A DNA stretch of 53,311 nucleotides from an uncultured bacterium (GTDB lineage Bacteria; Zixibacteria; MSB-5A5; JAABVY01; JAHJOQ01). Positions 1 to 53,311 of the stretch are shown here, piece after piece. The notes under the pieces were generated by a model, which had not been told where the DNA came from, did not search any database, and worked only from the letters and a program-made list of their open reading frames with translations. A program made the position numbers and the translations under genes. The first letter of the stretch is position 1, and each line of letters starts with the position of its first letter. Location: NCBI GenBank assembly GCA_965369655.1, contig CBDUQR010000018.1, forward strand, positions 1 to 53,311, written 5' to 3'.

Positions 1-99
1 TCAGGCGACGATGAAGGGGAGACTTATTTCTATCGCATCTATGTTTACGACCGATACGGCCTCTCGGGCACAGGATCGAACATCGTACCTGCGCCGTAG
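1..99 (+). CDS. 3' end of a truncated upstream gene, possibly a fibronectin type III-like C-terminus
   Basis: Frame 1 reads SGDDEGETYFYRIYVYDRYGLSGTGSNIVPAP*; the TYxYRxxxYD pattern resembles the last FN3 strands. Confidence 0.45.
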   Translation, partial: SGDDEGETYFYRIYVYDRYGLSGTGSNIVPAP

Positions 100-150
100 C
101 AGGTCTAAAAGAGGTTACAGACTTGGAATACCGAGTAGTCACTACACCGT

Positions 151-430
151 GCCGTCATTGCGAGCGACCGAAGGAAGCGTGGCAATCTTTTGCATACCAG
201 CCAGTTACCAGTGCGCGTCACCCCTGCGGAGGCCCTTCGCTGTGCTCAGGATATGACAGGGGTCCAGATAAATCCCTAGAGTTAGCAACATTGCGCGTTC
301 TGAGTCTGGTTCTGGATTCCCGTGATATCCTGAGCACAGCGAAGGGCCTCCGCAGGGGTGACGAATGCAGTACGCATGCAGGAGCAAAAACTGAGATCAC
401 CACGTCGCTGTCGCTCCTCGTGATGACGAC
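151..430. repeat. Inverted REP doublet (GTCATTGCGAG...GTGGCAATCT family) with a nested insert
   Basis: Arms 151-188 and ~387-430 match, in reverse orientation, the two arms of the doublet at 12751-12842. Confidence 0.75.
216..363. repeat. 53-bp-arm inverted repeat; both arms carry the 24-nt CCTTCG...CTCAGGA module
   Basis: 216-268 is nearly the exact reverse complement of 311-363. Confidence 0.9.
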
Positions 431-494
431 AATACAGACCCGCGCCCAAATGGGTTTTCAACAAGCTTCATAGCGCAGGTTTGAGGGGAGACTG

Positions 495-1322
495 TTGGAG
501 AAATTCAACTTCATCATAGGTTCGTACCTTGGGACCATCAAGGCAATGTTTTCTCCGAGGCTCTGGTTTCCGTTTTTCCTGTTCGCTCTGATATCGCTCG
601 GCATCGCGTGGCTCCTGATCAATCCGTTCATGCCGGTACTCGGTCCGGCGATCTCGAGCGTGTCGAAGATGATAACCGGAACGGATGCGACCGCGCACTA
701 TCCGAGCATCTATGTCTTTCTTCCAATGACATACGGCTGGGTGACGCTGGTTGCGTCGGTGTTGATTGAGGCTCTGCTGATAGCCACAGGCTTCCTGCTG
801 TTCTCCGGGCATTACAAGCATGAAAGAGTCGGAATCGGTGCCGCTTTCAGTGGTGCTTCCGGGAAGTATTTGCAGGTCGTCACGGTCTGGCTTTTTTATA
901 CACTGGTATTTCTTGCGATGACTCACTTCCTGCCCAAGTTGTTCGATTCGCTCATTGGCGGGTCGCCTCGTCGCACGCTCGCGTTCCATATTCTGCTTCG
1001 ATTCGTCGGTGCAGGAATACTGGCGATGTTCATGTTTGTGGTTCCGTATGTCGTGCTCGACTCGCTGAAGTTCAAGACGGCTGTAGCCAGATCAATTCGA
1101 ACTTTCTTCAGGAATCCCGTATCTTCGTATATTCTGGCACTTGTGCCGTTTCTTCTGGTCCTCCCGTTTACTTTGGCGCTGTTTGATCCGTTGACAATAG
1201 TAAGAAAGTTCTCGCCTGAACTCATATTCTATCTTATTTCAGGACAGATCGTCGTCTCAATGATCGCAAACTTCGTGTTTACCTCCACTGTACTGCGGTT
1301 TCACCTGGAATACGCTGAATAG
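495..1322 (+). CDS. Hypothetical polytopic membrane protein
   Basis: 275 aa with about 6 hydrophobic segments; GAGGGGAG RBS before a TTG start; ends 8 nt before prsK. Confidence 0.75.
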   Translation: MEKFNFIIGSYLGTIKAMFSPRLWFPFFLFALISLGIAWLLINPFMPVLGPAISSVSKMITGTDATAHYPSIYVFLPMTYGWVTLVASVLIEALLIATGFLLFSGHYKHERVGIGAAFSGASGKYLQVVTVWLFYTLVFLAMTHFLPKLFDSLIGGSPRRTLAFHILLRFVGAGILAMFMFVVPYVVLDSLKFKTAVARSIRTFFRNPVSSYILALVPFLLVLPFTLALFDPLTIVRKFSPELIFYLISGQIVVSMIANFVFTSTVLRFHLEYAE

Positions 1323-1330
1323 ACTGCACC

Positions 1331-3439
1331 ATGTCCCACTGGGAGAACATTCTGTTTTGGGTGGCTGGTACGGTCGCTCTGCTGTCCGGGCTTGTGCCCC
1401 TTGCTGCAAAACATGGTCGCATTCCGAGGCTGACGTTCCTTGTAATATCTCTGAGTTCGGCGGGATGTTTCATGCTCTTTCCGCATTATGTCAATTCGGG
1501 CGGTGATCGGTTTTTCTACAACCTGATAGCACCCGGAGCGATTCTGATTCCCCTGCTCTGGCTCATATTCTCGCTCTCATTCGCCAGAGAGAATTATCGC
1601 ATCTATTACCGGAGTTGGCGATGGTGGCTGCTCTCAGCCTTGCTGATTTGCTCCGCGTTTTGCGCGATGTCATTCGGCAATCCACTCGCGAGCATCGAGA
1701 TCAGCGATTCGGGCTCGCACCAGATAGAAATTTCCGCGGTCGGCAAATGGTTCTCGATAGTCGTATTGTTGATATCGTCGTTTGCCCTGATAAATATCGA
1801 GAGCACCTACAGGGCGGCTACCGGGGTGTATCGCCGGCGTCTCAGAGCGCCGTTCGTTGTCACAGCAGTCTTCTTCGCCGCCATCATATTCTCGTTTTCA
1901 GGAGCGATTCTCAAGGATCAACTCGGCATCTGGCACGCGGAGATGCACGCCGCGATCGCGTTGTTCCTGTTCCCGATTGTCGCCGCATATCTGAAATCAT
2001 ACCAGCTCCAGAAATCGGGAGTATTCGTTCGCGGGCAGGCCGTCTACTCATCCGTTGGAATTATCCTGATCGGCCTTTACCTGATAATCGTGGGTGGACT
2101 CGGCAAGGTGCTGTTGCTGATAGGATCGGACATCAAGGTATTCTACTCGATTCTTGCGGCGTTCCTTGTGATCGTGCTTTTCATGGCGGTACTGCTCTCC
2201 AGTTCGCTGAAGCGAAGGTTCAGGCGTTATCTCGATGCGTCCGTTTATCCCGATGCCCCGGCGGACTACCAGGAGGACTTAACGGCATTCTCAGAAGATA
2301 TATCCAGGACACTTGATGCAGGCGAGCTGATCGATACGCTCTCCTCGTTGATGAGGGAGCGGCTGCATGTGAATAAGCTCTGGCTTTTCCTCGAACATGC
2401 TCATCTCCCTGTCTTTACGCTGGTCTACCCGGCGTCAGAACAGAGCGCGACGCAGATTGACAAGGATTCATTTTTCGCCGACTGGGTATTCAGGCATGGC
2501 GAGGCGATAGATATGACTGACCTTTCCGACCGTCTGAGCGCGGCTGGAGAGTCGTTTCCACCGAAAGATTTCCCGGTCACATCCGAGGGGTCCGTCTGCA
2601 TGCCGCTCATTGCCAAATGCAACGTAGTCGGAATCCTGTTCTTCGAGCGCAAAAGCAACGCCGCCGTTCTCGGTCACAAAGAGATTCAGTTTATCAGCGC
2701 CGTCGGCAGCCAGTTCGCATTGGCGGCTCTCTCGGCGCGGTTGTCCGAAGAGCTTCTGGCAGCAAGACAGATAGAATCGTTCCACAAGTTCTCGGCATTC
2801 ATCATGCACGACCTGAAAAACTCAATCTCAATGCTTTCTATGCTGATGCAGAATTTCAGGAAAAATGTCGGCAACCCTGAATTTCAGGAGTCAGCGTTTG
2901 TCACCATACAGGGAGCGGTCGGCAGGATGCAGTCCATCATTTCGAAGTTGACAAGCACAAACCAGTTGTCCGAGCCGACACTTATCGATTGCAATCTCGC
3001 AGATTTGATTGCTAATTTGAAGGAGAAACTCGGGATCGAGCAACTCCACGGCATACGCTACAGCGAGAGCATAGAAAAGATTGCGAACGCGAGGGTGGAT
3101 CGGGAGCAGCTTGCGAGCATCGTCGAGAACCTGATCGTCAATGCGGTCGAAGCAATGCCGCAGGGTGGCGATCTTGGCCTGGCGCTGACAGAGACGAATG
3201 AACACGTAGTCATAGAAGTGTCGGACACCGGGACCGGGATGGATCAGGAATTCATAAACAGGAGGCTTTTCCGTCCATTCGAGACGACGAAAAACAAAGG
3301 ACTCGGCATTGGACTCTACCAGTCGCGGGACCTGCTCGAAAGGATGGGGGGAGCTTTCAAGGTCTTCTCGAAGCTCGGGGAGGGCACTCTGTTCCAGGTA
3401 TTGCTGCCGAAGTCCGATAGACGCGACAAAAAGGAATGA
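1331..3439 (+). CDS. prsK: PEP-CTERM/XrtA system-type sensor histidine kinase (TM-GAF-HATPase)
   Basis: Multi-TM N-terminus, GAF region, H-box ARQIESFHKFSAFIMHDLKN typical of PrsK, N/G1/F/G2 boxes. Confidence 0.8.
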   Translation: MSHWENILFWVAGTVALLSGLVPLAAKHGRIPRLTFLVISLSSAGCFMLFPHYVNSGGDRFFYNLIAPGAILIPLLWLIFSLSFARENYRIYYRSWRWWLLSALLICSAFCAMSFGNPLASIEISDSGSHQIEISAVGKWFSIVVLLISSFALINIESTYRAATGVYRRRLRAPFVVTAVFFAAIIFSFSGAILKDQLGIWHAEMHAAIALFLFPIVAAYLKSYQLQKSGVFVRGQAVYSSVGIILIGLYLIIVGGLGKVLLLIGSDIKVFYSILAAFLVIVLFMAVLLSSSLKRRFRRYLDASVYPDAPADYQEDLTAFSEDISRTLDAGELIDTLSSLMRERLHVNKLWLFLEHAHLPVFTLVYPASEQSATQIDKDSFFADWVFRHGEAIDMTDLSDRLSAAGESFPPKDFPVTSEGSVCMPLIAKCNVVGILFFERKSNAAVLGHKEIQFISAVGSQFALAALSARLSEELLAARQIESFHKFSAFIMHDLKNSISMLSMLMQNFRKNVGNPEFQESAFVTIQGAVGRMQSIISKLTSTNQLSEPTLIDCNLADLIANLKEKLGIEQLHGIRYSESIEKIANARVDREQLASIVENLIVNAVEAMPQGGDLGLALTETNEHVVIEVSDTGTGMDQEFINRRLFRPFETTKNKGLGIGLYQSRDLLERMGGAFKVFSKLGEGTLFQVLLPKSDRRDKKE

Positions 3440-4791
3440 CCGGAGCAATGTTGAAAATACTGATTGTTGATGACGAAGAGGGCATCAGGTCGCAACTCAA
3501 ATGGGCACTGGCGGATGAGTACGAGGTGCTGGAGGCCGCTGACGCGCGAACTGCGATCCAGATCATCAGGGATGAACGCCCCGATCTCGCCACGATTGAT
3601 ATTGCACTTTCTTCGATTGGCGAAGACACGCATGGCCTCGATCTGCTTGTCGACGCACTCGAAATCAATCCGGACATGAAAATCGTCATGGTGACAGGCA
3701 ACGAAGAAAAAGAGACCGCTCTGAAGGCGATCGAAGCCGGAGCGCATGACTACTTCCAGAAACCTGTCGATCTTGACGAGTTGAAGATTATAGTCAGGAG
3801 AGCGCTGTACATCAAACGTCTTGAACTGACAAATCGGGAACTGCAATCGCGAGTTGCTGGCGACGGTTTCCACGAAATGATCGGGTCGTCGCAGATTATG
3901 CTCGATGTGTTCAAGAAAATCAGGACCATCGCCGGATCGGATTACACCGTGCTCATATCCGGCGAATCCGGGACAGGCAAGGAACTTGTGGCAAAGGCTC
4001 TGCACGAGCAGTCGCCCCGGAGCGATAAGGCGATGATTACCATCAACTGTGGCGCGATCCCGGAGGCGCTTCTCGAATCGGAGTTGTTCGGTCACGAGAA
4101 AGGCGCGTTCACCGACGCTGTCTCGCAGAAGATCGGCAAGTTCGAGATGGCGGACGGAGGCACTCTGTTCCTCGACGAGATCGGCGAACTCTCGCTGATG
4201 CTGCAGGTGAAACTCCTGCGGTTTCTCCAGGACCGGACAATCGAGAGGATCGGAGGGACTTCGCAGATCAAACTGAATGTACGAATTCTCGCTGCAACAA
4301 ACCGCGACCTGACCGAGGAAGTCGCCGAGCGGCGGTTCCGCGAAGACTTGTTCTACCGGCTCTCAGTGATCAATATAGAGTTGCCTCCGCTCAGGGACAG
4401 GGGAGACGACGTCATCATTCTCGCAAATTATTTCCTCGATAGGTTCTCCGCGGAAAGCAACCGAGTCGGCTGCAGCTTCGACAGCAGATCGATTTCCCGC
4501 ATGAGATCGCACGACTGGCCGGGCAATGTGCGCGAACTCGAAAACAGGATCAAGAGAGCCGTAATCCTCTCGGAGGGGCGAAAAATAGCTCCGCTCGCTC
4601 TCGGATTCGACTCCGACTCCCGTACGGCGAGAAAGTCGCTTGCCAAGCTCAGGGAAGATGTGGAAAGCAGCCACATACGAGAAACGCTCGCCAGACACAA
4701 CTGGAATGTCACTCGCTCCGCCGCCGAACTGGGCGTTTCCAGAACAACTCTGTACGATCTCCTTGAAAAATACGGCATCGAGCGCGGTTAA
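3436..4791 (+). CDS. prsR: PEP-CTERM-box-type sigma-54-dependent response regulator
   Basis: Receiver (LIVDDEEGIRSQLKW), GESGTGKE, ESELFGHEKGAFTDA, WPGNVREL, Fis-type HTH; ATGA overlap with prsK. Confidence 0.8.
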   Translation: MTGAMLKILIVDDEEGIRSQLKWALADEYEVLEAADARTAIQIIRDERPDLATIDIALSSIGEDTHGLDLLVDALEINPDMKIVMVTGNEEKETALKAIEAGAHDYFQKPVDLDELKIIVRRALYIKRLELTNRELQSRVAGDGFHEMIGSSQIMLDVFKKIRTIAGSDYTVLISGESGTGKELVAKALHEQSPRSDKAMITINCGAIPEALLESELFGHEKGAFTDAVSQKIGKFEMADGGTLFLDEIGELSLMLQVKLLRFLQDRTIERIGGTSQIKLNVRILAATNRDLTEEVAERRFREDLFYRLSVINIELPPLRDRGDDVIILANYFLDRFSAESNRVGCSFDSRSISRMRSHDWPGNVRELENRIKRAVILSEGRKIAPLALGFDSDSRTARKSLAKLREDVESSHIRETLARHNWNVTRSAAELGVSRTTLYDLLEKYGIERG

Positions 4792-4963
4792 TTCCAGTCG
4801 AAGTGATCGCCTCCCGCGTCGACAATATCATCCAGTATCTCTGACTCGATCCGGCTGAACTGCGCAGCAATCGCACATAAGATCACATTTTCAGCAGCCC
4901 GTTCTAAACCATAGCAGTTTGCAGCCGATTAGATAATAAGAGATTTGGAGGTATTCCGGGCAT

Positions 4964-6388
4964 ATGAAAAACATCCTTCTGGTCGATGACGATGTCCGGA
5001 TCGGGGAGACGCTCGCAGAGCTTTTCGATCCGACCGAGTACAAATTTCATTATACCGCCGATGGCGAGAACACGATCGACATGATCGATTCGACAAATGC
5101 CGATCTGGTGCTTCTCGACGTCAATCTTCCATCGATTTCCGGGATCGATGTCCTTCGCGAGATCAAGTCCAACAATATCGACGTACCCGTGATAGTCATA
5201 TCCGGTTATGTCTCGACCGAGAATGCGATCAAGGCAATGCGCGAAGGCGCGTATGAATATGTAACGAAACCGTTCCAGATGGAACGCCTGCTGATGACAA
5301 TCGCAAAAGCCGTAGGGAGCAGGCCGACGAATGGCACGACCGCCAGGACTATCAAGGAGAGCGCCGGACTGCACGAGGACGAGATCATCGGCAAGAGTCC
5401 CGAGATAGTGGAAATTGCCAAGCTCATCGGTCAGGTAGCGCAGTCGGACGCCTCGGTGTTAATTTTCGGTGAGTCGGGAACGGGCAAAGAACTTGTCGCT
5501 CGCGCGATACACAGGAATTCAAATCGACGCGACCAGGCGTTTCTCTCCGTCAACTGCGCGGCGCTTCCCGACGCTCTTCTGGAATCGGAGCTCTTCGGTC
5601 ACGAGAAGGGATCTTTCACAGGAGCTCATGCTCGCAAGCTTGGCAAGTTCGAGTTGGCTCATGACGGCACTCTGTTCCTCGACGAGGTCGCGGACATGTC
5701 GCTGACTACGCAATCGAAACTCCTGAGAGTTCTGCAGGAACAGACATTCGAACGAGTCGGAGGTGAGGAAACGCTGAAGGTCGACGTGCGCGTGCTTGCC
5801 GCCACAAACAGATCACTCGTGACGGCGATAAAGGAGAACAGGTTCAGAGTTGACCTCTTCTATCGACTGAAAGTCGTTTCAGTATACCTGCCGGCGCTGA
5901 GAGAGAGGCGTTCGGACATTCCGTTGCTTGTGGACCATTTCATGAACATGTACTCGAACCTCTCCGGCAAAAATATTCAGGGTGTTTCAAAAGATGCGAT
6001 GCAAATCCTGATGAATCATCACTGGCCGGGAAACGTTCGGGAACTCGAAAACAATGTCCACACCGCCGTGGTGATGACCAAGAATGAATTCCTCCAGTCG
6101 GAAGATTTCCCGATCACATCCGACGGCAGCGAGCAGATACAGGTAGATTTCGACGCCATCAGGGATGATTATGCTCGCATGTTCGATGATCTTCTCGAAC
6201 CGATTTTCGACAGGATTCTGAACGTGTCGGCGAGGCAGGTCTTTTACCATCTGCAGGCCGGTCTGGAACGATCTATGATTAAGAAGACACTGGCGCGCCT
6301 GAACTCGAATCAGGTCAAGACCGCTCAGATTCTTGGCATTTCGCGTAATACGCTCCGCGACAGAATGCAGAAATACGAGATTTTCTGA
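4964..6388 (+). CDS. NtrC/AtoC-family sigma-54-dependent response regulator
   Basis: Receiver, GESGTGKE, GSFTGA, WPGNVREL, C-terminal HTH (LGISRNTL). Confidence 0.92.
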   Translation: MKNILLVDDDVRIGETLAELFDPTEYKFHYTADGENTIDMIDSTNADLVLLDVNLPSISGIDVLREIKSNNIDVPVIVISGYVSTENAIKAMREGAYEYVTKPFQMERLLMTIAKAVGSRPTNGTTARTIKESAGLHEDEIIGKSPEIVEIAKLIGQVAQSDASVLIFGESGTGKELVARAIHRNSNRRDQAFLSVNCAALPDALLESELFGHEKGSFTGAHARKLGKFELAHDGTLFLDEVADMSLTTQSKLLRVLQEQTFERVGGEETLKVDVRVLAATNRSLVTAIKENRFRVDLFYRLKVVSVYLPALRERRSDIPLLVDHFMNMYSNLSGKNIQGVSKDAMQILMNHHWPGNVRELENNVHTAVVMTKNEFLQSEDFPITSDGSEQIQVDFDAIRDDYARMFDDLLEPIFDRILNVSARQVFYHLQAGLERSMIKKTLARLNSNQVKTAQILGISRNTLRDRMQKYEIF

Positions 6389-6483
6389 TACCGCTCAGAC
6401 CAGCTTGCCGGAAGCTGTCATTGCGAGCAACCTTCGGCGGACGCAAGAACAGCCGGAACGGATGCTTTTGGGGCAGATGTGGA

Positions 6484-6682
6484 GAGGTTGTCCCATAAGG
6501 TTTGACAGGTTGGTGTTCATGCTTGCGAAAGAAAGCGAGGTCATTCCCGCGCAGTCCCTTCGCTGTGCTCAGGATATCACGGGAATCTATTGAATGCGTA
6601 ATCGTTAAATAGGCTCCCGCCTCCGCGGGAGCGACAGAGTCAGCTTCCCGCTCAAGTTCATTGGCACTTATGGGACAACCTC
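6484..6682. mobile_element. 199-bp MITE, copy 1
   Basis: Perfect 16-bp TIR GAGGTTGTCCCATAAG...CTTATGGGACAACCTC; non-coding; similar copies at 28624 and 35781. Confidence 0.85.
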
Positions 6683-6847
6683 AGGACGTCTGCCGCCCAC
6701 AAGTCTTAAGGCTGTCTCACTTCGGCAAAAGTCCATCCATCAAATCGCAATCTCCGACAGGGGAGAGGCATGATCTGCTTCAACGACAAGCGCGGAGAAA
6801 ACTGATGTTTCCTCCGCGACTTGACGAGCAGTGTGGAAAGAGGGGAA

Positions 6848-8479
6848 TTAATTCTCCGCGATTATCTCCCGCCAGGATGTTTTCTGGAATACCGAAATCA
6901 ACGGCGTGCCGGGTGGAAGGTTGTTTGGATCGAGCAAATCGGTATCGAACGCCCAGTTTCTGTTTGGTGCAGTATAGTAGCTGCCGTAAGACCAGCGATA
7001 TGTTGCCTCCTGGGACAGCCAAAGATCGACGGCTGAACCAGTCCAGTTGAAATCAACATTCGTCCATTGTTCGAGGAACCTCGGCAGGTTCTCGAAGCCG
7101 CCGTTATATGCTGAACCACCTTCACCTGTATTCTGATTGCCTGTCATGTAGCTGCAATTGACTGTCGTCTCGGAAGCTGTCCTACTGCTGAGCGCCTGGT
7201 CGCTCTGGGTGTCATCCCAACTATTTGACAGGATCGTCAGGGCATCGGTCATGATAGCAGAGGGCTTCTTGTCGACAGTGTTGTAGTCACCCTGAATGTA
7301 AATAGAATTCTCTGAACAAAGAGTGAAACCGCGACCAAGATCACTTGCGCTTGTCAATCTCGTGGCAGGCAGGTTTCCGCCTGACGAGTTCGACGTATAC
7401 ATGATGCCATTCGTCGGGAAGTACGGCGAATCCTTGAAGATGCTCATGTCAATGTCCCAGCTATCGACCCACTGCTGCTGATGGGCATCATAAAAAGTGG
7501 TCGCGGTTAGCGAACCTTCCGTCTGCAGATCAGCAGTCACATCGATCCAGTTGTCCTCCGACAGCTGGTATATGGCAACGCCATCCGTGATCTTGAGATC
7601 TGCTTTGTTCTCATACGAATCCTGGGGTGCATCAGCGGCTGTAGCGATCATGTCTTCCGGCACACCAGTAGAAACCACCGGTAGATTGAGTTCGGTTACT
7701 CCGTGTTCTTTGTCCTCGACCATTCCGGCCCAGCGAGAAATCGATTCGGCAACCCAGTCTGGATCGTTTGAGTCGAGCCAGGAGCCGTCTTTGTACATGT
7801 CCTGATAGACGCCGTTTCTATCCATGATCTGGACATCACCGCTTGTTGTGCTTGCGCCAGACCCGGGTTTCGGGCCGTGAATGATATTACCGGCGGCTGT
7901 CGTGTATGAATCGATCTGCAGGCTGTTGCCGGACTGAAGATACAAGTCTGCGTTTGTGTGGACCCTGCCGCCGAGAGTCATCGGTGGTCCGGGCGCGATT
8001 TCGAGGTCGTCTTCATAAAAGATAGCGAACTGAAACAGCGGCACAAGATCAGACTCGACAACCTGCTGAAGCGTAGCTGCCGTCTCGGTGCCGCTACCAG
8101 TTGCCGTAGCGGTTATTTCGTATTCCGTAGCGAGCGCATATAAACCCTTGTAAGCGCCGTTGATGAGGTTCTTCTGCGTGGCAGGACCGAGCGACTGAGT
8201 CTGGTAGACGACAGTGTAATTCCCGAGCGTCATCGTGCCGGAGGGGAGAGGGCTGGGTGGAGAAGCAGTCGACTTATAGGATGCCTCCAACTCTGCTGAG
8301 GCCTTCTCCAGCGCAGCCTCCGCCGCATAGAATGAATTCAGGTAGTTGTACTCGTTTCCGGCGATATCGACTTCCATGCTGGTTGTCATCACCGAGTTGA
8401 TGCCGATGAGCGTCAGCATAAGAAGCAACGCGAGGAACAGCATCAGCGTGAAACCGCTTTCTGATCTGAGTCTATTCAT
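6848..8479 (-). CDS. pilX: PilX-like type IV pilus assembly protein with a large C-terminal domain
   Basis: Prepilin-like GFTLMLFLALL lacking Glu5, hydrophobic helix, SFYAAEAALE motif; start moved to ATG 8479 after a GAGGTG RBS. Confidence 0.75.
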   Translation of the reverse strand: MNRLRSESGFTLMLFLALLLMLTLIGINSVMTTSMEVDIAGNEYNYLNSFYAAEAALEKASAELEASYKSTASPPSPLPSGTMTLGNYTVVYQTQSLGPATQKNLINGAYKGLYALATEYEITATATGSGTETAATLQQVVESDLVPLFQFAIFYEDDLEIAPGPPMTLGGRVHTNADLYLQSGNSLQIDSYTTAAGNIIHGPKPGSGASTTSGDVQIMDRNGVYQDMYKDGSWLDSNDPDWVAESISRWAGMVEDKEHGVTELNLPVVSTGVPEDMIATAADAPQDSYENKADLKITDGVAIYQLSEDNWIDVTADLQTEGSLTATTFYDAHQQQWVDSWDIDMSIFKDSPYFPTNGIMYTSNSSGGNLPATRLTSASDLGRGFTLCSENSIYIQGDYNTVDKKPSAIMTDALTILSNSWDDTQSDQALSSRTASETTVNCSYMTGNQNTGEGGSAYNGGFENLPRFLEQWTNVDFNWTGSAVDLWLSQEATYRWSYGSYYTAPNRNWAFDTDLLDPNNLPPGTPLISVFQKTSWREIIAEN

Positions 8480-8497
8480 AGAACACCTCACCATTTG

Positions 8498-9322
8498 TCA
8501 AAACCCCAGATTCCTGACCTGCACGCTCGTGGTAAGCGTGTCGTATCGATGTTCATCGGCCATGAGATCTTTTTTCTTCGTACGAGCTACTAAGTCTATG
8601 TTGATCTGCCGCACATAGCTGGACATGTTGATCGTATCCAGCACCGAACCGTCAGCCATGACATATCGAATCTGCATATCTGAGATATTGTCGGCATAAA
8701 TATCTGCCGGGAAATCGAATTCCTGTCGCATCAGGCGCGGATGGAGCGTGTCGGACCAGTTATCGATGAAATAGCGATATAAATCGAATGTATACAGTTC
8801 ACTGCCCGCAGGGTATACCTTCGACAGTGGCATTGTATTGTGCTGGATGTGCATGGCAGCTCCCTGCACATGAGTAATGAGAAAGAACTCGCCCTCATCA
8901 GCGAATGGATCATAGATGTAACACCATTGACCGTCCCAGAAACATGAGAGATCGCTGCCTACGCATTTGAGCTCGGCAGATGGCAGAGGCATCGGACTAG
9001 ATAGAGATGCCGTACAAACCGGCTCGTGCAGAAAAACCAGCGTGATTGAGTCTGGAATAGAACTGCCGACTGTTTTGGAGGAAATGATCGCCTCCATTCC
9101 CGGGAATGTTTTGTAGCCGGCCATACGAGATTTCTCTGCGATTTCATCGACCCCCGCTCGGCCATTCTGCTGCTGATCTGTCAGGTTCTCCTGCATCAGC
9201 CAGCTCTTGTGCTGATGAACATAAAGCTCAACAGCCGCAGCAGTTGTGATAACCCCGATAATGGAGGCGATGAGTAACTCCACAAGGGTGACACCCGCGT
9301 TTCTTTTTATCCGATTGAACAT
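8498..9322 (-). CDS. pilW: PilW-like minor pilin
   Basis: N-terminal cleavage/methylation motif AG|VTLVELLIA; QQNGRAGVD helix. Confidence 0.75.
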   Translation of the reverse strand: MFNRIKRNAGVTLVELLIASIIGVITTAAAVELYVHQHKSWLMQENLTDQQQNGRAGVDEIAEKSRMAGYKTFPGMEAIISSKTVGSSIPDSITLVFLHEPVCTASLSSPMPLPSAELKCVGSDLSCFWDGQWCYIYDPFADEGEFFLITHVQGAAMHIQHNTMPLSKVYPAGSELYTFDLYRYFIDNWSDTLHPRLMRQEFDFPADIYADNISDMQIRYVMADGSVLDTINMSSYVRQINIDLVARTKKKDLMADEHRYDTLTTSVQVRNLGF

Positions 9323-9341
9323 ATCAAATCCTCCGGCAGCG

Positions 9342-9728
9342 TTACTTCGGATGTATCATTGTATGAGTAGTGCAGGCGTAGACGCGGCTCTCCGCATCCT
9401 GCCATTTGACGGCCACCTCGACATTGTATAGATTGGGGGTGCCAAGAGCGCCGCCAACCCTCCAGGAACGAGTGAAGCCGTCTATCACATCCTCGCCCGA
9501 GTTCAGATTCGCGACAGGCGTATTCTTGAGTTGTTCGATTTTCTCCCTGATCATCTGGGCCGAGATCGTCGTTTTCTCAGACCAGCTATTGCTCTCTAAC
9601 GATACCACAATCATCGACAGCAGAAGCATCATGCCCAAAGCGAAAATGACCAACCCAATCATTACCTCGAGCAGGCTAAATCCCACCCGGCTCGAAACCT
9701 TCCGACGAACTCTCTGTAATATCCTCAT
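9342..9728 (-). CDS. pilV: PilV-like minor pilin
   Basis: G|FSLLEVMIGLVI prepilin motif; about 128 aa; V-W-X gene order. Confidence 0.75.
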   Translation of the reverse strand: MRILQRVRRKVSSRVGFSLLEVMIGLVIFALGMMLLLSMIVVSLESNSWSEKTTISAQMIREKIEQLKNTPVANLNSGEDVIDGFTRSWRVGGALGTPNLYNVEVAVKWQDAESRVYACTTHTMIHPK

Positions 9729-9766
9729 ATACAAAACCTCATGCTGGTATTCTGACAGCGATTCAA

Positions 9767-9782
9767 TGCAAAACAGGTACCA
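9767..9782 (-). promoter_or_regulatory. Sigma-54 (-24/-12) promoter of pilVWX
   Basis: Minus strand TGGTACCTGTTTTGCA = GG-N10-GC, close to TGGCAC-N5-TTGC, about 40 nt upstream of pilV. Confidence 0.75.
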
Positions 9783-9975
9783 CAGCAGTCACAAATCCTG
9801 AACAGCCACCTATGTTGTTGTCAGTCAGGCTGTTTAGGTACGGAATCGACTGCGCTCAGCACAATCTCATCCATCGAGGGACGTTTCGTTATGGGATCAC
9901 ACCTATACCTACAGGATTCTGAGAGAAAGGGGGGAGGACCTTGCATTCCCAAGTCGGGGTCGAGACAGCTCCAGA

Positions 9976-10003
9976 GTGTCCTATAATATATATTATGGAA
10001 ACC
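9976..10003. other. dif-like XerC/XerD recombination site
   Basis: GTGTCCTATAA-TATATA-TTATGGAAACC in 11-6-11 layout; 22/28 identical to the B. subtilis dif as recalled (ACTTCCTAGAATATATATTATGTAAACT); intergenic. Confidence 0.8.
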
Positions 10004-10057
10004 TCCAGCTCCGCAAAGAACTCTCAATATGACGTCTTGGGATCATCTTTTCCGATT

Positions 10058-12544
10058 CTATTTCACTACGAAGTTGATAAGTTTGCCCGGCACAACAATC
10101 TCTTTGATGATCTGTTTGCCGTCGAGGAACTTAGCGGCTTTCTCTGAAGCCTTTGCCTGAGCTATGATAGTATCTTTGTCGATGTTGGCTGGCACGTGGA
10201 TATTATCGCGGACTTTACCGTTAACCTGCACGACAATAGTTATTGTATCGGCTATTACCGCATCCGGGTCGTGCTCAGGCCACGTCGAGCGGAAAATCGT
10301 GTCGCTGAAGCCGAACATCTCCCAGAACTCCTCGGCGATATGCGGCGTCATCGGAGCCATCAGTTGAGTAATCTTCTGCAGCGCAAATTGATAGAATTGA
10401 TTGTTCTCAGTAGGATCAACCGCTGAGAAATCATTCATGAACTCCATCACGGCAGCGATACAAGTGTTAAATTGCAGTCTGTCAATATCTTCCGTGACTT
10501 TCTTGATCGTCTGGTTTAGCTTGATATAAACATCCCAGGCATTCTTGCCCAGATTCTGCCGAGAATATCTCTTATCTAGCGACGAAGGAGCGCGATCTGG
10601 ACACTCGTCGACCATACGATACAGCTTTGCCGCGAAGCGTTCGACGCCGATGATTCCATCCTCGGACCAGAGAACGTCTTTGCCAGAAGGCGCTGCGAAA
10701 TACATCGCCAGGCGGGTCACATCGATTCCCTTGCGATCTGCTACCTCCATCGGTTCGATAACAATCCCGTGGCTCTTTGACAATGGTCTCCCCTCGCTAT
10801 CGGCGACCATGCCGTGGTTGACGAGCCGCAGCGCAGGTTCTTCGATATCGAGATAGCCGATATCCTTCAGGAATTTTGTAAAGAAGCGGAAGTACAAAAG
10901 ATGCCCGGTAGCGTGCTCGTACGTGCCGCCGATGTATATATCGACTGGCAGCCAGCGAGCGGCCTTCTTCGGGTCGAACGGTTCTTCGTCGTTCAGCATG
11001 TCTGTATACCTGAATAAGTACCATGACGAACAGACAAATGTGTCCATTGTGTCGGCGTCACGCTTTGCTGGTTTGCCGCAATTCGGACAGGTTGTGTTGA
11101 TATACTCAGGAACATCCTCAAGCGGAGATCGCCCCCTGGCGATATAATTCTCGACCTCCGGCAGCAGGATTGGCAAGTTTTCGATCTTCTCCGCAACAGG
11201 TCCGCACGACTCACAGTGCACAATCGGTATTGGGCAACCCCAATATCGCTGGCGAGATATGAGCCAGTCTCTCAACTTATAGTTTATCTCAGCGCCGCCA
11301 ATGCCTTGTTCTGCCGCATATTGCGTGACAGCTTGAATCGCGTCATTTCCCTCGCGGTCGTCGAATCGGTCCGAGTTGACCATAACGCCATATTCAGTGA
11401 ACGCCTCCTCCAGATCCTGGACATCCAATGTGGACCCTTTAGGATGGATCACAACCTTGATCGGAATATCGTACTTTTTCGCAAACTCAAAATCCCGCTG
11501 GTCGTGGGCCGGCACCGCCATGACCGCGCCGGTGCCGTATGAGGCGAGCACATAGTCAGCGATCCAGAGTTGAACCTTCTCGCCGGAAAATGGATTGACC
11601 GCGAAACAACCGGTGAAAACGCCGTCTTTGTCTTCCGTATCCGCGATGCGGTCGATTTCTGATTTCTGAAGCGATTTCTCGATATAGTCGTCGACAGCGG
11701 TTTTCTTGTCATCAGGAATCGGCAACCGATCCACGATGTCCGCTTCGGGAGCGATAGCCATAAACGTCACGCCGTAGACAGTATCGGGCCGCGTCGTGAA
11801 AATCGGCAGCCTCTCCCCTGTCTCGGCTATGGCAAAATCGACTCGACACCCTGTCGATTTACCGATCCAGTTCCGCTGCATCGCGCCGACGCTGTCGATC
11901 CAGCCGGGGACATGATCGAGACCATCGAGCAGCCGTTCGGCATAATCAGTGATCTTGAAAAACCACTGTTCGAGCTTGCGCTTAGTGACCTGACTATCGC
12001 AACGCAAGCATTTTCCTTCGGCATTGACCTGTTCGTTGGCGAGAACCGTATTGCATTTCTCGCACCAGTTGACAGACGCTTTTTTTCGATAAGCCAGTCC
12101 TTTCTCGAACAGCTTCACGAACATCCACTGTGTCCACCGGTAGTATTCGGGCAGACATGATGTCACCTCGCGGCTCCAGTCGAACGAGATTCCGGCCTTC
12201 TTGAGTGTTTCCCTCGACAACTCGATATTTTCCAGCGTCCATTTTTTCGGATGCAATTTATGTTTGATCGCAGCGTTCTCAGCCGGAAGCCCGAACGCAT
12301 CCCAGCCGAACGGATGCAGAATGTCATGTCCCTGCATCATTTTCCAGCGAGCTATGGCGTCACCATATATGTAGTTGCGGAAATGCCCCATGTGCATGTC
12401 GCCGGATGGGTATGCGAACATGACAAGCACATAGTACGGATTCTTGGGATCATCTGAAGCCTTGAACAGCTCCATTTCATCCCAGCACTTTTGCCATTTG
12501 CTTTCAATGTCTGCGAACGGGTATGTCCCTGATGTTCGATTCAT
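10058..12544 (-). CDS. leuS: Leucine--tRNA ligase
   Basis: MFAYPSG..HMGH, GWDAFGLPAENAA, FTTRPDT editing domain, LRDWLISRQRYWG; start trimmed because a promoter lies in the ORF-track extension (ATG 12565 also possible). Confidence 0.97.
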   Translation of the reverse strand: MNRTSGTYPFADIESKWQKCWDEMELFKASDDPKNPYYVLVMFAYPSGDMHMGHFRNYIYGDAIARWKMMQGHDILHPFGWDAFGLPAENAAIKHKLHPKKWTLENIELSRETLKKAGISFDWSREVTSCLPEYYRWTQWMFVKLFEKGLAYRKKASVNWCEKCNTVLANEQVNAEGKCLRCDSQVTKRKLEQWFFKITDYAERLLDGLDHVPGWIDSVGAMQRNWIGKSTGCRVDFAIAETGERLPIFTTRPDTVYGVTFMAIAPEADIVDRLPIPDDKKTAVDDYIEKSLQKSEIDRIADTEDKDGVFTGCFAVNPFSGEKVQLWIADYVLASYGTGAVMAVPAHDQRDFEFAKKYDIPIKVVIHPKGSTLDVQDLEEAFTEYGVMVNSDRFDDREGNDAIQAVTQYAAEQGIGGAEINYKLRDWLISRQRYWGCPIPIVHCESCGPVAEKIENLPILLPEVENYIARGRSPLEDVPEYINTTCPNCGKPAKRDADTMDTFVCSSWYLFRYTDMLNDEEPFDPKKAARWLPVDIYIGGTYEHATGHLLYFRFFTKFLKDIGYLDIEEPALRLVNHGMVADSEGRPLSKSHGIVIEPMEVADRKGIDVTRLAMYFAAPSGKDVLWSEDGIIGVERFAAKLYRMVDECPDRAPSSLDKRYSRQNLGKNAWDVYIKLNQTIKKVTEDIDRLQFNTCIAAVMEFMNDFSAVDPTENNQFYQFALQKITQLMAPMTPHIAEEFWEMFGFSDTIFRSTWPEHDPDAVIADTITIVVQVNGKVRDNIHVPANIDKDTIIAQAKASEKAAKFLDGKQIIKEIVVPGKLINFVVK

Positions 12545-12637
12545 TCCAGTCTCTGATTGTTTCATGGCTGCTCGTAAACGCCTTTTGTCTAAAGGATACG
12601 CCTCGTGACGCTTCAGCTCAAAACAGTAATGGTTAGG

Positions 12638-12666
12638 ATTATAGCTGCGATCGGGTGATTTGGCAA
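12638..12666 (-). promoter_or_regulatory. Sigma-70 promoter of leuS
   Basis: TTGCCA-17 nt-TATAAT on the minus strand. Confidence 0.75.
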
Positions 12667-12750
12667 CCACAAATTCGTCTCATGGAAGCGCGAGTTCCTG
12701 TAGGAGCCTGACGCGCACAATGTTTCAATGTGACATAAACCCATAGAATC

Positions 12751-12842
12751 GTCGTCGCGAGGAGCGTCCGCGACGTGGCGATCTCAGTTTTACTCACCAA
12801 GCTGAGATTGCCACGCTCCCTTTGGTCGCTCGCAATGACGGC
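12751..12842. repeat. Inverted REP doublet (empty form of the 151-430 element)
   Basis: Reverse complement of 12805-12842 differs from 151-188 at only 2 positions. Confidence 0.8.
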
Positions 12843-12875
12843 GATTGTCATTCCACGTCGCTGAGCTTTTGCCTC

Positions 12876-12948
12876 GTCAGGATCACAGGGATCTGACCTA
12901 CTCAAGACTACAATCCTCGATGTCAATCCCCAAGTGGGATTGACCTAC
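12876..12948 (-). repeat. Two GTAG-type REP hairpins
   Basis: GTCA...TGACCTAC hairpins at 12876-12901 and 12919-12948 (GTAGGTCA on the minus strand). Confidence 0.7.
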
Positions 12949-12981
12949 AATTGAATATCAATTGCGCGCCATCATTCATCA

Positions 12982-13356
12982 TCAACGTCGGAAAATTGTC
13001 ACTCGTCTGCTGCGATTGGGATCGATGATACGTTCGAGAATGATCGATACTATCGAGATGCAGATCGAGGCCAGCACGGCGTTGAAAAAACCACCGACCT
13101 CAAACCCGCGAATCAGCAGGTCTGTCAGTTTTAGCAGAAATGAGTTGATCACTATCACAAAAATTCCAAGCGTCAGGAAACTGATCGGCAACGTGATCAG
13201 TATCAGCAGCGGTTTGAGCCATGCGTTCAATATGCCCAGTATCAGAGCTGCGAGAATCAGCGTCGTGCCTGAATTGACTTCGATCAAGCCGATCAGTTCT
13301 GCGACAACGAATATCGTGATCGAATATATCAGCCATCTAAGCAGGAATTTCATCAT
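12982..13356 (-). CDS. YvlD/DUF360 4-TM membrane protein (phage holin 4 family)
   Basis: ILNAWLKPLLILITLPISFLTLGIF motif. Confidence 0.85.
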   Translation of the reverse strand: MMKFLLRWLIYSITIFVVAELIGLIEVNSGTTLILAALILGILNAWLKPLLILITLPISFLTLGIFVIVINSFLLKLTDLLIRGFEVGGFFNAVLASICISIVSIILERIIDPNRSRRVTIFRR

Positions 13357-14210
13357 GACCTCCTCTGTGATCCCGATCCCCGAGGGACCAGCCAGTCGTA
13401 TGTGAAAGGGGCGAACATCCCGATGATGCGGGCCTTGAGTATCTCAAGCCAGAACAGACGTCCCCTCCTGAGTTTGATGCGCAACGAAAATCTGTTGTCG
13501 AATCTGTTCAGTGGTACTCTCGGGATCGCGTGAGGATCCCGCCACATCCGAGGATTGCCGTTCGCTGTGCCGAACGCCGCTGTGAAACCTGAATCCTTGA
13601 CTGCTCCAATTACTGTTGAATTGTATCGTCCGAATGGATACGAGAAATACTGATAAGAGTTGCCTGAACCTCTCCCCGTCTCTTCGGTCAATCTTGCTTG
13701 CCCGACCACAGTCAGATCGGGATGCGTGGATGAGTGAGATCCGATCGAAATCAAACCAGTAGCAACCATCTCGCTGATCTGCTCCTGCGTCAGATGACGA
13801 CGACCACTTTGTCGGTAGTCCCAATCGACTTCTCGATCGATGTAAGATGTCGGGATGAAGATCAGGGCAGGTATTGATCTCTCTACGAGCAGTGGAAATA
13901 CACTGTCGTACAAGCTCTCTAAGCCATCATCGAAAGTCAGGAGTAATGCATCAGATTTCCGATCACGAAGGAATTCCTCAGGACTGACAAACCTGTATCC
14001 ACACGCAATGGCCTCATCGAGGAACATCTCGAATGATCTTTGCGAGATCGCGCTCGCCGACGTAAACCCGGGTTTCTTCAGGACTTCGTGGACGAGATAG
14101 CAGTTTGGAATGTCCGCCACGCAGGGACGCAATCGAACAAACCAGTAGAAATACAATGCAATGATCAGTGTGGCCAGTGAGGCTGCGACTATAATCGCCA
14201 GCGTTGTCAC
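13353..14210 (-). CDS. Polysaccharide deacetylase family protein
   Basis: LLTFDDG, GSHSSTH, FSYPFG motifs; GTG start overlapping the upstream TGA. Confidence 0.88.
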   Translation of the reverse strand: MTTLAIIVAASLATLIIALYFYWFVRLRPCVADIPNCYLVHEVLKKPGFTSASAISQRSFEMFLDEAIACGYRFVSPEEFLRDRKSDALLLTFDDGLESLYDSVFPLLVERSIPALIFIPTSYIDREVDWDYRQSGRRHLTQEQISEMVATGLISIGSHSSTHPDLTVVGQARLTEETGRGSGNSYQYFSYPFGRYNSTVIGAVKDSGFTAAFGTANGNPRMWRDPHAIPRVPLNRFDNRFSLRIKLRRGRLFWLEILKARIIGMFAPFTYDWLVPRGSGSQRRS

Positions 14211-15481
14211 CTCGACATGATATCCCAATCGATCAGATCGAGGAACCCATCCTCCACCGGCCCCAGAAACGCCGCAGCGCAACGATCGGGATCGAAAACG
14301 GCAGTGAGCGCCTCGTTGACATCGTCACGTGTTACAGCCTCAATCTTCTGAACCGTATCCTCGACCGATACGTAAGAATTGTATCCAAGTTCATGACGCG
14401 CGAGGCGATTCATCCTGCTGCTGGTTCCTTCAAGCCCGAGCAGAAGATTTCCCTTGAGTTGCTGCCGGGACATGTCGAGTTCTTTATCGGTGATGCTCTC
14501 ATCGCGAATCTTCCGCAGCTCTTTCAGTATCACATCACTGCTCTTGACAGCGGTTTTGTTGTCCGTGCTGAGGCTTACGCAAAACGTGCCGCCATCTCTC
14601 AGGAAATCCTGATACGTATAGACCGAGTAGGCGAATCCGAGCTTCTCGCGCACAGCCTGGAACAAGCGAGACGACATCCCTGCTCCGAGAATGTTGTGAA
14701 GGATCAGCAGCGCAAACTTGTTCGGATGTGTGAATCGATAGCCCGGAAAGCCGATGCACATCTGCATCTGGTTGGAATCGCGGTGAGTCGCCACCCTTGT
14801 CGGCATGGCTGCGTCTCCATCCGATTTCACTGCCGCGACAGGTTCCTGCTTTTCGAGCCTCAACTTCTGTTCCACAAGATCGAACAATTGCGCGTGATCG
14901 ACATTGCCCGCAGCGGCTACGACAATCCGGCCGGAAGTGTAGTTTCGATTCTTGAACGACATGAGCGTGTCACGCGTCATCGAAGAGATCAATTCGGCGT
15001 TGCCCATTATCGGATTGCCAAGAGAGTTACCGTCCCAGAACGCCCTTGCGAACAGGTCGTGTATGTAGTCCGAGGGCGTATCGAATACGTCTTTAATCTC
15101 CTCGATGATCACATTGCGTTCTTTTTCGATTTGTTCTTCCTTGAAGAGAGATTCAGTCAGAATGTCCAGGAGAACGTCGACAGCAATGGGCAAATGCTCG
15201 TCGATGACCCGCGCGAAGTAACAAGTCTGTTCGCGGCTCGTGAAGGCATTCAGATTCCCGCCGAGCGATTCAAGCGCAGAAGCAATCTCAAAAGCGGAGC
15301 GTTTCTCCGTCCCTTTGAATGTCATGTGTTCTATGAAATGACAGATGCCATTTTCATCCGGGGACTCGTCGCGAGAGCCGATGTCCACCCAAACACCGAT
15401 AGATGCCGAGTGGAAATTCGGCACCGATTCGCTCACGACACGCACTCCGCGTGCCGTGATACTCTTATTATATAATGCCAT
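14207..15481 (-). CDS. M16 (pitrilysin-family) zinc peptidase
   Basis: HFIEH inverted zinc motif, NAFTSRE, GMSSRLFQ. Confidence 0.93.
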   Translation of the reverse strand: MALYNKSITARGVRVVSESVPNFHSASIGVWVDIGSRDESPDENGICHFIEHMTFKGTEKRSAFEIASALESLGGNLNAFTSREQTCYFARVIDEHLPIAVDVLLDILTESLFKEEQIEKERNVIIEEIKDVFDTPSDYIHDLFARAFWDGNSLGNPIMGNAELISSMTRDTLMSFKNRNYTSGRIVVAAAGNVDHAQLFDLVEQKLRLEKQEPVAAVKSDGDAAMPTRVATHRDSNQMQMCIGFPGYRFTHPNKFALLILHNILGAGMSSRLFQAVREKLGFAYSVYTYQDFLRDGGTFCVSLSTDNKTAVKSSDVILKELRKIRDESITDKELDMSRQQLKGNLLLGLEGTSSRMNRLARHELGYNSYVSVEDTVQKIEAVTRDDVNEALTAVFDPDRCAAAFLGPVEDGFLDLIDWDIMSR

Positions 15482-15490
15482 TTTATGCTG

Positions 15491-17671
15491 CTATCTGGAT
15501 CTCTGTCCGTACGGTTTTCTCGGACCGCCCCTGCTGGGACCCCGTCCTCTGTCGCGATTATCGTTCCTCGGCGGTTCAACATAGCCCTCAGGTTTATCCA
15601 TGAGAGCTTTTCGCGAAAGCCGTATCTTACCAGTCGGATCGATATCGAGCACAATCACCCGAACCGTATCGCCGAGGCGCATGACATCCTCGACCCGCTC
15701 GGTGCGGGTATAAGCGATTTCGGATATGTGAAGCAGGCCATCCTGATTCGGAAGAATCTCGATGAAAGCGCCGAAATCCGCGATCCTCTTGACTGTGCCT
15801 TCGTATATCTTGCCAATTTCAGGTTCTTCTGTTCTTGCGAGCACCATTGCTTTGGCTTTCTCTCCAGCCTCGCCGCCAACAGCCGCGATGAACACGGTGC
15901 CATCATCCTCGATGTCGATCCTGGCGCCGGTCTCTTCGATTATCGAACGGATAATCTTGCCACCGGGTCCGATCACATCGCCGATCTTCGACTGCGGGAT
16001 CTTGAGGATTATGATTCTCGGAGCATACGTGGAAAGTTCGGCGCGCGGTTTCTCGATTGTCTTGTCCATCTCGTCAAGAATATACAAACGCGCATCGCGC
16101 GCCTGGTTCAGGGCCTTCCGCATGATGTCGAGCGTAATGCCCGTCACCTTGAGGTCCATCTGGAATGCACAGATGCCTTCGCGCGTACCTGTGACCTTGA
16201 AATCCATGTCGCCGAAATGATCCTCCTGACCAAGAATGTCAGTCAGGATTGCGACCTTGTCCCCCTCTTTGATCAATCCCATCGCTATTCCGGCGATCGG
16301 ACACTTGATCGGAACGCCAGCATCCATGAGCGCGAGACTCGACCCACACACGCTCGCCATCGATGATGATCCATTCGACTCAAGGATATCAGAGACGATT
16401 CTGATCGTGTACGGGAAGTTGTCCTCGTTCGGTATGATTTTCGCGACCGACCGCTCTGCGAGCGCACCATGACCGATTTCACGGCGGCCCGGTCCCCTGA
16501 GAAACCGGCATTCCCCGACGGAAAACGGCGGGAAGTTGTAATGCAGCATGAGCGATTTTTTCGTCTCGCCCATTATGTCATCGATGCGCTGCTCGTCCGC
16601 CTTGGAACCGAGCGTAACGGTAACGAGCGCCTGCGTCTGGCCACGTGTAAAGATCGCCGAACCATGAGTGCGCGGCAGATAGCCGACTTCACTGCTGATC
16701 GGCCTGACGTCGGTCAAGCCGCGACCATCCATTCTCCTGCCTTCGCTGATGATGCGTCTGCGCATATCAGCCTGCTCGATCTCCTCGATTATCCCATGCA
16801 CTTTGCGCTTACACTCGGGGTATTTCTCTTCAAGTTCTTCAGTTGTTTTGTCGAGCAACTCGTCAAACTTATCCCTGCGCTCGTGTTTGTCTGCGATGAA
16901 ATTGATCTCCGGAATCACAGATTCGACTTTGGCCTTGACTTTGGCTACGAATTCCTCATCAACCTCCGGAGGTGTGATCTCTCTCTTGGGCTTGCCAGCC
17001 TTCTCACGAAGTGTCTCTATCGCCACTACGATTTTCCTGATTACGTCATGGCCGCATTCCAAAGCACTGAGAATATCCTCCTCGGATATTTCGCGGCAGC
17101 CGCCCTCGACCATAGTCACAGCGTCAGCACTGCCGGCCATTACCAGGTTAATATCCGATTCCTCAAGTTGCTGCAATGTCGGATTCACAACAAGCTCGCC
17201 GTCAATCCTCCCTATGCGAACGCCTGCGATCGTCGTATCGAACGGGATGTCCGAAATGACGAGCGCGGCGGAAGATCCGATGAGTCCGAGAATATCGGAG
17301 TCGTTCTCCTGATCCGAAGAAAGTACAGATACGAGAACCTGTGTCTCACACCTGTAGCCCTCCGGGAACAGAGGCCGAATCGGCCTGTCTATGATACGGC
17401 TCGACAGAATTTCCTTCTCCGAAGGTCGCCCTTCTCTTTTGAAGAATCCCCCCGGAATCTTACCTGCAGCGGATGTTTTCTCGCGGTAGTCGACTATCAG
17501 TGGAAAGAAATCCTGATCGAGTCTCGGTTCTTTTTCCCCAACGGCCGTAGCCAGAATCATTGTGTCAGCGTACCGAACAGTTACTGCGCCATGCGCCTGC
17601 TTTGCGACCCTGCCAGTTTCCAGAGTGAGAGTGCGGCCCCCAATTTCCAATTCGATTTTTTCGATCATCAA
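15491..17671 (-). CDS. pnp: Polyribonucleotide nucleotidyltransferase
   Basis: GKIPGGFFKREGRP, RREIGHG, ESNGSSSMAS, KH and S1 domains. Confidence 0.98.
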   Translation of the reverse strand: MMIEKIELEIGGRTLTLETGRVAKQAHGAVTVRYADTMILATAVGEKEPRLDQDFFPLIVDYREKTSAAGKIPGGFFKREGRPSEKEILSSRIIDRPIRPLFPEGYRCETQVLVSVLSSDQENDSDILGLIGSSAALVISDIPFDTTIAGVRIGRIDGELVVNPTLQQLEESDINLVMAGSADAVTMVEGGCREISEEDILSALECGHDVIRKIVVAIETLREKAGKPKREITPPEVDEEFVAKVKAKVESVIPEINFIADKHERRDKFDELLDKTTEELEEKYPECKRKVHGIIEEIEQADMRRRIISEGRRMDGRGLTDVRPISSEVGYLPRTHGSAIFTRGQTQALVTVTLGSKADEQRIDDIMGETKKSLMLHYNFPPFSVGECRFLRGPGRREIGHGALAERSVAKIIPNEDNFPYTIRIVSDILESNGSSSMASVCGSSLALMDAGVPIKCPIAGIAMGLIKEGDKVAILTDILGQEDHFGDMDFKVTGTREGICAFQMDLKVTGITLDIMRKALNQARDARLYILDEMDKTIEKPRAELSTYAPRIIILKIPQSKIGDVIGPGGKIIRSIIEETGARIDIEDDGTVFIAAVGGEAGEKAKAMVLARTEEPEIGKIYEGTVKRIADFGAFIEILPNQDGLLHISEIAYTRTERVEDVMRLGDTVRVIVLDIDPTGKIRLSRKALMDKPEGYVEPPRNDNRDRGRGPSRGGPRKPYGQRSR

Positions 17672-17705
17672 TTTACCTTTGTTTTCCTCAGTTGCGCGTG
17701 CTTGC

Positions 17706-17975
17706 TTAGCGGCGGAGATCCAGCTTCTGTATCAGTTCGCGGTACGCCTCAACGTCTTTTTTCTTGAGGTAATCGAGAAGTTTTCTCCTTTTGCCCACCA
17801 TTCTGAGCAATCCGTAGCGTGAATGATAATCCTTCTTGTGATATTCCATGTGAAGCGTCATCTCGTTGATGCGCTGTGTAAGCAATGCAATCTGGACTTC
17901 CGGAGAGCCGGTGTCCTTTTCATGCAGCTTGAAATGCTCGACGATCTCAGCCGTCTTTTCTTTCGCTAATGGCAT
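17706..17975 (-). CDS. rpsO: 30S ribosomal protein S15
   Basis: [13 protein letters not shown]...HSRYGLL; 89 aa. Confidence 0.98.
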
Positions 17976-17976
17976 C

Positions 17977-18900
17977 TTACTCCCTATCGGACAATATACT
18001 TCTTATCTCTTTTTCATCGCGAGCGATCTGCTCGATCAGCATTTCAGTTGTCTCAAACTTCACACTCTCTCGTGTTCTCGCAACAACATCGACATCGATT
18101 TTCTTCCCGTACAGATCGTCCGAGAAGTCAAAGATGTTAATCTCGAAATCGAATATCGAGCGATCCTCGCTGATATACATCATTCCGGGTAACCACTCAT
18201 CCGACACCCTGACTTTCGCGGCATAGACACCGCACTTCGGAATCAGCTTATCGGGATGCGCCCTGATGTTGATCGTCGGATAGCCGTATCGCATGCCGAC
18301 TCCCCGCCCCCTGACGACCTCGCCGGAAATCCTGAAAGGCCGTCCGAGCATCGCCACAGCCGACGCGAAATTACCCTCGAAGAGTTCATGTCTGATACGG
18401 CTCGAATGCACAGGCTCGCCATCGTACATGACCGGTTCGAGAATCCTGACTTCGTATCCGAATTCCTCCTTCTTCTCTTCCAGGAGAAAAGCGTTTCCTT
18501 CGCGCTTCCGCCCGAAAGTGTGGTTGTACCCAACCGACACGAACTTGGCGCCGCATTTGCCGACGAGAACTTCGCGAATATAGTCCTCCGCCTTCAAAAC
18601 GGCTAATTTGGTATTAAACTCAAAAAGGGCCAGATAGTCAAGGCCAATTTTCTCCAGTATTCGGACACGTTCATCATCGAGCGTCAGCAGCGGTATCCTG
18701 CGGCTCGGTCTCAGCACCTTCGCCGGATGCGGCGTAAAGGTCAGCAGAACCGAAGGCATGTTGAGCCGGCGGCCGGCCTCGATTACGCCCTTGAGCAATT
18801 CAACATGACCGAGATGAATACCGTCGAATGTGCCCTGCGTCAGCGCAGCCCCTTCAGGGAATGCACTGGGTGCGTCGAGACTTAAGTGTATGATCTTCAT
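17977..18900 (-). CDS. ribF: Bifunctional riboflavin kinase/FAD synthetase
   Basis: [21 protein letters not shown] motifs. Confidence 0.95.
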
Positions 18901-19830
18901 CTATATAACCCTGAGATACTTGAGTACAGGTTTGTCCTGACACTCCCGATCATCGAACTCGACGCTATCCATCAGCGCTTCGGCCACCGCAAGGAGTTCG
19001 CCATCTGAATTCGTGATCGCAATATTGTCACCGGCAAAGAACTCGCCGGTGATCGAATTGACATTCTCCGGCGTGAGAGCAACGCCATTGCTCACCGGCC
19101 TGTGCAAGTCGTCGCCGACCATGATTCCGGGGAGATTGACCGCGTCGCAGAGGCTGATTATCAACTGATCGAGCTTGCGTAATTGCTCCCTCGCCTGAAT
19201 CTGGCCGATAGTAAGCGCAGCATCCAGCGCAAATTTGCCCACGCGTGTTCTCATCAGGGAAAAGAGATGTGCGCCACATTCGAGCCGGCTGCCTATATCA
19301 TGGACGAGCGAGCGGATGTATGTTCCCCTGGAACAGCAGACCTCAATTCTCACATGTGGCAGATCGAAATCGATCACGCTGATACTCCTGACCGTGACAC
19401 GCTTGTATCGCTCTGGCGGCTCGACGCCTTTGCGGACGAGCGCATACATCGGTTTGCCATCGACCTTCGCAGCCGAATATCGGGGAATGCTCTGATCGAT
19501 CTCCCCCGCAAACTCGGGAAGCAAATCCGCAACATCTCGCTCCGTTATCCCTCGCCAGTCAGACTCTTCGACTGTCACGCCGAGCCGGTCGTATGTTTCT
19601 GTCGTCCTTCCTAACACAAAATCCGCTATGTATTCCTTCTCCTCGCCCGAGATAAACTTCGCTATTTTCGTCGCCTTCCCCACGCACACCACCAGCAGGC
19701 CGGTTGCAAGAGGATCGAGAGTCCCGCAGTGGCCGACTCGCCTGACGTGAAGTATCGATCTCAACTTCGCGACGACATCGAACGAGGTTATTCCCTGCTG
19801 TTTGTTTACGAGCAGGACACCATCAGTCAT
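18901..19830 (-). CDS. truB: tRNA pseudouridine(55) synthase
   Basis: GHCGTLDPLATG, CSRGTYIRSL. Confidence 0.96.
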   Translation of the reverse strand: MTDGVLLVNKQQGITSFDVVAKLRSILHVRRVGHCGTLDPLATGLLVVCVGKATKIAKFISGEEKEYIADFVLGRTTETYDRLGVTVEESDWRGITERDVADLLPEFAGEIDQSIPRYSAAKVDGKPMYALVRKGVEPPERYKRVTVRSISVIDFDLPHVRIEVCCSRGTYIRSLVHDIGSRLECGAHLFSLMRTRVGKFALDAALTIGQIQAREQLRKLDQLIISLCDAVNLPGIMVGDDLHRPVSNGVALTPENVNSITGEFFAGDNIAITNSDGELLAVAEALMDSVEFDDRECQDKPVLKYLRVI

Positions 19831-20803
19831 GTCCGTCGAGCAACTCCTTCACCGAATCGATGATCCGCCGTTTAGCCTCGTCGATGGGCATATCGAGAGT
19901 GACTCCTGCAGCGTTTGCGTGGCCACCTCCACCGAGCCTGCTGGCGACCTCGGCGACATCCAGATCGCTCCGGGACCTGATCGAAACTTTTGTCACGTCG
20001 TCCGACATGTCCTTGAACAGTGTGCCAACTTCTACGCCGTTGATCTGAAGCGAGTAGTCGACAATGCCCTCGAAATCGGAGAAGGCCATCCCCCGCCTGT
20101 CGAGAACCTCTCTCGTAAGAGTAAGCGCGCACAGTTTGCCATCGAGGTGTACTTCAGCCGATCGCATAACTTCACCGATCGTCTTTAGCTGCGGTTCCGT
20201 CATGGAGAAATAGATGCTGTCGGTGACACGCCTCACATCCACGCCCGACTCGATCAGATCCGCCGCAATTCGCAGCGCATCCGGAGTGGTTGACGAAAAA
20301 TGAAATCTGCCGGTGTCGGTCAGGATGGCTATGTAGATATTCTCCGCCGATGACCCCTCGAAAACGAAACCATCGGATTTGAGAATCTTGTAGATCATCT
20401 CGCCGACCGACGAAGCTTTCTCGTCAACAAGATTGATTTCGCCATAGAGCGTGTTGCCCCTGTGATGATCGATATTCACGATCCGCACGCCATCTTCGAT
20501 CACAGACTCGACATCGCCGGTGCGATCAAGACTTGTCGCTTCAAGCACGACAACCAGATCAGGATCGAAGCTGTAGCTCGATATGTCTGTGCATATATTA
20601 TCGACTCCGGCGACGAATCTGTACCGTGCCGGAATGTTGCCGTGGTTGTAGAGTACGCATTCTTTGCCGAGACCGGTCAGATATTCACGCACAACCAATT
20701 GGCTGCATATCGAATCGCCATCCGGCTCCCTGTGCGCAGTGATCAGGACCTTCGAGGAATCGCGGAACGCGTCAAGAATCCTGGTTGTTGTCGTCGGGTT
20801 CAT
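19823..20803 (-). CDS. nrnA: DHH family bifunctional oligoribonuclease/PAP phosphatase
   Basis: HREPDGD, NIDHH, TDTGRF, GGGGHANAAG; start set at MNPTT. Confidence 0.88.
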   Translation of the reverse strand: MNPTTTTRILDAFRDSSKVLITAHREPDGDSICSQLVVREYLTGLGKECVLYNHGNIPARYRFVAGVDNICTDISSYSFDPDLVVVLEATSLDRTGDVESVIEDGVRIVNIDHHRGNTLYGEINLVDEKASSVGEMIYKILKSDGFVFEGSSAENIYIAILTDTGRFHFSSTTPDALRIAADLIESGVDVRRVTDSIYFSMTEPQLKTIGEVMRSAEVHLDGKLCALTLTREVLDRRGMAFSDFEGIVDYSLQINGVEVGTLFKDMSDDVTKVSIRSRSDLDVAEVASRLGGGGHANAAGVTLDMPIDEAKRRIIDSVKELLDGHD

Positions 20804-21149
20804 TGTCCTTCTTGATTTCATCAAACAGCGCGTCGATTTTATCTCCATAATCGAGAGACTTATCAATATGGAACGACAGAATCGGGACCTTTCGTATTCG
20901 CAGTCGTTTGCCGAGTTCGGCCTGGATCACTCCTCTTGTCCTTTCGAGAGTTCTGGCAGACTCAGCCTTTTCGATACTGCTCCCCATAGCGGAATAAAAT
21001 ATCTTCGCGATTTCGAGATCCCGGCTCAGTTCTACATCGGTGATGGTGACGAAGCCGAGCCGGGGGCTCTTGATCGTATAGGTCAGGATCCCGGCGACCT
21101 CGCGCTTGATCTGGTCTTTCAGCCTGTCCTGTCTCTTGAATTCTCTCAT
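20772..21149 (-). CDS. rbfA: 30S ribosome-binding factor
   Basis: VTITDVELSRDL, RKVPILSFHID; operon position. Confidence 0.95.
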   Translation of the reverse strand: MREFKRQDRLKDQIKREVAGILTYTIKSPRLGFVTITDVELSRDLEIAKIFYSAMGSSIEKAESARTLERTRGVIQAELGKRLRIRKVPILSFHIDKSLDYGDKIDALFDEIKKDNEPDDNNQDS

Positions 21150-21430
21150 CTTCCGAGATCCATTGAGTAATCTACTATTTCCCCTTCGAGATATTTCTCG
21201 ATTTCCGTCACGATCTTCGATAGCGCGGAATCGACAAACGCGGAGTCATTTGCGACCATACAGACAGCGATCGATGCCCGCTGCCACACATCGTTGTCGC
21301 CTACCTCGGAGATCGATACGTTGTGCTTGTGCCTGATACGATCAAGGACCCTGCGGAGAATCCTGCGCTTGTCTTTCAGAGAGTGGGCAGTGGGCAAATA
21401 TGCTTCGATGCTCAAGAGTCCGACAATCAT
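21146..21430 (-). CDS. DUF503 (YlxP-like) protein
   Basis: HSLKDKRR...NVSISEV; conserved position between infB and rbfA. Confidence 0.9.
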   Translation of the reverse strand: MIVGLLSIEAYLPTAHSLKDKRRILRRVLDRIRHKHNVSISEVGDNDVWQRASIAVCMVANDSAFVDSALSKIVTEIEKYLEGEIVDYSMDLGR

Positions 21431-21432
21431 CT

Positions 21433-23736
21433 CTATAGCTTGCGTGCCACCTGCACTATTACGTATGCTTCGAGCACATCGCCGACTTTCACATCGTCGT
21501 AGCCGTCGATCTTAATGCCGCATTCGAAACCGCTTGCTACCTCTTTCACGTCGTCTTTGAATCGACGTAAGGAGGCTATCTGTCCGGTATAAATGGACAC
21601 GCCGTCCCTGACAACTCGCATACTATTGCTTCTGTTGATCGTACCGGATTGCACAGAGCATCCGGCGATCACGCCCTGTTTCGGAATCCGGAACAACTCC
21701 CGAATCTCGGCGGTTCCCTTGATCTCCTCGGTCTCATCCGGAGTGAGCAGACCTTCAAGCGCGGCCTTCACATCCGACTCGACATCATATATCACTGTGT
21801 AGAGCCTGACGTCGACTTTTTCTCTTGCGGCGATATCGCGAGCCCGGCTGTCGGGTCGCACATGGAAACCGACTACGATCGCCTGTGATGCCGCAGCGAG
21901 CAATATGTCATTTTCATTTATGGCTCCGACGCCCTTGTGGATAATGACAACCCGGACCTCGTCGGTCGAAAGATTTTGCAGCGTGTCGGCGAGGACCTCG
22001 ACTGATCCGTCGACGTCGCCCTTGAGAACACAATTAAGCTCGCTGATCTGTCCTTCGCGAATCTGGTCATAGACATCGGAGAGTGCTACTCGCTTGAAAT
22101 GCCTTATATCCTGTTCCCGTTTAATTCTCTGTCTCTGACGCGCGATACTCCTGGCCTGTGCTTCATCGGTAGCCACGAAGAATCTGTCGCCCGCCTGAGG
22201 TATGCCTGAAAGGCCGGTAACCTGCGCCGGCGTGCCGGGACCAACCTCTGTCATCGGGTTGCCCATGTCGTCGACCATTGTTCTGATTTTCGCGTAAAAG
22301 TTGCCGATCACTGTCGGACTGCCGACTCTGAGCGTGCCGCTTCGTACGAGCACATTGCAGACGACTCCCTTGCCTTTCTCGACCTTCGCCTCTATAACAA
22401 CGCCTCTTGCGCGTATGTCCGGGTTGGCTTTAAGCTCCATCACCTCCGCCTGCAGGAGTATCATTTCGAGGAGTTTATCGACGTTCATCCCTGTCTTGGC
22501 GGAAATCTCGACGGTAATTGTCTTGCCGCCCCAGTCTTCCGAGAGAAGATTATGCTGTGAGAGCTGCTGCCTGACCGTCTCGGCATTCGCATCCGGAAGG
22601 TCCATCTTGTTGATCGCGACTATTATCGGCACTCCAGCCGCACGGGCATGGTCAATGGCCTCGACCGTCTGCTGCTGAACAGCATTATTGGCTGCAACGA
22701 TCAGGACCACAATATCTGTCGCCTGAGCGCCGCGCGCTCTCATCGCAGTAAACGCCGCATGACCGGGCGTATCGAGGAAAGTCAATCGACCGCCCGGGAG
22801 ACGCACCTGGTACGCGCCGATATGTTGAGTGATATGTCCTGATTCGCCATCGACAACGTTCGTATGTCTCAGGTAGTCGAGCAAAGACGTTTTGCCATGA
22901 TTGACATGCCCCATAATCGTGATGATCGGAGGACGATGCTTAAGATAGACTTCATCGAATTCTTCATCATCCTCATCAATCTGATCGACGCCGATCTCTT
23001 TGACTTCCTCTACCTCTAATCCGTATTCGAGAGCGATGGTCTGGATCGTATCGAGATCGAGCCTCTGGTTGATGGTAGCCATCATGCCGAGACTCATGCA
23101 CTTCGCGATCAGCTCCGTTGCCTTGATGCCGATCTCTGAGGCAAGCTCAGCCACCGACATGAACTCAACGACCTGCAGGATATTGTCAACTTCATCTCCA
23201 TCGACATCCGCGCCTCCACCTCGACGCTTGTGCTTCTTCGTTCGCTTGGCACCCTCCATCCTGGCGAGAGTTTTGCGAACTGAATCTGCCACCTCTCGCT
23301 GGTCCGGAGTGCGCCGTCTTTGCCGTCTGTGCCTGTCTTTCTTGCGCCTCTTTTTCTGGTCTGCGGTTGTCTTGACACCTTTGACTGGCTTGGCGCTTTT
23401 TGACTTGATTTTCTCGACGCCTGTTTTTGGAGCTATTTCATCCCATGTTTCAAGCTCTTTTTCCTTGGCTGTCTCTTTCTTCGGCTCCGCTGCTGTCTTT
23501 TTTTCCTCGCGAGCCTTCTGTTCTCTTGCCTTCGTCTTCTCACGCTTGACTTCTATCTCACGCCTGACAGACTCGCGTTCTTTCTTAAACTTAGCGTCGA
23601 TAGCTGCCAGCATTGCGTCATCGGCGGTGCTCATGTGGTTCTTGACAGGATAGCCGAGATCCTTGCACATCTTCACGATGGCTTCGGACGTGATACTGTA
23701 TTCCCTGGCTACCTGATATAGTCTTTTCTTAGCCAT
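21433..23736 (-). CDS. infB: Translation initiation factor IF-2
   Basis: GHVNHGKT, ITQHIGAY, DTPGHAAFTAMRARGA, NKMD, SLRRFKDDV. Confidence 0.98.
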   Translation of the reverse strand: MAKKRLYQVAREYSITSEAIVKMCKDLGYPVKNHMSTADDAMLAAIDAKFKKERESVRREIEVKREKTKAREQKAREEKKTAAEPKKETAKEKELETWDEIAPKTGVEKIKSKSAKPVKGVKTTADQKKRRKKDRHRRQRRRTPDQREVADSVRKTLARMEGAKRTKKHKRRGGGADVDGDEVDNILQVVEFMSVAELASEIGIKATELIAKCMSLGMMATINQRLDLDTIQTIALEYGLEVEEVKEIGVDQIDEDDEEFDEVYLKHRPPIITIMGHVNHGKTSLLDYLRHTNVVDGESGHITQHIGAYQVRLPGGRLTFLDTPGHAAFTAMRARGAQATDIVVLIVAANNAVQQQTVEAIDHARAAGVPIIVAINKMDLPDANAETVRQQLSQHNLLSEDWGGKTITVEISAKTGMNVDKLLEMILLQAEVMELKANPDIRARGVVIEAKVEKGKGVVCNVLVRSGTLRVGSPTVIGNFYAKIRTMVDDMGNPMTEVGPGTPAQVTGLSGIPQAGDRFFVATDEAQARSIARQRQRIKREQDIRHFKRVALSDVYDQIREGQISELNCVLKGDVDGSVEVLADTLQNLSTDEVRVVIIHKGVGAINENDILLAAASQAIVVGFHVRPDSRARDIAAREKVDVRLYTVIYDVESDVKAALEGLLTPDETEEIKGTAEIRELFRIPKQGVIAGCSVQSGTINRSNSMRVVRDGVSIYTGQIASLRRFKDDVKEVASGFECGIKIDGYDDVKVGDVLEAYVIVQVARKL

Positions 23737-23793
23737 TCGCACCTCCTTCAGAATGCTGCCTGACGCGATCCTTCCGGATATCGGACGCTCACA

Positions 23794-25287
23794 TCAGGCG
23801 GGCGGACGTTCCTCTTCCTCGCCTGCTTCGAGCGCCTCTGTGTCAGCGATATCCTCAGCTTCCTGATCAGCCGGCTCCTCATCTTCCGGAACGGATTCAA
23901 CTTCGGATTCGTCAGTTGTCTTCTCCGGCTCCTTGTCGTCGACCTCATCGTCATCGGCATCTATATCGTCATCGATCACAGACTCACCAAATTCAAATTC
24001 ATCATCATCTTTTGCCGCTGCCTCTTCATCGAGACGGGTCTGCAGATCAGCCAGATACTCACGCGAGGACTCGATCAGGCTCTCGGCCTTTTTCGGGCCG
24101 ATGCCGGGAATTGACATCAACTCATCGGTGGATATCGAAGCGATATCTTGTATGTACAGGAAGTCCTCTTCGAGGAGCTTGCTGGTCATTTTGTCGGTTA
24201 TGCCGGGCAGCTTGGAGATTGGGACTTTCGATTCCACTTCCTTGCGCTTTATTTCCGAGAACTCGGACTCGCTGAGAATATTTATTCTCCATCCTACGAG
24301 TTTAGCTGCCAGTCTGGCGTTCTGACCGTTGCGTCCGATAGCGAGCGAAAGCTTATCGTCCTCGACGACGACTGTCATCGCCTGATCTTCCGGTATCAAT
24401 ATAACCCTGGAAACTGGCGCTGGTGAGAGCGCTCTCGTGGCAAATATCTCGGGATCGGGATGCCACTGCACTATATCAATTCTCTCATTGGACAGCTCTC
24501 GAACAATGCTCTGCACGCGCATTCCCTTGATGCCGACGCACGCCCCCACGGGATCGATACGCTCATCCGCAGAACTAACGGCTATCTTGGCGCGTTCACC
24601 CGGTTCGCGGGCGATCACTTTCAATTCGATGATTCGCTCGAATATCTCCGGCACTTCGAGTTCGAACAGCTTTCGGATCATGCCTTCGTGAGATCTCGAA
24701 AGGATGATCTGAGGGCCGCGCTGATTGCGTCTGACGTCAGAAATTAACGCTCTGACACGATCGCCCTGACGGTATCTTTCGCGTGCGATCTGTTCTTCGG
24801 TCGGCAGGACAGCCTCGGCGCGACCGAGATTTATGATAAGATCGCCCTTGTCAATCTGCTGAACACTTCCCGTGACAAGTTCGCCGATCTTCTTGCTGTA
24901 TTCCTCGAAGACCATCTCGCGTTCGGCCTCCCGCACCTTCTGAATCATCAACTGCTTTGCGGTGGCGATAGCGTTGCGGCCGAACTCCTCGAATGCGATG
25001 TATACCTCGACCTCATCGCCCTCTTCTGCGGTCCCATCGATCTCCTGTGCCTCGATCAGACTGATCTCGAGATCGGGACTTGTCACGTTGGAAACCACAG
25101 TCTTCAGGGCATGGATGCTGATTTCGCCCGACGATTGATCGACCTTCACGAAGATGTTGTCGGCGTTGTTGTACTTCTTTTTTGCTGCGGAGAGGAGCGC
25201 CGATTCCAGCGTCTCGACAACATACCGGATTTCAAGGTTCTTCTCTCTGGCGATTTGTGTCATGGCTTCGAGTATGTCGTAACTCAT
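23794..25287 (-). CDS. nusA: Transcription factor NusA
   Basis: FGRNAIATAKQ, AREPGERAK, DPVGACVG, SLAIGRNGQNARLA; acidic tail. Confidence 0.98.
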   Translation of the reverse strand: MSYDILEAMTQIAREKNLEIRYVVETLESALLSAAKKKYNNADNIFVKVDQSSGEISIHALKTVVSNVTSPDLEISLIEAQEIDGTAEEGDEVEVYIAFEEFGRNAIATAKQLMIQKVREAEREMVFEEYSKKIGELVTGSVQQIDKGDLIINLGRAEAVLPTEEQIARERYRQGDRVRALISDVRRNQRGPQIILSRSHEGMIRKLFELEVPEIFERIIELKVIAREPGERAKIAVSSADERIDPVGACVGIKGMRVQSIVRELSNERIDIVQWHPDPEIFATRALSPAPVSRVILIPEDQAMTVVVEDDKLSLAIGRNGQNARLAAKLVGWRINILSESEFSEIKRKEVESKVPISKLPGITDKMTSKLLEEDFLYIQDIASISTDELMSIPGIGPKKAESLIESSREYLADLQTRLDEEAAAKDDDEFEFGESVIDDDIDADDDEVDDKEPEKTTDESEVESVPEDEEPADQEAEDIADTEALEAGEEEERPPA

Positions 25288-25298
25288 TCTGCCACTCC

Positions 25299-25754
25299 TT
25301 AGAAAACTACTTTCCCATACTTAACCTGGACCATCGGCAATTCCACCAATCCCTTGTTCGTATCGAGCCGCAATCTGTCATCCTCAACATTTTCCAGACG
25401 GCCCTCGATCTGATACTGCTTTCCGTCTTCGTCGACACACTGCACTTTCACATTTGCACCCCGTCGACGTCTGAAATCGGCGGCGCTTTCAAGGGGTCGT
25501 TCGAGTCCTGGCGATGAAACCTCAAGTCTGTACGAAGACTCAAAAGGATCAAGATCGTCGAGTTCCCGGCTGATAGCTCGCGAGACGACAGCGCACTGAT
25601 CGAGGGTGATTCCTTCGTCGCAGTCCGCAAACACCCTGATGGTGTGGTGCTTGCCATGCCTGGCAAGCTTCATCTCAACAAGCTTATATCCCTCGCGCTC
25701 GACGATATCGCCGACTCGTTTCTCCAGTTCCTCCCTGCTGATGTCCAAATCCAT
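25299..25754 (-). CDS. rimP: Ribosome maturation factor RimP
   Basis: GITLDQC, LEVSSPGLERPL. Confidence 0.95.
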   Translation of the reverse strand: MDLDISREELEKRVGDIVEREGYKLVEMKLARHGKHHTIRVFADCDEGITLDQCAVVSRAISRELDDLDPFESSYRLEVSSPGLERPLESAADFRRRRGANVKVQCVDEDGKQYQIEGRLENVEDDRLRLDTNKGLVELPMVQVKYGKVVF

Positions 25755-25758
25755 AACC

Positions 25759-25781
25759 AAAAAAGTGGGACACGCCCACTC
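25759..25781 (-). promoter_or_regulatory. rimP leader hairpin/attenuator
   Basis: GAGTGGG-CGTGT-CCCACT-TTTTT immediately 5' of rimP, the form typical of rimP leaders. Confidence 0.7.
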
Positions 25782-25792
25782 CTCAATCTCAA

Positions 25793-25821
25793 AATATACT
25801 ATTCAATGCAATTCGGCGCAA
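25793..25821 (-). promoter_or_regulatory. Sigma-70 promoter of the rimP-nusA-infB operon
   Basis: TTGCGC-17 nt-TATATT. Confidence 0.6.
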
Positions 25822-25829
25822 GTTATTTA

Positions 25830-27551
25830 TCACAGATCCGCGAGTATCTCTTCGACCCTCCAAACCGCCGATGCCAGAGAAACCTCCTCGTGCTTAGGAT
25901 CTCTGCGAGCCTTGATCTCGACATTCCCCGCCTGAAGCGATCTCTTGCCGATCGTCATCCTGAGCGGAATTCCGATAAGATCAGCGTCATTGAGCTTGAC
26001 ACCGGCACGCTCTTCCCTGTCGTCGAGAAGTACGTCAAGATGCGCTTTCCGGCATTTCTCGTACATTTCTTTAGCCGCCGTCCTCACATCCTCGTTGTCG
26101 AAATTGAGCGGCGTTATTATCAACTCGTAAGGCGCGATCGACCTCGGCCAGATGATTCCCTTCTCGTCCGAGAACTTCTCGATCGCCGATTGTGCGGTCC
26201 GGGTAATCCCGATTCCGTAAGAGCCCATGACGAAGGGTCGTTCCTCGCCCTTGTCGTCCATAAATGTCGCGCCCATCGACGCCGAATACTTTGTGCCCAG
26301 ATCGAAAATGTTGCCGACTTCGATCCCCTTCTTGAAGTACAGCACGCCTTTCCCGCAACCGGGACAGGGTTCCCCTTCAGTCACGTTGCGAATATCCGCC
26401 GCGACATTGATGTGATAGTCGCGCCCGCTGTTTGTGTTCAAGTAGTGTTTTTCACTCTGGTTCGCGCCGGTGACAACGTTCCTGACATATCTCACCTCAA
26501 GATCGGCGACAATCTCGACGCCCTCGAGGCCGACTGGACCCGCAAATCCAACAGGCGCACCCGTCACGCGCTCGACAGTCTCCGCGTCAGCGATCTCCAG
26601 AGCCTCACCGCCCAGAACATTCGCGAGCTTGATCTCGTTAATCTCACGGTCGCCTCGAACGAGCGCGGCGATCACCCTGTCGCCAGATTTGTACAGAATC
26701 GTCTTGACCAGCCTGCTCGCAGGCACGTCCAGAAATGCCGTAACTTCCTCGACGGTGCCGGCGTTCGGGGTATCGATAAGTTGCAACTCGCCTTCTTCCT
26801 CGTCGGAGGGGGAACCGCTCTCGACAACCGCTGCCTTTTCGATATTCGCCGCATAGTCGCATTTGTCGCACAGGACAAGAGTGTTCTCACCGCCGTCGGT
26901 TTCGACAACTACCATGAATTCATGTGCGCCGCTTCCTCCCATCGCACCCGTGTCAGATTCGACCATCACTGTATCGAGACCGCACCGATCGAAAAACGCC
27001 TTGTACGCATCAGCCATTTTCTGATAGCTGACTTGTCTCCCCTTCTCGTCCTTGTCGAACGAGTAAGCATCCTTCATGATGAATTCCCGTCCGCGCATAA
27101 GGCCGAACCGAGGCCTGATCTCGTCGCGGAACTTGGTCTGTATCTGGTACAGAATGAGCGGTAGCTGCTTGTAGCTTCGGACTTCGCCCTTGATAATTTC
27201 CGTTATCACTTCTTCATGCGTCGCGCCGAGACAGTGATCGTGGCCGTGTCGATCCCTGAGAACAAACATCGTCTCCCCCGCAACCATCGAGTCCCATCTG
27301 CCTGATTTCTTCCACACCTCGGACGGATGCAGGACAGGCATCAGGAGTTCTATGCCGCCCTGGCGATTCATCTCCTCGCGGCATATCTGACTCACCTTCG
27401 CGATCACATTCTGCATCAGGGGAAGATAAGAATAGACTCCTGCTGCAAGTTTACGGATGTATCCCGCTCGTACGAGAAGCTTGTGGCTGATAAGCTCCGC
27501 TTCGGCAGGTTCTTCTCTCAAAGTCGGTATGTAAGTCTGAGTCCATCTCAT
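25830..27551 (-). CDS. proS: Proline--tRNA ligase (bacterial type with editing insertion)
   Basis: QTKFRDEIRPRFGLMRGREFIMKDAYSF, GIEVGNIF, MGSYGIG. Confidence 0.98.
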   Translation of the reverse strand: MRWTQTYIPTLREEPAEAELISHKLLVRAGYIRKLAAGVYSYLPLMQNVIAKVSQICREEMNRQGGIELLMPVLHPSEVWKKSGRWDSMVAGETMFVLRDRHGHDHCLGATHEEVITEIIKGEVRSYKQLPLILYQIQTKFRDEIRPRFGLMRGREFIMKDAYSFDKDEKGRQVSYQKMADAYKAFFDRCGLDTVMVESDTGAMGGSGAHEFMVVVETDGGENTLVLCDKCDYAANIEKAAVVESGSPSDEEEGELQLIDTPNAGTVEEVTAFLDVPASRLVKTILYKSGDRVIAALVRGDREINEIKLANVLGGEALEIADAETVERVTGAPVGFAGPVGLEGVEIVADLEVRYVRNVVTGANQSEKHYLNTNSGRDYHINVAADIRNVTEGEPCPGCGKGVLYFKKGIEVGNIFDLGTKYSASMGATFMDDKGEERPFVMGSYGIGITRTAQSAIEKFSDEKGIIWPRSIAPYELIITPLNFDNEDVRTAAKEMYEKCRKAHLDVLLDDREERAGVKLNDADLIGIPLRMTIGKRSLQAGNVEIKARRDPKHEEVSLASAVWRVEEILADL

Positions 27552-27702
27552 TGCAAAATCCCGTCAGTTCATGCTTTGTCGATCCAAAAATCTAACAATA
27601 GATTGCCCCGATCGCATTTGTCAAGGTTAAACTCGGAGGAGCTTGGAACTCGGAAGTTAAAAGGAGATAGAATGTCGGCAGAATTTCGGGGATCCTGCTT
27701 AA

Positions 27703-28500
27703 TCAGAAAAGCCAGGAACGATGATTCTCCCCTTTCCAGTTTAGTAGATTCACTCCGATGCCTCCATACTGAGAAATTACGTTCTCAGCATATGATTCTA
27801 ATAGAATGCCCGCCTTGACGAAGTCGTCCTCGACGCTGTAAATGAAATACTTCCCCGGTGCGTCGTAGTAGTGACCGCTACTCGATCTCGGAAATGGAAT
27901 CTCCCCAGAATCTGGGAAAGTCAGCTCGATAAGATCAAGATTGGTCAGCAAGGTGTCGAGAAAATCATCGCATATCCAGGATGTAGCGGTTGTCGTCCCG
28001 CACAAGTATGCGAATGAATTCGTGACGGGACGCCAGGACAGTTCATACGCTGGCGCCGTGAAGCTCGTTTCCCGTGGCTGAACGGCAATTGCTGATTTCG
28101 TGACAACAAGGTCATACACATCTGTCCTATTGCCATCAGAAAACAGGAGTGTGTACTGGCCTTCTGCGATATCCAGTGTCTGAAACGACTGTGCAGGTCC
28201 TAACGCTGTCGCACAGATGCATGGTATATGGATGCCTTTCAGAAATATACCTATCTCCTCCGATCCTATAGTTGCATCATATACAATTGTGTAATTACAG
28301 CAGCCATATATAAGCTCGGTCGACATGCTGAGGAATATCCGGGGAATGCCGACCGAATTGTATTGAGGCTGCCGTTCTGACAATGTGAAGTTAATCCCTC
28401 CTTCGATCGGGAGTGACACCTGGTTTAAAGGATCTGAGCTATGTGAACAGGCAATTATTGACAGAAGGACTAGGATAATTATAGCGCTACGACTACGCAT
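27703..28500 (-). CDS. Hypothetical lipoprotein
   Basis: GGAGGT RBS; signal peptide with lipobox IIAC. Confidence 0.7.
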   Translation of the reverse strand: MRSRSAIIILVLLSIIACSHSSDPLNQVSLPIEGGINFTLSERQPQYNSVGIPRIFLSMSTELIYGCCNYTIVYDATIGSEEIGIFLKGIHIPCICATALGPAQSFQTLDIAEGQYTLLFSDGNRTDVYDLVVTKSAIAVQPRETSFTAPAYELSWRPVTNSFAYLCGTTTATSWICDDFLDTLLTNLDLIELTFPDSGEIPFPRSSSGHYYDAPGKYFIYSVEDDFVKAGILLESYAENVISQYGGIGVNLLNWKGENHRSWLF

Positions 28501-28623
28501 ATATACCTCCAAATGATGACTTAATCTGATTGTAATGACTGTTATTCAACAGGAATGTCAAGTCATTCCGTCGCTTAACAAGCTCCGAGGTCATACCTAC
28601 TCGACTAATCCGGCAGATGTCCA

Positions 28624-28822
28624 GAGGCTGTCCCAAAAGGTCTAAAAGGTTGGTGGTCACGTTTGCGAAGGAAAGCGAGGTCATTCCCGCGCAGGCGGGA
28701 ATCTATTGAATGCGTTGATGTTAAATAGACTCCCGTGGTATCCTGAGCAAAGCGAAGGGCCTTCGCGGGAGTGACAGAGTCAGCTTCCCACATGAGCTAC
28801 TCAGCACTTTTGAGACAACTTC
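28624..28822. mobile_element. 199-bp MITE, copy 2
   Basis: TIR GAGGCTGTCCCAAAAG...CTTTTGAGACAACTTC; interior homologous to copies 1 and 3. Confidence 0.85.
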
Positions 28823-28930
28823 TGGACACGAGTCCTGAGCTTCGTCGGTCGCCGATCCCGATCCCCGAGGGAAAGGATCTGCCGGGCACAACCTGAAATC
28901 GACACCGGCAGTTCCAGCGTTTCGACAAGC

Positions 28931-28959
28931 TTGACTAACTTCGGCGACAACCTTATACT
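28931..28959 (+). promoter_or_regulatory. Sigma-70 promoter of gmk
   Basis: TTGACT-17 nt-TATACT. Confidence 0.7.
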
Positions 28960-28991
28960 GCCTTGAAAATGTTGACCGACGGAGTGCAGGA

Positions 28992-29600
28992 ATGAGTCCC
29001 CAGCAACGACTGATAGTTCTTTCCGGTCCATCCGGCTCAGGCAAGGCGACATTGCTGAACTATATTACCAGTCATACTGACATAAAAAGAGTCGTTACTT
29101 TCACGACACGCGAGCCGAGACCGGGAGAGGTTGATGGCGTCGACTATAATTTCATTACGTGGGACAAGTTCGATCGTATGCTCCGAGACGGCGACTTGGT
29201 AGAAGCTGAACGCGTATACGGTGACTACTACTACGGTTCACCTCGTGATATCTTTGCCGGAACTGATGGCGATGTCATAATGGAACTCGATACCGAAGGA
29301 GCGAATAACTACCGGAAGCACTACGAGAACATTCTCACGGTCTTCATCCTTCCCCCCAGCATTGCAGTGCTCGTCGATAGAATCGAGAAGCGTCACAAAG
29401 AGACCAACTTTGGTGGAAGACTGCGTTCTGCCATACCTCAGATCGAGGTGGCAGCCGAGTATGATTATATTGTCGTCAATGACGACATCGAGAGGGTTGG
29501 TACTGAGATTGTCGACTTCCTGCAGACAAGACAAGAAGATACGAACCGCTCGGAGAAACTTGCCCTCGCCCGAAGGCTCATCCGCGAACTTGCGCAGTAG
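28992..29600 (+). CDS. gmk: Guanylate kinase
   Basis: SGPSGSGK, TTREPRPGEVDGVDYNF, YYGS, YDYIVVNDD. Confidence 0.88.
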   Translation: MSPQQRLIVLSGPSGSGKATLLNYITSHTDIKRVVTFTTREPRPGEVDGVDYNFITWDKFDRMLRDGDLVEAERVYGDYYYGSPRDIFAGTDGDVIMELDTEGANNYRKHYENILTVFILPPSIAVLVDRIEKRHKETNFGGRLRSAIPQIEVAAEYDYIVVNDDIERVGTEIVDFLQTRQEDTNRSEKLALARRLIRELAQ

Positions 29601-29604
29601 CTCT

Positions 29605-30549
29605 CTACGGCATTCGCGCGCCGACTCGGCCGATTACCGCAGCCGCGATTCTTGAACCGATCATCGACGAACAGACCAGGTCGAATCCGAGTGTCAATCC
29701 TCTGAGAACTCCTGCGGTGTATGCATCTCCCGCGCCTGTCGTATCCACCACTTCCCTGACCTTCAGCGATGGCGTCTCGGTGACATATTTTTCGTCTGCC
29801 ACTATTGCCCCCTCTGAGCCTGTCGTTATACAGACCATGCCGGTTCTCGCCTTCAGGTAATCGACAGCGTCAGTCGCTGTATCGGCACTGGCGACAGCTT
29901 TCGCCTCGTCCTCGTTGCAGAACAGCAGATCGACATACTCTGAGGTGACTCGATCAAACTCATCACGGTACGCAGCCGCCATGACCGGATCGCTGTAAGT
30001 GAAAGCCACCTTCACGCCATGTTTCTTGGCGAGTTCCATCGCATGGATGGACGCATCACGAGCATTGTCCGCCGACCACTGGTAGCCCTCGACATACAGG
30101 AAACTTGAACGTTTCACAATCTCTTCATCTATGTCATCCCGCGACAGATCGCTCGATACACCGAGGTGCGTAAGCATTGACCGTTGACCATCGGGTGTAA
30201 CAAATGACACGCAGGTGCCTGTAATGCCGTCACCGCGATTAGACCGGAATGTCACGCCGGATTCAGCAAGGTCATCGGCGTAGAAAATTCCGTTCCGGTC
30301 GCCAGCGACCTTACCGGTGAATGCCGCCTTTCCTCCGAGCTTTACAATTCCCACGATAGTATTTGCTGCCGATCCACCGCTGCACATCTCGAACCCTCCG
30401 GGAATGCCGGACAGCTTCTTATCCGTCCCCGGGATGTCAACCAGCGTCATCGCACCTTTGGTGATTCCGTTTCGCGATAGGAATTCATCATCGACAAACG
30501 CCAGATAGTCGACGAGCGCATTCCCGATACCGTAAACGTCGTATGTCAT
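29605..30549 (-). CDS. PfkB family carbohydrate/adenosine kinase
   Basis: GIGNALVD, SGGSAANT, DTTGAGD. Confidence 0.9.
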   Translation of the reverse strand: MTYDVYGIGNALVDYLAFVDDEFLSRNGITKGAMTLVDIPGTDKKLSGIPGGFEMCSGGSAANTIVGIVKLGGKAAFTGKVAGDRNGIFYADDLAESGVTFRSNRGDGITGTCVSFVTPDGQRSMLTHLGVSSDLSRDDIDEEIVKRSSFLYVEGYQWSADNARDASIHAMELAKKHGVKVAFTYSDPVMAAAYRDEFDRVTSEYVDLLFCNEDEAKAVASADTATDAVDYLKARTGMVCITTGSEGAIVADEKYVTETPSLKVREVVDTTGAGDAYTAGVLRGLTLGFDLVCSSMIGSRIAAAVIGRVGARMP

Positions 30550-30761
30550 GCTCCCTCCGTTCGGGCTTGTATAACTAATACCGAAGCTCGACAGGTACGT
30601 CAACTACAATGAGAGAAAGTTGTCATTGGACGAAATGCAGCGTTCTGCGTATATTGTATCAGAAACGGTCAGTATCACAAAGGCTCTCGAGAGATTCGCT
30701 CACCTGTGATTCGTGCATCTGCGCCAGTCGGATCAGAGAGCCAAATATGGGAGGATATGCG

Positions 30762-32351
30762 ATGAGAAAAGGGATGTGCATTCTTGTAGCGCTGTTGATA
30801 TGCAGCGGAGCAGCAGCATTCGGGAGAAACTCGGGAGAAGCGGCGGCGGGTTTGACCACGAAAGCAGAGCCACCTGTCAGCGCGGATACGGAAACCCCGA
30901 ACACTATGAACTGCGTTCACAATTATGGCAATGTGAACTTCTGCATCTCGAACTGGGGTATTCTCGGCAGTGAGATGGGAAACTATCAGGATTGTGAAAC
31001 AGGACTGCCCGCAGAATCATTTGAATTCCCAGCGGGTTCTGACATCGAGTATCTCTTCCAGGGAGCGTTGTGGATTGGCGCTGTTGTCGGTCCGGATACA
31101 CTCGTATCAGTTGGCGCCGACGGATGGCAGTGGGCGAACGAACTCTATCCATGTGCTGACGAGACGTCGTATGAATGCGATATCGAGAAGCGCTCGACAA
31201 GACCGGGAGACCCACACTTTCATCCGGACGCGATTTCAGATTTGGATATGATAGCCTTTTACACTGATACGCTTTCTGATCCAGTATGGACACCGGACGA
31301 TTTCTGGGGACGACCACATATGCCGCTGAATATAGAGGTCCGACAGCACAGCCATAGCTGGTCCGGACCAGACTCAAATGAGTTTGTGATAGTCGAGTTC
31401 GATGTCATATCTATTGGCCCTGCCCCAATCGACAGCGCTTATATCGGCGTGTATATTGATGCCGATGTCATGCACACGAGTACTTCTCAAGGCTTCATGG
31501 ATGACATCTCAGGCAGTCGGATCATTCGTCCCGGTTTGCACTTCAACGACACCATCTTCTGCGCCTGGTCAGCAGACAATAATGGCGATCCCGTCGATGG
31601 GAGCTGGGATTTCGAGAGCCCTCGCGGTGCTCTGGGCGTCGCGCCACTTGGTCCGCTGGCGCATAGTTCGACAATCAGCTTCAATCTGTCGTCTTCGCAC
31701 GGAAATCCATCGCTCGATTGGGGACCCTGGCTTCAGTCGAATAGCGATATTTTCGACTTCCACACTGGTGGATTGGGTACTCCTCAAGGCGATCGCGCCA
31801 AGTATTTCGTCATGCAGAATGGAGAGATCGACTACGATCAGTTGGAAACAGCACTCGACCACACACCGGATGGCTGGCTTCCACCCCCACTGATCTACGC
31901 CTCAGATATCTCAGACGGAGGGGATACACGTTTCGTCTTATCCTTCGGCCCGGCATTTATCGATACGGATGTGCCGACGAGATTCGCAGTCGTCTTCGCT
32001 GCTGGACATAACCTGCATGTAAATCCAACAGATTTCGATGACTTATTCGATCCTGCTGATCCCGGACCGTATCAGGCTTCGCTCGATTTTTCGAGCCTCG
32101 ATGCGAATCTGACAATGGCTCGGCGTATGTACGATCACATCAACATGGGAGATGTTGACTGGAACGGCTACGTCGATATTGATGACATCGTCAGGCTGAT
32201 AGGTTACGTGTTTCTGGCCGGGGATGAACCTGCCTATCTTCCAGTGTGCGACGTCAACTGCGATAGCGTAATCAACATGCTGGACATCATTGGAATCGTG
32301 AACTACGTTTTCAAAGGAGGAACAATGCCGACAGACGGATGCAACGACTGA
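30762..32351 (+). CDS. Secreted protein with a C-terminal dockerin-like domain
   Basis: Signal peptide; paired Ca-binding repeats GDVDWNGYVDIDD and CDVNCDSVINMLD. Confidence 0.8.
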   Translation: MRKGMCILVALLICSGAAAFGRNSGEAAAGLTTKAEPPVSADTETPNTMNCVHNYGNVNFCISNWGILGSEMGNYQDCETGLPAESFEFPAGSDIEYLFQGALWIGAVVGPDTLVSVGADGWQWANELYPCADETSYECDIEKRSTRPGDPHFHPDAISDLDMIAFYTDTLSDPVWTPDDFWGRPHMPLNIEVRQHSHSWSGPDSNEFVIVEFDVISIGPAPIDSAYIGVYIDADVMHTSTSQGFMDDISGSRIIRPGLHFNDTIFCAWSADNNGDPVDGSWDFESPRGALGVAPLGPLAHSSTISFNLSSSHGNPSLDWGPWLQSNSDIFDFHTGGLGTPQGDRAKYFVMQNGEIDYDQLETALDHTPDGWLPPPLIYASDISDGGDTRFVLSFGPAFIDTDVPTRFAVVFAAGHNLHVNPTDFDDLFDPADPGPYQASLDFSSLDANLTMARRMYDHINMGDVDWNGYVDIDDIVRLIGYVFLAGDEPAYLPVCDVNCDSVINMLDIIGIVNYVFKGGTMPTDGCND

Positions 32352-32380
32352 GATTGTAGGTTATTGAACTGAAGAACAAA

Positions 32381-32454
32381 TGGGCCTAACTGGAGTTGAA
32401 CCAGTCACCTCGCGCTTATCAGGCGCGCGCTCTAACCAACTGAGCTATAGGCCC
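32381..32454 (-). tRNA. tRNA-Ile(GAT)
   Basis: GGGCCTATAGCTCAGTTGGTTAGAGCGCGCGCCT-GAT-AAGCGCGAGGTGACTGGTTCAACTCCAGTTAGGCCCA; CCA not encoded. Confidence 0.96.
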
Positions 32455-32474
32455 AATGGAAATTCCGTGCAAAG

Positions 32475-32502
32475 ATTATAGAAACTCTGCCGCGAATGTC
32501 AA
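32475..32502 (-). promoter_or_regulatory. Sigma-70 promoter of tRNA-Ile
   Basis: TTGACA-16 nt-TATAAT. Confidence 0.8.
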
Positions 32503-32546
32503 CCGATTTTTCAGCGGCTTCACAGACGCGAATCTGCTTTATGTCA

Positions 32547-33137
32547 TTACCGCAGATTTTCGAGTTCACGCATCGCCTCTTCCGCGCCCCGTGCGACTCC
32601 AGAGTAATTGAGTCCGGCGTTGGAAAGGACTCCTGTTTTGTACTGTGTGTTTCCCTTCGCTAATTGCATCTTGAGATCGACAATCCGCCTGCGAATCTGC
32701 TGGTATTTCGTATCCTCGGCCATAGATGGCTGGAGGTTCCCAGAAACAGCTATGGCGGCATCGAGCAATGATTCTGCCGCAGTCCTGAAACTGTCGACCC
32801 GCGCCTCATAGAATTCCTTCAGCACCGCGACCGTGTCGCCCGCCCAGTTCAGGACAGAATCCGCGAAAATGAGAAGCCGCTCCGCATGCTCGTACGATCC
32901 TCCACCTGAGGATTTCTCCTGCAACTTCGAAATCTCAGTTAGCGCAGCCTCAAACGAATCAGTCGCAGCGGCGTAGACTTCTGGCAGAAATCGATCGAGG
33001 CGTTGCCTCTGCACTTTCTCTATCTCGCCTTCGACCTTCGAGACCAGTTCATCGGGCGGGTTGCTGCCACCTCCGCAGCCGGTCAGAATTCCGGCAGCGA
33101 TCAATATCGCAAGTAAGATTATCAAGTAACGTCGCAC
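32547..33137 (-). CDS. Hypothetical helical lipoprotein
   Basis: GTG start after GGGAG; lipobox LTGC; predicted helical body. Confidence 0.65.
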   Translation of the reverse strand: MRRYLIILLAILIAAGILTGCGGGSNPPDELVSKVEGEIEKVQRQRLDRFLPEVYAAATDSFEAALTEISKLQEKSSGGGSYEHAERLLIFADSVLNWAGDTVAVLKEFYEARVDSFRTAAESLLDAAIAVSGNLQPSMAEDTKYQQIRRRIVDLKMQLAKGNTQYKTGVLSNAGLNYSGVARGAEEAMRELENLR

Positions 33138-33220
33138 CTGTGCTATCTCCCTGGCAAAAGAATGAGTATTTCTATCAGACCGCAACGTAAGCACCATAGT
33201 AGTGTAAACACAAGCAAAAT

Positions 33221-35074
33221 CTATCGCGATGCATGTGCACTTTCTGTTGCCCTGATTCCGGCGCTCCTGTCATCTTCGTGCCTCGGAAGGTAAACCGTCA
33301 CCGCAAAACCCGGTTCGGTCGTTTTGCTCAATTCGAGTCGCCCATTCATTCCGGTGATGAGCTTCTTGACAGTGCAAAGCCCCAGCCCGTTGCCGTCCTC
33401 TTTGGTCGTAAAGAACGGCGTGAAGATTTTTCCCCTGATTTCATCGGGGATTCCGGGACCGTTGTCGACAACGCGCACGGCGACGAAATCCGTTCCTTCA
33501 TCGACCGTCTCGATTGTAACTTCGCTCGTACTCGCCTCGATTGCGTTGAGCGTCAGGTTTGCGAGCACCTGTCTGACAGCAAGCTGATCGGCCCAGACTG
33601 ATTTGGAACTCGCATGCAAGCGGCTGCGCAACGTCACTCCCCGTTCATCTGCAAGAGTTGACAGGCTGCTGATCTGCTCTTCGATCAGTCCCGGGAGATC
33701 TACCCATGCATTATAGAAACTGGTCGGCTGCGCGAATTCGAGAAATCTCGTGAGCATCTGTTCGGTCGCGGCTCCCTCGCGAGCTATCGCCTCTGCTGCC
33801 TGCCTGAGTTGCGGGTCATCTCTGGCGATCTTGAGCATCAGCCCGCCATATCCAACGATTGCGGTCATCGAGTTGCGCAACTCATGTGCGAGCCCGGCAG
33901 CCGTCTCGCCCAAAGCAGCCATCTTGTCCTTGTACGCGATGTCCTTCTGCAATCGCTTTATCTCAGTCAGGTCGGTCATAATGACCGTCGCTCCCACCTT
34001 TCTGCCGAACTCATCGCATATCAGCGTGGTTGATACACCGAGCGATAGCTCGCTCCCATCGGTGCCGATAATTTCGAGTTCGATCCGAGACGCGTTGATT
34101 TCATCGGTGAGCGTCTCAGTGATCAACTCCGCGAGCCTCGGCGTCCCAATCAGTATTTCGCTGAAATGACAGCCGAGAGCTTCAGTCTCGCCAATGCCGA
34201 GAAGCTTCTGTGCCGACATGTTGAAATTCGTGATCGTCCCTTCTCTGTCGCAACTGATCAGGCCGGACGCCATGCCTGCGAGAATATACTCGTTGAATTG
34301 TTCGAGCCGTGCGGCGCGTCTCTGTGTCTTATGATACAACTCCTGGAGCCGCTTTTCTTTCTCCCTGAGTTCTTCGATCATCGCCTGAAATGTCGCGACT
34401 ATCTGCTCCACTGACGAGTCTGATGGCTTATCCGGCAGATGTGCATCCTGAGCGGCCTTCTTCATCTTCCGATACGGTTTCAGCGTCACGCGCAAATAGA
34501 GATAGCTCAGCAGCACGATCGCAAGCAATCCCGATAGCTGGAAGAATACGCTGAATCGGGTGACATCGGTTATGAGCTTTTGCCTCTCGGCCCGTTTCAC
34601 GGTTCTGAGAATGAAACAACGGCCATCGCTTGTCTCGAATCGAATCATCAGCGCATAAGAAGGCGCCTTACTCTCAGAATCAGGCTTTGAGGTCACAACT
34701 CCGCCGGAATCAAGAGTGCATATCTGGCTGCCGCCGAAGCGCGAACCGAAACTGTCGTTCGAGTCAATCTCTTCCAGACTGATACTGTCCGCGAATACAT
34801 CGCTGACGAACCTGTGCCAATCCCTCGTCGATGATTTCAACGCGGGTTGATCTCCCAGGTACGTCTCGGCTCTGCGAGCGCTTTCGAGCAGGTCTGAGAA
34901 TACCTGATCTTCGAATATTCCTTGAAGCTGCGTCGCGATCCGAATCGATGAGAAGTTGACGAGAACCAGAAACAGAATAATCAGGATCAGTACGCCGTAC
35001 AGTTCAGTCTCGTACTTCATCCTCTCCCTTCCGACTGGATTCAGAAGTCGCAGCAATGTTTTTGGAATCGTCAT
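33221..35074 (-). CDS. PAS-domain sensor histidine kinase
   Basis: Two TMs, PAS domain, AAGLAHELRN, DNGPG, PFFTTK, GLGL. Confidence 0.92.
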   Translation of the reverse strand: MTIPKTLLRLLNPVGRERMKYETELYGVLILIILFLVLVNFSSIRIATQLQGIFEDQVFSDLLESARRAETYLGDQPALKSSTRDWHRFVSDVFADSISLEEIDSNDSFGSRFGGSQICTLDSGGVVTSKPDSESKAPSYALMIRFETSDGRCFILRTVKRAERQKLITDVTRFSVFFQLSGLLAIVLLSYLYLRVTLKPYRKMKKAAQDAHLPDKPSDSSVEQIVATFQAMIEELREKEKRLQELYHKTQRRAARLEQFNEYILAGMASGLISCDREGTITNFNMSAQKLLGIGETEALGCHFSEILIGTPRLAELITETLTDEINASRIELEIIGTDGSELSLGVSTTLICDEFGRKVGATVIMTDLTEIKRLQKDIAYKDKMAALGETAAGLAHELRNSMTAIVGYGGLMLKIARDDPQLRQAAEAIAREGAATEQMLTRFLEFAQPTSFYNAWVDLPGLIEEQISSLSTLADERGVTLRSRLHASSKSVWADQLAVRQVLANLTLNAIEASTSEVTIETVDEGTDFVAVRVVDNGPGIPDEIRGKIFTPFFTTKEDGNGLGLCTVKKLITGMNGRLELSKTTEPGFAVTVYLPRHEDDRSAGIRATESAHASR

Positions 35075-35130
35075 ATATAGAATGTATCGTCACAATCGAA
35101 CGATCCAAAAGCCAAAAAGTTTTTCGAGAT

Positions 35131-35757
35131 ATGCAAAAGAGGAAGCGCAACAAAGTGACTCGTGTCGGGGAGACGATATCGCACACTTCCGGCGCATCGT
35201 GGCTCAGGCGCACATGGTCCAACCCGGCCTACAGATTCGTCGCGCTGATACTGGTCGGCAGGTACTGGTACAGCACCTTCGAGTTCATGCATCTCTACTT
35301 CTGGCAGGTGACGCTGATCCTGATGATTACGTCGGTCTGGGAGTTCTGGATCGAGTGGGGACGGACTGTATACTTGAAGTTGTTCGTCACTGTTGCCGAG
35401 CCTGCGTTTTTGTTCATCGGAGTTAATGAACTCAAGCCTCAGCTTGTGATCGATCATTTCATCAACTACGTTCCGTTCATCGTGCTGATGGTAATTACGC
35501 CAAAGCTCTCTGTAAAACGACGGGTCGTCGGTATTGCAGCAGGAATCGTAATGCTTTTTATCGGCCACATCGGCCTGATGTCTCTCGCCTATGCCGCGAC
35601 ATCCAACTACGGCCTGACTCAGAAAGCGTTCTCGGTGTTGTTCCCCGGTTTCCTCGTGAACGACAGCCTGCCATTCATCCTCTGGGCGATCATCGCAAGC
35701 GGATGGCTGAAGGAGGTAATTGCATCGGCACGCAAGTCACGAACACGTGACTTATGA
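35131..35757 (+). CDS. Membrane protein, exosortase-associated-like
   Basis: Multi-TM; PFIVLMVITPKLSVKRRVVGIAAGIVMLFIGH resembles exosortase-like segments; no Cys. Confidence 0.5.
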   Translation: MQKRKRNKVTRVGETISHTSGASWLRRTWSNPAYRFVALILVGRYWYSTFEFMHLYFWQVTLILMITSVWEFWIEWGRTVYLKLFVTVAEPAFLFIGVNELKPQLVIDHFINYVPFIVLMVITPKLSVKRRVVGIAAGIVMLFIGHIGLMSLAYAATSNYGLTQKAFSVLFPGFLVNDSLPFILWAIIASGWLKEVIASARKSRTRDL

Positions 35758-35780
35758 TCTCCGTGGGCGGCAGACGTTCA

Positions 35781-35979
35781 GAGGTTGTCCCAAAATATCC
35801 GAAAAGCAGGTAATCATGTTTGCGAAAGAAAATAGCGTCATTCCCGCGCAGGCGGGAATCTATTGAATGCGTTGATGTTAAATAGGCTCCCGTGGTATCC
35901 TGAGCAAAGCGAAGGGCCTTCGCGGGAGAGACAGAGTCAGCTTACCGCTTGAGTTAATCAGGACTTTCGGGACAGCCTC
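35781..35979. mobile_element. 199-bp MITE, copy 3
   Basis: TIR GAGGTTGTCCCAAAA...TTTCGGGACAGCCTC; interior homologous to copies 1 and 2. Confidence 0.85.
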
Positions 35980-36073
35980 TCCACGCATGTCCTGAGCTTC
36001 GAAGGGTCTGCCCCAAGGCAACTGCGTTACGTTAGAATCTTGACTGTTATCCCTGAGTTCATATCTTCTCAGC

Positions 36074-36592
36074 ATGCAACGAATCCTGATAATCGGCACT
36101 CCCGGTGCGGGCAAGTCGACTCTGGCAATCGAGATGGGAAACCTGCTGAACCTGCCCGTTATACATCTCGATCAGGAGTTCTGGCAGCCCGGCTTGGTGA
36201 AACCTGAGTTATCAGACTGGCGACCAAAAGTCGAACAACTTGTTGCACGTGACAGATGGATCATCAATGGTAATTACGATTCATCAATGGACATCAGGCT
36301 TCCGAGAGCCGATACCGTGATCTGGCTCGACTTTGGCATCCCGACTTGCATGTGGAGAATCGCCAGGAGAGTCATGCGATTTAGGGGTCGAGTTCGTCCG
36401 GACATGGCCGATGGTTGTCCGGAATCGATCGATCCGACTTTCATCCGGTTCGTGTTGTCATTCAGACGGAAAATCAGACCGAGAATTGTCTCACAAATCG
36501 ATCAGATTTTCGCAGGAGGCAATCTGATAATTCTGAAATGCCCTACGGATGTTGATCGTTATCTTAGCAATCTGAAAGAAGAATACATGTGA
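36074..36592 (+). CDS. FlaR/topology modulation protein (adenylate kinase-like)
   Basis: GTPGAGKSTLA, IHLD..FW.PG, WIINGNY, RPDMADGCPE. Confidence 0.85.
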   Translation: MQRILIIGTPGAGKSTLAIEMGNLLNLPVIHLDQEFWQPGLVKPELSDWRPKVEQLVARDRWIINGNYDSSMDIRLPRADTVIWLDFGIPTCMWRIARRVMRFRGRVRPDMADGCPESIDPTFIRFVLSFRRKIRPRIVSQIDQIFAGGNLIILKCPTDVDRYLSNLKEEYM

Positions 36593-36634
36593 GATGGAAC
36601 TCGCACGTTTGTCCCGCAGGCATTCCGAAGAACA

Positions 36635-36688
36635 GATGTCATGCCCCCCTTCGTCAAACTCAGGACTATGCGAGTGGGCATGACCTAC
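36635..36688 (-). repeat. GTAG-type REP with a 24-nt insert
   Basis: Equals the 42397-42426 hairpin plus CCTTCGTCAAACTCAGGACTATGC at 36648-36671. Confidence 0.8.
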
Positions 36689-36693
36689 GACTG

Positions 36694-37317
36694 TTACTCT
36701 TGCGATACTTTGGGACGGTGTTCGAAATGCAAGCCGAACTCAAAAATCAAACCGTTTGAAAAGGGAAAATAGTCAGAGCTGCTTTCTGCAATGTAATTGT
36801 AACGTATACCTCCGTGTAGAGCAATATGATCAAAAAGCCTGAAAATCACTCCTAATCCGGGTTGAAAACAAAGTTCAAGGTCGTATTGTGTTATAATACT
36901 CTCAAAATGTGACCTGACTGAGAATCCGCAACCGAGGCTGGAAACAAATGAAATCCGGTCGTATTTCAAGAATCTCCACTGGATGTCTGTGAGGAAGCAT
37001 GAAAGTGTGTATCCAGTATGATCCATTATCGATGAATTGGCAGATTTGTATTCTGAGTGTACCCGGAAGAATCGTATTCCAGGGCGAATCTTTCTATCTG
37101 TCTTCAGAAACGAGCTAAGATAGATTTCAACACTAATCGAACGTTCTTGTGTTAGATAACGGGGTGACGAGCACTCAGGAGCAGCAATTTCGTCCTGGCG
37201 ATATTCTCCGATACCAAATCCGAAAGATTGTGCATGCACCAACGAATTTGGAGATAGGAATATCACAACAAATACAGCGGCGAATCCAAGGTGTTGCAAT
37301 AACCCCTGTCCTTTCAT
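36694..37317 (-). CDS. Hypothetical secreted/outer-membrane beta-barrel-like protein
   Basis: Signal peptide; alternating aromatic/Gly strands. Confidence 0.55.
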   Translation of the reverse strand: MKGQGLLQHLGFAAVFVVIFLSPNSLVHAQSFGFGIGEYRQDEIAAPECSSPRYLTQERSISVEIYLSSFLKTDRKIRPGIRFFRVHSEYKSANSSIMDHTGYTLSCFLTDIQWRFLKYDRISFVSSLGCGFSVRSHFESIITQYDLELCFQPGLGVIFRLFDHIALHGGIRYNYIAESSSDYFPFSNGLIFEFGLHFEHRPKVSQE

Positions 37318-38387
37318 TCCTTCTTTTCCTCTTCCCTCTTCTTGATTATCTCCGCAAGTCTCTCTCTTCGTTCTTTGAGGCGTGATCTTTCAGATTTGAG
37401 CGCGTCGCGGTCTTTGTCAAGCACAGCGTTATCTATCTGCTCTTTCAGCGCATCGATCTTCTCGCCCATCTCATCGTACATCTCTCTGAGTCTCTCAATC
37501 GACTCGGCTTTCTCGGCTTTGTCGAAGACGACATCCTCTGGCGCTGATGTATATGAAGGCTCTTCGGCTTTCGTTGTCCTGTCAGTCACTGGCATAAACA
37601 CACGTCCCTTGTCGAGTGCGCGCGTATTCATAAATGTCGGCGAAACAATCTCGACACCGCCCTCATGCAGCGAATCGAGCATCATCTGACGCAGCTTCGA
37701 CCGCGCCGATATGATCTGCTTGACCTCGGTCAGGAGACCCGCCACACGATATGTCACGGAGAAATCTCCCAGATCGACAACCTGCACGAACGGCTCCCGA
37801 AGCTCAGCCATTCCCGCAGCTTCGAGCAGCAATTCCTCGATTCTCCGACGCGGCACACCATAGCCGAGCGAGACTGTAGCAGTGATAATCGTCCCGGATG
37901 ACCGCGATACCGATACGGGATGGGTCACGAGATAAAGATTCGGCAGCGTTGTCAGATCGCGATCCTCGGTCTGAATCTCGACATGGAACAGGCCGCGATC
38001 CGAGACACGCCCGAAATGCTCACCGACCTCGATAAAATCGCCTGCACGGAAATTCCGTATCGCGCGAAGCATCATCCCAGCCATCAGATTGCCGAGCAGC
38101 GTTGTCGATGACAGCGCAATCGCGGCAGATAACAGTATTCCAAGAAGGCTCAGCAATTGACCGCGCGATGTCTCAGAAATCGGAAGCAGAAGGATGATAA
38201 CGAACAGTGCAATCAGAGTCAGAATCATGGTCGCAATCTGACGCCTGAATCGGAATTCGAGCTTCCCCTTGAAACGCCGGTTGAGAATCAGTTGCACGGC
38301 ATAGAGCACGACCAGCACGACGACCAGCCCAGCCACATTCGGCAGACTGGGAAGCACCCAGTTATATATATTTTCGAGGATTTGCAT
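37314..38387 (-). CDS. MscS family mechanosensitive channel
   Basis: Three TMs, GNLMAGMML, FRAGDFIEVG, TLPN. Confidence 0.88.
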   Translation of the reverse strand: MQILENIYNWVLPSLPNVAGLVVVLVVLYAVQLILNRRFKGKLEFRFRRQIATMILTLIALFVIILLLPISETSRGQLLSLLGILLSAAIALSSTTLLGNLMAGMMLRAIRNFRAGDFIEVGEHFGRVSDRGLFHVEIQTEDRDLTTLPNLYLVTHPVSVSRSSGTIITATVSLGYGVPRRRIEELLLEAAGMAELREPFVQVVDLGDFSVTYRVAGLLTEVKQIISARSKLRQMMLDSLHEGGVEIVSPTFMNTRALDKGRVFMPVTDRTTKAEEPSYTSAPEDVVFDKAEKAESIERLREMYDEMGEKIDALKEQIDNAVLDKDRDALKSERSRLKERRERLAEIIKKREEEKKE

Positions 38388-38502
38388 TTGTAATTTTCCC
38401 GTGTTTCACACGAAACTAATCAATCGCATGAACACGGTCAATATAAAGAGTTGCTTAGAATAGGTCCGGCAGTAACGAGCACACAATCCCGCTTCAATAG
38501 AG

Positions 38503-38535
38503 TGAAACCGCAGAAGCACAGCCTCTGCGGTCTCA
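38503..38535 (-). terminator. Probable intrinsic terminator hairpin
   Basis: ACCGCAGA...TCTGCGGT stem just downstream of the gene ending at 38563. Confidence 0.5.
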
Positions 38536-38562
38536 AATGACATCAAACAATTTCAGCCAAAG

Positions 38563-41100
38563 CTAACAGTCCGGCGTCCCGTCACCGTCAGGGTCGCACG
38601 GTGCGTTGCCGCCGGCGAAGATATACTGTATCAAGTACACCACATCATCGATATCAACATAACCGGAACAGTCGGCGTCACCTGCTTCAAGTGGTTGAGG
38701 TGCAGGGCCACCGGCGAAGATATACTGGATCAGGTAAACAACATCATCGATGTCTACATCACCGCTTGCGTCAGCGTCTCCGCAAATATACAGAACATGC
38801 ACATCGATCGAATAATCCTCAACTTCCCCGTTCTCCGTATTGCCACACGGTGGCGGATATGTCTCATAGTTCACGCGCACTCTCATTCTGGTCATGCCAG
38901 AGGCAGCGCCTGTCGGTGGGACTACGTTTCCAGTATATGGACCCTCACCGGTGAAGACATCGAGGTCAACCTCTTCATCCATCTCGAATACAAAGTTCTG
39001 GTTCCAGTCTACCCAAACCACACCAATATCATAGGTGTAACCGTTAGCGATCTCAATGGTGATCGGGTAGCTCTGCCCTGTTTCCATGACAGTAGACAGG
39101 CTTGTATAATCACCGTAGTTGTCGCATTCAGTGACGTTGTCAATGTCGCCTACGGCGACACGGGCAATGTATTTGTTGCCGTCGCAGTCACCATCAGCGG
39201 CACAGTATACTGCGATTGCTTCTCCGACAACATGAAGAGTATATGGTCCCTCTGCGCCATCATCGAGCAAGACCGGGTAGTAGTATGTCCCCGGATCGAG
39301 ATAGTCCCAGGTGATAGTCAGGTTACCATCCCCACAGTCCTCAGTGTTGTATTCACCTGACGCGGTGCTGCTTATGCATGGGCAGCCAATGGCAAGATTC
39401 AGCCAGGCATTGGAGAAGGCCGGTTCGGTGGTGCAGTAGTCAAGAGTAACGATCATGGTAGTATCAAGTGTGAAAGCATGCCATGTGTGGCCGCCATCAA
39501 AGAGATCGCACTGATGCGATGCGTATGTATTGTCACCCTCAAACATAACAGGTACGCCATCACTAAGCGTAACGGGTGTAACATACTCACAATCGTCATT
39601 CTCAAGGCACCTGACATTCAGAATCCCATCGCCGGTATTCTTGTTCCAGCCACCGACTCCTATCAGGTACGTGTTGCCTTCCACAATGCTGACGTTGAGT
39701 TGAGATTGCTGAGAGAACTCGCCGCAAGCATCAGAGGCATCGTTACAGCCAAGTATCGGATCATAGAAAGGATTAACGCCGTCGTACACAGCCAGTTTTG
39801 TGTTGTAACTTGAACCACACAAACTGAATACACCCGTGCCGGTGCAGGTAGCAGTGTAGCAGTACCACAATGTCGGGGAGATCAGGCAGCCGCCCGGGCC
39901 ATCGGGAGTAGCCTGTTTTGTGGAAAAAGCAAGATCAACAACATCGTCAATCGGCATGCAGGTTTCCCAGGCGTCATTCTCCATACGATCATCTACGGAC
40001 CGGATAGTCAAAGTAAACGACGGGATGCAGGTCGGAGATGGCCAGGTGTCAACCATAACGTAGTAGGTCCCCGGATCAAGTGAGACATTGTAAAGACCGT
40101 GAGCGCCTTCGCCAATGGTTGAGAACTGGATACAGCCAGTCTCATCGGGCGGGCAGTTGTCGTCAATCAGGATACCGGTCCAGTTTGTCGAACCCGGATC
40201 CATAAATATGTCCACAGTGACTGGCTCGACAACATCAAGCTGATAGATTATATCCTCCCCGCCGTCATAGTTGTATTCTTCCTCGAGACAAGTGTTATCA
40301 TAGTTATTGCCCCTGCTACATGTGTAGCTCTCATGAATATACGAATCATTGTTCGGTCCGCCGGTCATGTCGTTCGGCAGCTTGACCTCGACAGGGTCAC
40401 CGCAGCTATCCCCGGGATATTCTATGAAGAGTTCGAGGGTCAGGTCAAAATCGGGAATACAGTCGGGGGGCGGCCATGTGTCGACCATGATGTAGTACGT
40501 GCCTGCAGCCAGATCGACATTTACCATGCCGTGTGGAACTCCACTTTCTCTGACACTCTTGGCAATGCACGTACTCGGATTAGGCGGACAGGAATCATCA
40601 ATCAGTATCCCCGTATAGATCGTGCCATTGGGATCAAATAGAATACTCAGATGGAGACTCTCGGATAGATTCAACTGGTAAATGATGTCCTCACCGCCAT
40701 CAAAGCCACCCAGGCAGGTGTTGTCATAGCTATTGCCTCGCTCACAGGTCGTCTGCCCGTAATCGTAGTACGGCAGATCGGCTGCTCCTATATTGAGAAC
40801 AATCGGGTCAGTGCAATCATCGCCGACTGCGCGCTGTTCTTCCGGCAGCGATGGAACATATTCAGTTGTTGAAGCCTTCCTGGACTCGACTTCTTCCAAT
40901 CTGGCGGCTTCTTCCAGCTTGTCGGCAACTTTCTCATCGAAGCTTTGATCCGTTGCTCGATTCTGATCGGGCAGCACACCCAATGATACCGGCTTGACGC
41001 TGGAAGAGGTATTTTCGATACCTTCTCCAACAACCACCAATGTAAACACTGACATCAGCATTCCGACCAGAAAGATGGCTACAGTTGCTCTGGTTTTCAC
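38563..41100 (-). CDS. Large secreted Cys/Asp-rich repeat protein with GEVED and dockerin-like domains
   Basis: Signal peptide; duplicated DGGEDIIYQL/GTYYxMVDTW modules; WVDWNQN...GEVEDY; GDADASGDVDIDDVVYLIQYIF and a near-identical second copy. Confidence 0.85.
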   Translation of the reverse strand: MKTRATVAIFLVGMLMSVFTLVVVGEGIENTSSSVKPVSLGVLPDQNRATDQSFDEKVADKLEEAARLEEVESRKASTTEYVPSLPEEQRAVGDDCTDPIVLNIGAADLPYYDYGQTTCERGNSYDNTCLGGFDGGEDIIYQLNLSESLHLSILFDPNGTIYTGILIDDSCPPNPSTCIAKSVRESGVPHGMVNVDLAAGTYYIMVDTWPPPDCIPDFDLTLELFIEYPGDSCGDPVEVKLPNDMTGGPNNDSYIHESYTCSRGNNYDNTCLEEEYNYDGGEDIIYQLDVVEPVTVDIFMDPGSTNWTGILIDDNCPPDETGCIQFSTIGEGAHGLYNVSLDPGTYYVMVDTWPSPTCIPSFTLTIRSVDDRMENDAWETCMPIDDVVDLAFSTKQATPDGPGGCLISPTLWYCYTATCTGTGVFSLCGSSYNTKLAVYDGVNPFYDPILGCNDASDACGEFSQQSQLNVSIVEGNTYLIGVGGWNKNTGDGILNVRCLENDDCEYVTPVTLSDGVPVMFEGDNTYASHQCDLFDGGHTWHAFTLDTTMIVTLDYCTTEPAFSNAWLNLAIGCPCISSTASGEYNTEDCGDGNLTITWDYLDPGTYYYPVLLDDGAEGPYTLHVVGEAIAVYCAADGDCDGNKYIARVAVGDIDNVTECDNYGDYTSLSTVMETGQSYPITIEIANGYTYDIGVVWVDWNQNFVFEMDEEVDLDVFTGEGPYTGNVVPPTGAASGMTRMRVRVNYETYPPPCGNTENGEVEDYSIDVHVLYICGDADASGDVDIDDVVYLIQYIFAGGPAPQPLEAGDADCSGYVDIDDVVYLIQYIFAGGNAPCDPDGDGTPDC

Positions 41101-41410
41101 GACGTACCTCCTCAGTACAAACTGCTCACGTGAAGCAACAGCTTGTTGTTAACAATTATTACCACGACATGTACTATCCTGAAGAGTGACAATACTCAAC
41201 AGAATCTGTAAGCTGCAACATATACGACGTCATCCATTTTGTCAAGCGAATTCTTGCCACAAGACAGGAAATTCATGTATCTGTTGTCGACATCTGTGGA
41301 CACAAAATGAGGGGCGAAGGGTGCTACATGCGCTTGTCAGGTTCGAGAGTTGTTTTCTTTTTCAGTGCTAGGCTTTTTTCATCCAACTTTGAGCAGTTGA
41401 ATGGTCAATA

Positions 41411-42373
41411 TCACTCTTCGCCAATTGTAGGACTAATAGGATTCTTGAACATTTCAGGAACATCAATCAATGCACTCATCCGTCTAAACTTATCGCGTAT
41501 CTCACTGATGTACCATGCTGTAAACTGCTCTTTCTCTCCGCAGCGAAACCTCAGTATCATTAGCTCGTTCGCACGAAGGAGAAATTCAGCAGCGAACTGG
41601 GCACAACACTCTTCACTCTCAGGATTTCTCAGTAAGGGACCTTCTCGGGTGCCCGCCACCAATGTCAATAAACTCGATGCATCATGAGCATGGCAAATGC
41701 CAGCCCAACGCCGATACAGGATCTCGTACTGCGCACCTCTATCAAGTCGTTCTGCTAGCTGATCAATACTGGATATCTTCTTGTCGCCCGTATCACAGAG
41801 ACGACACCAAAATTTCTTCCCGACTAGTTTATTCCATTTTTCCTCGAATTCAACGAACTCCGGTCGCTTCAGAAGATTTCTCAGCGGCTTCGACTTCGAA
41901 TCAGAGTCAATCAAGAACTTCTCAGGGATTGATTTTATCCACTTGTCCTTCTGAACCTTCCTTTTGAGCGTCTTTCCTTTGTCAGTGGACGGGTCAAAGG
42001 TTTCGTAAAGGTCAATACGTCTATGGGCATAGGAGGTCAGCCACGCCAGCGACCTAGATCTGTAATCATCTTGACAAACATATTCCAAGGACAAAAGAGC
42101 CTCGAACGCGCTTCTGACAAGTGGAACCGCTGGCACATCGCAGACTTCCCTGGTGAGAACTTCGACTCCATCGCTCATTTCGATTATGTGAAGGAAAAGC
42201 ACAAGTGGTGTGAGATCGACATTCTCCTCATCGCCACAAGATGCTGCGCATCTTGCAAATAGTGCAGTTGAGTAATCTACTAATGTTCTTATTACAGATG
42301 CGTCATTGTCAATCCGATCCTTTGCTAAGACCCTTGATGTCTCTCTATCCAGTATTCCGGGCAATGCACCCAT
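41411..42373 (-). CDS. DUF5677-like protein
   Basis: PLVRSAFEA...LEY and late Y..W....H pattern; GGAG RBS. Confidence 0.55.
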   Translation of the reverse strand: MGALPGILDRETSRVLAKDRIDNDASVIRTLVDYSTALFARCAASCGDEENVDLTPLVLFLHIIEMSDGVEVLTREVCDVPAVPLVRSAFEALLSLEYVCQDDYRSRSLAWLTSYAHRRIDLYETFDPSTDKGKTLKRKVQKDKWIKSIPEKFLIDSDSKSKPLRNLLKRPEFVEFEEKWNKLVGKKFWCRLCDTGDKKISSIDQLAERLDRGAQYEILYRRWAGICHAHDASSLLTLVAGTREGPLLRNPESEECCAQFAAEFLLRANELMILRFRCGEKEQFTAWYISEIRDKFRRMSALIDVPEMFKNPISPTIGEE

Positions 42374-42396
42374 ATCACTTCTCCGATGATTACAGA

Positions 42397-42426
42397 GATG
42401 TCACGCCCCGAGTGGGCATGACCTAC
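42397..42426 (-). repeat. GTAG-type REP (empty form)
   Basis: GATGTCACGCCCCGAGTGGGCATGACCTAC hairpin. Confidence 0.8.
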
Positions 42427-42443
42427 AACTACAACTTACTAAC

Positions 42444-44150
42444 CTACGATCGATCAAATTCTCCCAGCAATTCATCCGCTTGTTTCAGCGAGGTCTCTGT
42501 CAGCTTGTCGCCGGAGAGCATGCGGCCGATTTCGTCGCGGCGCTCGTCGTCGGAAAGCTTGCGTATTTTGGTCACCATGCGACCGTCTGATTTTTCTTTG
42601 TAGATACAGAAATGATGTTCGCCCGCCGCCGCGATCTGCTGCAAATGCGTGATGACAATGACTTGATGTTTCTTCGACAACTCCCGTAACTTGCGGCCAA
42701 CTGCCGAGGCGACCTCGCCCCCGATCCCCGAATCGACTTCATCGAAAACCAGCGTTTCGAGTTTTTTCCTCGCAGCGCCGACACTCTTGAGCGCGAGCAT
42801 CACTCGCGATAACTCGCCGCCCGAAGCGATCTTCGCCAGCGGTCGAAGCTCCTCTCCCCTGTTCGCGCAGAAATAGAACTCGACGTCATCGATGCCGTCG
42901 CGCTCGACGCGGTACCGGCGATTGTCCAGTTCGATCAACCCTGATTCATCCCCGCGTCTGGTCAACCGCACCTCAAGCTGCCCTTTCGGAATGCCGAGTC
43001 GACCCAGTTCTTTCTCGACCCGCCTGGACAATTTTGCGGCATTCTCTTCCCGTTTTTGTGACAGACGTATGGCGGCTTCCGACAATTCCGTCTCAATACT
43101 GCAAAGCTCACTCTGCTGTTTTAGAATCTGCTCCGACAGGTCTTTGTTCGATTCGAGTTCAGCCTTCGCTTTCGCGTAGTAGTCGTTGAGCGCCTGAATC
43201 GATCCGCCGTATTTTTTCTTCAAATTGTAGTAGACATCGAGCCGCGACTCGATCTCCTGCAATCGCGCCGGATCAGCCTGCACGCTTTCGGCTCTCGATG
43301 CAAGCGTTCGCCCAATATCCTCCAGCACATATCTCGAACCGGCCATGCTTTCAAGTGATGCTTTAAGACTGGGATCGATCTCGACAATGTCCTGAATCGT
43401 CGCCTCCAGTTGAGACAGCCGGACTGAGATACCGTCGTCAGAAATCGAGAGACCATCGGCGACAAATCCGAGAGCGGTTCTCAATCTGTCCGCATTTTCG
43501 AGGACTCGTTTTTCAGCATTCAGTGCATCTTCTTCTTCAATCGACAATTCAGCCTGTTCTATCTCACGCACCTGGAATCTGTACAGCTCCGCCATCTCGC
43601 TGTTACGTTGTGCATTAGCATGCAATATCTCAAGTGTACGTTTAGCATCATATCTCCGGTCGAACAGGTCGGAGACTTCGGCGCTGAGCGGTATCAGACC
43701 GGCAAAACTGTCGAGGAATTCAATATGATGATCGACCGTGATCAGGTATTGTTGCTGGTGTTGCCCGACAAGATCGAACATGGCGGCACCGATCTCCTTA
43801 AGGCTCGACAGCGGGACCATCCTGCCATTGACCAGCGCGCGCGACAATCCTCTCGCCTGGACCTCGCGTCTGAGCATGAGCGTATCGCTGTTCGTGTCTA
43901 TCTCCAGGCGTCGGAGAATATCCAGCGCAGCATCAGGAGCATCGCATATCTCGGCTTCGACAACCGCGATGTCTTCTCCCACACGAACCATCTCTGTTGA
44001 TGCGCGCTCTCCGAGGATCAGATTCAGAGCACCGACCAGAATCGATTTGCCTGCGCCGGTCTCGCCGCTCAGGATCGTAAGTCCGGCGTCGAACTCAACT
44101 GACAGATCGCGTACGATCGCGTAGTTCCTGACTGATAGTTTTCGAAGCAT
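42444..44150 (-). CDS. recN: DNA repair protein RecN
   Basis: SGETGAGKS, coiled coil, ASGGELSRVML, FDEVDSG, ITHLQQIAA. Confidence 0.97.
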   Translation of the reverse strand: MLRKLSVRNYAIVRDLSVEFDAGLTILSGETGAGKSILVGALNLILGERASTEMVRVGEDIAVVEAEICDAPDAALDILRRLEIDTNSDTLMLRREVQARGLSRALVNGRMVPLSSLKEIGAAMFDLVGQHQQQYLITVDHHIEFLDSFAGLIPLSAEVSDLFDRRYDAKRTLEILHANAQRNSEMAELYRFQVREIEQAELSIEEEDALNAEKRVLENADRLRTALGFVADGLSISDDGISVRLSQLEATIQDIVEIDPSLKASLESMAGSRYVLEDIGRTLASRAESVQADPARLQEIESRLDVYYNLKKKYGGSIQALNDYYAKAKAELESNKDLSEQILKQQSELCSIETELSEAAIRLSQKREENAAKLSRRVEKELGRLGIPKGQLEVRLTRRGDESGLIELDNRRYRVERDGIDDVEFYFCANRGEELRPLAKIASGGELSRVMLALKSVGAARKKLETLVFDEVDSGIGGEVASAVGRKLRELSKKHQVIVITHLQQIAAAGEHHFCIYKEKSDGRMVTKIRKLSDDERRDEIGRMLSGDKLTETSLKQADELLGEFDRS

Positions 44151-44193
44151 CAATGTTTAATATAACCAGAACCGTCTCGTGCCGGAAGAGAAT

Positions 44194-44697
44194 TCAATGG
44201 CGGCGTTTCAGTTCAATCGATGACACAAACCTGAAGACAAACATTCCGAGTCCACTCCCGGCACAGCATCCTGCGATGAACCGGAGCAGATTGCCGGATT
44301 CGTAGACGCCGAACTGCTGACAGACGATATCGATCAACCCCAGCGCACCGGTGATAAGAAAAGCGCGTTCTACCACCCGACCCGGATCAGCGTCGGCTCT
44401 GAAGACGTAAGACGAAGAATAGAATCCAAGGTATGCGCCCACGCATCTTGAACAGAGCGCGAATGGCGCACAGCCGAAATAGAAGCAGCGATCCGGCATC
44501 TGATGACAGGTCAGTCCGAGAGCATCATAGAGAAATCCTGCGGGCTTCGACAAGCCAAGCAGCCACATGACAGGCGCAATCAATGAGAGCAGCACCAGAA
44601 GGCCGGCGGCGCCGCTCAGGATTGTGCGGAGATTATCAGAAACAAAGCGACCGACAATGTCGGCCGCTTTGGAAATATCTGCGGGTATTTGTCCCAT
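44194..44697 (-). CDS. DUF2085 membrane protein
   Basis: CHQMPDRC...CSRCVGAY motif. Confidence 0.8.
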   Translation of the reverse strand: MGQIPADISKAADIVGRFVSDNLRTILSGAAGLLVLLSLIAPVMWLLGLSKPAGFLYDALGLTCHQMPDRCFYFGCAPFALCSRCVGAYLGFYSSSYVFRADADPGRVVERAFLITGALGLIDIVCQQFGVYESGNLLRFIAGCCAGSGLGMFVFRFVSSIELKRRH

Positions 44698-44719
44698 CGG
44701 TCGCAATCGCGATCAGCGC

Positions 44720-45322
44720 CTAACCCACGTTTGCGGCCTCTTTTTTCTTCATCGCCTCCTGATATATCTTGCCGTACAGGAAGCTGACTCCGAGATTCGC
44801 ATAGAATGCTGTGAACAGGTATCCGATAAGAAGCGCTATGATACCGAGCGAAGAGATGATGGAAAATATAATCGACATCACCAGCACGCCAGCCAGGCCT
44901 GCCATGTTTTCGCGAGTCAGTTCCATGATCTCATTGAAATTGAAGACCTTGTTCAAATCTCCCGTCACAGCGTATTTACCATACAGGATCGGAAGAACGA
45001 GCATCGCGAAAAGGAAATAGAAGATCGATAACACCTGGATGCATGGTATGAACGAAAGAATGATACCGGGGATAAAAGCAACCAGCGCAATGATAAATGC
45101 AACCAGTCCTTTCGTGAACAGTTCACCCCAGTTATCCCACTCCGGCAACTGCGCTTCCTGATCCTCATATGATCGCTTAATGACCAGCATCATGTATCCG
45201 AGCACGAACGGAATGCCAATCAGGAAAAACGAAAGCAAAACGAACGCTGCGCCGATCAGAATCTTGGGCAGCCAGTTCTTGTCCTCAAACATAAATGTAA
45301 ATGATCTTGCGAGATCGGGCAT
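44720..45322 (-). CDS. DUF4013 membrane protein
   Basis: KILIGA...LGY...LPEWDNWGELF.KG. Confidence 0.8.
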   Translation of the reverse strand: MPDLARSFTFMFEDKNWLPKILIGAAFVLLSFFLIGIPFVLGYMMLVIKRSYEDQEAQLPEWDNWGELFTKGLVAFIIALVAFIPGIILSFIPCIQVLSIFYFLFAMLVLPILYGKYAVTGDLNKVFNFNEIMELTRENMAGLAGVLVMSIIFSIISSLGIIALLIGYLFTAFYANLGVSFLYGKIYQEAMKKKEAANVG

Positions 45323-45414
45323 ATAACCTCCCTGTAAAGACAACCGTTAAGTCGATACCCACTTCGCATCGTACTTAAACCATAGCTTATCACATGTCAA
45401 CAAAAACAGAGCGC

Positions 45415-46419
45415 TCACTCGAACGCATCCGGATCAAAATCGACTTCATACAGACTTGGGAGCTTGCCGTGGTAACCGGCGACCACAAGATACAGCTTCG
45501 AGCCGTCTCCGTTCCAGATCACTGAGCCGCAGCTCTTGCCCTCTGGAAGATCAATTATCCTCACTGTCTTCCTGTCAGAGATCCGAACGACCCAGGGGTC
45601 CCAGTGCAGGCCATCCTTGAGTCTCAGGAATGCCACGTATTTTCCGTCGGGCGATGGCGTAGCCCAGCTTTCACTCAATTGCGTAGCGACGAGAGTCGAG
45701 ACCTTGTTGGTCTTAGAATCCATCAGGAAGAGATCCTCACTGAATTTACCAGAGATCGAATCAGAAGCAGCGAACACCAGTGTTTCCGAATCAGGGAACC
45801 ACTTAGGCAGGTAACCATACTTGCTCGCCGTCATCTTGCGATAGCGATTGCGATCGATCTCATAGAGCCAGATAGCAGTCTCGCCAAGAATCCCGAAAGT
45901 CATAGCGATCTTGTTCCCGTCCGGCGAGATATCCATCTGCTTGACTTGGAGCACATCACTCGGTTTCATGCCGAGCTGATACATCTGGTCGGCGGAATAA
46001 CCAGGGTCAAACTGTTCCAGTTCTGTCAGACGGACCGGTTCGCCGTAAGGGTTGTCAACATCATGCAGCCAGATATCGCAGAAGGTGAGGATTTTGTCGA
46101 CCAGCGCCACATGCTTGCCGTCCGGCATGAACGCAAACGCCTGCACCTTGTCGCGATTGAAATCGATGTCCGGAAACAGCGTAGTCTCCTTGCCGGTCTT
46201 CGGATCGCCCAGCGTGAGACGACTGTATGATGTGTTATTGGCTTCGATGTACTTGAAGAACGCTACCTGATCGAGCGAATCTACATACTCGGGGAAATAG
46301 AGATCTGTAAAGAGCAATTTCCCGGGCGCTTCGTCCTGAGCAACCGCAGACATCGGAAAGCAGAAAGCTATCACGGTCACAACAAACAACACAGTGCGGA
46401 GTGCTTGCATTTTCATCAT
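45415..46419 (-). CDS. Secreted TolB-like/PD40 beta-propeller protein
   Basis: Signal peptide; repeated SPDG/MPDG/WFPD motifs. Confidence 0.75.
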   Translation of the reverse strand: MMKMQALRTVLFVVTVIAFCFPMSAVAQDEAPGKLLFTDLYFPEYVDSLDQVAFFKYIEANNTSYSRLTLGDPKTGKETTLFPDIDFNRDKVQAFAFMPDGKHVALVDKILTFCDIWLHDVDNPYGEPVRLTELEQFDPGYSADQMYQLGMKPSDVLQVKQMDISPDGNKIAMTFGILGETAIWLYEIDRNRYRKMTASKYGYLPKWFPDSETLVFAASDSISGKFSEDLFLMDSKTNKVSTLVATQLSESWATPSPDGKYVAFLRLKDGLHWDPWVVRISDRKTVRIIDLPEGKSCGSVIWNGDGSKLYLVVAGYHGKLPSLYEVDFDPDAFE

Positions 46420-46600
46420 GTCATAATCTCCTTTGGTTCTGTCGAATTTATCGGCAGATAATACACCAAATCCAACCAAATGGCTATATCAATCTTACAG
46501 TGAATGCTGCGCGGAGTTCAGGAAATTCGTCCCGAAATATTGCGTGGCCTCTTATCATGCTCAGAATGAGTGGTACACTCTTAACGCTTCAACTAATCCC

Positions 46601-46628
46601 TTGACACCGCCAATGCTCCTGATATATT
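46601..46628 (+). promoter_or_regulatory. Sigma-70 promoter of tRNA-Ala
   Basis: TTGACA-16 nt-TATATT. Confidence 0.7.
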
Positions 46629-46644
46629 GCCGTGTCTATGGCGT

Positions 46645-46720
46645 GGGGCCGTAGTTCAGCTGGGAGAACGCTTGACTGGCAGTCAAGAGGTCAGGGGTTC
46701 GAGCCCCCTCGGCTCCACCA
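46645..46720 (+). tRNA. tRNA-Ala(GGC)
   Basis: GGGGCCGTAGTTCAGCTGGGAGAACGCTTGACT-GGC-AGTCAAGAGG...CTCCACCA; G3:U70 pair. Confidence 0.97.
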
Positions 46721-46728
46721 GAAAATAT

Positions 46729-46762
46729 GAAGCCTGCAGATTCTCATCCGCAGGCTTGTTTC
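46729..46762. terminator. Terminator hairpin after tRNA-Ala
   Basis: AAGCCTGC...GCAGGCTT followed by GTTT. Confidence 0.6.
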
Positions 46763-46840
46763 ATATCAGTTTGTACATCTCCGCAAAACGTGTCAACAAA
46801 TATTGTTCTGTCAGTCTGGAGCGGGAATCAGCAGAGAGAA

Positions 46841-47674
46841 TCAGACTTTCAGGTGAGTGAAAAACTCCTCGGACGAACTGAGCACGGAATCGAACGCCTC
46901 GCACGTGCCTTCAAACGGATGCACAATCCCGAATGTGTGGCCCGTCTTTGGAATCATACGAAGTTCGGTGCGAGACTTGTCAGACCAGTCGAATAGCTGC
47001 TGAGCTTCTGATGGCGGAACGGAAATATCCTGTTCTCCGTGGACAATAAGCAGCGGTCGATTCAATTCTCTGGCTGCACTTTCGAGATTCAGCTTGTCAT
47101 GCTTATGTTCGTCTATATCATTGAGCAGAGTAGCATTGAGCCGCATCACCTGTTTTGTCCGCTGGTTCATCACTTTGAAGTAACCGCGATTTTTCCATTC
47201 ACGTCTGAGTTTGTCGGAATACCTGTCAAAACTGGCTATCGACGACCAGATTGCGACAGCGGCGACATCCGGTTTCTTATGCGCGGTCGCCAGCGCAATC
47301 CCGCCGCCGCGACTGTGTCCGAGAACTCCGATTCTCTGACCGCCGATGTCACCGAAGAAGCCATTATTGACCGCGTCGATGATTTCGGAGAGTTCTCTGA
47401 CTTCGCGCGAGAATGTATTGCGTGCAAACTTGTCGAGTTCGTCGAATTCTGTAAGGCTCTCCCCTACTCCGTTGTGGGAGAAATTGAATGTGAGAACCAC
47501 GAATCCTCTGTCGGCAAAGTATTCACCGATGTATGGCCAGAATCCCCAGTCCTTGAATCCCTTGAAACCGTGGACGAAAACGACAATCGGACCTGTTCCG
47601 AGATTGTCCTCGCCAAAAAGTGTAGTCCGAATTTTCTCTCCGTCGCTCGCAGTAAAGACAATATCTCGTTTCAT
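46841..47674 (-). CDS. Alpha/beta hydrolase
   Basis: HGFKGFKDWG, GHSRGG nucleophile elbow, HGEQD, GHTF. Confidence 0.92.
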   Translation of the reverse strand: MKRDIVFTASDGEKIRTTLFGEDNLGTGPIVVFVHGFKGFKDWGFWPYIGEYFADRGFVVLTFNFSHNGVGESLTEFDELDKFARNTFSREVRELSEIIDAVNNGFFGDIGGQRIGVLGHSRGGGIALATAHKKPDVAAVAIWSSIASFDRYSDKLRREWKNRGYFKVMNQRTKQVMRLNATLLNDIDEHKHDKLNLESAARELNRPLLIVHGEQDISVPPSEAQQLFDWSDKSRTELRMIPKTGHTFGIVHPFEGTCEAFDSVLSSSEEFFTHLKV

Positions 47675-47970
47675 AGTGACGCGAATATGCTCTGGCTTGT
47701 CAGTGAAGTCAATAGATTAGACCAACGTTTGCAGTATTCTCCGGCAGGTCATCGGTCGCTGATCCCGTCATTGACCCCGATCTTCGAGGGGATCCTGAGG
47801 GACACGCTTTCGGCGCAAGATCAGCCGGAGCAGTCGCAAGACCGTCACTGCGAGCGAAGCGTGGCAGTAGTAGGGAAGAATCCGAAATGGTTCTGTCATG
47901 AACAGAAGATGGCGGGACTCGCTTCGGGTCGCTGCTCTACTCGAAGACAATTCTCATGTCCCGAACTCTT

Positions 47971-48070
47971 GTAGCTCACGTCCGCTTGGGACGTGAGAAT
48001 AAAAGCACGCTATTGAGATGTCACGCCCCCCTTCGCCAAACTCAGGACTGAGCAAGCGGGCATGACCTAC
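47971..48070. repeat. Inverted pair of GTAG-type REPs; the right one carries a 24-nt insert
   Basis: GTAGCTCACGTCC...GGACGTGAG (47971-47997) facing GATGTCACGCCCC[insert 48030-48053]...TGACCTAC. Confidence 0.75.
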
Positions 48071-48078
48071 TCAATTGG

Positions 48079-48648
48079 CTACTCGCTGAGTTTCTCTTCG
48101 ATTCTTTTCACCGCTTCGATGAGCTGATCGACCTTGCTTTCCAACTCATCAAGGTCCTTCTTTTTTGCCATCCTCATGTTCTCGATAGTCGATGTCACTT
48201 CTGTGGCAACTTTGTCCCTGATACTTTTAGTCGATTCCTGCGCCTTATCGAGAAGCTCGATTATCGCGTCGGATCGTTTCGACTTTGTTACTTCGCCCTT
48301 TTGAATCAGATTGTCGATAATCTCTTCAGCCTTCTGCCGCGTCACCTCCATGGCGCCCAGCGATGCCAGCACTGTTTTCTTGAGTATATCCATACCGCTC
48401 TGACCTCCTTCTGCTATGAGCGTTTTGAGAACTCCAATCGTGGCTCCCCTGTCCGACCAGCTTCCAAGCGAACCTATGAATGTCTGACCGAGCACAGATA
48501 CCGTCACATCGGCGCCGGTCCTGTTTTCGATCACCTTAACAACCCGTCCCGCCTTGACCAACTCAGCGACTTCCGGAAGCGTTACACTTCGACCCCGCTG
48601 AGGATCATAAAGCCGCCGATTCGAATATCTTCTCAGGACATAGTCCAT
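48079..48648 (-). CDS. PhaR-type DNA-binding domain fused to a phasin-like domain
   Basis: RRYSNRRLYD...VTL...TGADVT (PhaR N-domain) followed by MDILKKTVLASLGA...LIQKGE (granule-associated family). Confidence 0.8.
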   Translation of the reverse strand: MDYVLRRYSNRRLYDPQRGRSVTLPEVAELVKAGRVVKVIENRTGADVTVSVLGQTFIGSLGSWSDRGATIGVLKTLIAEGGQSGMDILKKTVLASLGAMEVTRQKAEEIIDNLIQKGEVTKSKRSDAIIELLDKAQESTKSIRDKVATEVTSTIENMRMAKKKDLDELESKVDQLIEAVKRIEEKLSE

Positions 48649-48653
48649 AATAC

Positions 48654-48682
48654 ATTATGGTGCACTGCACCATGATTGTCAA
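48654..48682 (-). promoter_or_regulatory. Sigma-70 promoter with a palindromic operator
   Basis: TTGACA-17 nt-CATAAT; perfect palindrome ATGGTGCA-C-TGCACCAT at 48657-48673. Confidence 0.75.
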
Positions 48683-48701
48683 GAAAAAAAGGCCAGCCGT
48701 A

Positions 48702-49109
48702 TTATGACATCGAGGCAAGCACGATATTGATGATTTCGAGCAATCTCTCGCATGAAAACGGTTTCTTCACAAACATGTCGCCGCCGACCTGGAAGGATTT
48801 ACCTCTGTCGTCGCGCGAATCTTTACCGGTCAGGAAGATTACCGGGGTCGATGCTGTCGCCGAAGTTTTCTTGAGTTCCTCACATATCTCGTACCCATCC
48901 ATATTGGGCATCATTATATCGAGCAGCACCAGATCAGGCTTAAACTCCTTCGCCCTCTCTATGCCCATAATCGATGAGTTCTCAGTAGCCACTTCATAGC
49001 CGGCATTATCGAGGAACGCTTCTATAATCTGCGTTATTTCTGATTCGTCATCGATGACGAGAATCTTTGCGGTCTTCGTTCTCGTCGATGTTCCGTTCTG
49101 TGTTTCCAT
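48702..49109 (-). CDS. Single-domain response regulator
   Basis: LVIDD, LLDIMMPNMDG, KPF. Confidence 0.92.
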   Translation of the reverse strand: METQNGTSTRTKTAKILVIDDESEITQIIEAFLDNAGYEVATENSSIMGIERAKEFKPDLVLLDIMMPNMDGYEICEELKKTSATASTPVIFLTGKDSRDDRGKSFQVGGDMFVKKPFSCERLLEIINIVLASMS

Positions 49110-49161
49110 ATACTTATTACGTCGGCCTGTTTTCCAGGGACTATAACAAAAAATGACGTTT

Positions 49162-49605
49162 CTACAATGTTTTTGCCAGCGACACTGCCATTCTCAGCGA
49201 TTGAGCCAGTTCCTCGGCCATAAACGGCTTTTTCACGTACATCGTGCCACCTTTCGCGAAGCTGCGACAAAGATCATCTTCGATGCACTTTGCGGTCAGA
49301 TAGACTATAGGGATATGGCGCGTACAGGGGTCCGCCTGCACCTCCTCGGCGAACTCGTAGCCATCCATTTCGGGCATCATAATATCGAGGATGATAACAT
49401 CAGGCAGCAGCTTTCGTACCAGTCCGACAGCCCTTCGCGGATCGGATTCTCCGACAACATCGATCCCGAAATCCTTCATCAGTTCGGTGACGGTCTCGAT
49501 GATGTCCTCCTCGTCGTCAACTGCAACGGCAAGGAGACTCGGATATGTGTCATCGAGAACGGTTGGACCGTCATACGTGTCAAATTGCGGGTCAACGTTG
49601 ATCAT
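49162..49605 (-). CDS. Single-domain response regulator
   Basis: AVDDE, ILDIMMPEMDG, KPF. Confidence 0.9.
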   Translation of the reverse strand: MINVDPQFDTYDGPTVLDDTYPSLLAVAVDDEEDIIETVTELMKDFGIDVVGESDPRRAVGLVRKLLPDVIILDIMMPEMDGYEFAEEVQADPCTRHIPIVYLTAKCIEDDLCRSFAKGGTMYVKKPFMAEELAQSLRMAVSLAKTL

Positions 49606-50054
49606 TTCGTCCCCCTCATTATCCTGTTTCCGGCGCCATTTTTGACTGCCGTCTCCAGCACATCCACAAGAATACTTCCCTTGATGGGTTTCCGGATGTA
49701 CAACTGGCCACCCGATGCAAACGATTTTGTGCAGTCTGTCTGTATGTCGTAACCGGATATGAATACTACAGGGACATTGGAAAGTCTGTCGATGGCGCCA
49801 ATGCGTCTCGCCAGATCGTAACCGTCGACCTCGGGCATACCGATGTCGAGCAGTATCACGTCCGGATCAAACGCCTTGAGTTTCTCGAGAGCTTTCACAG
49901 CACTCCGCTCGGCAACGATCTCCATTCCCCGTGTTGTAAGATAACGATCGATGAAATCAAGTACCAGAGGCTCATCGTCGACCGCGAGCACTCTGAGTTT
50001 TTCATTATTCACGAATACACTCCTGCCCATCTCACCTGCTGACTCTATTATCAT
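49602..50054 (-). CDS. Single-domain response regulator (start uncertain)
   Basis: AVDDE, LLDIGMPEVDG, KPI. Confidence 0.88.
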   Translation of the reverse strand: MIIESAGEMGRSVFVNNEKLRVLAVDDEPLVLDFIDRYLTTRGMEIVAERSAVKALEKLKAFDPDVILLDIGMPEVDGYDLARRIGAIDRLSNVPVVFISGYDIQTDCTKSFASGGQLYIRKPIKGSILVDVLETAVKNGAGNRIMRGTK

Positions 50055-50077
50055 TTATCGACAGCAGTTGTGACGAT

Positions 50078-50244
50078 TTAACCAGAAATAATGCGATGAT
50101 AGAATGCGGGACGGGGGTCGGCGATTGCATCGTTGTCGGTCGTTACCCGTTCCAAATTGGCAAGGTCCGGATCGAGATCGCCTGATCGGCATTCGCCTCA
50201 GGCTCGCCGAACTCAGGCAGCATCCGGACATAGCCGACTTTCAT
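50078..50244 (-). pseudogene. Internally deleted nitrilase/carbon-nitrogen hydrolase remnant
   Basis: N-terminus MKVGYVRMLPEFGEPEANADQAIS joined out of frame to C-terminus LDPDLANLERVTTDNDAIADPRPAFYHRIISG*. Confidence 0.55.
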
Positions 50245-50278
50245 AGCTCAACCCTAAGTGTCCGGGGGATAAACACTG

Positions 50279-50680
50279 TCAGTTCCTGACCAGATGAAAC
50301 GATTCGATCTTCCATTTGATGGTCTTGAGAAGTCTGACATGGCTGCGCGACAACGAATCAGAGTATATCGCATCCGACGGCATGAGAACGAAACTGAGAT
50401 GCGCCGAATCGCTCATGACTTTGATATTCTGCGCCGCAAGCTGAGTCGAAACATCGTCATAGCTGCACTCGATGAGAAACCGGTTGGCTTCATAGCCGTT
50501 CTGTTTTGCCTGCGGACTGAGATGATTCTCGATTTTCATCAGGTCGCCGGTTGTCACGCCCGATTCGAGATCGCCAGTTATCGCCTCGATAGCCTCGCGA
50601 TCCGATATCGCTTTCTGCGGAGCGCAACAGATAGCGGCAACCAGTATAGCTGTCAATAGAACGCAAATCCTATGTGTCAT
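50279..50680 (-). CDS. Hypothetical lipoprotein (possible NTF2-like fold)
   Basis: GGAGG RBS; signal peptide ending AAICC; C-terminal KWKI motif. Confidence 0.65.
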   Translation of the reverse strand: MTHRICVLLTAILVAAICCAPQKAISDREAIEAITGDLESGVTTGDLMKIENHLSPQAKQNGYEANRFLIECSYDDVSTQLAAQNIKVMSDSAHLSFVLMPSDAIYSDSLSRSHVRLLKTIKWKIESFHLVRN

Positions 50681-52748
50681 CCGTAACCTCCTGCAGTCGT
50701 GGCAAGGTTGCCGTAAATATCGCGCCACCCCCCGCTCGATCCTCGTATTCGAGACTTCCGTCGTGATCCGAGATGATCCTGTGGGAGAGCGCCAGCCCGA
50801 GGCCGGTGCCACCATCTTTCGTCGTGAAATAGGGACGGAATATCTTATCCTGATCGCCCCTGTCTATGCCGGGACCATCGTCCTCGACCGCCATTCGCAG
50901 CTCCGAATCCGACAGCGCGCTTGCGCTGACACGGATCGATGCGCCTGAATGACATGCCTCGATGCTGTTCTTTATCAGGTTTATCAGTACCTTCCTGATC
51001 TCGTCAGGATTGCCTTTCATGATAAGATCACGATTGACATCTGCTGCCAGTCTGATGCCTTTGTCCGCAGCCTCCTGCTGCATGAGTCTCATGACATCAT
51101 TGCACATCTCAGAGAGATCGAACACCTCCTGCTTCGTGGCATGCGTACGAGCCAGCGCGAGGAACTGGATTATAATCTCGTTGAGTCTTTCGATCTCTGC
51201 TTTTATGTTCCCGACGAGTTGATCGTACTCGTCCCGGTCGGACTCCGGTGTGAACTCAGATCTCAGTCGCTGCGACGCAATCGAGATTGAATTCAGAGGG
51301 TTTCGTATCTCGTGAGCAACGCCGGCTGCAAGATTGCCGAGTTCGGAGAGCCGTTCCGATCTCTTGGCCACTCGTTCGAGTTTCCTGCTTTCGGTAACGT
51401 CGTATGAGACCGCCACCGCCCCAATCGGATTGCCATCCTCTGAAGTCACCTTTGACGCCACAACCAGAAGGGAGAGCTTCCTGCCGTCCTTCGCAGTAAC
51501 AGTTTTCTCGGTTCGTATTGTCGCACTTGCGCCCTGAGCGACTTCCGCGAGCATCAACGGATCGCCATCGAAGAGTTTGCTATATGACTTGCCTGTCGCC
51601 TCGGTCTGACGAAACCCGAACATCCCCTCGGCTCTTGGATTGAAAAGCGTAATCTCGCCGGATTCATTGACCACGACCACCGCGCTCTGCATCGAGTCGA
51701 GGATATTGCCGGTCAGGGTTTTCATCGTCACGTATGAGCTTTCGAGTGTGCGGTAGTTGAGATTAGCGAGAAACAGCGTGACGACGAGAAACGATACGAT
51801 GAAGAGAATAGTGCCGATTGCAATCAACTGATACTCGAAATTCCCTGTCACCTGCTCATAGCCGTCCATCGACAGACCGATCCTGAGCAGTCCGGGCGGA
51901 AGCCCTTCGGTGATGAATGGTCTCGCGACCTCCAGCACATCTCTCCCCTCAAACGGAACGATTCGAGAACCGTAGCCACCCTCCTCGAGAATACTCAGCA
52001 GGAATTCGTCAGCTTCGATCCGCTTCACCTGGCCGAAACTGTGCGACGAAAAAATCACTCCCTCGTAACTCTGCATGAAGACATACTCGATTTCGGGATC
52101 CATCCCAATTCGTCTCACCAGAGAACCGATTCCTATCCGGTCGTTGAATCGCTCCAGTATGCTGTAATCGGCAAAAAGAATCACCGCGCCGGGAGCATCG
52201 ATTCTCGCCGTTGCGAGTACGAGTTGTGCAGGGATAACCGGGTTCTCGTCATCGAGTACAAAACTCGCCGACCTGATCCGTCCCATCACAATGTCATCGA
52301 ATGGAAAACGGGAGACAAAGCTCGAATCATATTCGCGCCCGATCATGTCGACCACACTTGATACCGCGACTATGCCGACAGAATCGATAACATCCATGCG
52401 GTTTATGCCGGTCGCATGGCATGTGCGTGCGATCTCGGTCGGCGTCAGATCTCCCCCCTCGAACCTGTGACCGACCACCGTAGCTATGTCGGAAAGATTG
52501 TCCAGGACGAGCCTGTCAACCATGTCGGTTGCTGCGAGGGTGTTGCGACCTGCCGAGATTATCGACTCGACGAGTGCGCGAGCCTCGTTTTTCATCATCC
52601 TGATGACGTTGCTCCTGTTTTCCCTGATACCGACGACGACGATCGTGAGAAACAGAGCAGCCAGACACAGTCCGACCAGGAGAAACTGGCGCGGCTTGAT
52701 GCTCAGGATAAACTTGAGCGTGCCTTTTCGTACCGGGAGGTCTTGCAC
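50670..52748 (-). CDS. PAS-domain sensor histidine kinase (ZraS/AtoS-like)
   Basis: Two TMs with a periplasmic domain, PAS, LAAGVAHEIRNPLN, DDGPG, PYFTTK, GTGLGL. Confidence 0.93.
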   Translation of the reverse strand: MQDLPVRKGTLKFILSIKPRQFLLVGLCLAALFLTIVVVGIRENRSNVIRMMKNEARALVESIISAGRNTLAATDMVDRLVLDNLSDIATVVGHRFEGGDLTPTEIARTCHATGINRMDVIDSVGIVAVSSVVDMIGREYDSSFVSRFPFDDIVMGRIRSASFVLDDENPVIPAQLVLATARIDAPGAVILFADYSILERFNDRIGIGSLVRRIGMDPEIEYVFMQSYEGVIFSSHSFGQVKRIEADEFLLSILEEGGYGSRIVPFEGRDVLEVARPFITEGLPPGLLRIGLSMDGYEQVTGNFEYQLIAIGTILFIVSFLVVTLFLANLNYRTLESSYVTMKTLTGNILDSMQSAVVVVNESGEITLFNPRAEGMFGFRQTEATGKSYSKLFDGDPLMLAEVAQGASATIRTEKTVTAKDGRKLSLLVVASKVTSEDGNPIGAVAVSYDVTESRKLERVAKRSERLSELGNLAAGVAHEIRNPLNSISIASQRLRSEFTPESDRDEYDQLVGNIKAEIERLNEIIIQFLALARTHATKQEVFDLSEMCNDVMRLMQQEAADKGIRLAADVNRDLIMKGNPDEIRKVLINLIKNSIEACHSGASIRVSASALSDSELRMAVEDDGPGIDRGDQDKIFRPYFTTKDGGTGLGLALSHRIISDHDGSLEYEDRAGGGAIFTATLPRLQEVTDDT

Positions 52749-52796
52749 GACAGAGAATTAACCAGCAGTACCAGATTGAGTCAAGCCAAAAGCTGA

Positions 52797-52844
52797 GTAG
52801 GTCAAATCTCGGAGTTCGCAAAGCAAGCGGAGAGACTTGACATC
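52797..52844 (+). repeat. GTAG-type REP with an enlarged loop
   Basis: GTAGGTCAAATCTC...GAGACTTGACATC. Confidence 0.6.
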
Positions 52845-53081
52845 TTTCTTTTCGCGCTCTGCGCGAATTGTTGAAACCATGAAGGTTTCGACCTACCCGA
52901 CTCCGTAAACTCCTGTAGCAAAGTGAGAGAAGCCAGAGAGTCGGTGGTGTGCGGCCTTCAGCCTGGTTTATAGATAGGTCGTGCGTGCCCGGTTCTGAAA
53001 AATAAACTTGCAGCGATCTTCAAACTTACCTAATGTTACTATGGTAGTTGATGACTTAGTGAAGCCCGAGAGGGGTTTGAT

Positions 53082-53311
53082 ATGTCGATTCAAAAGGAAC
53101 AGATCGCCGTAGTCGGTGACGAAGTTGTTACTATAAGACTAAAACAACTCGTGACGGATCGAGACGGTGTAAGTCTTCTCATCCAGAGCTTCGACAAAGA
53201 CAAGCAACTAATCGAAGGATCCCGGAAGGAAAAAATTTTTTCCAAGGAGTTCCTATCATCTAGTGGTATGATTCATTCTGTTGGGGCATTATCCAGTGCG
53301 AGTCTTGCTCG
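53082..53311 (+). CDS. Hypothetical protein, runs off the window end
   Basis: GAGAGGGG then ATG; open frame MSIQKEQIAVVGDEVV... to the window edge. Confidence 0.5.
   Translation, partial: MSIQKEQIAVVGDEVVTIRLKQLVTDRDGVSLLIQSFDKDKQLIEGSRKEKIFSKEFLSSSGMIHSVGALSSASLA

Follow-up and report, generated by a model that had tools for sequence, protein, structure and literature searches.

A 21-24 nt module nested at the stem/loop junction of different hairpin repeats in a Zixibacteria genome

The DNA analysed here (the window, 53,311 nucleotides in its whole length) raises the question of how one very short unit came to lie inside hairpins that belong to different repeat families. A preliminary description of the window took the unit for an ultra-short mobile element aimed at hairpins, possibly moved by an HUH enzyme, and for the best candidate there for an undescribed system. 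The question bears on a wider one, the origin and spread of REP-type hairpin repeats, above all of the CGTC/NTS class. According to a 2013 survey, CGTC repeats apparently have no dedicated transposase (PMC3733652), and the Ssn nuclease, the sole known partner of CGTC/NTS repeats, was described in 2025 (PMC11893778) and is not known to mobilise them. The genome that contains the window offers about 200 nucleotide-resolution junctions, together with empty counterparts, arrays, chimeras and a sister genome that is nearly free of the module. The nested module was confirmed as a real observation: the unit is added as a discrete 21-24 nt piece at the stem/loop junctions of resident hairpin repeats from at least 10 families.

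The module and its copies

In the window, CCTTCG-N5-CTCAGGA matches seven times against an expectation of 0.01, and none of 100 shuffles reached seven. The seven sites given in the preliminary description were all found, although the blocks, which it had called exact, are not identical and carry three variants of the N5 spacer, CTGTG, CTTTG and TCAAA/CCAAA (Table 1). The shorter variants that it had noticed near 28828-28876 and 35985-36006 proved to be modules with an N3 spacer, one of them an intact 21 nt and the other split by a second nesting module of 28 nt that is also present in the genome. The genome scan that it had proposed, run with a spacer of N3-6, returned 207 strict copies, against none in the reversed-genome control.

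Genome-wide, the module is 21-24 nt long and its boundaries are near-constant, with both halves of the motif strongly conserved and the spacer variable. Its two ends, CCTTCG... and ...CTCAGGAC-NNNGC, do not form an inverted pair, and the junctions show no clear duplication of the target: flanking repeats there measure 0-2 nt. The base immediately 5' of the module is C in 180 of the 207 copies and T in the remaining 27. The leader ends in GTC or ATA immediately 5' of CCTGAG and lacks the full CGTC-AT tag; no stand-alone CGTC-tagged copy was found in the genome, every copy being nested. Positions are mainly intergenic. Tandem arrays reach up to four units, and five chimeric hairpins are joined at the module.

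The core (16-18 nt, followed by a tail of 4-8 nt) can be drawn on the TCCTGAG-loop-CGAAGG(A) strand as a short stem in which two of the pairs are G.A mismatches. By nearest-neighbour energies the isolated core has hardly any stability (means of -0.27 and -0.49 kcal/mol for the two strands), and in the full elements the host stem alone is robust. The drawing of a mini-hairpin leans mainly on the closing pair of the N5 spacer, present in 99 of 120 copies and 20 of 29 distinct spacer types, the copies not being independent of one another.

Table 1. Module copies and empty hairpins in the window; the strict match is the span of CCTTCG-N5-CTCAGGA
Feature	Position	Strand	Strict match	Host or context
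Module, N5 variant CTGTG	234..257	+	234-251	CGTC-type hairpin GTCACCCCTG...CAGGGGTC (217-268)
Module, variant CTGTG	322..345	-	328-345	Inverted partner hairpin (311-363) of the 217-268 hairpin
Module, variant CTGTG	6557..6580	+	6557-6574	Left NTS-like hairpin (6540-6587) of MITE copy 1 (6471-6704); state Fe
Empty partner hairpin GCTCCCGCCTCCGCGGGAGC-GAC	6613..6635	+		MITE copy 1 (6471-6704)
Empty NTS-like hairpin GTCATTCCCGCGCAGGCGGGAATC	28680..28703	+		MITE copy 2; state eF
Module, variant CTTTG	28735..28758	-	28741-28758	Right hairpin (28728-28775) of MITE copy 2
N3-type module beside GGCAGAT arm	28828..28876	-		Split CCTT/CG by the second, 28-nt module (28845-28872)
Empty NTS-like hairpin	35837..35860	+		MITE copy 3
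Module, variant CTTTG	35892..35915	-	35898-35915	MITE copy 3; exactly the stretch absent from MITE copies of the same-genus genome G001
Intact 21-nt N3-type module	35985..36005	-		Between GGGGCAGAC arm and MITE end
Module, variant TCAAA	36648..36671	+	36648-36665	GTAG-type REP GTCATGCCC...GGGCATGAC-CTAC (36637-36692)
Empty REP GTCACGCCCCGAGTGGGCATGACCTAC	42400..42426	+		Same family as the 36637-36692 REP
Module, variant CCAAA	48030..48053	+	48030-48047	GTAG-type REP (48019-48074)

Host hairpins and their empty counterparts

The hosts are GTAG-tagged REPs, CGTC-tagged NTS/SRM-like hairpins and the target palindrome of a MITE. Three families occur in the window (a CGTC-tagged ATTCCCG/ACCCCTG type, a GTAG-tagged GTCAYGCCC type and the GGCAGAC palindrome), in agreement with the earlier count of at least two. 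Among 196 module clusters, 145 have both flanks from one and the same host family, with 10 families represented. The empty sites reported for the window are real (Table 1), and every host family has empty copies, so that the module is not confined to one fixed larger repeat lacking empty alleles. After the palindromic counts were halved, empty and filled copies number about 63 and 42 in family A, about 75 and 33 in B, about 22 and 15 in C, 29 and 4 in G, and 31 and 2 in H. Family A is the MITE target palindrome, G and H are long CGTC hairpins, and C to F are imperfect palindromes with a CTAC tail. Family B is NTS-like and fits the NTS consensus CGTCATTCCCGCGMAVGCGGGAATC given in the main text of the Ssn paper (PMC11893778).

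The junction is constant within these families: the module lies immediately 3' of the 5' arm in A, C, D, E and F, and immediately 5' of the 3' arm in B. Its orientation is fixed with respect to the tag, the CTAC tail lying on the same side in all 36 scorable GTAG-type hosts. In B-type hosts the tag is on the expected side in 39 of 39, a count in which the search pattern itself required GTC on the left; no B-type host in the opposite orientation was seen among the copies listed.

The GGCAGAC palindrome is the target of both the MITE and the module. In 41 MITE doublets the module is found on the left (11 plus 1) or on the right (16), and never in both hairpins at once. The window also holds a doublet of CGTC-type hairpins (217-268 and 311-363) in which both are filled, the 53-nt arms being 92% complementary. 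At the position that matches the module at 35985-36005, MITE copy 1 is empty. An empty/filled pair of paralogous MITE copies, C40:10202 against C32:6082, differs at five of about 170 compared positions and by one 24-nt indel. The filled state is scattered over the MITE tree, which is poorly resolved (about 40 copies, 22 of 40 inner branches open): eF takes 13 changes where shuffling gives 13.2 on average, and no fewer than four are imposed by well-supported branches; gene conversion among the roughly 40 copies can be a source of this scatter. Next to the A arm, CTCAGGAC is found again as the outer terminus of the MITE inverted repeat (window 6680-6687).

A genome of the same genus, G001, has a single copy of the motif, against 203 in this genome. 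It carries the same MITE and has REPs of the same types as empty copies; exactly query positions 139-161 are missing from at least 10 of its MITE copies. Coding identity between the two genomes is 72-83% and synteny is broken, so these comparisons are paralogous only; at the orthologous place in G001 no counterpart of the MITE at 35768 was found. Farther away, the motif was detected in 99 of 151 Zixibacteria genomes, and filled A, D and I hosts occur in other genera of the same family. Polymorphism was sought in the contigs of three runs from one study, which break at MITE copies. These runs were the only ones found with the stretch, and no RNA data set was listed among them. The module at 36648, the sole unique site bridged, is present with no gaps in three contigs (X1, X2 and X3), and across the contigs of the three samples, which cannot reveal rare variants, no indel of about 24 nt is listed for positions 28101-48100. 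A metagenome scan for empty and filled alleles of the 36648 site with unique flanks gave no matches. Taken together, the junctions, the empty counterparts and the sister genome yield an explicit insertion rule: at the stem/loop junction, in fixed orientation and with no duplication.

Explanations for the nested state

The best explanation is a tentative one, to which we give a probability of roughly 0.45: a tiny hairpin-type repeat unit would have been inserted, rarely and by an enzyme, into folded single-stranded DNA and would then have spread passively with its hosts. New insertions would be rare, and most of the approximately 200 copies would come from the continued multiplication of filled REPs, REP doublets and the MITE. 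Module variants are mostly specific to the host family, with the N3 variant typical of host A also present in G, H and E; because variants track their hosts in this way, most copies probably multiplied passively, with no need of mobility of their own, and independent insertions may be little above one per family. The earlier idea of an ultra-short mobile unit in hairpins survives in part: the discrete unit, its near-constant boundaries, the empty/filled pairs and the hosts almost free of the module in G001 stand, but own mobility is dispensable for most copies. Insertion may have been carried out on single-stranded folded DNA by a nuclease or transferase that recognises hairpins. One candidate is an enzyme of the Ssn-type GIY-YIG kind, which cuts a few nt 5' of its hairpin, in keeping with the 4-5 nt leader of the unit; a Y1/RAYT enzyme is the other. 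Shared modules could then act as recombination points and give rise to the chimeric hairpins and the tandem arrays.

Genes for both kinds of enzyme are present. Five Y1_Tnp matches (Y1/RAYT-like genes) were identified, with RAYT-like proteins on C31, C76, C37 and C9. The one on C31 is a RAYT by NCBIfam, its score of 98.1 bits with NF047646 (REP-associated tyrosine transposase) exceeding the cut-off of 80. There are also two small single-domain GIY-YIG (Ssn-like) genes, at C3:73062-73334 and C1:281335-281619, bracketed by B-type or G/H-type hairpins. The module itself brackets neither of the two Ssn-like loci, and at the flanks of the five Y1_Tnp loci, where the preliminary description had proposed to look for the motif, it is absent, other REPs and palindromes (GTAGCCCACCC... 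and others) lying there. The lack of an enzyme bracketed by the module at any of these loci counts against an explanation that is linked to an enzyme. The near-zero stability of the isolated core and the chance of gene conversion behind the scatter on the MITE tree weigh on the same side, as does, though it says little, the filled state of site 36648 in all three samples. A tandem module is located about 260 nt away from the Ssn-like gene on C1, which may be chance in a repeat-rich spacer. Among 37 module pairs 150-3500 nt apart, the enclosed ORFs look housekeeping-like by eye and no recurrent enzyme was found. One module pair encloses IS-like transposase fragments (C13:15344-16218). SsnA is, to our knowledge, not known to join DNA. 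Its cut in ssDNA falls a few nt upstream of the hairpin and outside it, according to the main text of its description (PMC11893778). Ssn-like homologues occur in 100 of the 151 Zixibacteria genomes searched, and in 2 of 29 loci of other Zixibacteria the Ssn-like genes are flanked by CTGAGC/GCGAAG-type hairpins with the stem ATTCTGAGC / ATGCTGAGC.

The most serious alternative, possible but in our judgement unlikely, dispenses with a dedicated enzyme: replication errors (template switching and snap-back at stalled hairpins) would copy the unit into hairpin tips, and gene conversion and host mobility would do the rest. The junction in host B, GCGAAGG-C-CCTTCGC, joins the host loop and the first bases of the module into a 7-nt inverted repeat. 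Such a repeat is the signature expected of snap-back copying, and it counts against the preferred explanation of rare enzymatic insertion. CCTTCG is already contained in the loops of empty B and G hairpins, CTCAGGAC recurs where the MITE inverted repeat ends on its outer side, slippage and copy choice typically yield arrays and chimeras, and the module has no associated enzyme gene. However, module and host share just 1-2 nt at the junction in families A, C, D, E and F, and where the loop of a B copy reads CGGAGG or CGCAGG, the palindromic junction is lost and CCTTCG is kept. The units within one array differ, position and orientation are uniform in unrelated hosts, and the motif is kept across the phylum, unlike a local by-product.

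The stronger reading of the unit as an active mobile element, an oligonucleotide of 21-24 nt excised or copied by an Ssn-type GIY-YIG or Y1 enzyme and joined into any folded hairpin at its stem/loop junction, is rather doubtful. If the unit did move itself, it would set a lower size limit for mobile DNA and would be the smallest known bacterial mobile element; CGTC/SRM repeats would spread by hairpin-into-hairpin transposition, and nucleases of the Ssn family would gain a mobilising role. The filled and empty hairpins constitute defined oligonucleotide substrates for Ssn-like and RAYT proteins.

It is improbable that an HUH Y1 transposase (RAYT or IS200-like), encoded at another place in the genome, is what specifically moves the unit as a non-autonomous element, a possibility that the preliminary description had raised. 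The five Y1_Tnp matches with their one RAYT, the absence of target duplication and the location in hairpins of an ssDNA type would agree with this, and chimeras would suit strand transfer. Against it, the RAYT genes are flanked by other REPs and never by the module, which has no GTAG tag and a single small hairpin at most, and among the 207 copies there is no conserved tetra- or pentanucleotide target of the IS200/IS605 kind, only the preceding C or T. A Y1 enzyme is no more plausible than an Ssn-type GIY-YIG nuclease or template switching during replication.

More improbable still is that the module is ancestral to a single hairpin superfamily with co-varied stems, the empty hairpins being deletion derivatives and no insertion having ever occurred. 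Families C, D, E and F do share GTC...GAC-CTAC and similar loops, variants are host-specific, orientation was uniform in the 36 hosts scored, and other genera of the taxonomic family already have filled hosts of types A, D and I. Yet hosts A, B, G and H are unrelated in sequence to C-F, and only 4 of 33 G copies and 2 of 33 H copies are filled, with the variant typical of host A. Flanking direct repeats of 1-2 nt are too short for frequent precise deletion, and the 41 MITE doublets are filled on the left or on the right, never on both sides. Finally, a selected functional site (protein-binding or an RNA element, such as a terminator cap or a regulator site) that hairpins acquired convergently is scarcely credible, since the conserved halves with variable spacer, the phylum-wide occurrence and the mostly intergenic positions are set against the lack of strand bias relative to co-directional neighbour genes (36 same, 45 opposite, by crude ORF calls), the lack of a match to the module among Rfam families at gathering thresholds in the window, where two tRNAs were the only hits, and the same-genus genome G001, which manages without the module.

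Comparison with known repeat systems

The closest relatives are the CGTC REP/NTS/SRM repeats with their Ssn partner, through host B, which meets the NTS consensus, and through the two GIY-YIG genes bracketed by such hairpins. The module core itself resembles the CTGAGC-loop-GCGAAG hairpins that flank Ssn-like genes in two other Zixibacteria. As defined in the main text of the 2013 survey, CGTC REPs/SRMs have a CGTC tag, an 8-9 bp stem starting with AT, a 4-5 nt loop and a short tail (PMC3733652). Host B agrees with this definition. The module differs in that it has no full CGTC-AT tag, never stands alone and is nested in other hairpins; its stem, as drawn, needs two G.A mismatches. A full-text literature search, its listings judged by title and the opening of the abstract, found nothing on units nested in REP loops or on Zixibacteria repeats of this kind. 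Neither Di Nocera et al. 2013 (PMC3733652) nor Chenal et al. 2025 (PMC11893778) describes loop-nested discrete units in the sections consulted, though their supplements may hold SRM variants that bear on the comparison; the former goes no further than loops of unusual length and REPs that have inserted into palindromes.

With the GTAG REP/REPIN-RAYT system the likeness lies in hosts C-F, palindromes with a CTAC tail, and in the RAYT-like genes flanked by REPs; filled GTAG hosts probably multiply by this route. The module is half the size of a REP, lacks the tag and flanks no RAYT. Insertion sequences that target REP hairpins, such as IS1397/ISKpn1, IS621 and ISPpu9, combine inverted ends with a transposase parent and, as a rule, a target duplication. 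Like the module, they and the MITE of this genome go into the loop or centre of a palindrome that is already in place. The module, ten to fifty times shorter, has no inverted ends, transposase parent or duplication. MITEs as derivatives of DDE transposons are marked by terminal inverted repeats and a target-site duplication, neither of which the module shows. IS200/IS605 elements bear a hairpin at each end and insert 3' of a fixed tetra- or pentanucleotide with no duplication. Absent duplication fits the module, whereas its one small hairpin at most and its one conserved preceding base do not correspond. The BIMEs of E. coli and the pneumococcal BOX elements, with their variable number of boxB, are mosaic repeats whose modules lie side by side. 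The modular combination of short units and the tandem repetition of one unit are common to them and to the module described here, which is placed instead inside the hairpin of another repeat, at a fixed junction. The module is not an undescribed kind of sequence, as had been proposed: its core resembles a CGTC/SRM-type hairpin.

Abundance and form of the module

The preliminary description took a 24-nt block, CCTTCG-N5-CTCAGGA-N5-C, for a repeated unit, and this holds: the window has seven copies of CCTTCG-N5-CTCAGGA, at the positions given there, against 0.01 expected, a number reached in 0 of 100 shuffles. The assembly that contains the window as contig C18 (2.99 Mb, 100 contigs, 51.8% G+C) has 207 copies of CCTTCG-N3-6-CTCAGGA, all related and so not counts of independent events, and the reversed, uncomplemented genome has none. 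Spacers of 5 nt are commonest (120 copies), followed by those of 3 nt (70), 4 nt (13) and 6 nt (four). The copies fall into 196 clusters (187 single, seven double and two triple), and arrays of up to four units, repeating every 21-23 nt, appear when up to two mismatches are allowed. Regarding the ends of the module, they are not inverted repeats of each other, the direct repeats flanking it are 0-2 nt long, mostly C or GC, and either C (180 copies) or T (27) stands directly before it.

On the strand TCCTGAG-loop-CGAAGG(A), the conserved halves of the motif could form the pairs C-G, C-G, T-A, G.A, A.G and G-C, with the spacer as loop. The end bases of the spacer are pairable in 99 of the 120 N5 copies, covering 20 of 29 distinct spacer types and including switches from C...G to T...A, and in 10 of 13 N4 copies. 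Because the isolated core is nearly without stability by energy rules, and the only robust stem in whole elements is that of the host, the drawing of a mini-hairpin is tentative.

Between co-directional genes the module lies 36 times on the gene strand and 45 times on the other; 37 copies lie between convergent and 18 between divergent genes, by crude gene calls that also place 42 copies inside open reading frames and 29 at contig edges. Rfam identified two tRNAs in the window and nothing else. The module is unlikely to act at the level of RNA. In the sediment runs, contig depth has peaks at the two tRNA genes and also at the MITE copies.

Locations of the features discussed (C-numbers are contigs of the same assembly)
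Feature	Location	Strand	Remark
Doublet of ACCCCTG type	window 216-268 and 311-363		module in both inverted hairpins, unlike the 41 MITE doublets
MITE inverted repeat, outer end	window 6680-6687 and 6471-6499		
Second nesting unit	window 28845-28872	-	full
Second nesting unit	window 13369-13387 and 47773-47791		partial
N3 module, intact, 21 nt	window 35985-36005		missed by N5 pattern
N3 module split by another 28-nt unit	window 28828-28876		missed by N5 pattern
tRNA gene	window 32381-32454	-	
tRNA gene	window 46645-46717	+	
Ssn-like genes (small, single GIY-YIG domain)	C3:73062-73334 and C1:281335-281619		two genes, outside window
Chimeras A/C	C33:12315 and C57:482		
Chimera A/H	C25:8720		
Chimera C/E	C62:6194		
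Chimera D/I	C5:81153		
Tandem duplication	C33:10899-12043		segment of ~1083 bp
Y1_Tnp domain within open frame	C23:18996-22232 (locus L001)		frame of 1073 aa

Host hairpins and junctions

The module sits in hairpins of several families, and for 145 of the 196 clusters the two flanks were assigned to one and the same family. Assignment relied on patterns made by hand, which left 46 clusters without a family on one or both sides. The hosts comprise GTAG-type REPs with the layout arm-loop-arm-CTAC (GTCAYGCCC, CTCACGTCC, GTCGAAACC, GTCAGGAGC, GTCAAGCGC), CGTC-type hairpins (ATTCCCG/ACCCCTG/ATTCCGG, and the long types GAGATTGCCACG...CGCAATGAC and GAGATCACCACG...CGTGATGAC), and a palindrome, GGGGCAGAC...GTCTGCCGCCCAC, which also surrounds a 234-nt MITE. 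The claim that sites without the module exist beside filled ones is borne out genome-wide: empty copies occur in every host family.

Host families of the module (empty/filled figures are approximate, with palindromic-arm counts halved)
Family	Type	Clusters	Empty/filled	Spacer and tail variants
A	palindrome	31	63/42	AAG/AGG/AGA with CTTGC
B	CGTC, NTS-like	34	75/33	CTGTG/CTTTG with TATCA
B2		13		
C	GTAG REP	23	22/15	TCAAA/CCAGA
C2			6/6	
D	GTAG REP	9	10/8	CAGG
E	GTAG REP	7	6/8	
F	GTAG REP	11	9/8	
G	long CGTC	5	29/4	
H	long CGTC	2	31/2	
I		10		

Comparison of empty and filled copies indicates that in hosts A, C, D, E and F the module follows the 5' arm with no gap, as in empty GTCAAGCGC-GAGC-GCGCTTGAC versus filled GTCAAGCGC-CCTTCGCAAGTCTCAGGACAGGC-GAGC-GCGCTTGAC, and that in host B the 3' arm directly follows it (...CGAAGG-24 nt-CGGGAAT). 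The CTAC tail lies on the same side of the module in all 36 GTAG-type hosts scored. The tag side is equally uniform in 39 of 39 B-type hosts matched by a pattern demanding GTC at the left, and inspection of the flanks by eye showed no B-type host of opposite orientation. In the A palindrome the two orientations occur 21 and three times, with 18 copies not assigned, and the CCTTCG end adjoins an arm every time; one A copy (C2:108672) carries one module per junction in mirror orientation. The unit is discrete, and its junction and orientation are fixed.

A second nesting unit, TCCCTCGGGGATCGGGATCRGCGACCGA, is about 28 nt long; the genome contains it 27 times and the reversed control not at all. 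It occurs in B3, G, H, I and other hosts, in host G at the same CCCTK/CGG point as the module, and twice inside the module itself, between CCTT and CG. CTCAGGAC is common to the module and to the MITE inverted repeat, at the outer end of the latter (...ACCTCAGGAC/GTCTGCC). Genome-wide, the "empty" A palindromes have 6-nt loops, GTGGAC and GAGGAC, that resemble the tips of the two MITE ends fused together, in the manner of an excision footprint or a minimal MITE.

Gain, loss and passage between hosts

Each MITE contains a pair of inverted NTS-like hairpins, a doublet of ATTCCCG/RCTCCCG type. The 41 such doublets in the genome include 13 empty ones; the module occupies the left hairpin in 11 and the right in 16, one combines the module at the left with the 28-nt unit at the right, and none has the module in both hairpins. 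Between a filled copy (C40:10202) and an empty one (C32:6082) there are five mismatches among ~170 positions compared and a single indel, 24 nt long. A tree of 43 doublets was built with the module columns left out; on it, right-hand filling needs 13 changes against a mean of 13.2 for shuffled labels and left-hand filling 10 against 10.1, so that filled states cluster no more than shuffled labels. Support for this tree is weak, as 22 of its 40 inner branches are open; the well-supported ones force at least four changes in each state. Gene conversion among MITE copies could produce the same scatter.

Spacer and tail variants follow host family, and most copies are probably passive. The A-type N3 variant also occurs in host G (four copies), host H (two) and host E (an array on C71): the module has been transferred between host families. 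Tandem arrays exist, as do chimeras, five hairpins that join the left arm of one family to the right arm of another with the module at the join. On contig C33 a segment with two open reading frames, by eye a peroxiredoxin-like pair, is duplicated in tandem, and both copies begin at an identical GGCAGAT hairpin with the module, which suggests a repeat-mediated duplication.

The module is nearly absent from the sister genome: the same-genus G001 (94% complete) has one motif copy, against 203 counted in the present genome, and possesses the MITE family as well as C- and E-type REPs that are empty. In at least ten of its MITE copies the alignment ends at query base 138 and restarts at 162 at the same subject base, and in five longer alignments the G001 side is 24-25 nt shorter. 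In other genera of the family the motif has 12-35 copies, and A, D and I hosts are found filled there, so the association of module and host is older than the present genome, which represents an expansion. Overall, the motif occurs in 99 of 151 genomes of the phylum sample, where the next highest count is 40.

Routes of insertion and relation to known repeats

We consider insertion by an enzyme, at a probability of roughly 0.45, the leading explanation. Rare insertions of the module would occur on folded single-stranded DNA, and the module would then hitch-hike with hosts multiplied by their own systems, RAYT for the GTAG REPs and possibly Ssn, a small GIY-YIG ssDNA nuclease, for the CGTC hairpins. 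An enzyme that recognises a small hairpin and cuts a few nt 5' of it would free units from tandem arrays with a leader of 4-5 nt. The observed 4-5 nt leader would follow from such a cut and fits the published activity of SsnA, which, according to PMC11893778, binds the NTS hairpin as ssDNA and cuts a few nt upstream. Against this, the module has no linked gene, and Ssn is not known to join DNA. Between 37 pairs of modules 150-3500 nt apart no recurrent gene was found.

Of this genome's two small Ssn-like genes, one lies between B-type hairpins; the other lies between hairpins of type G/H and has a tandem module ~260 nt from it. A search of 151 Zixibacteria genomes gave homologues in 100. Of 30 fetched loci, 29 were inspected, since in one the gene was not picked up by the pattern; most of the 29 have CGTC-type hairpins close to the gene on either side, by eye and untallied, and two (L106 and L108) have hairpins of CTGAGC-loop-GCGAAG type. 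Within ~330 nt of the gene, the exact module motif was found at none of the 29 except the locus of the present genome. These loci often show diverse inner hairpins nested within a conserved outer stem, ATTGCGAG...GCAAT.

The Y1 transposase proposed in the preliminary description is included in the figure for enzymes and is a doubtful, minor part of it. The genome has five Y1_Tnp matches, among them a C31 protein scoring 98.1 bits (cut-off 80) with the NCBIfam model of REP-associated tyrosine transposases, but the expected flanking modules were not found at these five loci, which have other palindromes instead (GTAGCCCACCC... and others). On C23 a RAYT-like Y1_Tnp domain lies in frame within a longer open frame, with one repeat-encoded peptide, GMGFQPMNHGxDGHATS, bordering it at either end, and the rest of the frame resembles a DNA methyltransferase or restriction enzyme; the locus looks like a RAYT plus its REPs inserted within a gene.

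The main rival, copying errors or template switching at hairpins, is less likely, though it has in its favour the inverted-repeat junction of host B and the presence of both motif halves among resident repeats: the loops of hosts B and G contain CCTTCG, and the MITE end (6680-6687) contains CTCAGGAC. That the module was ancestral and later deleted from the empty hosts is highly improbable.

Regarding known repeats, the hosts belong to the GTAG and CGTC/SRM superfamilies, of which they are ordinary representatives, and host B fits the NTS consensus CGTCATTCCCGCGMAVGCGGGAATC as given in PMC11893778. Tested for membership, the module itself did not qualify as a GTAG REP, as an IS200/IS605-type element or as a MITE. 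It may be a CGTC/SRM hairpin: in other Zixibacteria its motif is the core of CGTC-tagged hairpins (in genome G111, cccGTCATCCTGAGC...CGAAGGACggg inside GAGATTGCTTCG...CGCAATGAC hosts). The present genome has no tagged stand-alone copy. Our full-text search of the literature returned no description of discrete units nested in REP loops; Di Nocera et al. (PMC3733652, sections 6 and 7) mention just loops that are unusual and palindromes with REPs inserted into them. What is notable in the module is its small size, its many host families and its clean junctions.
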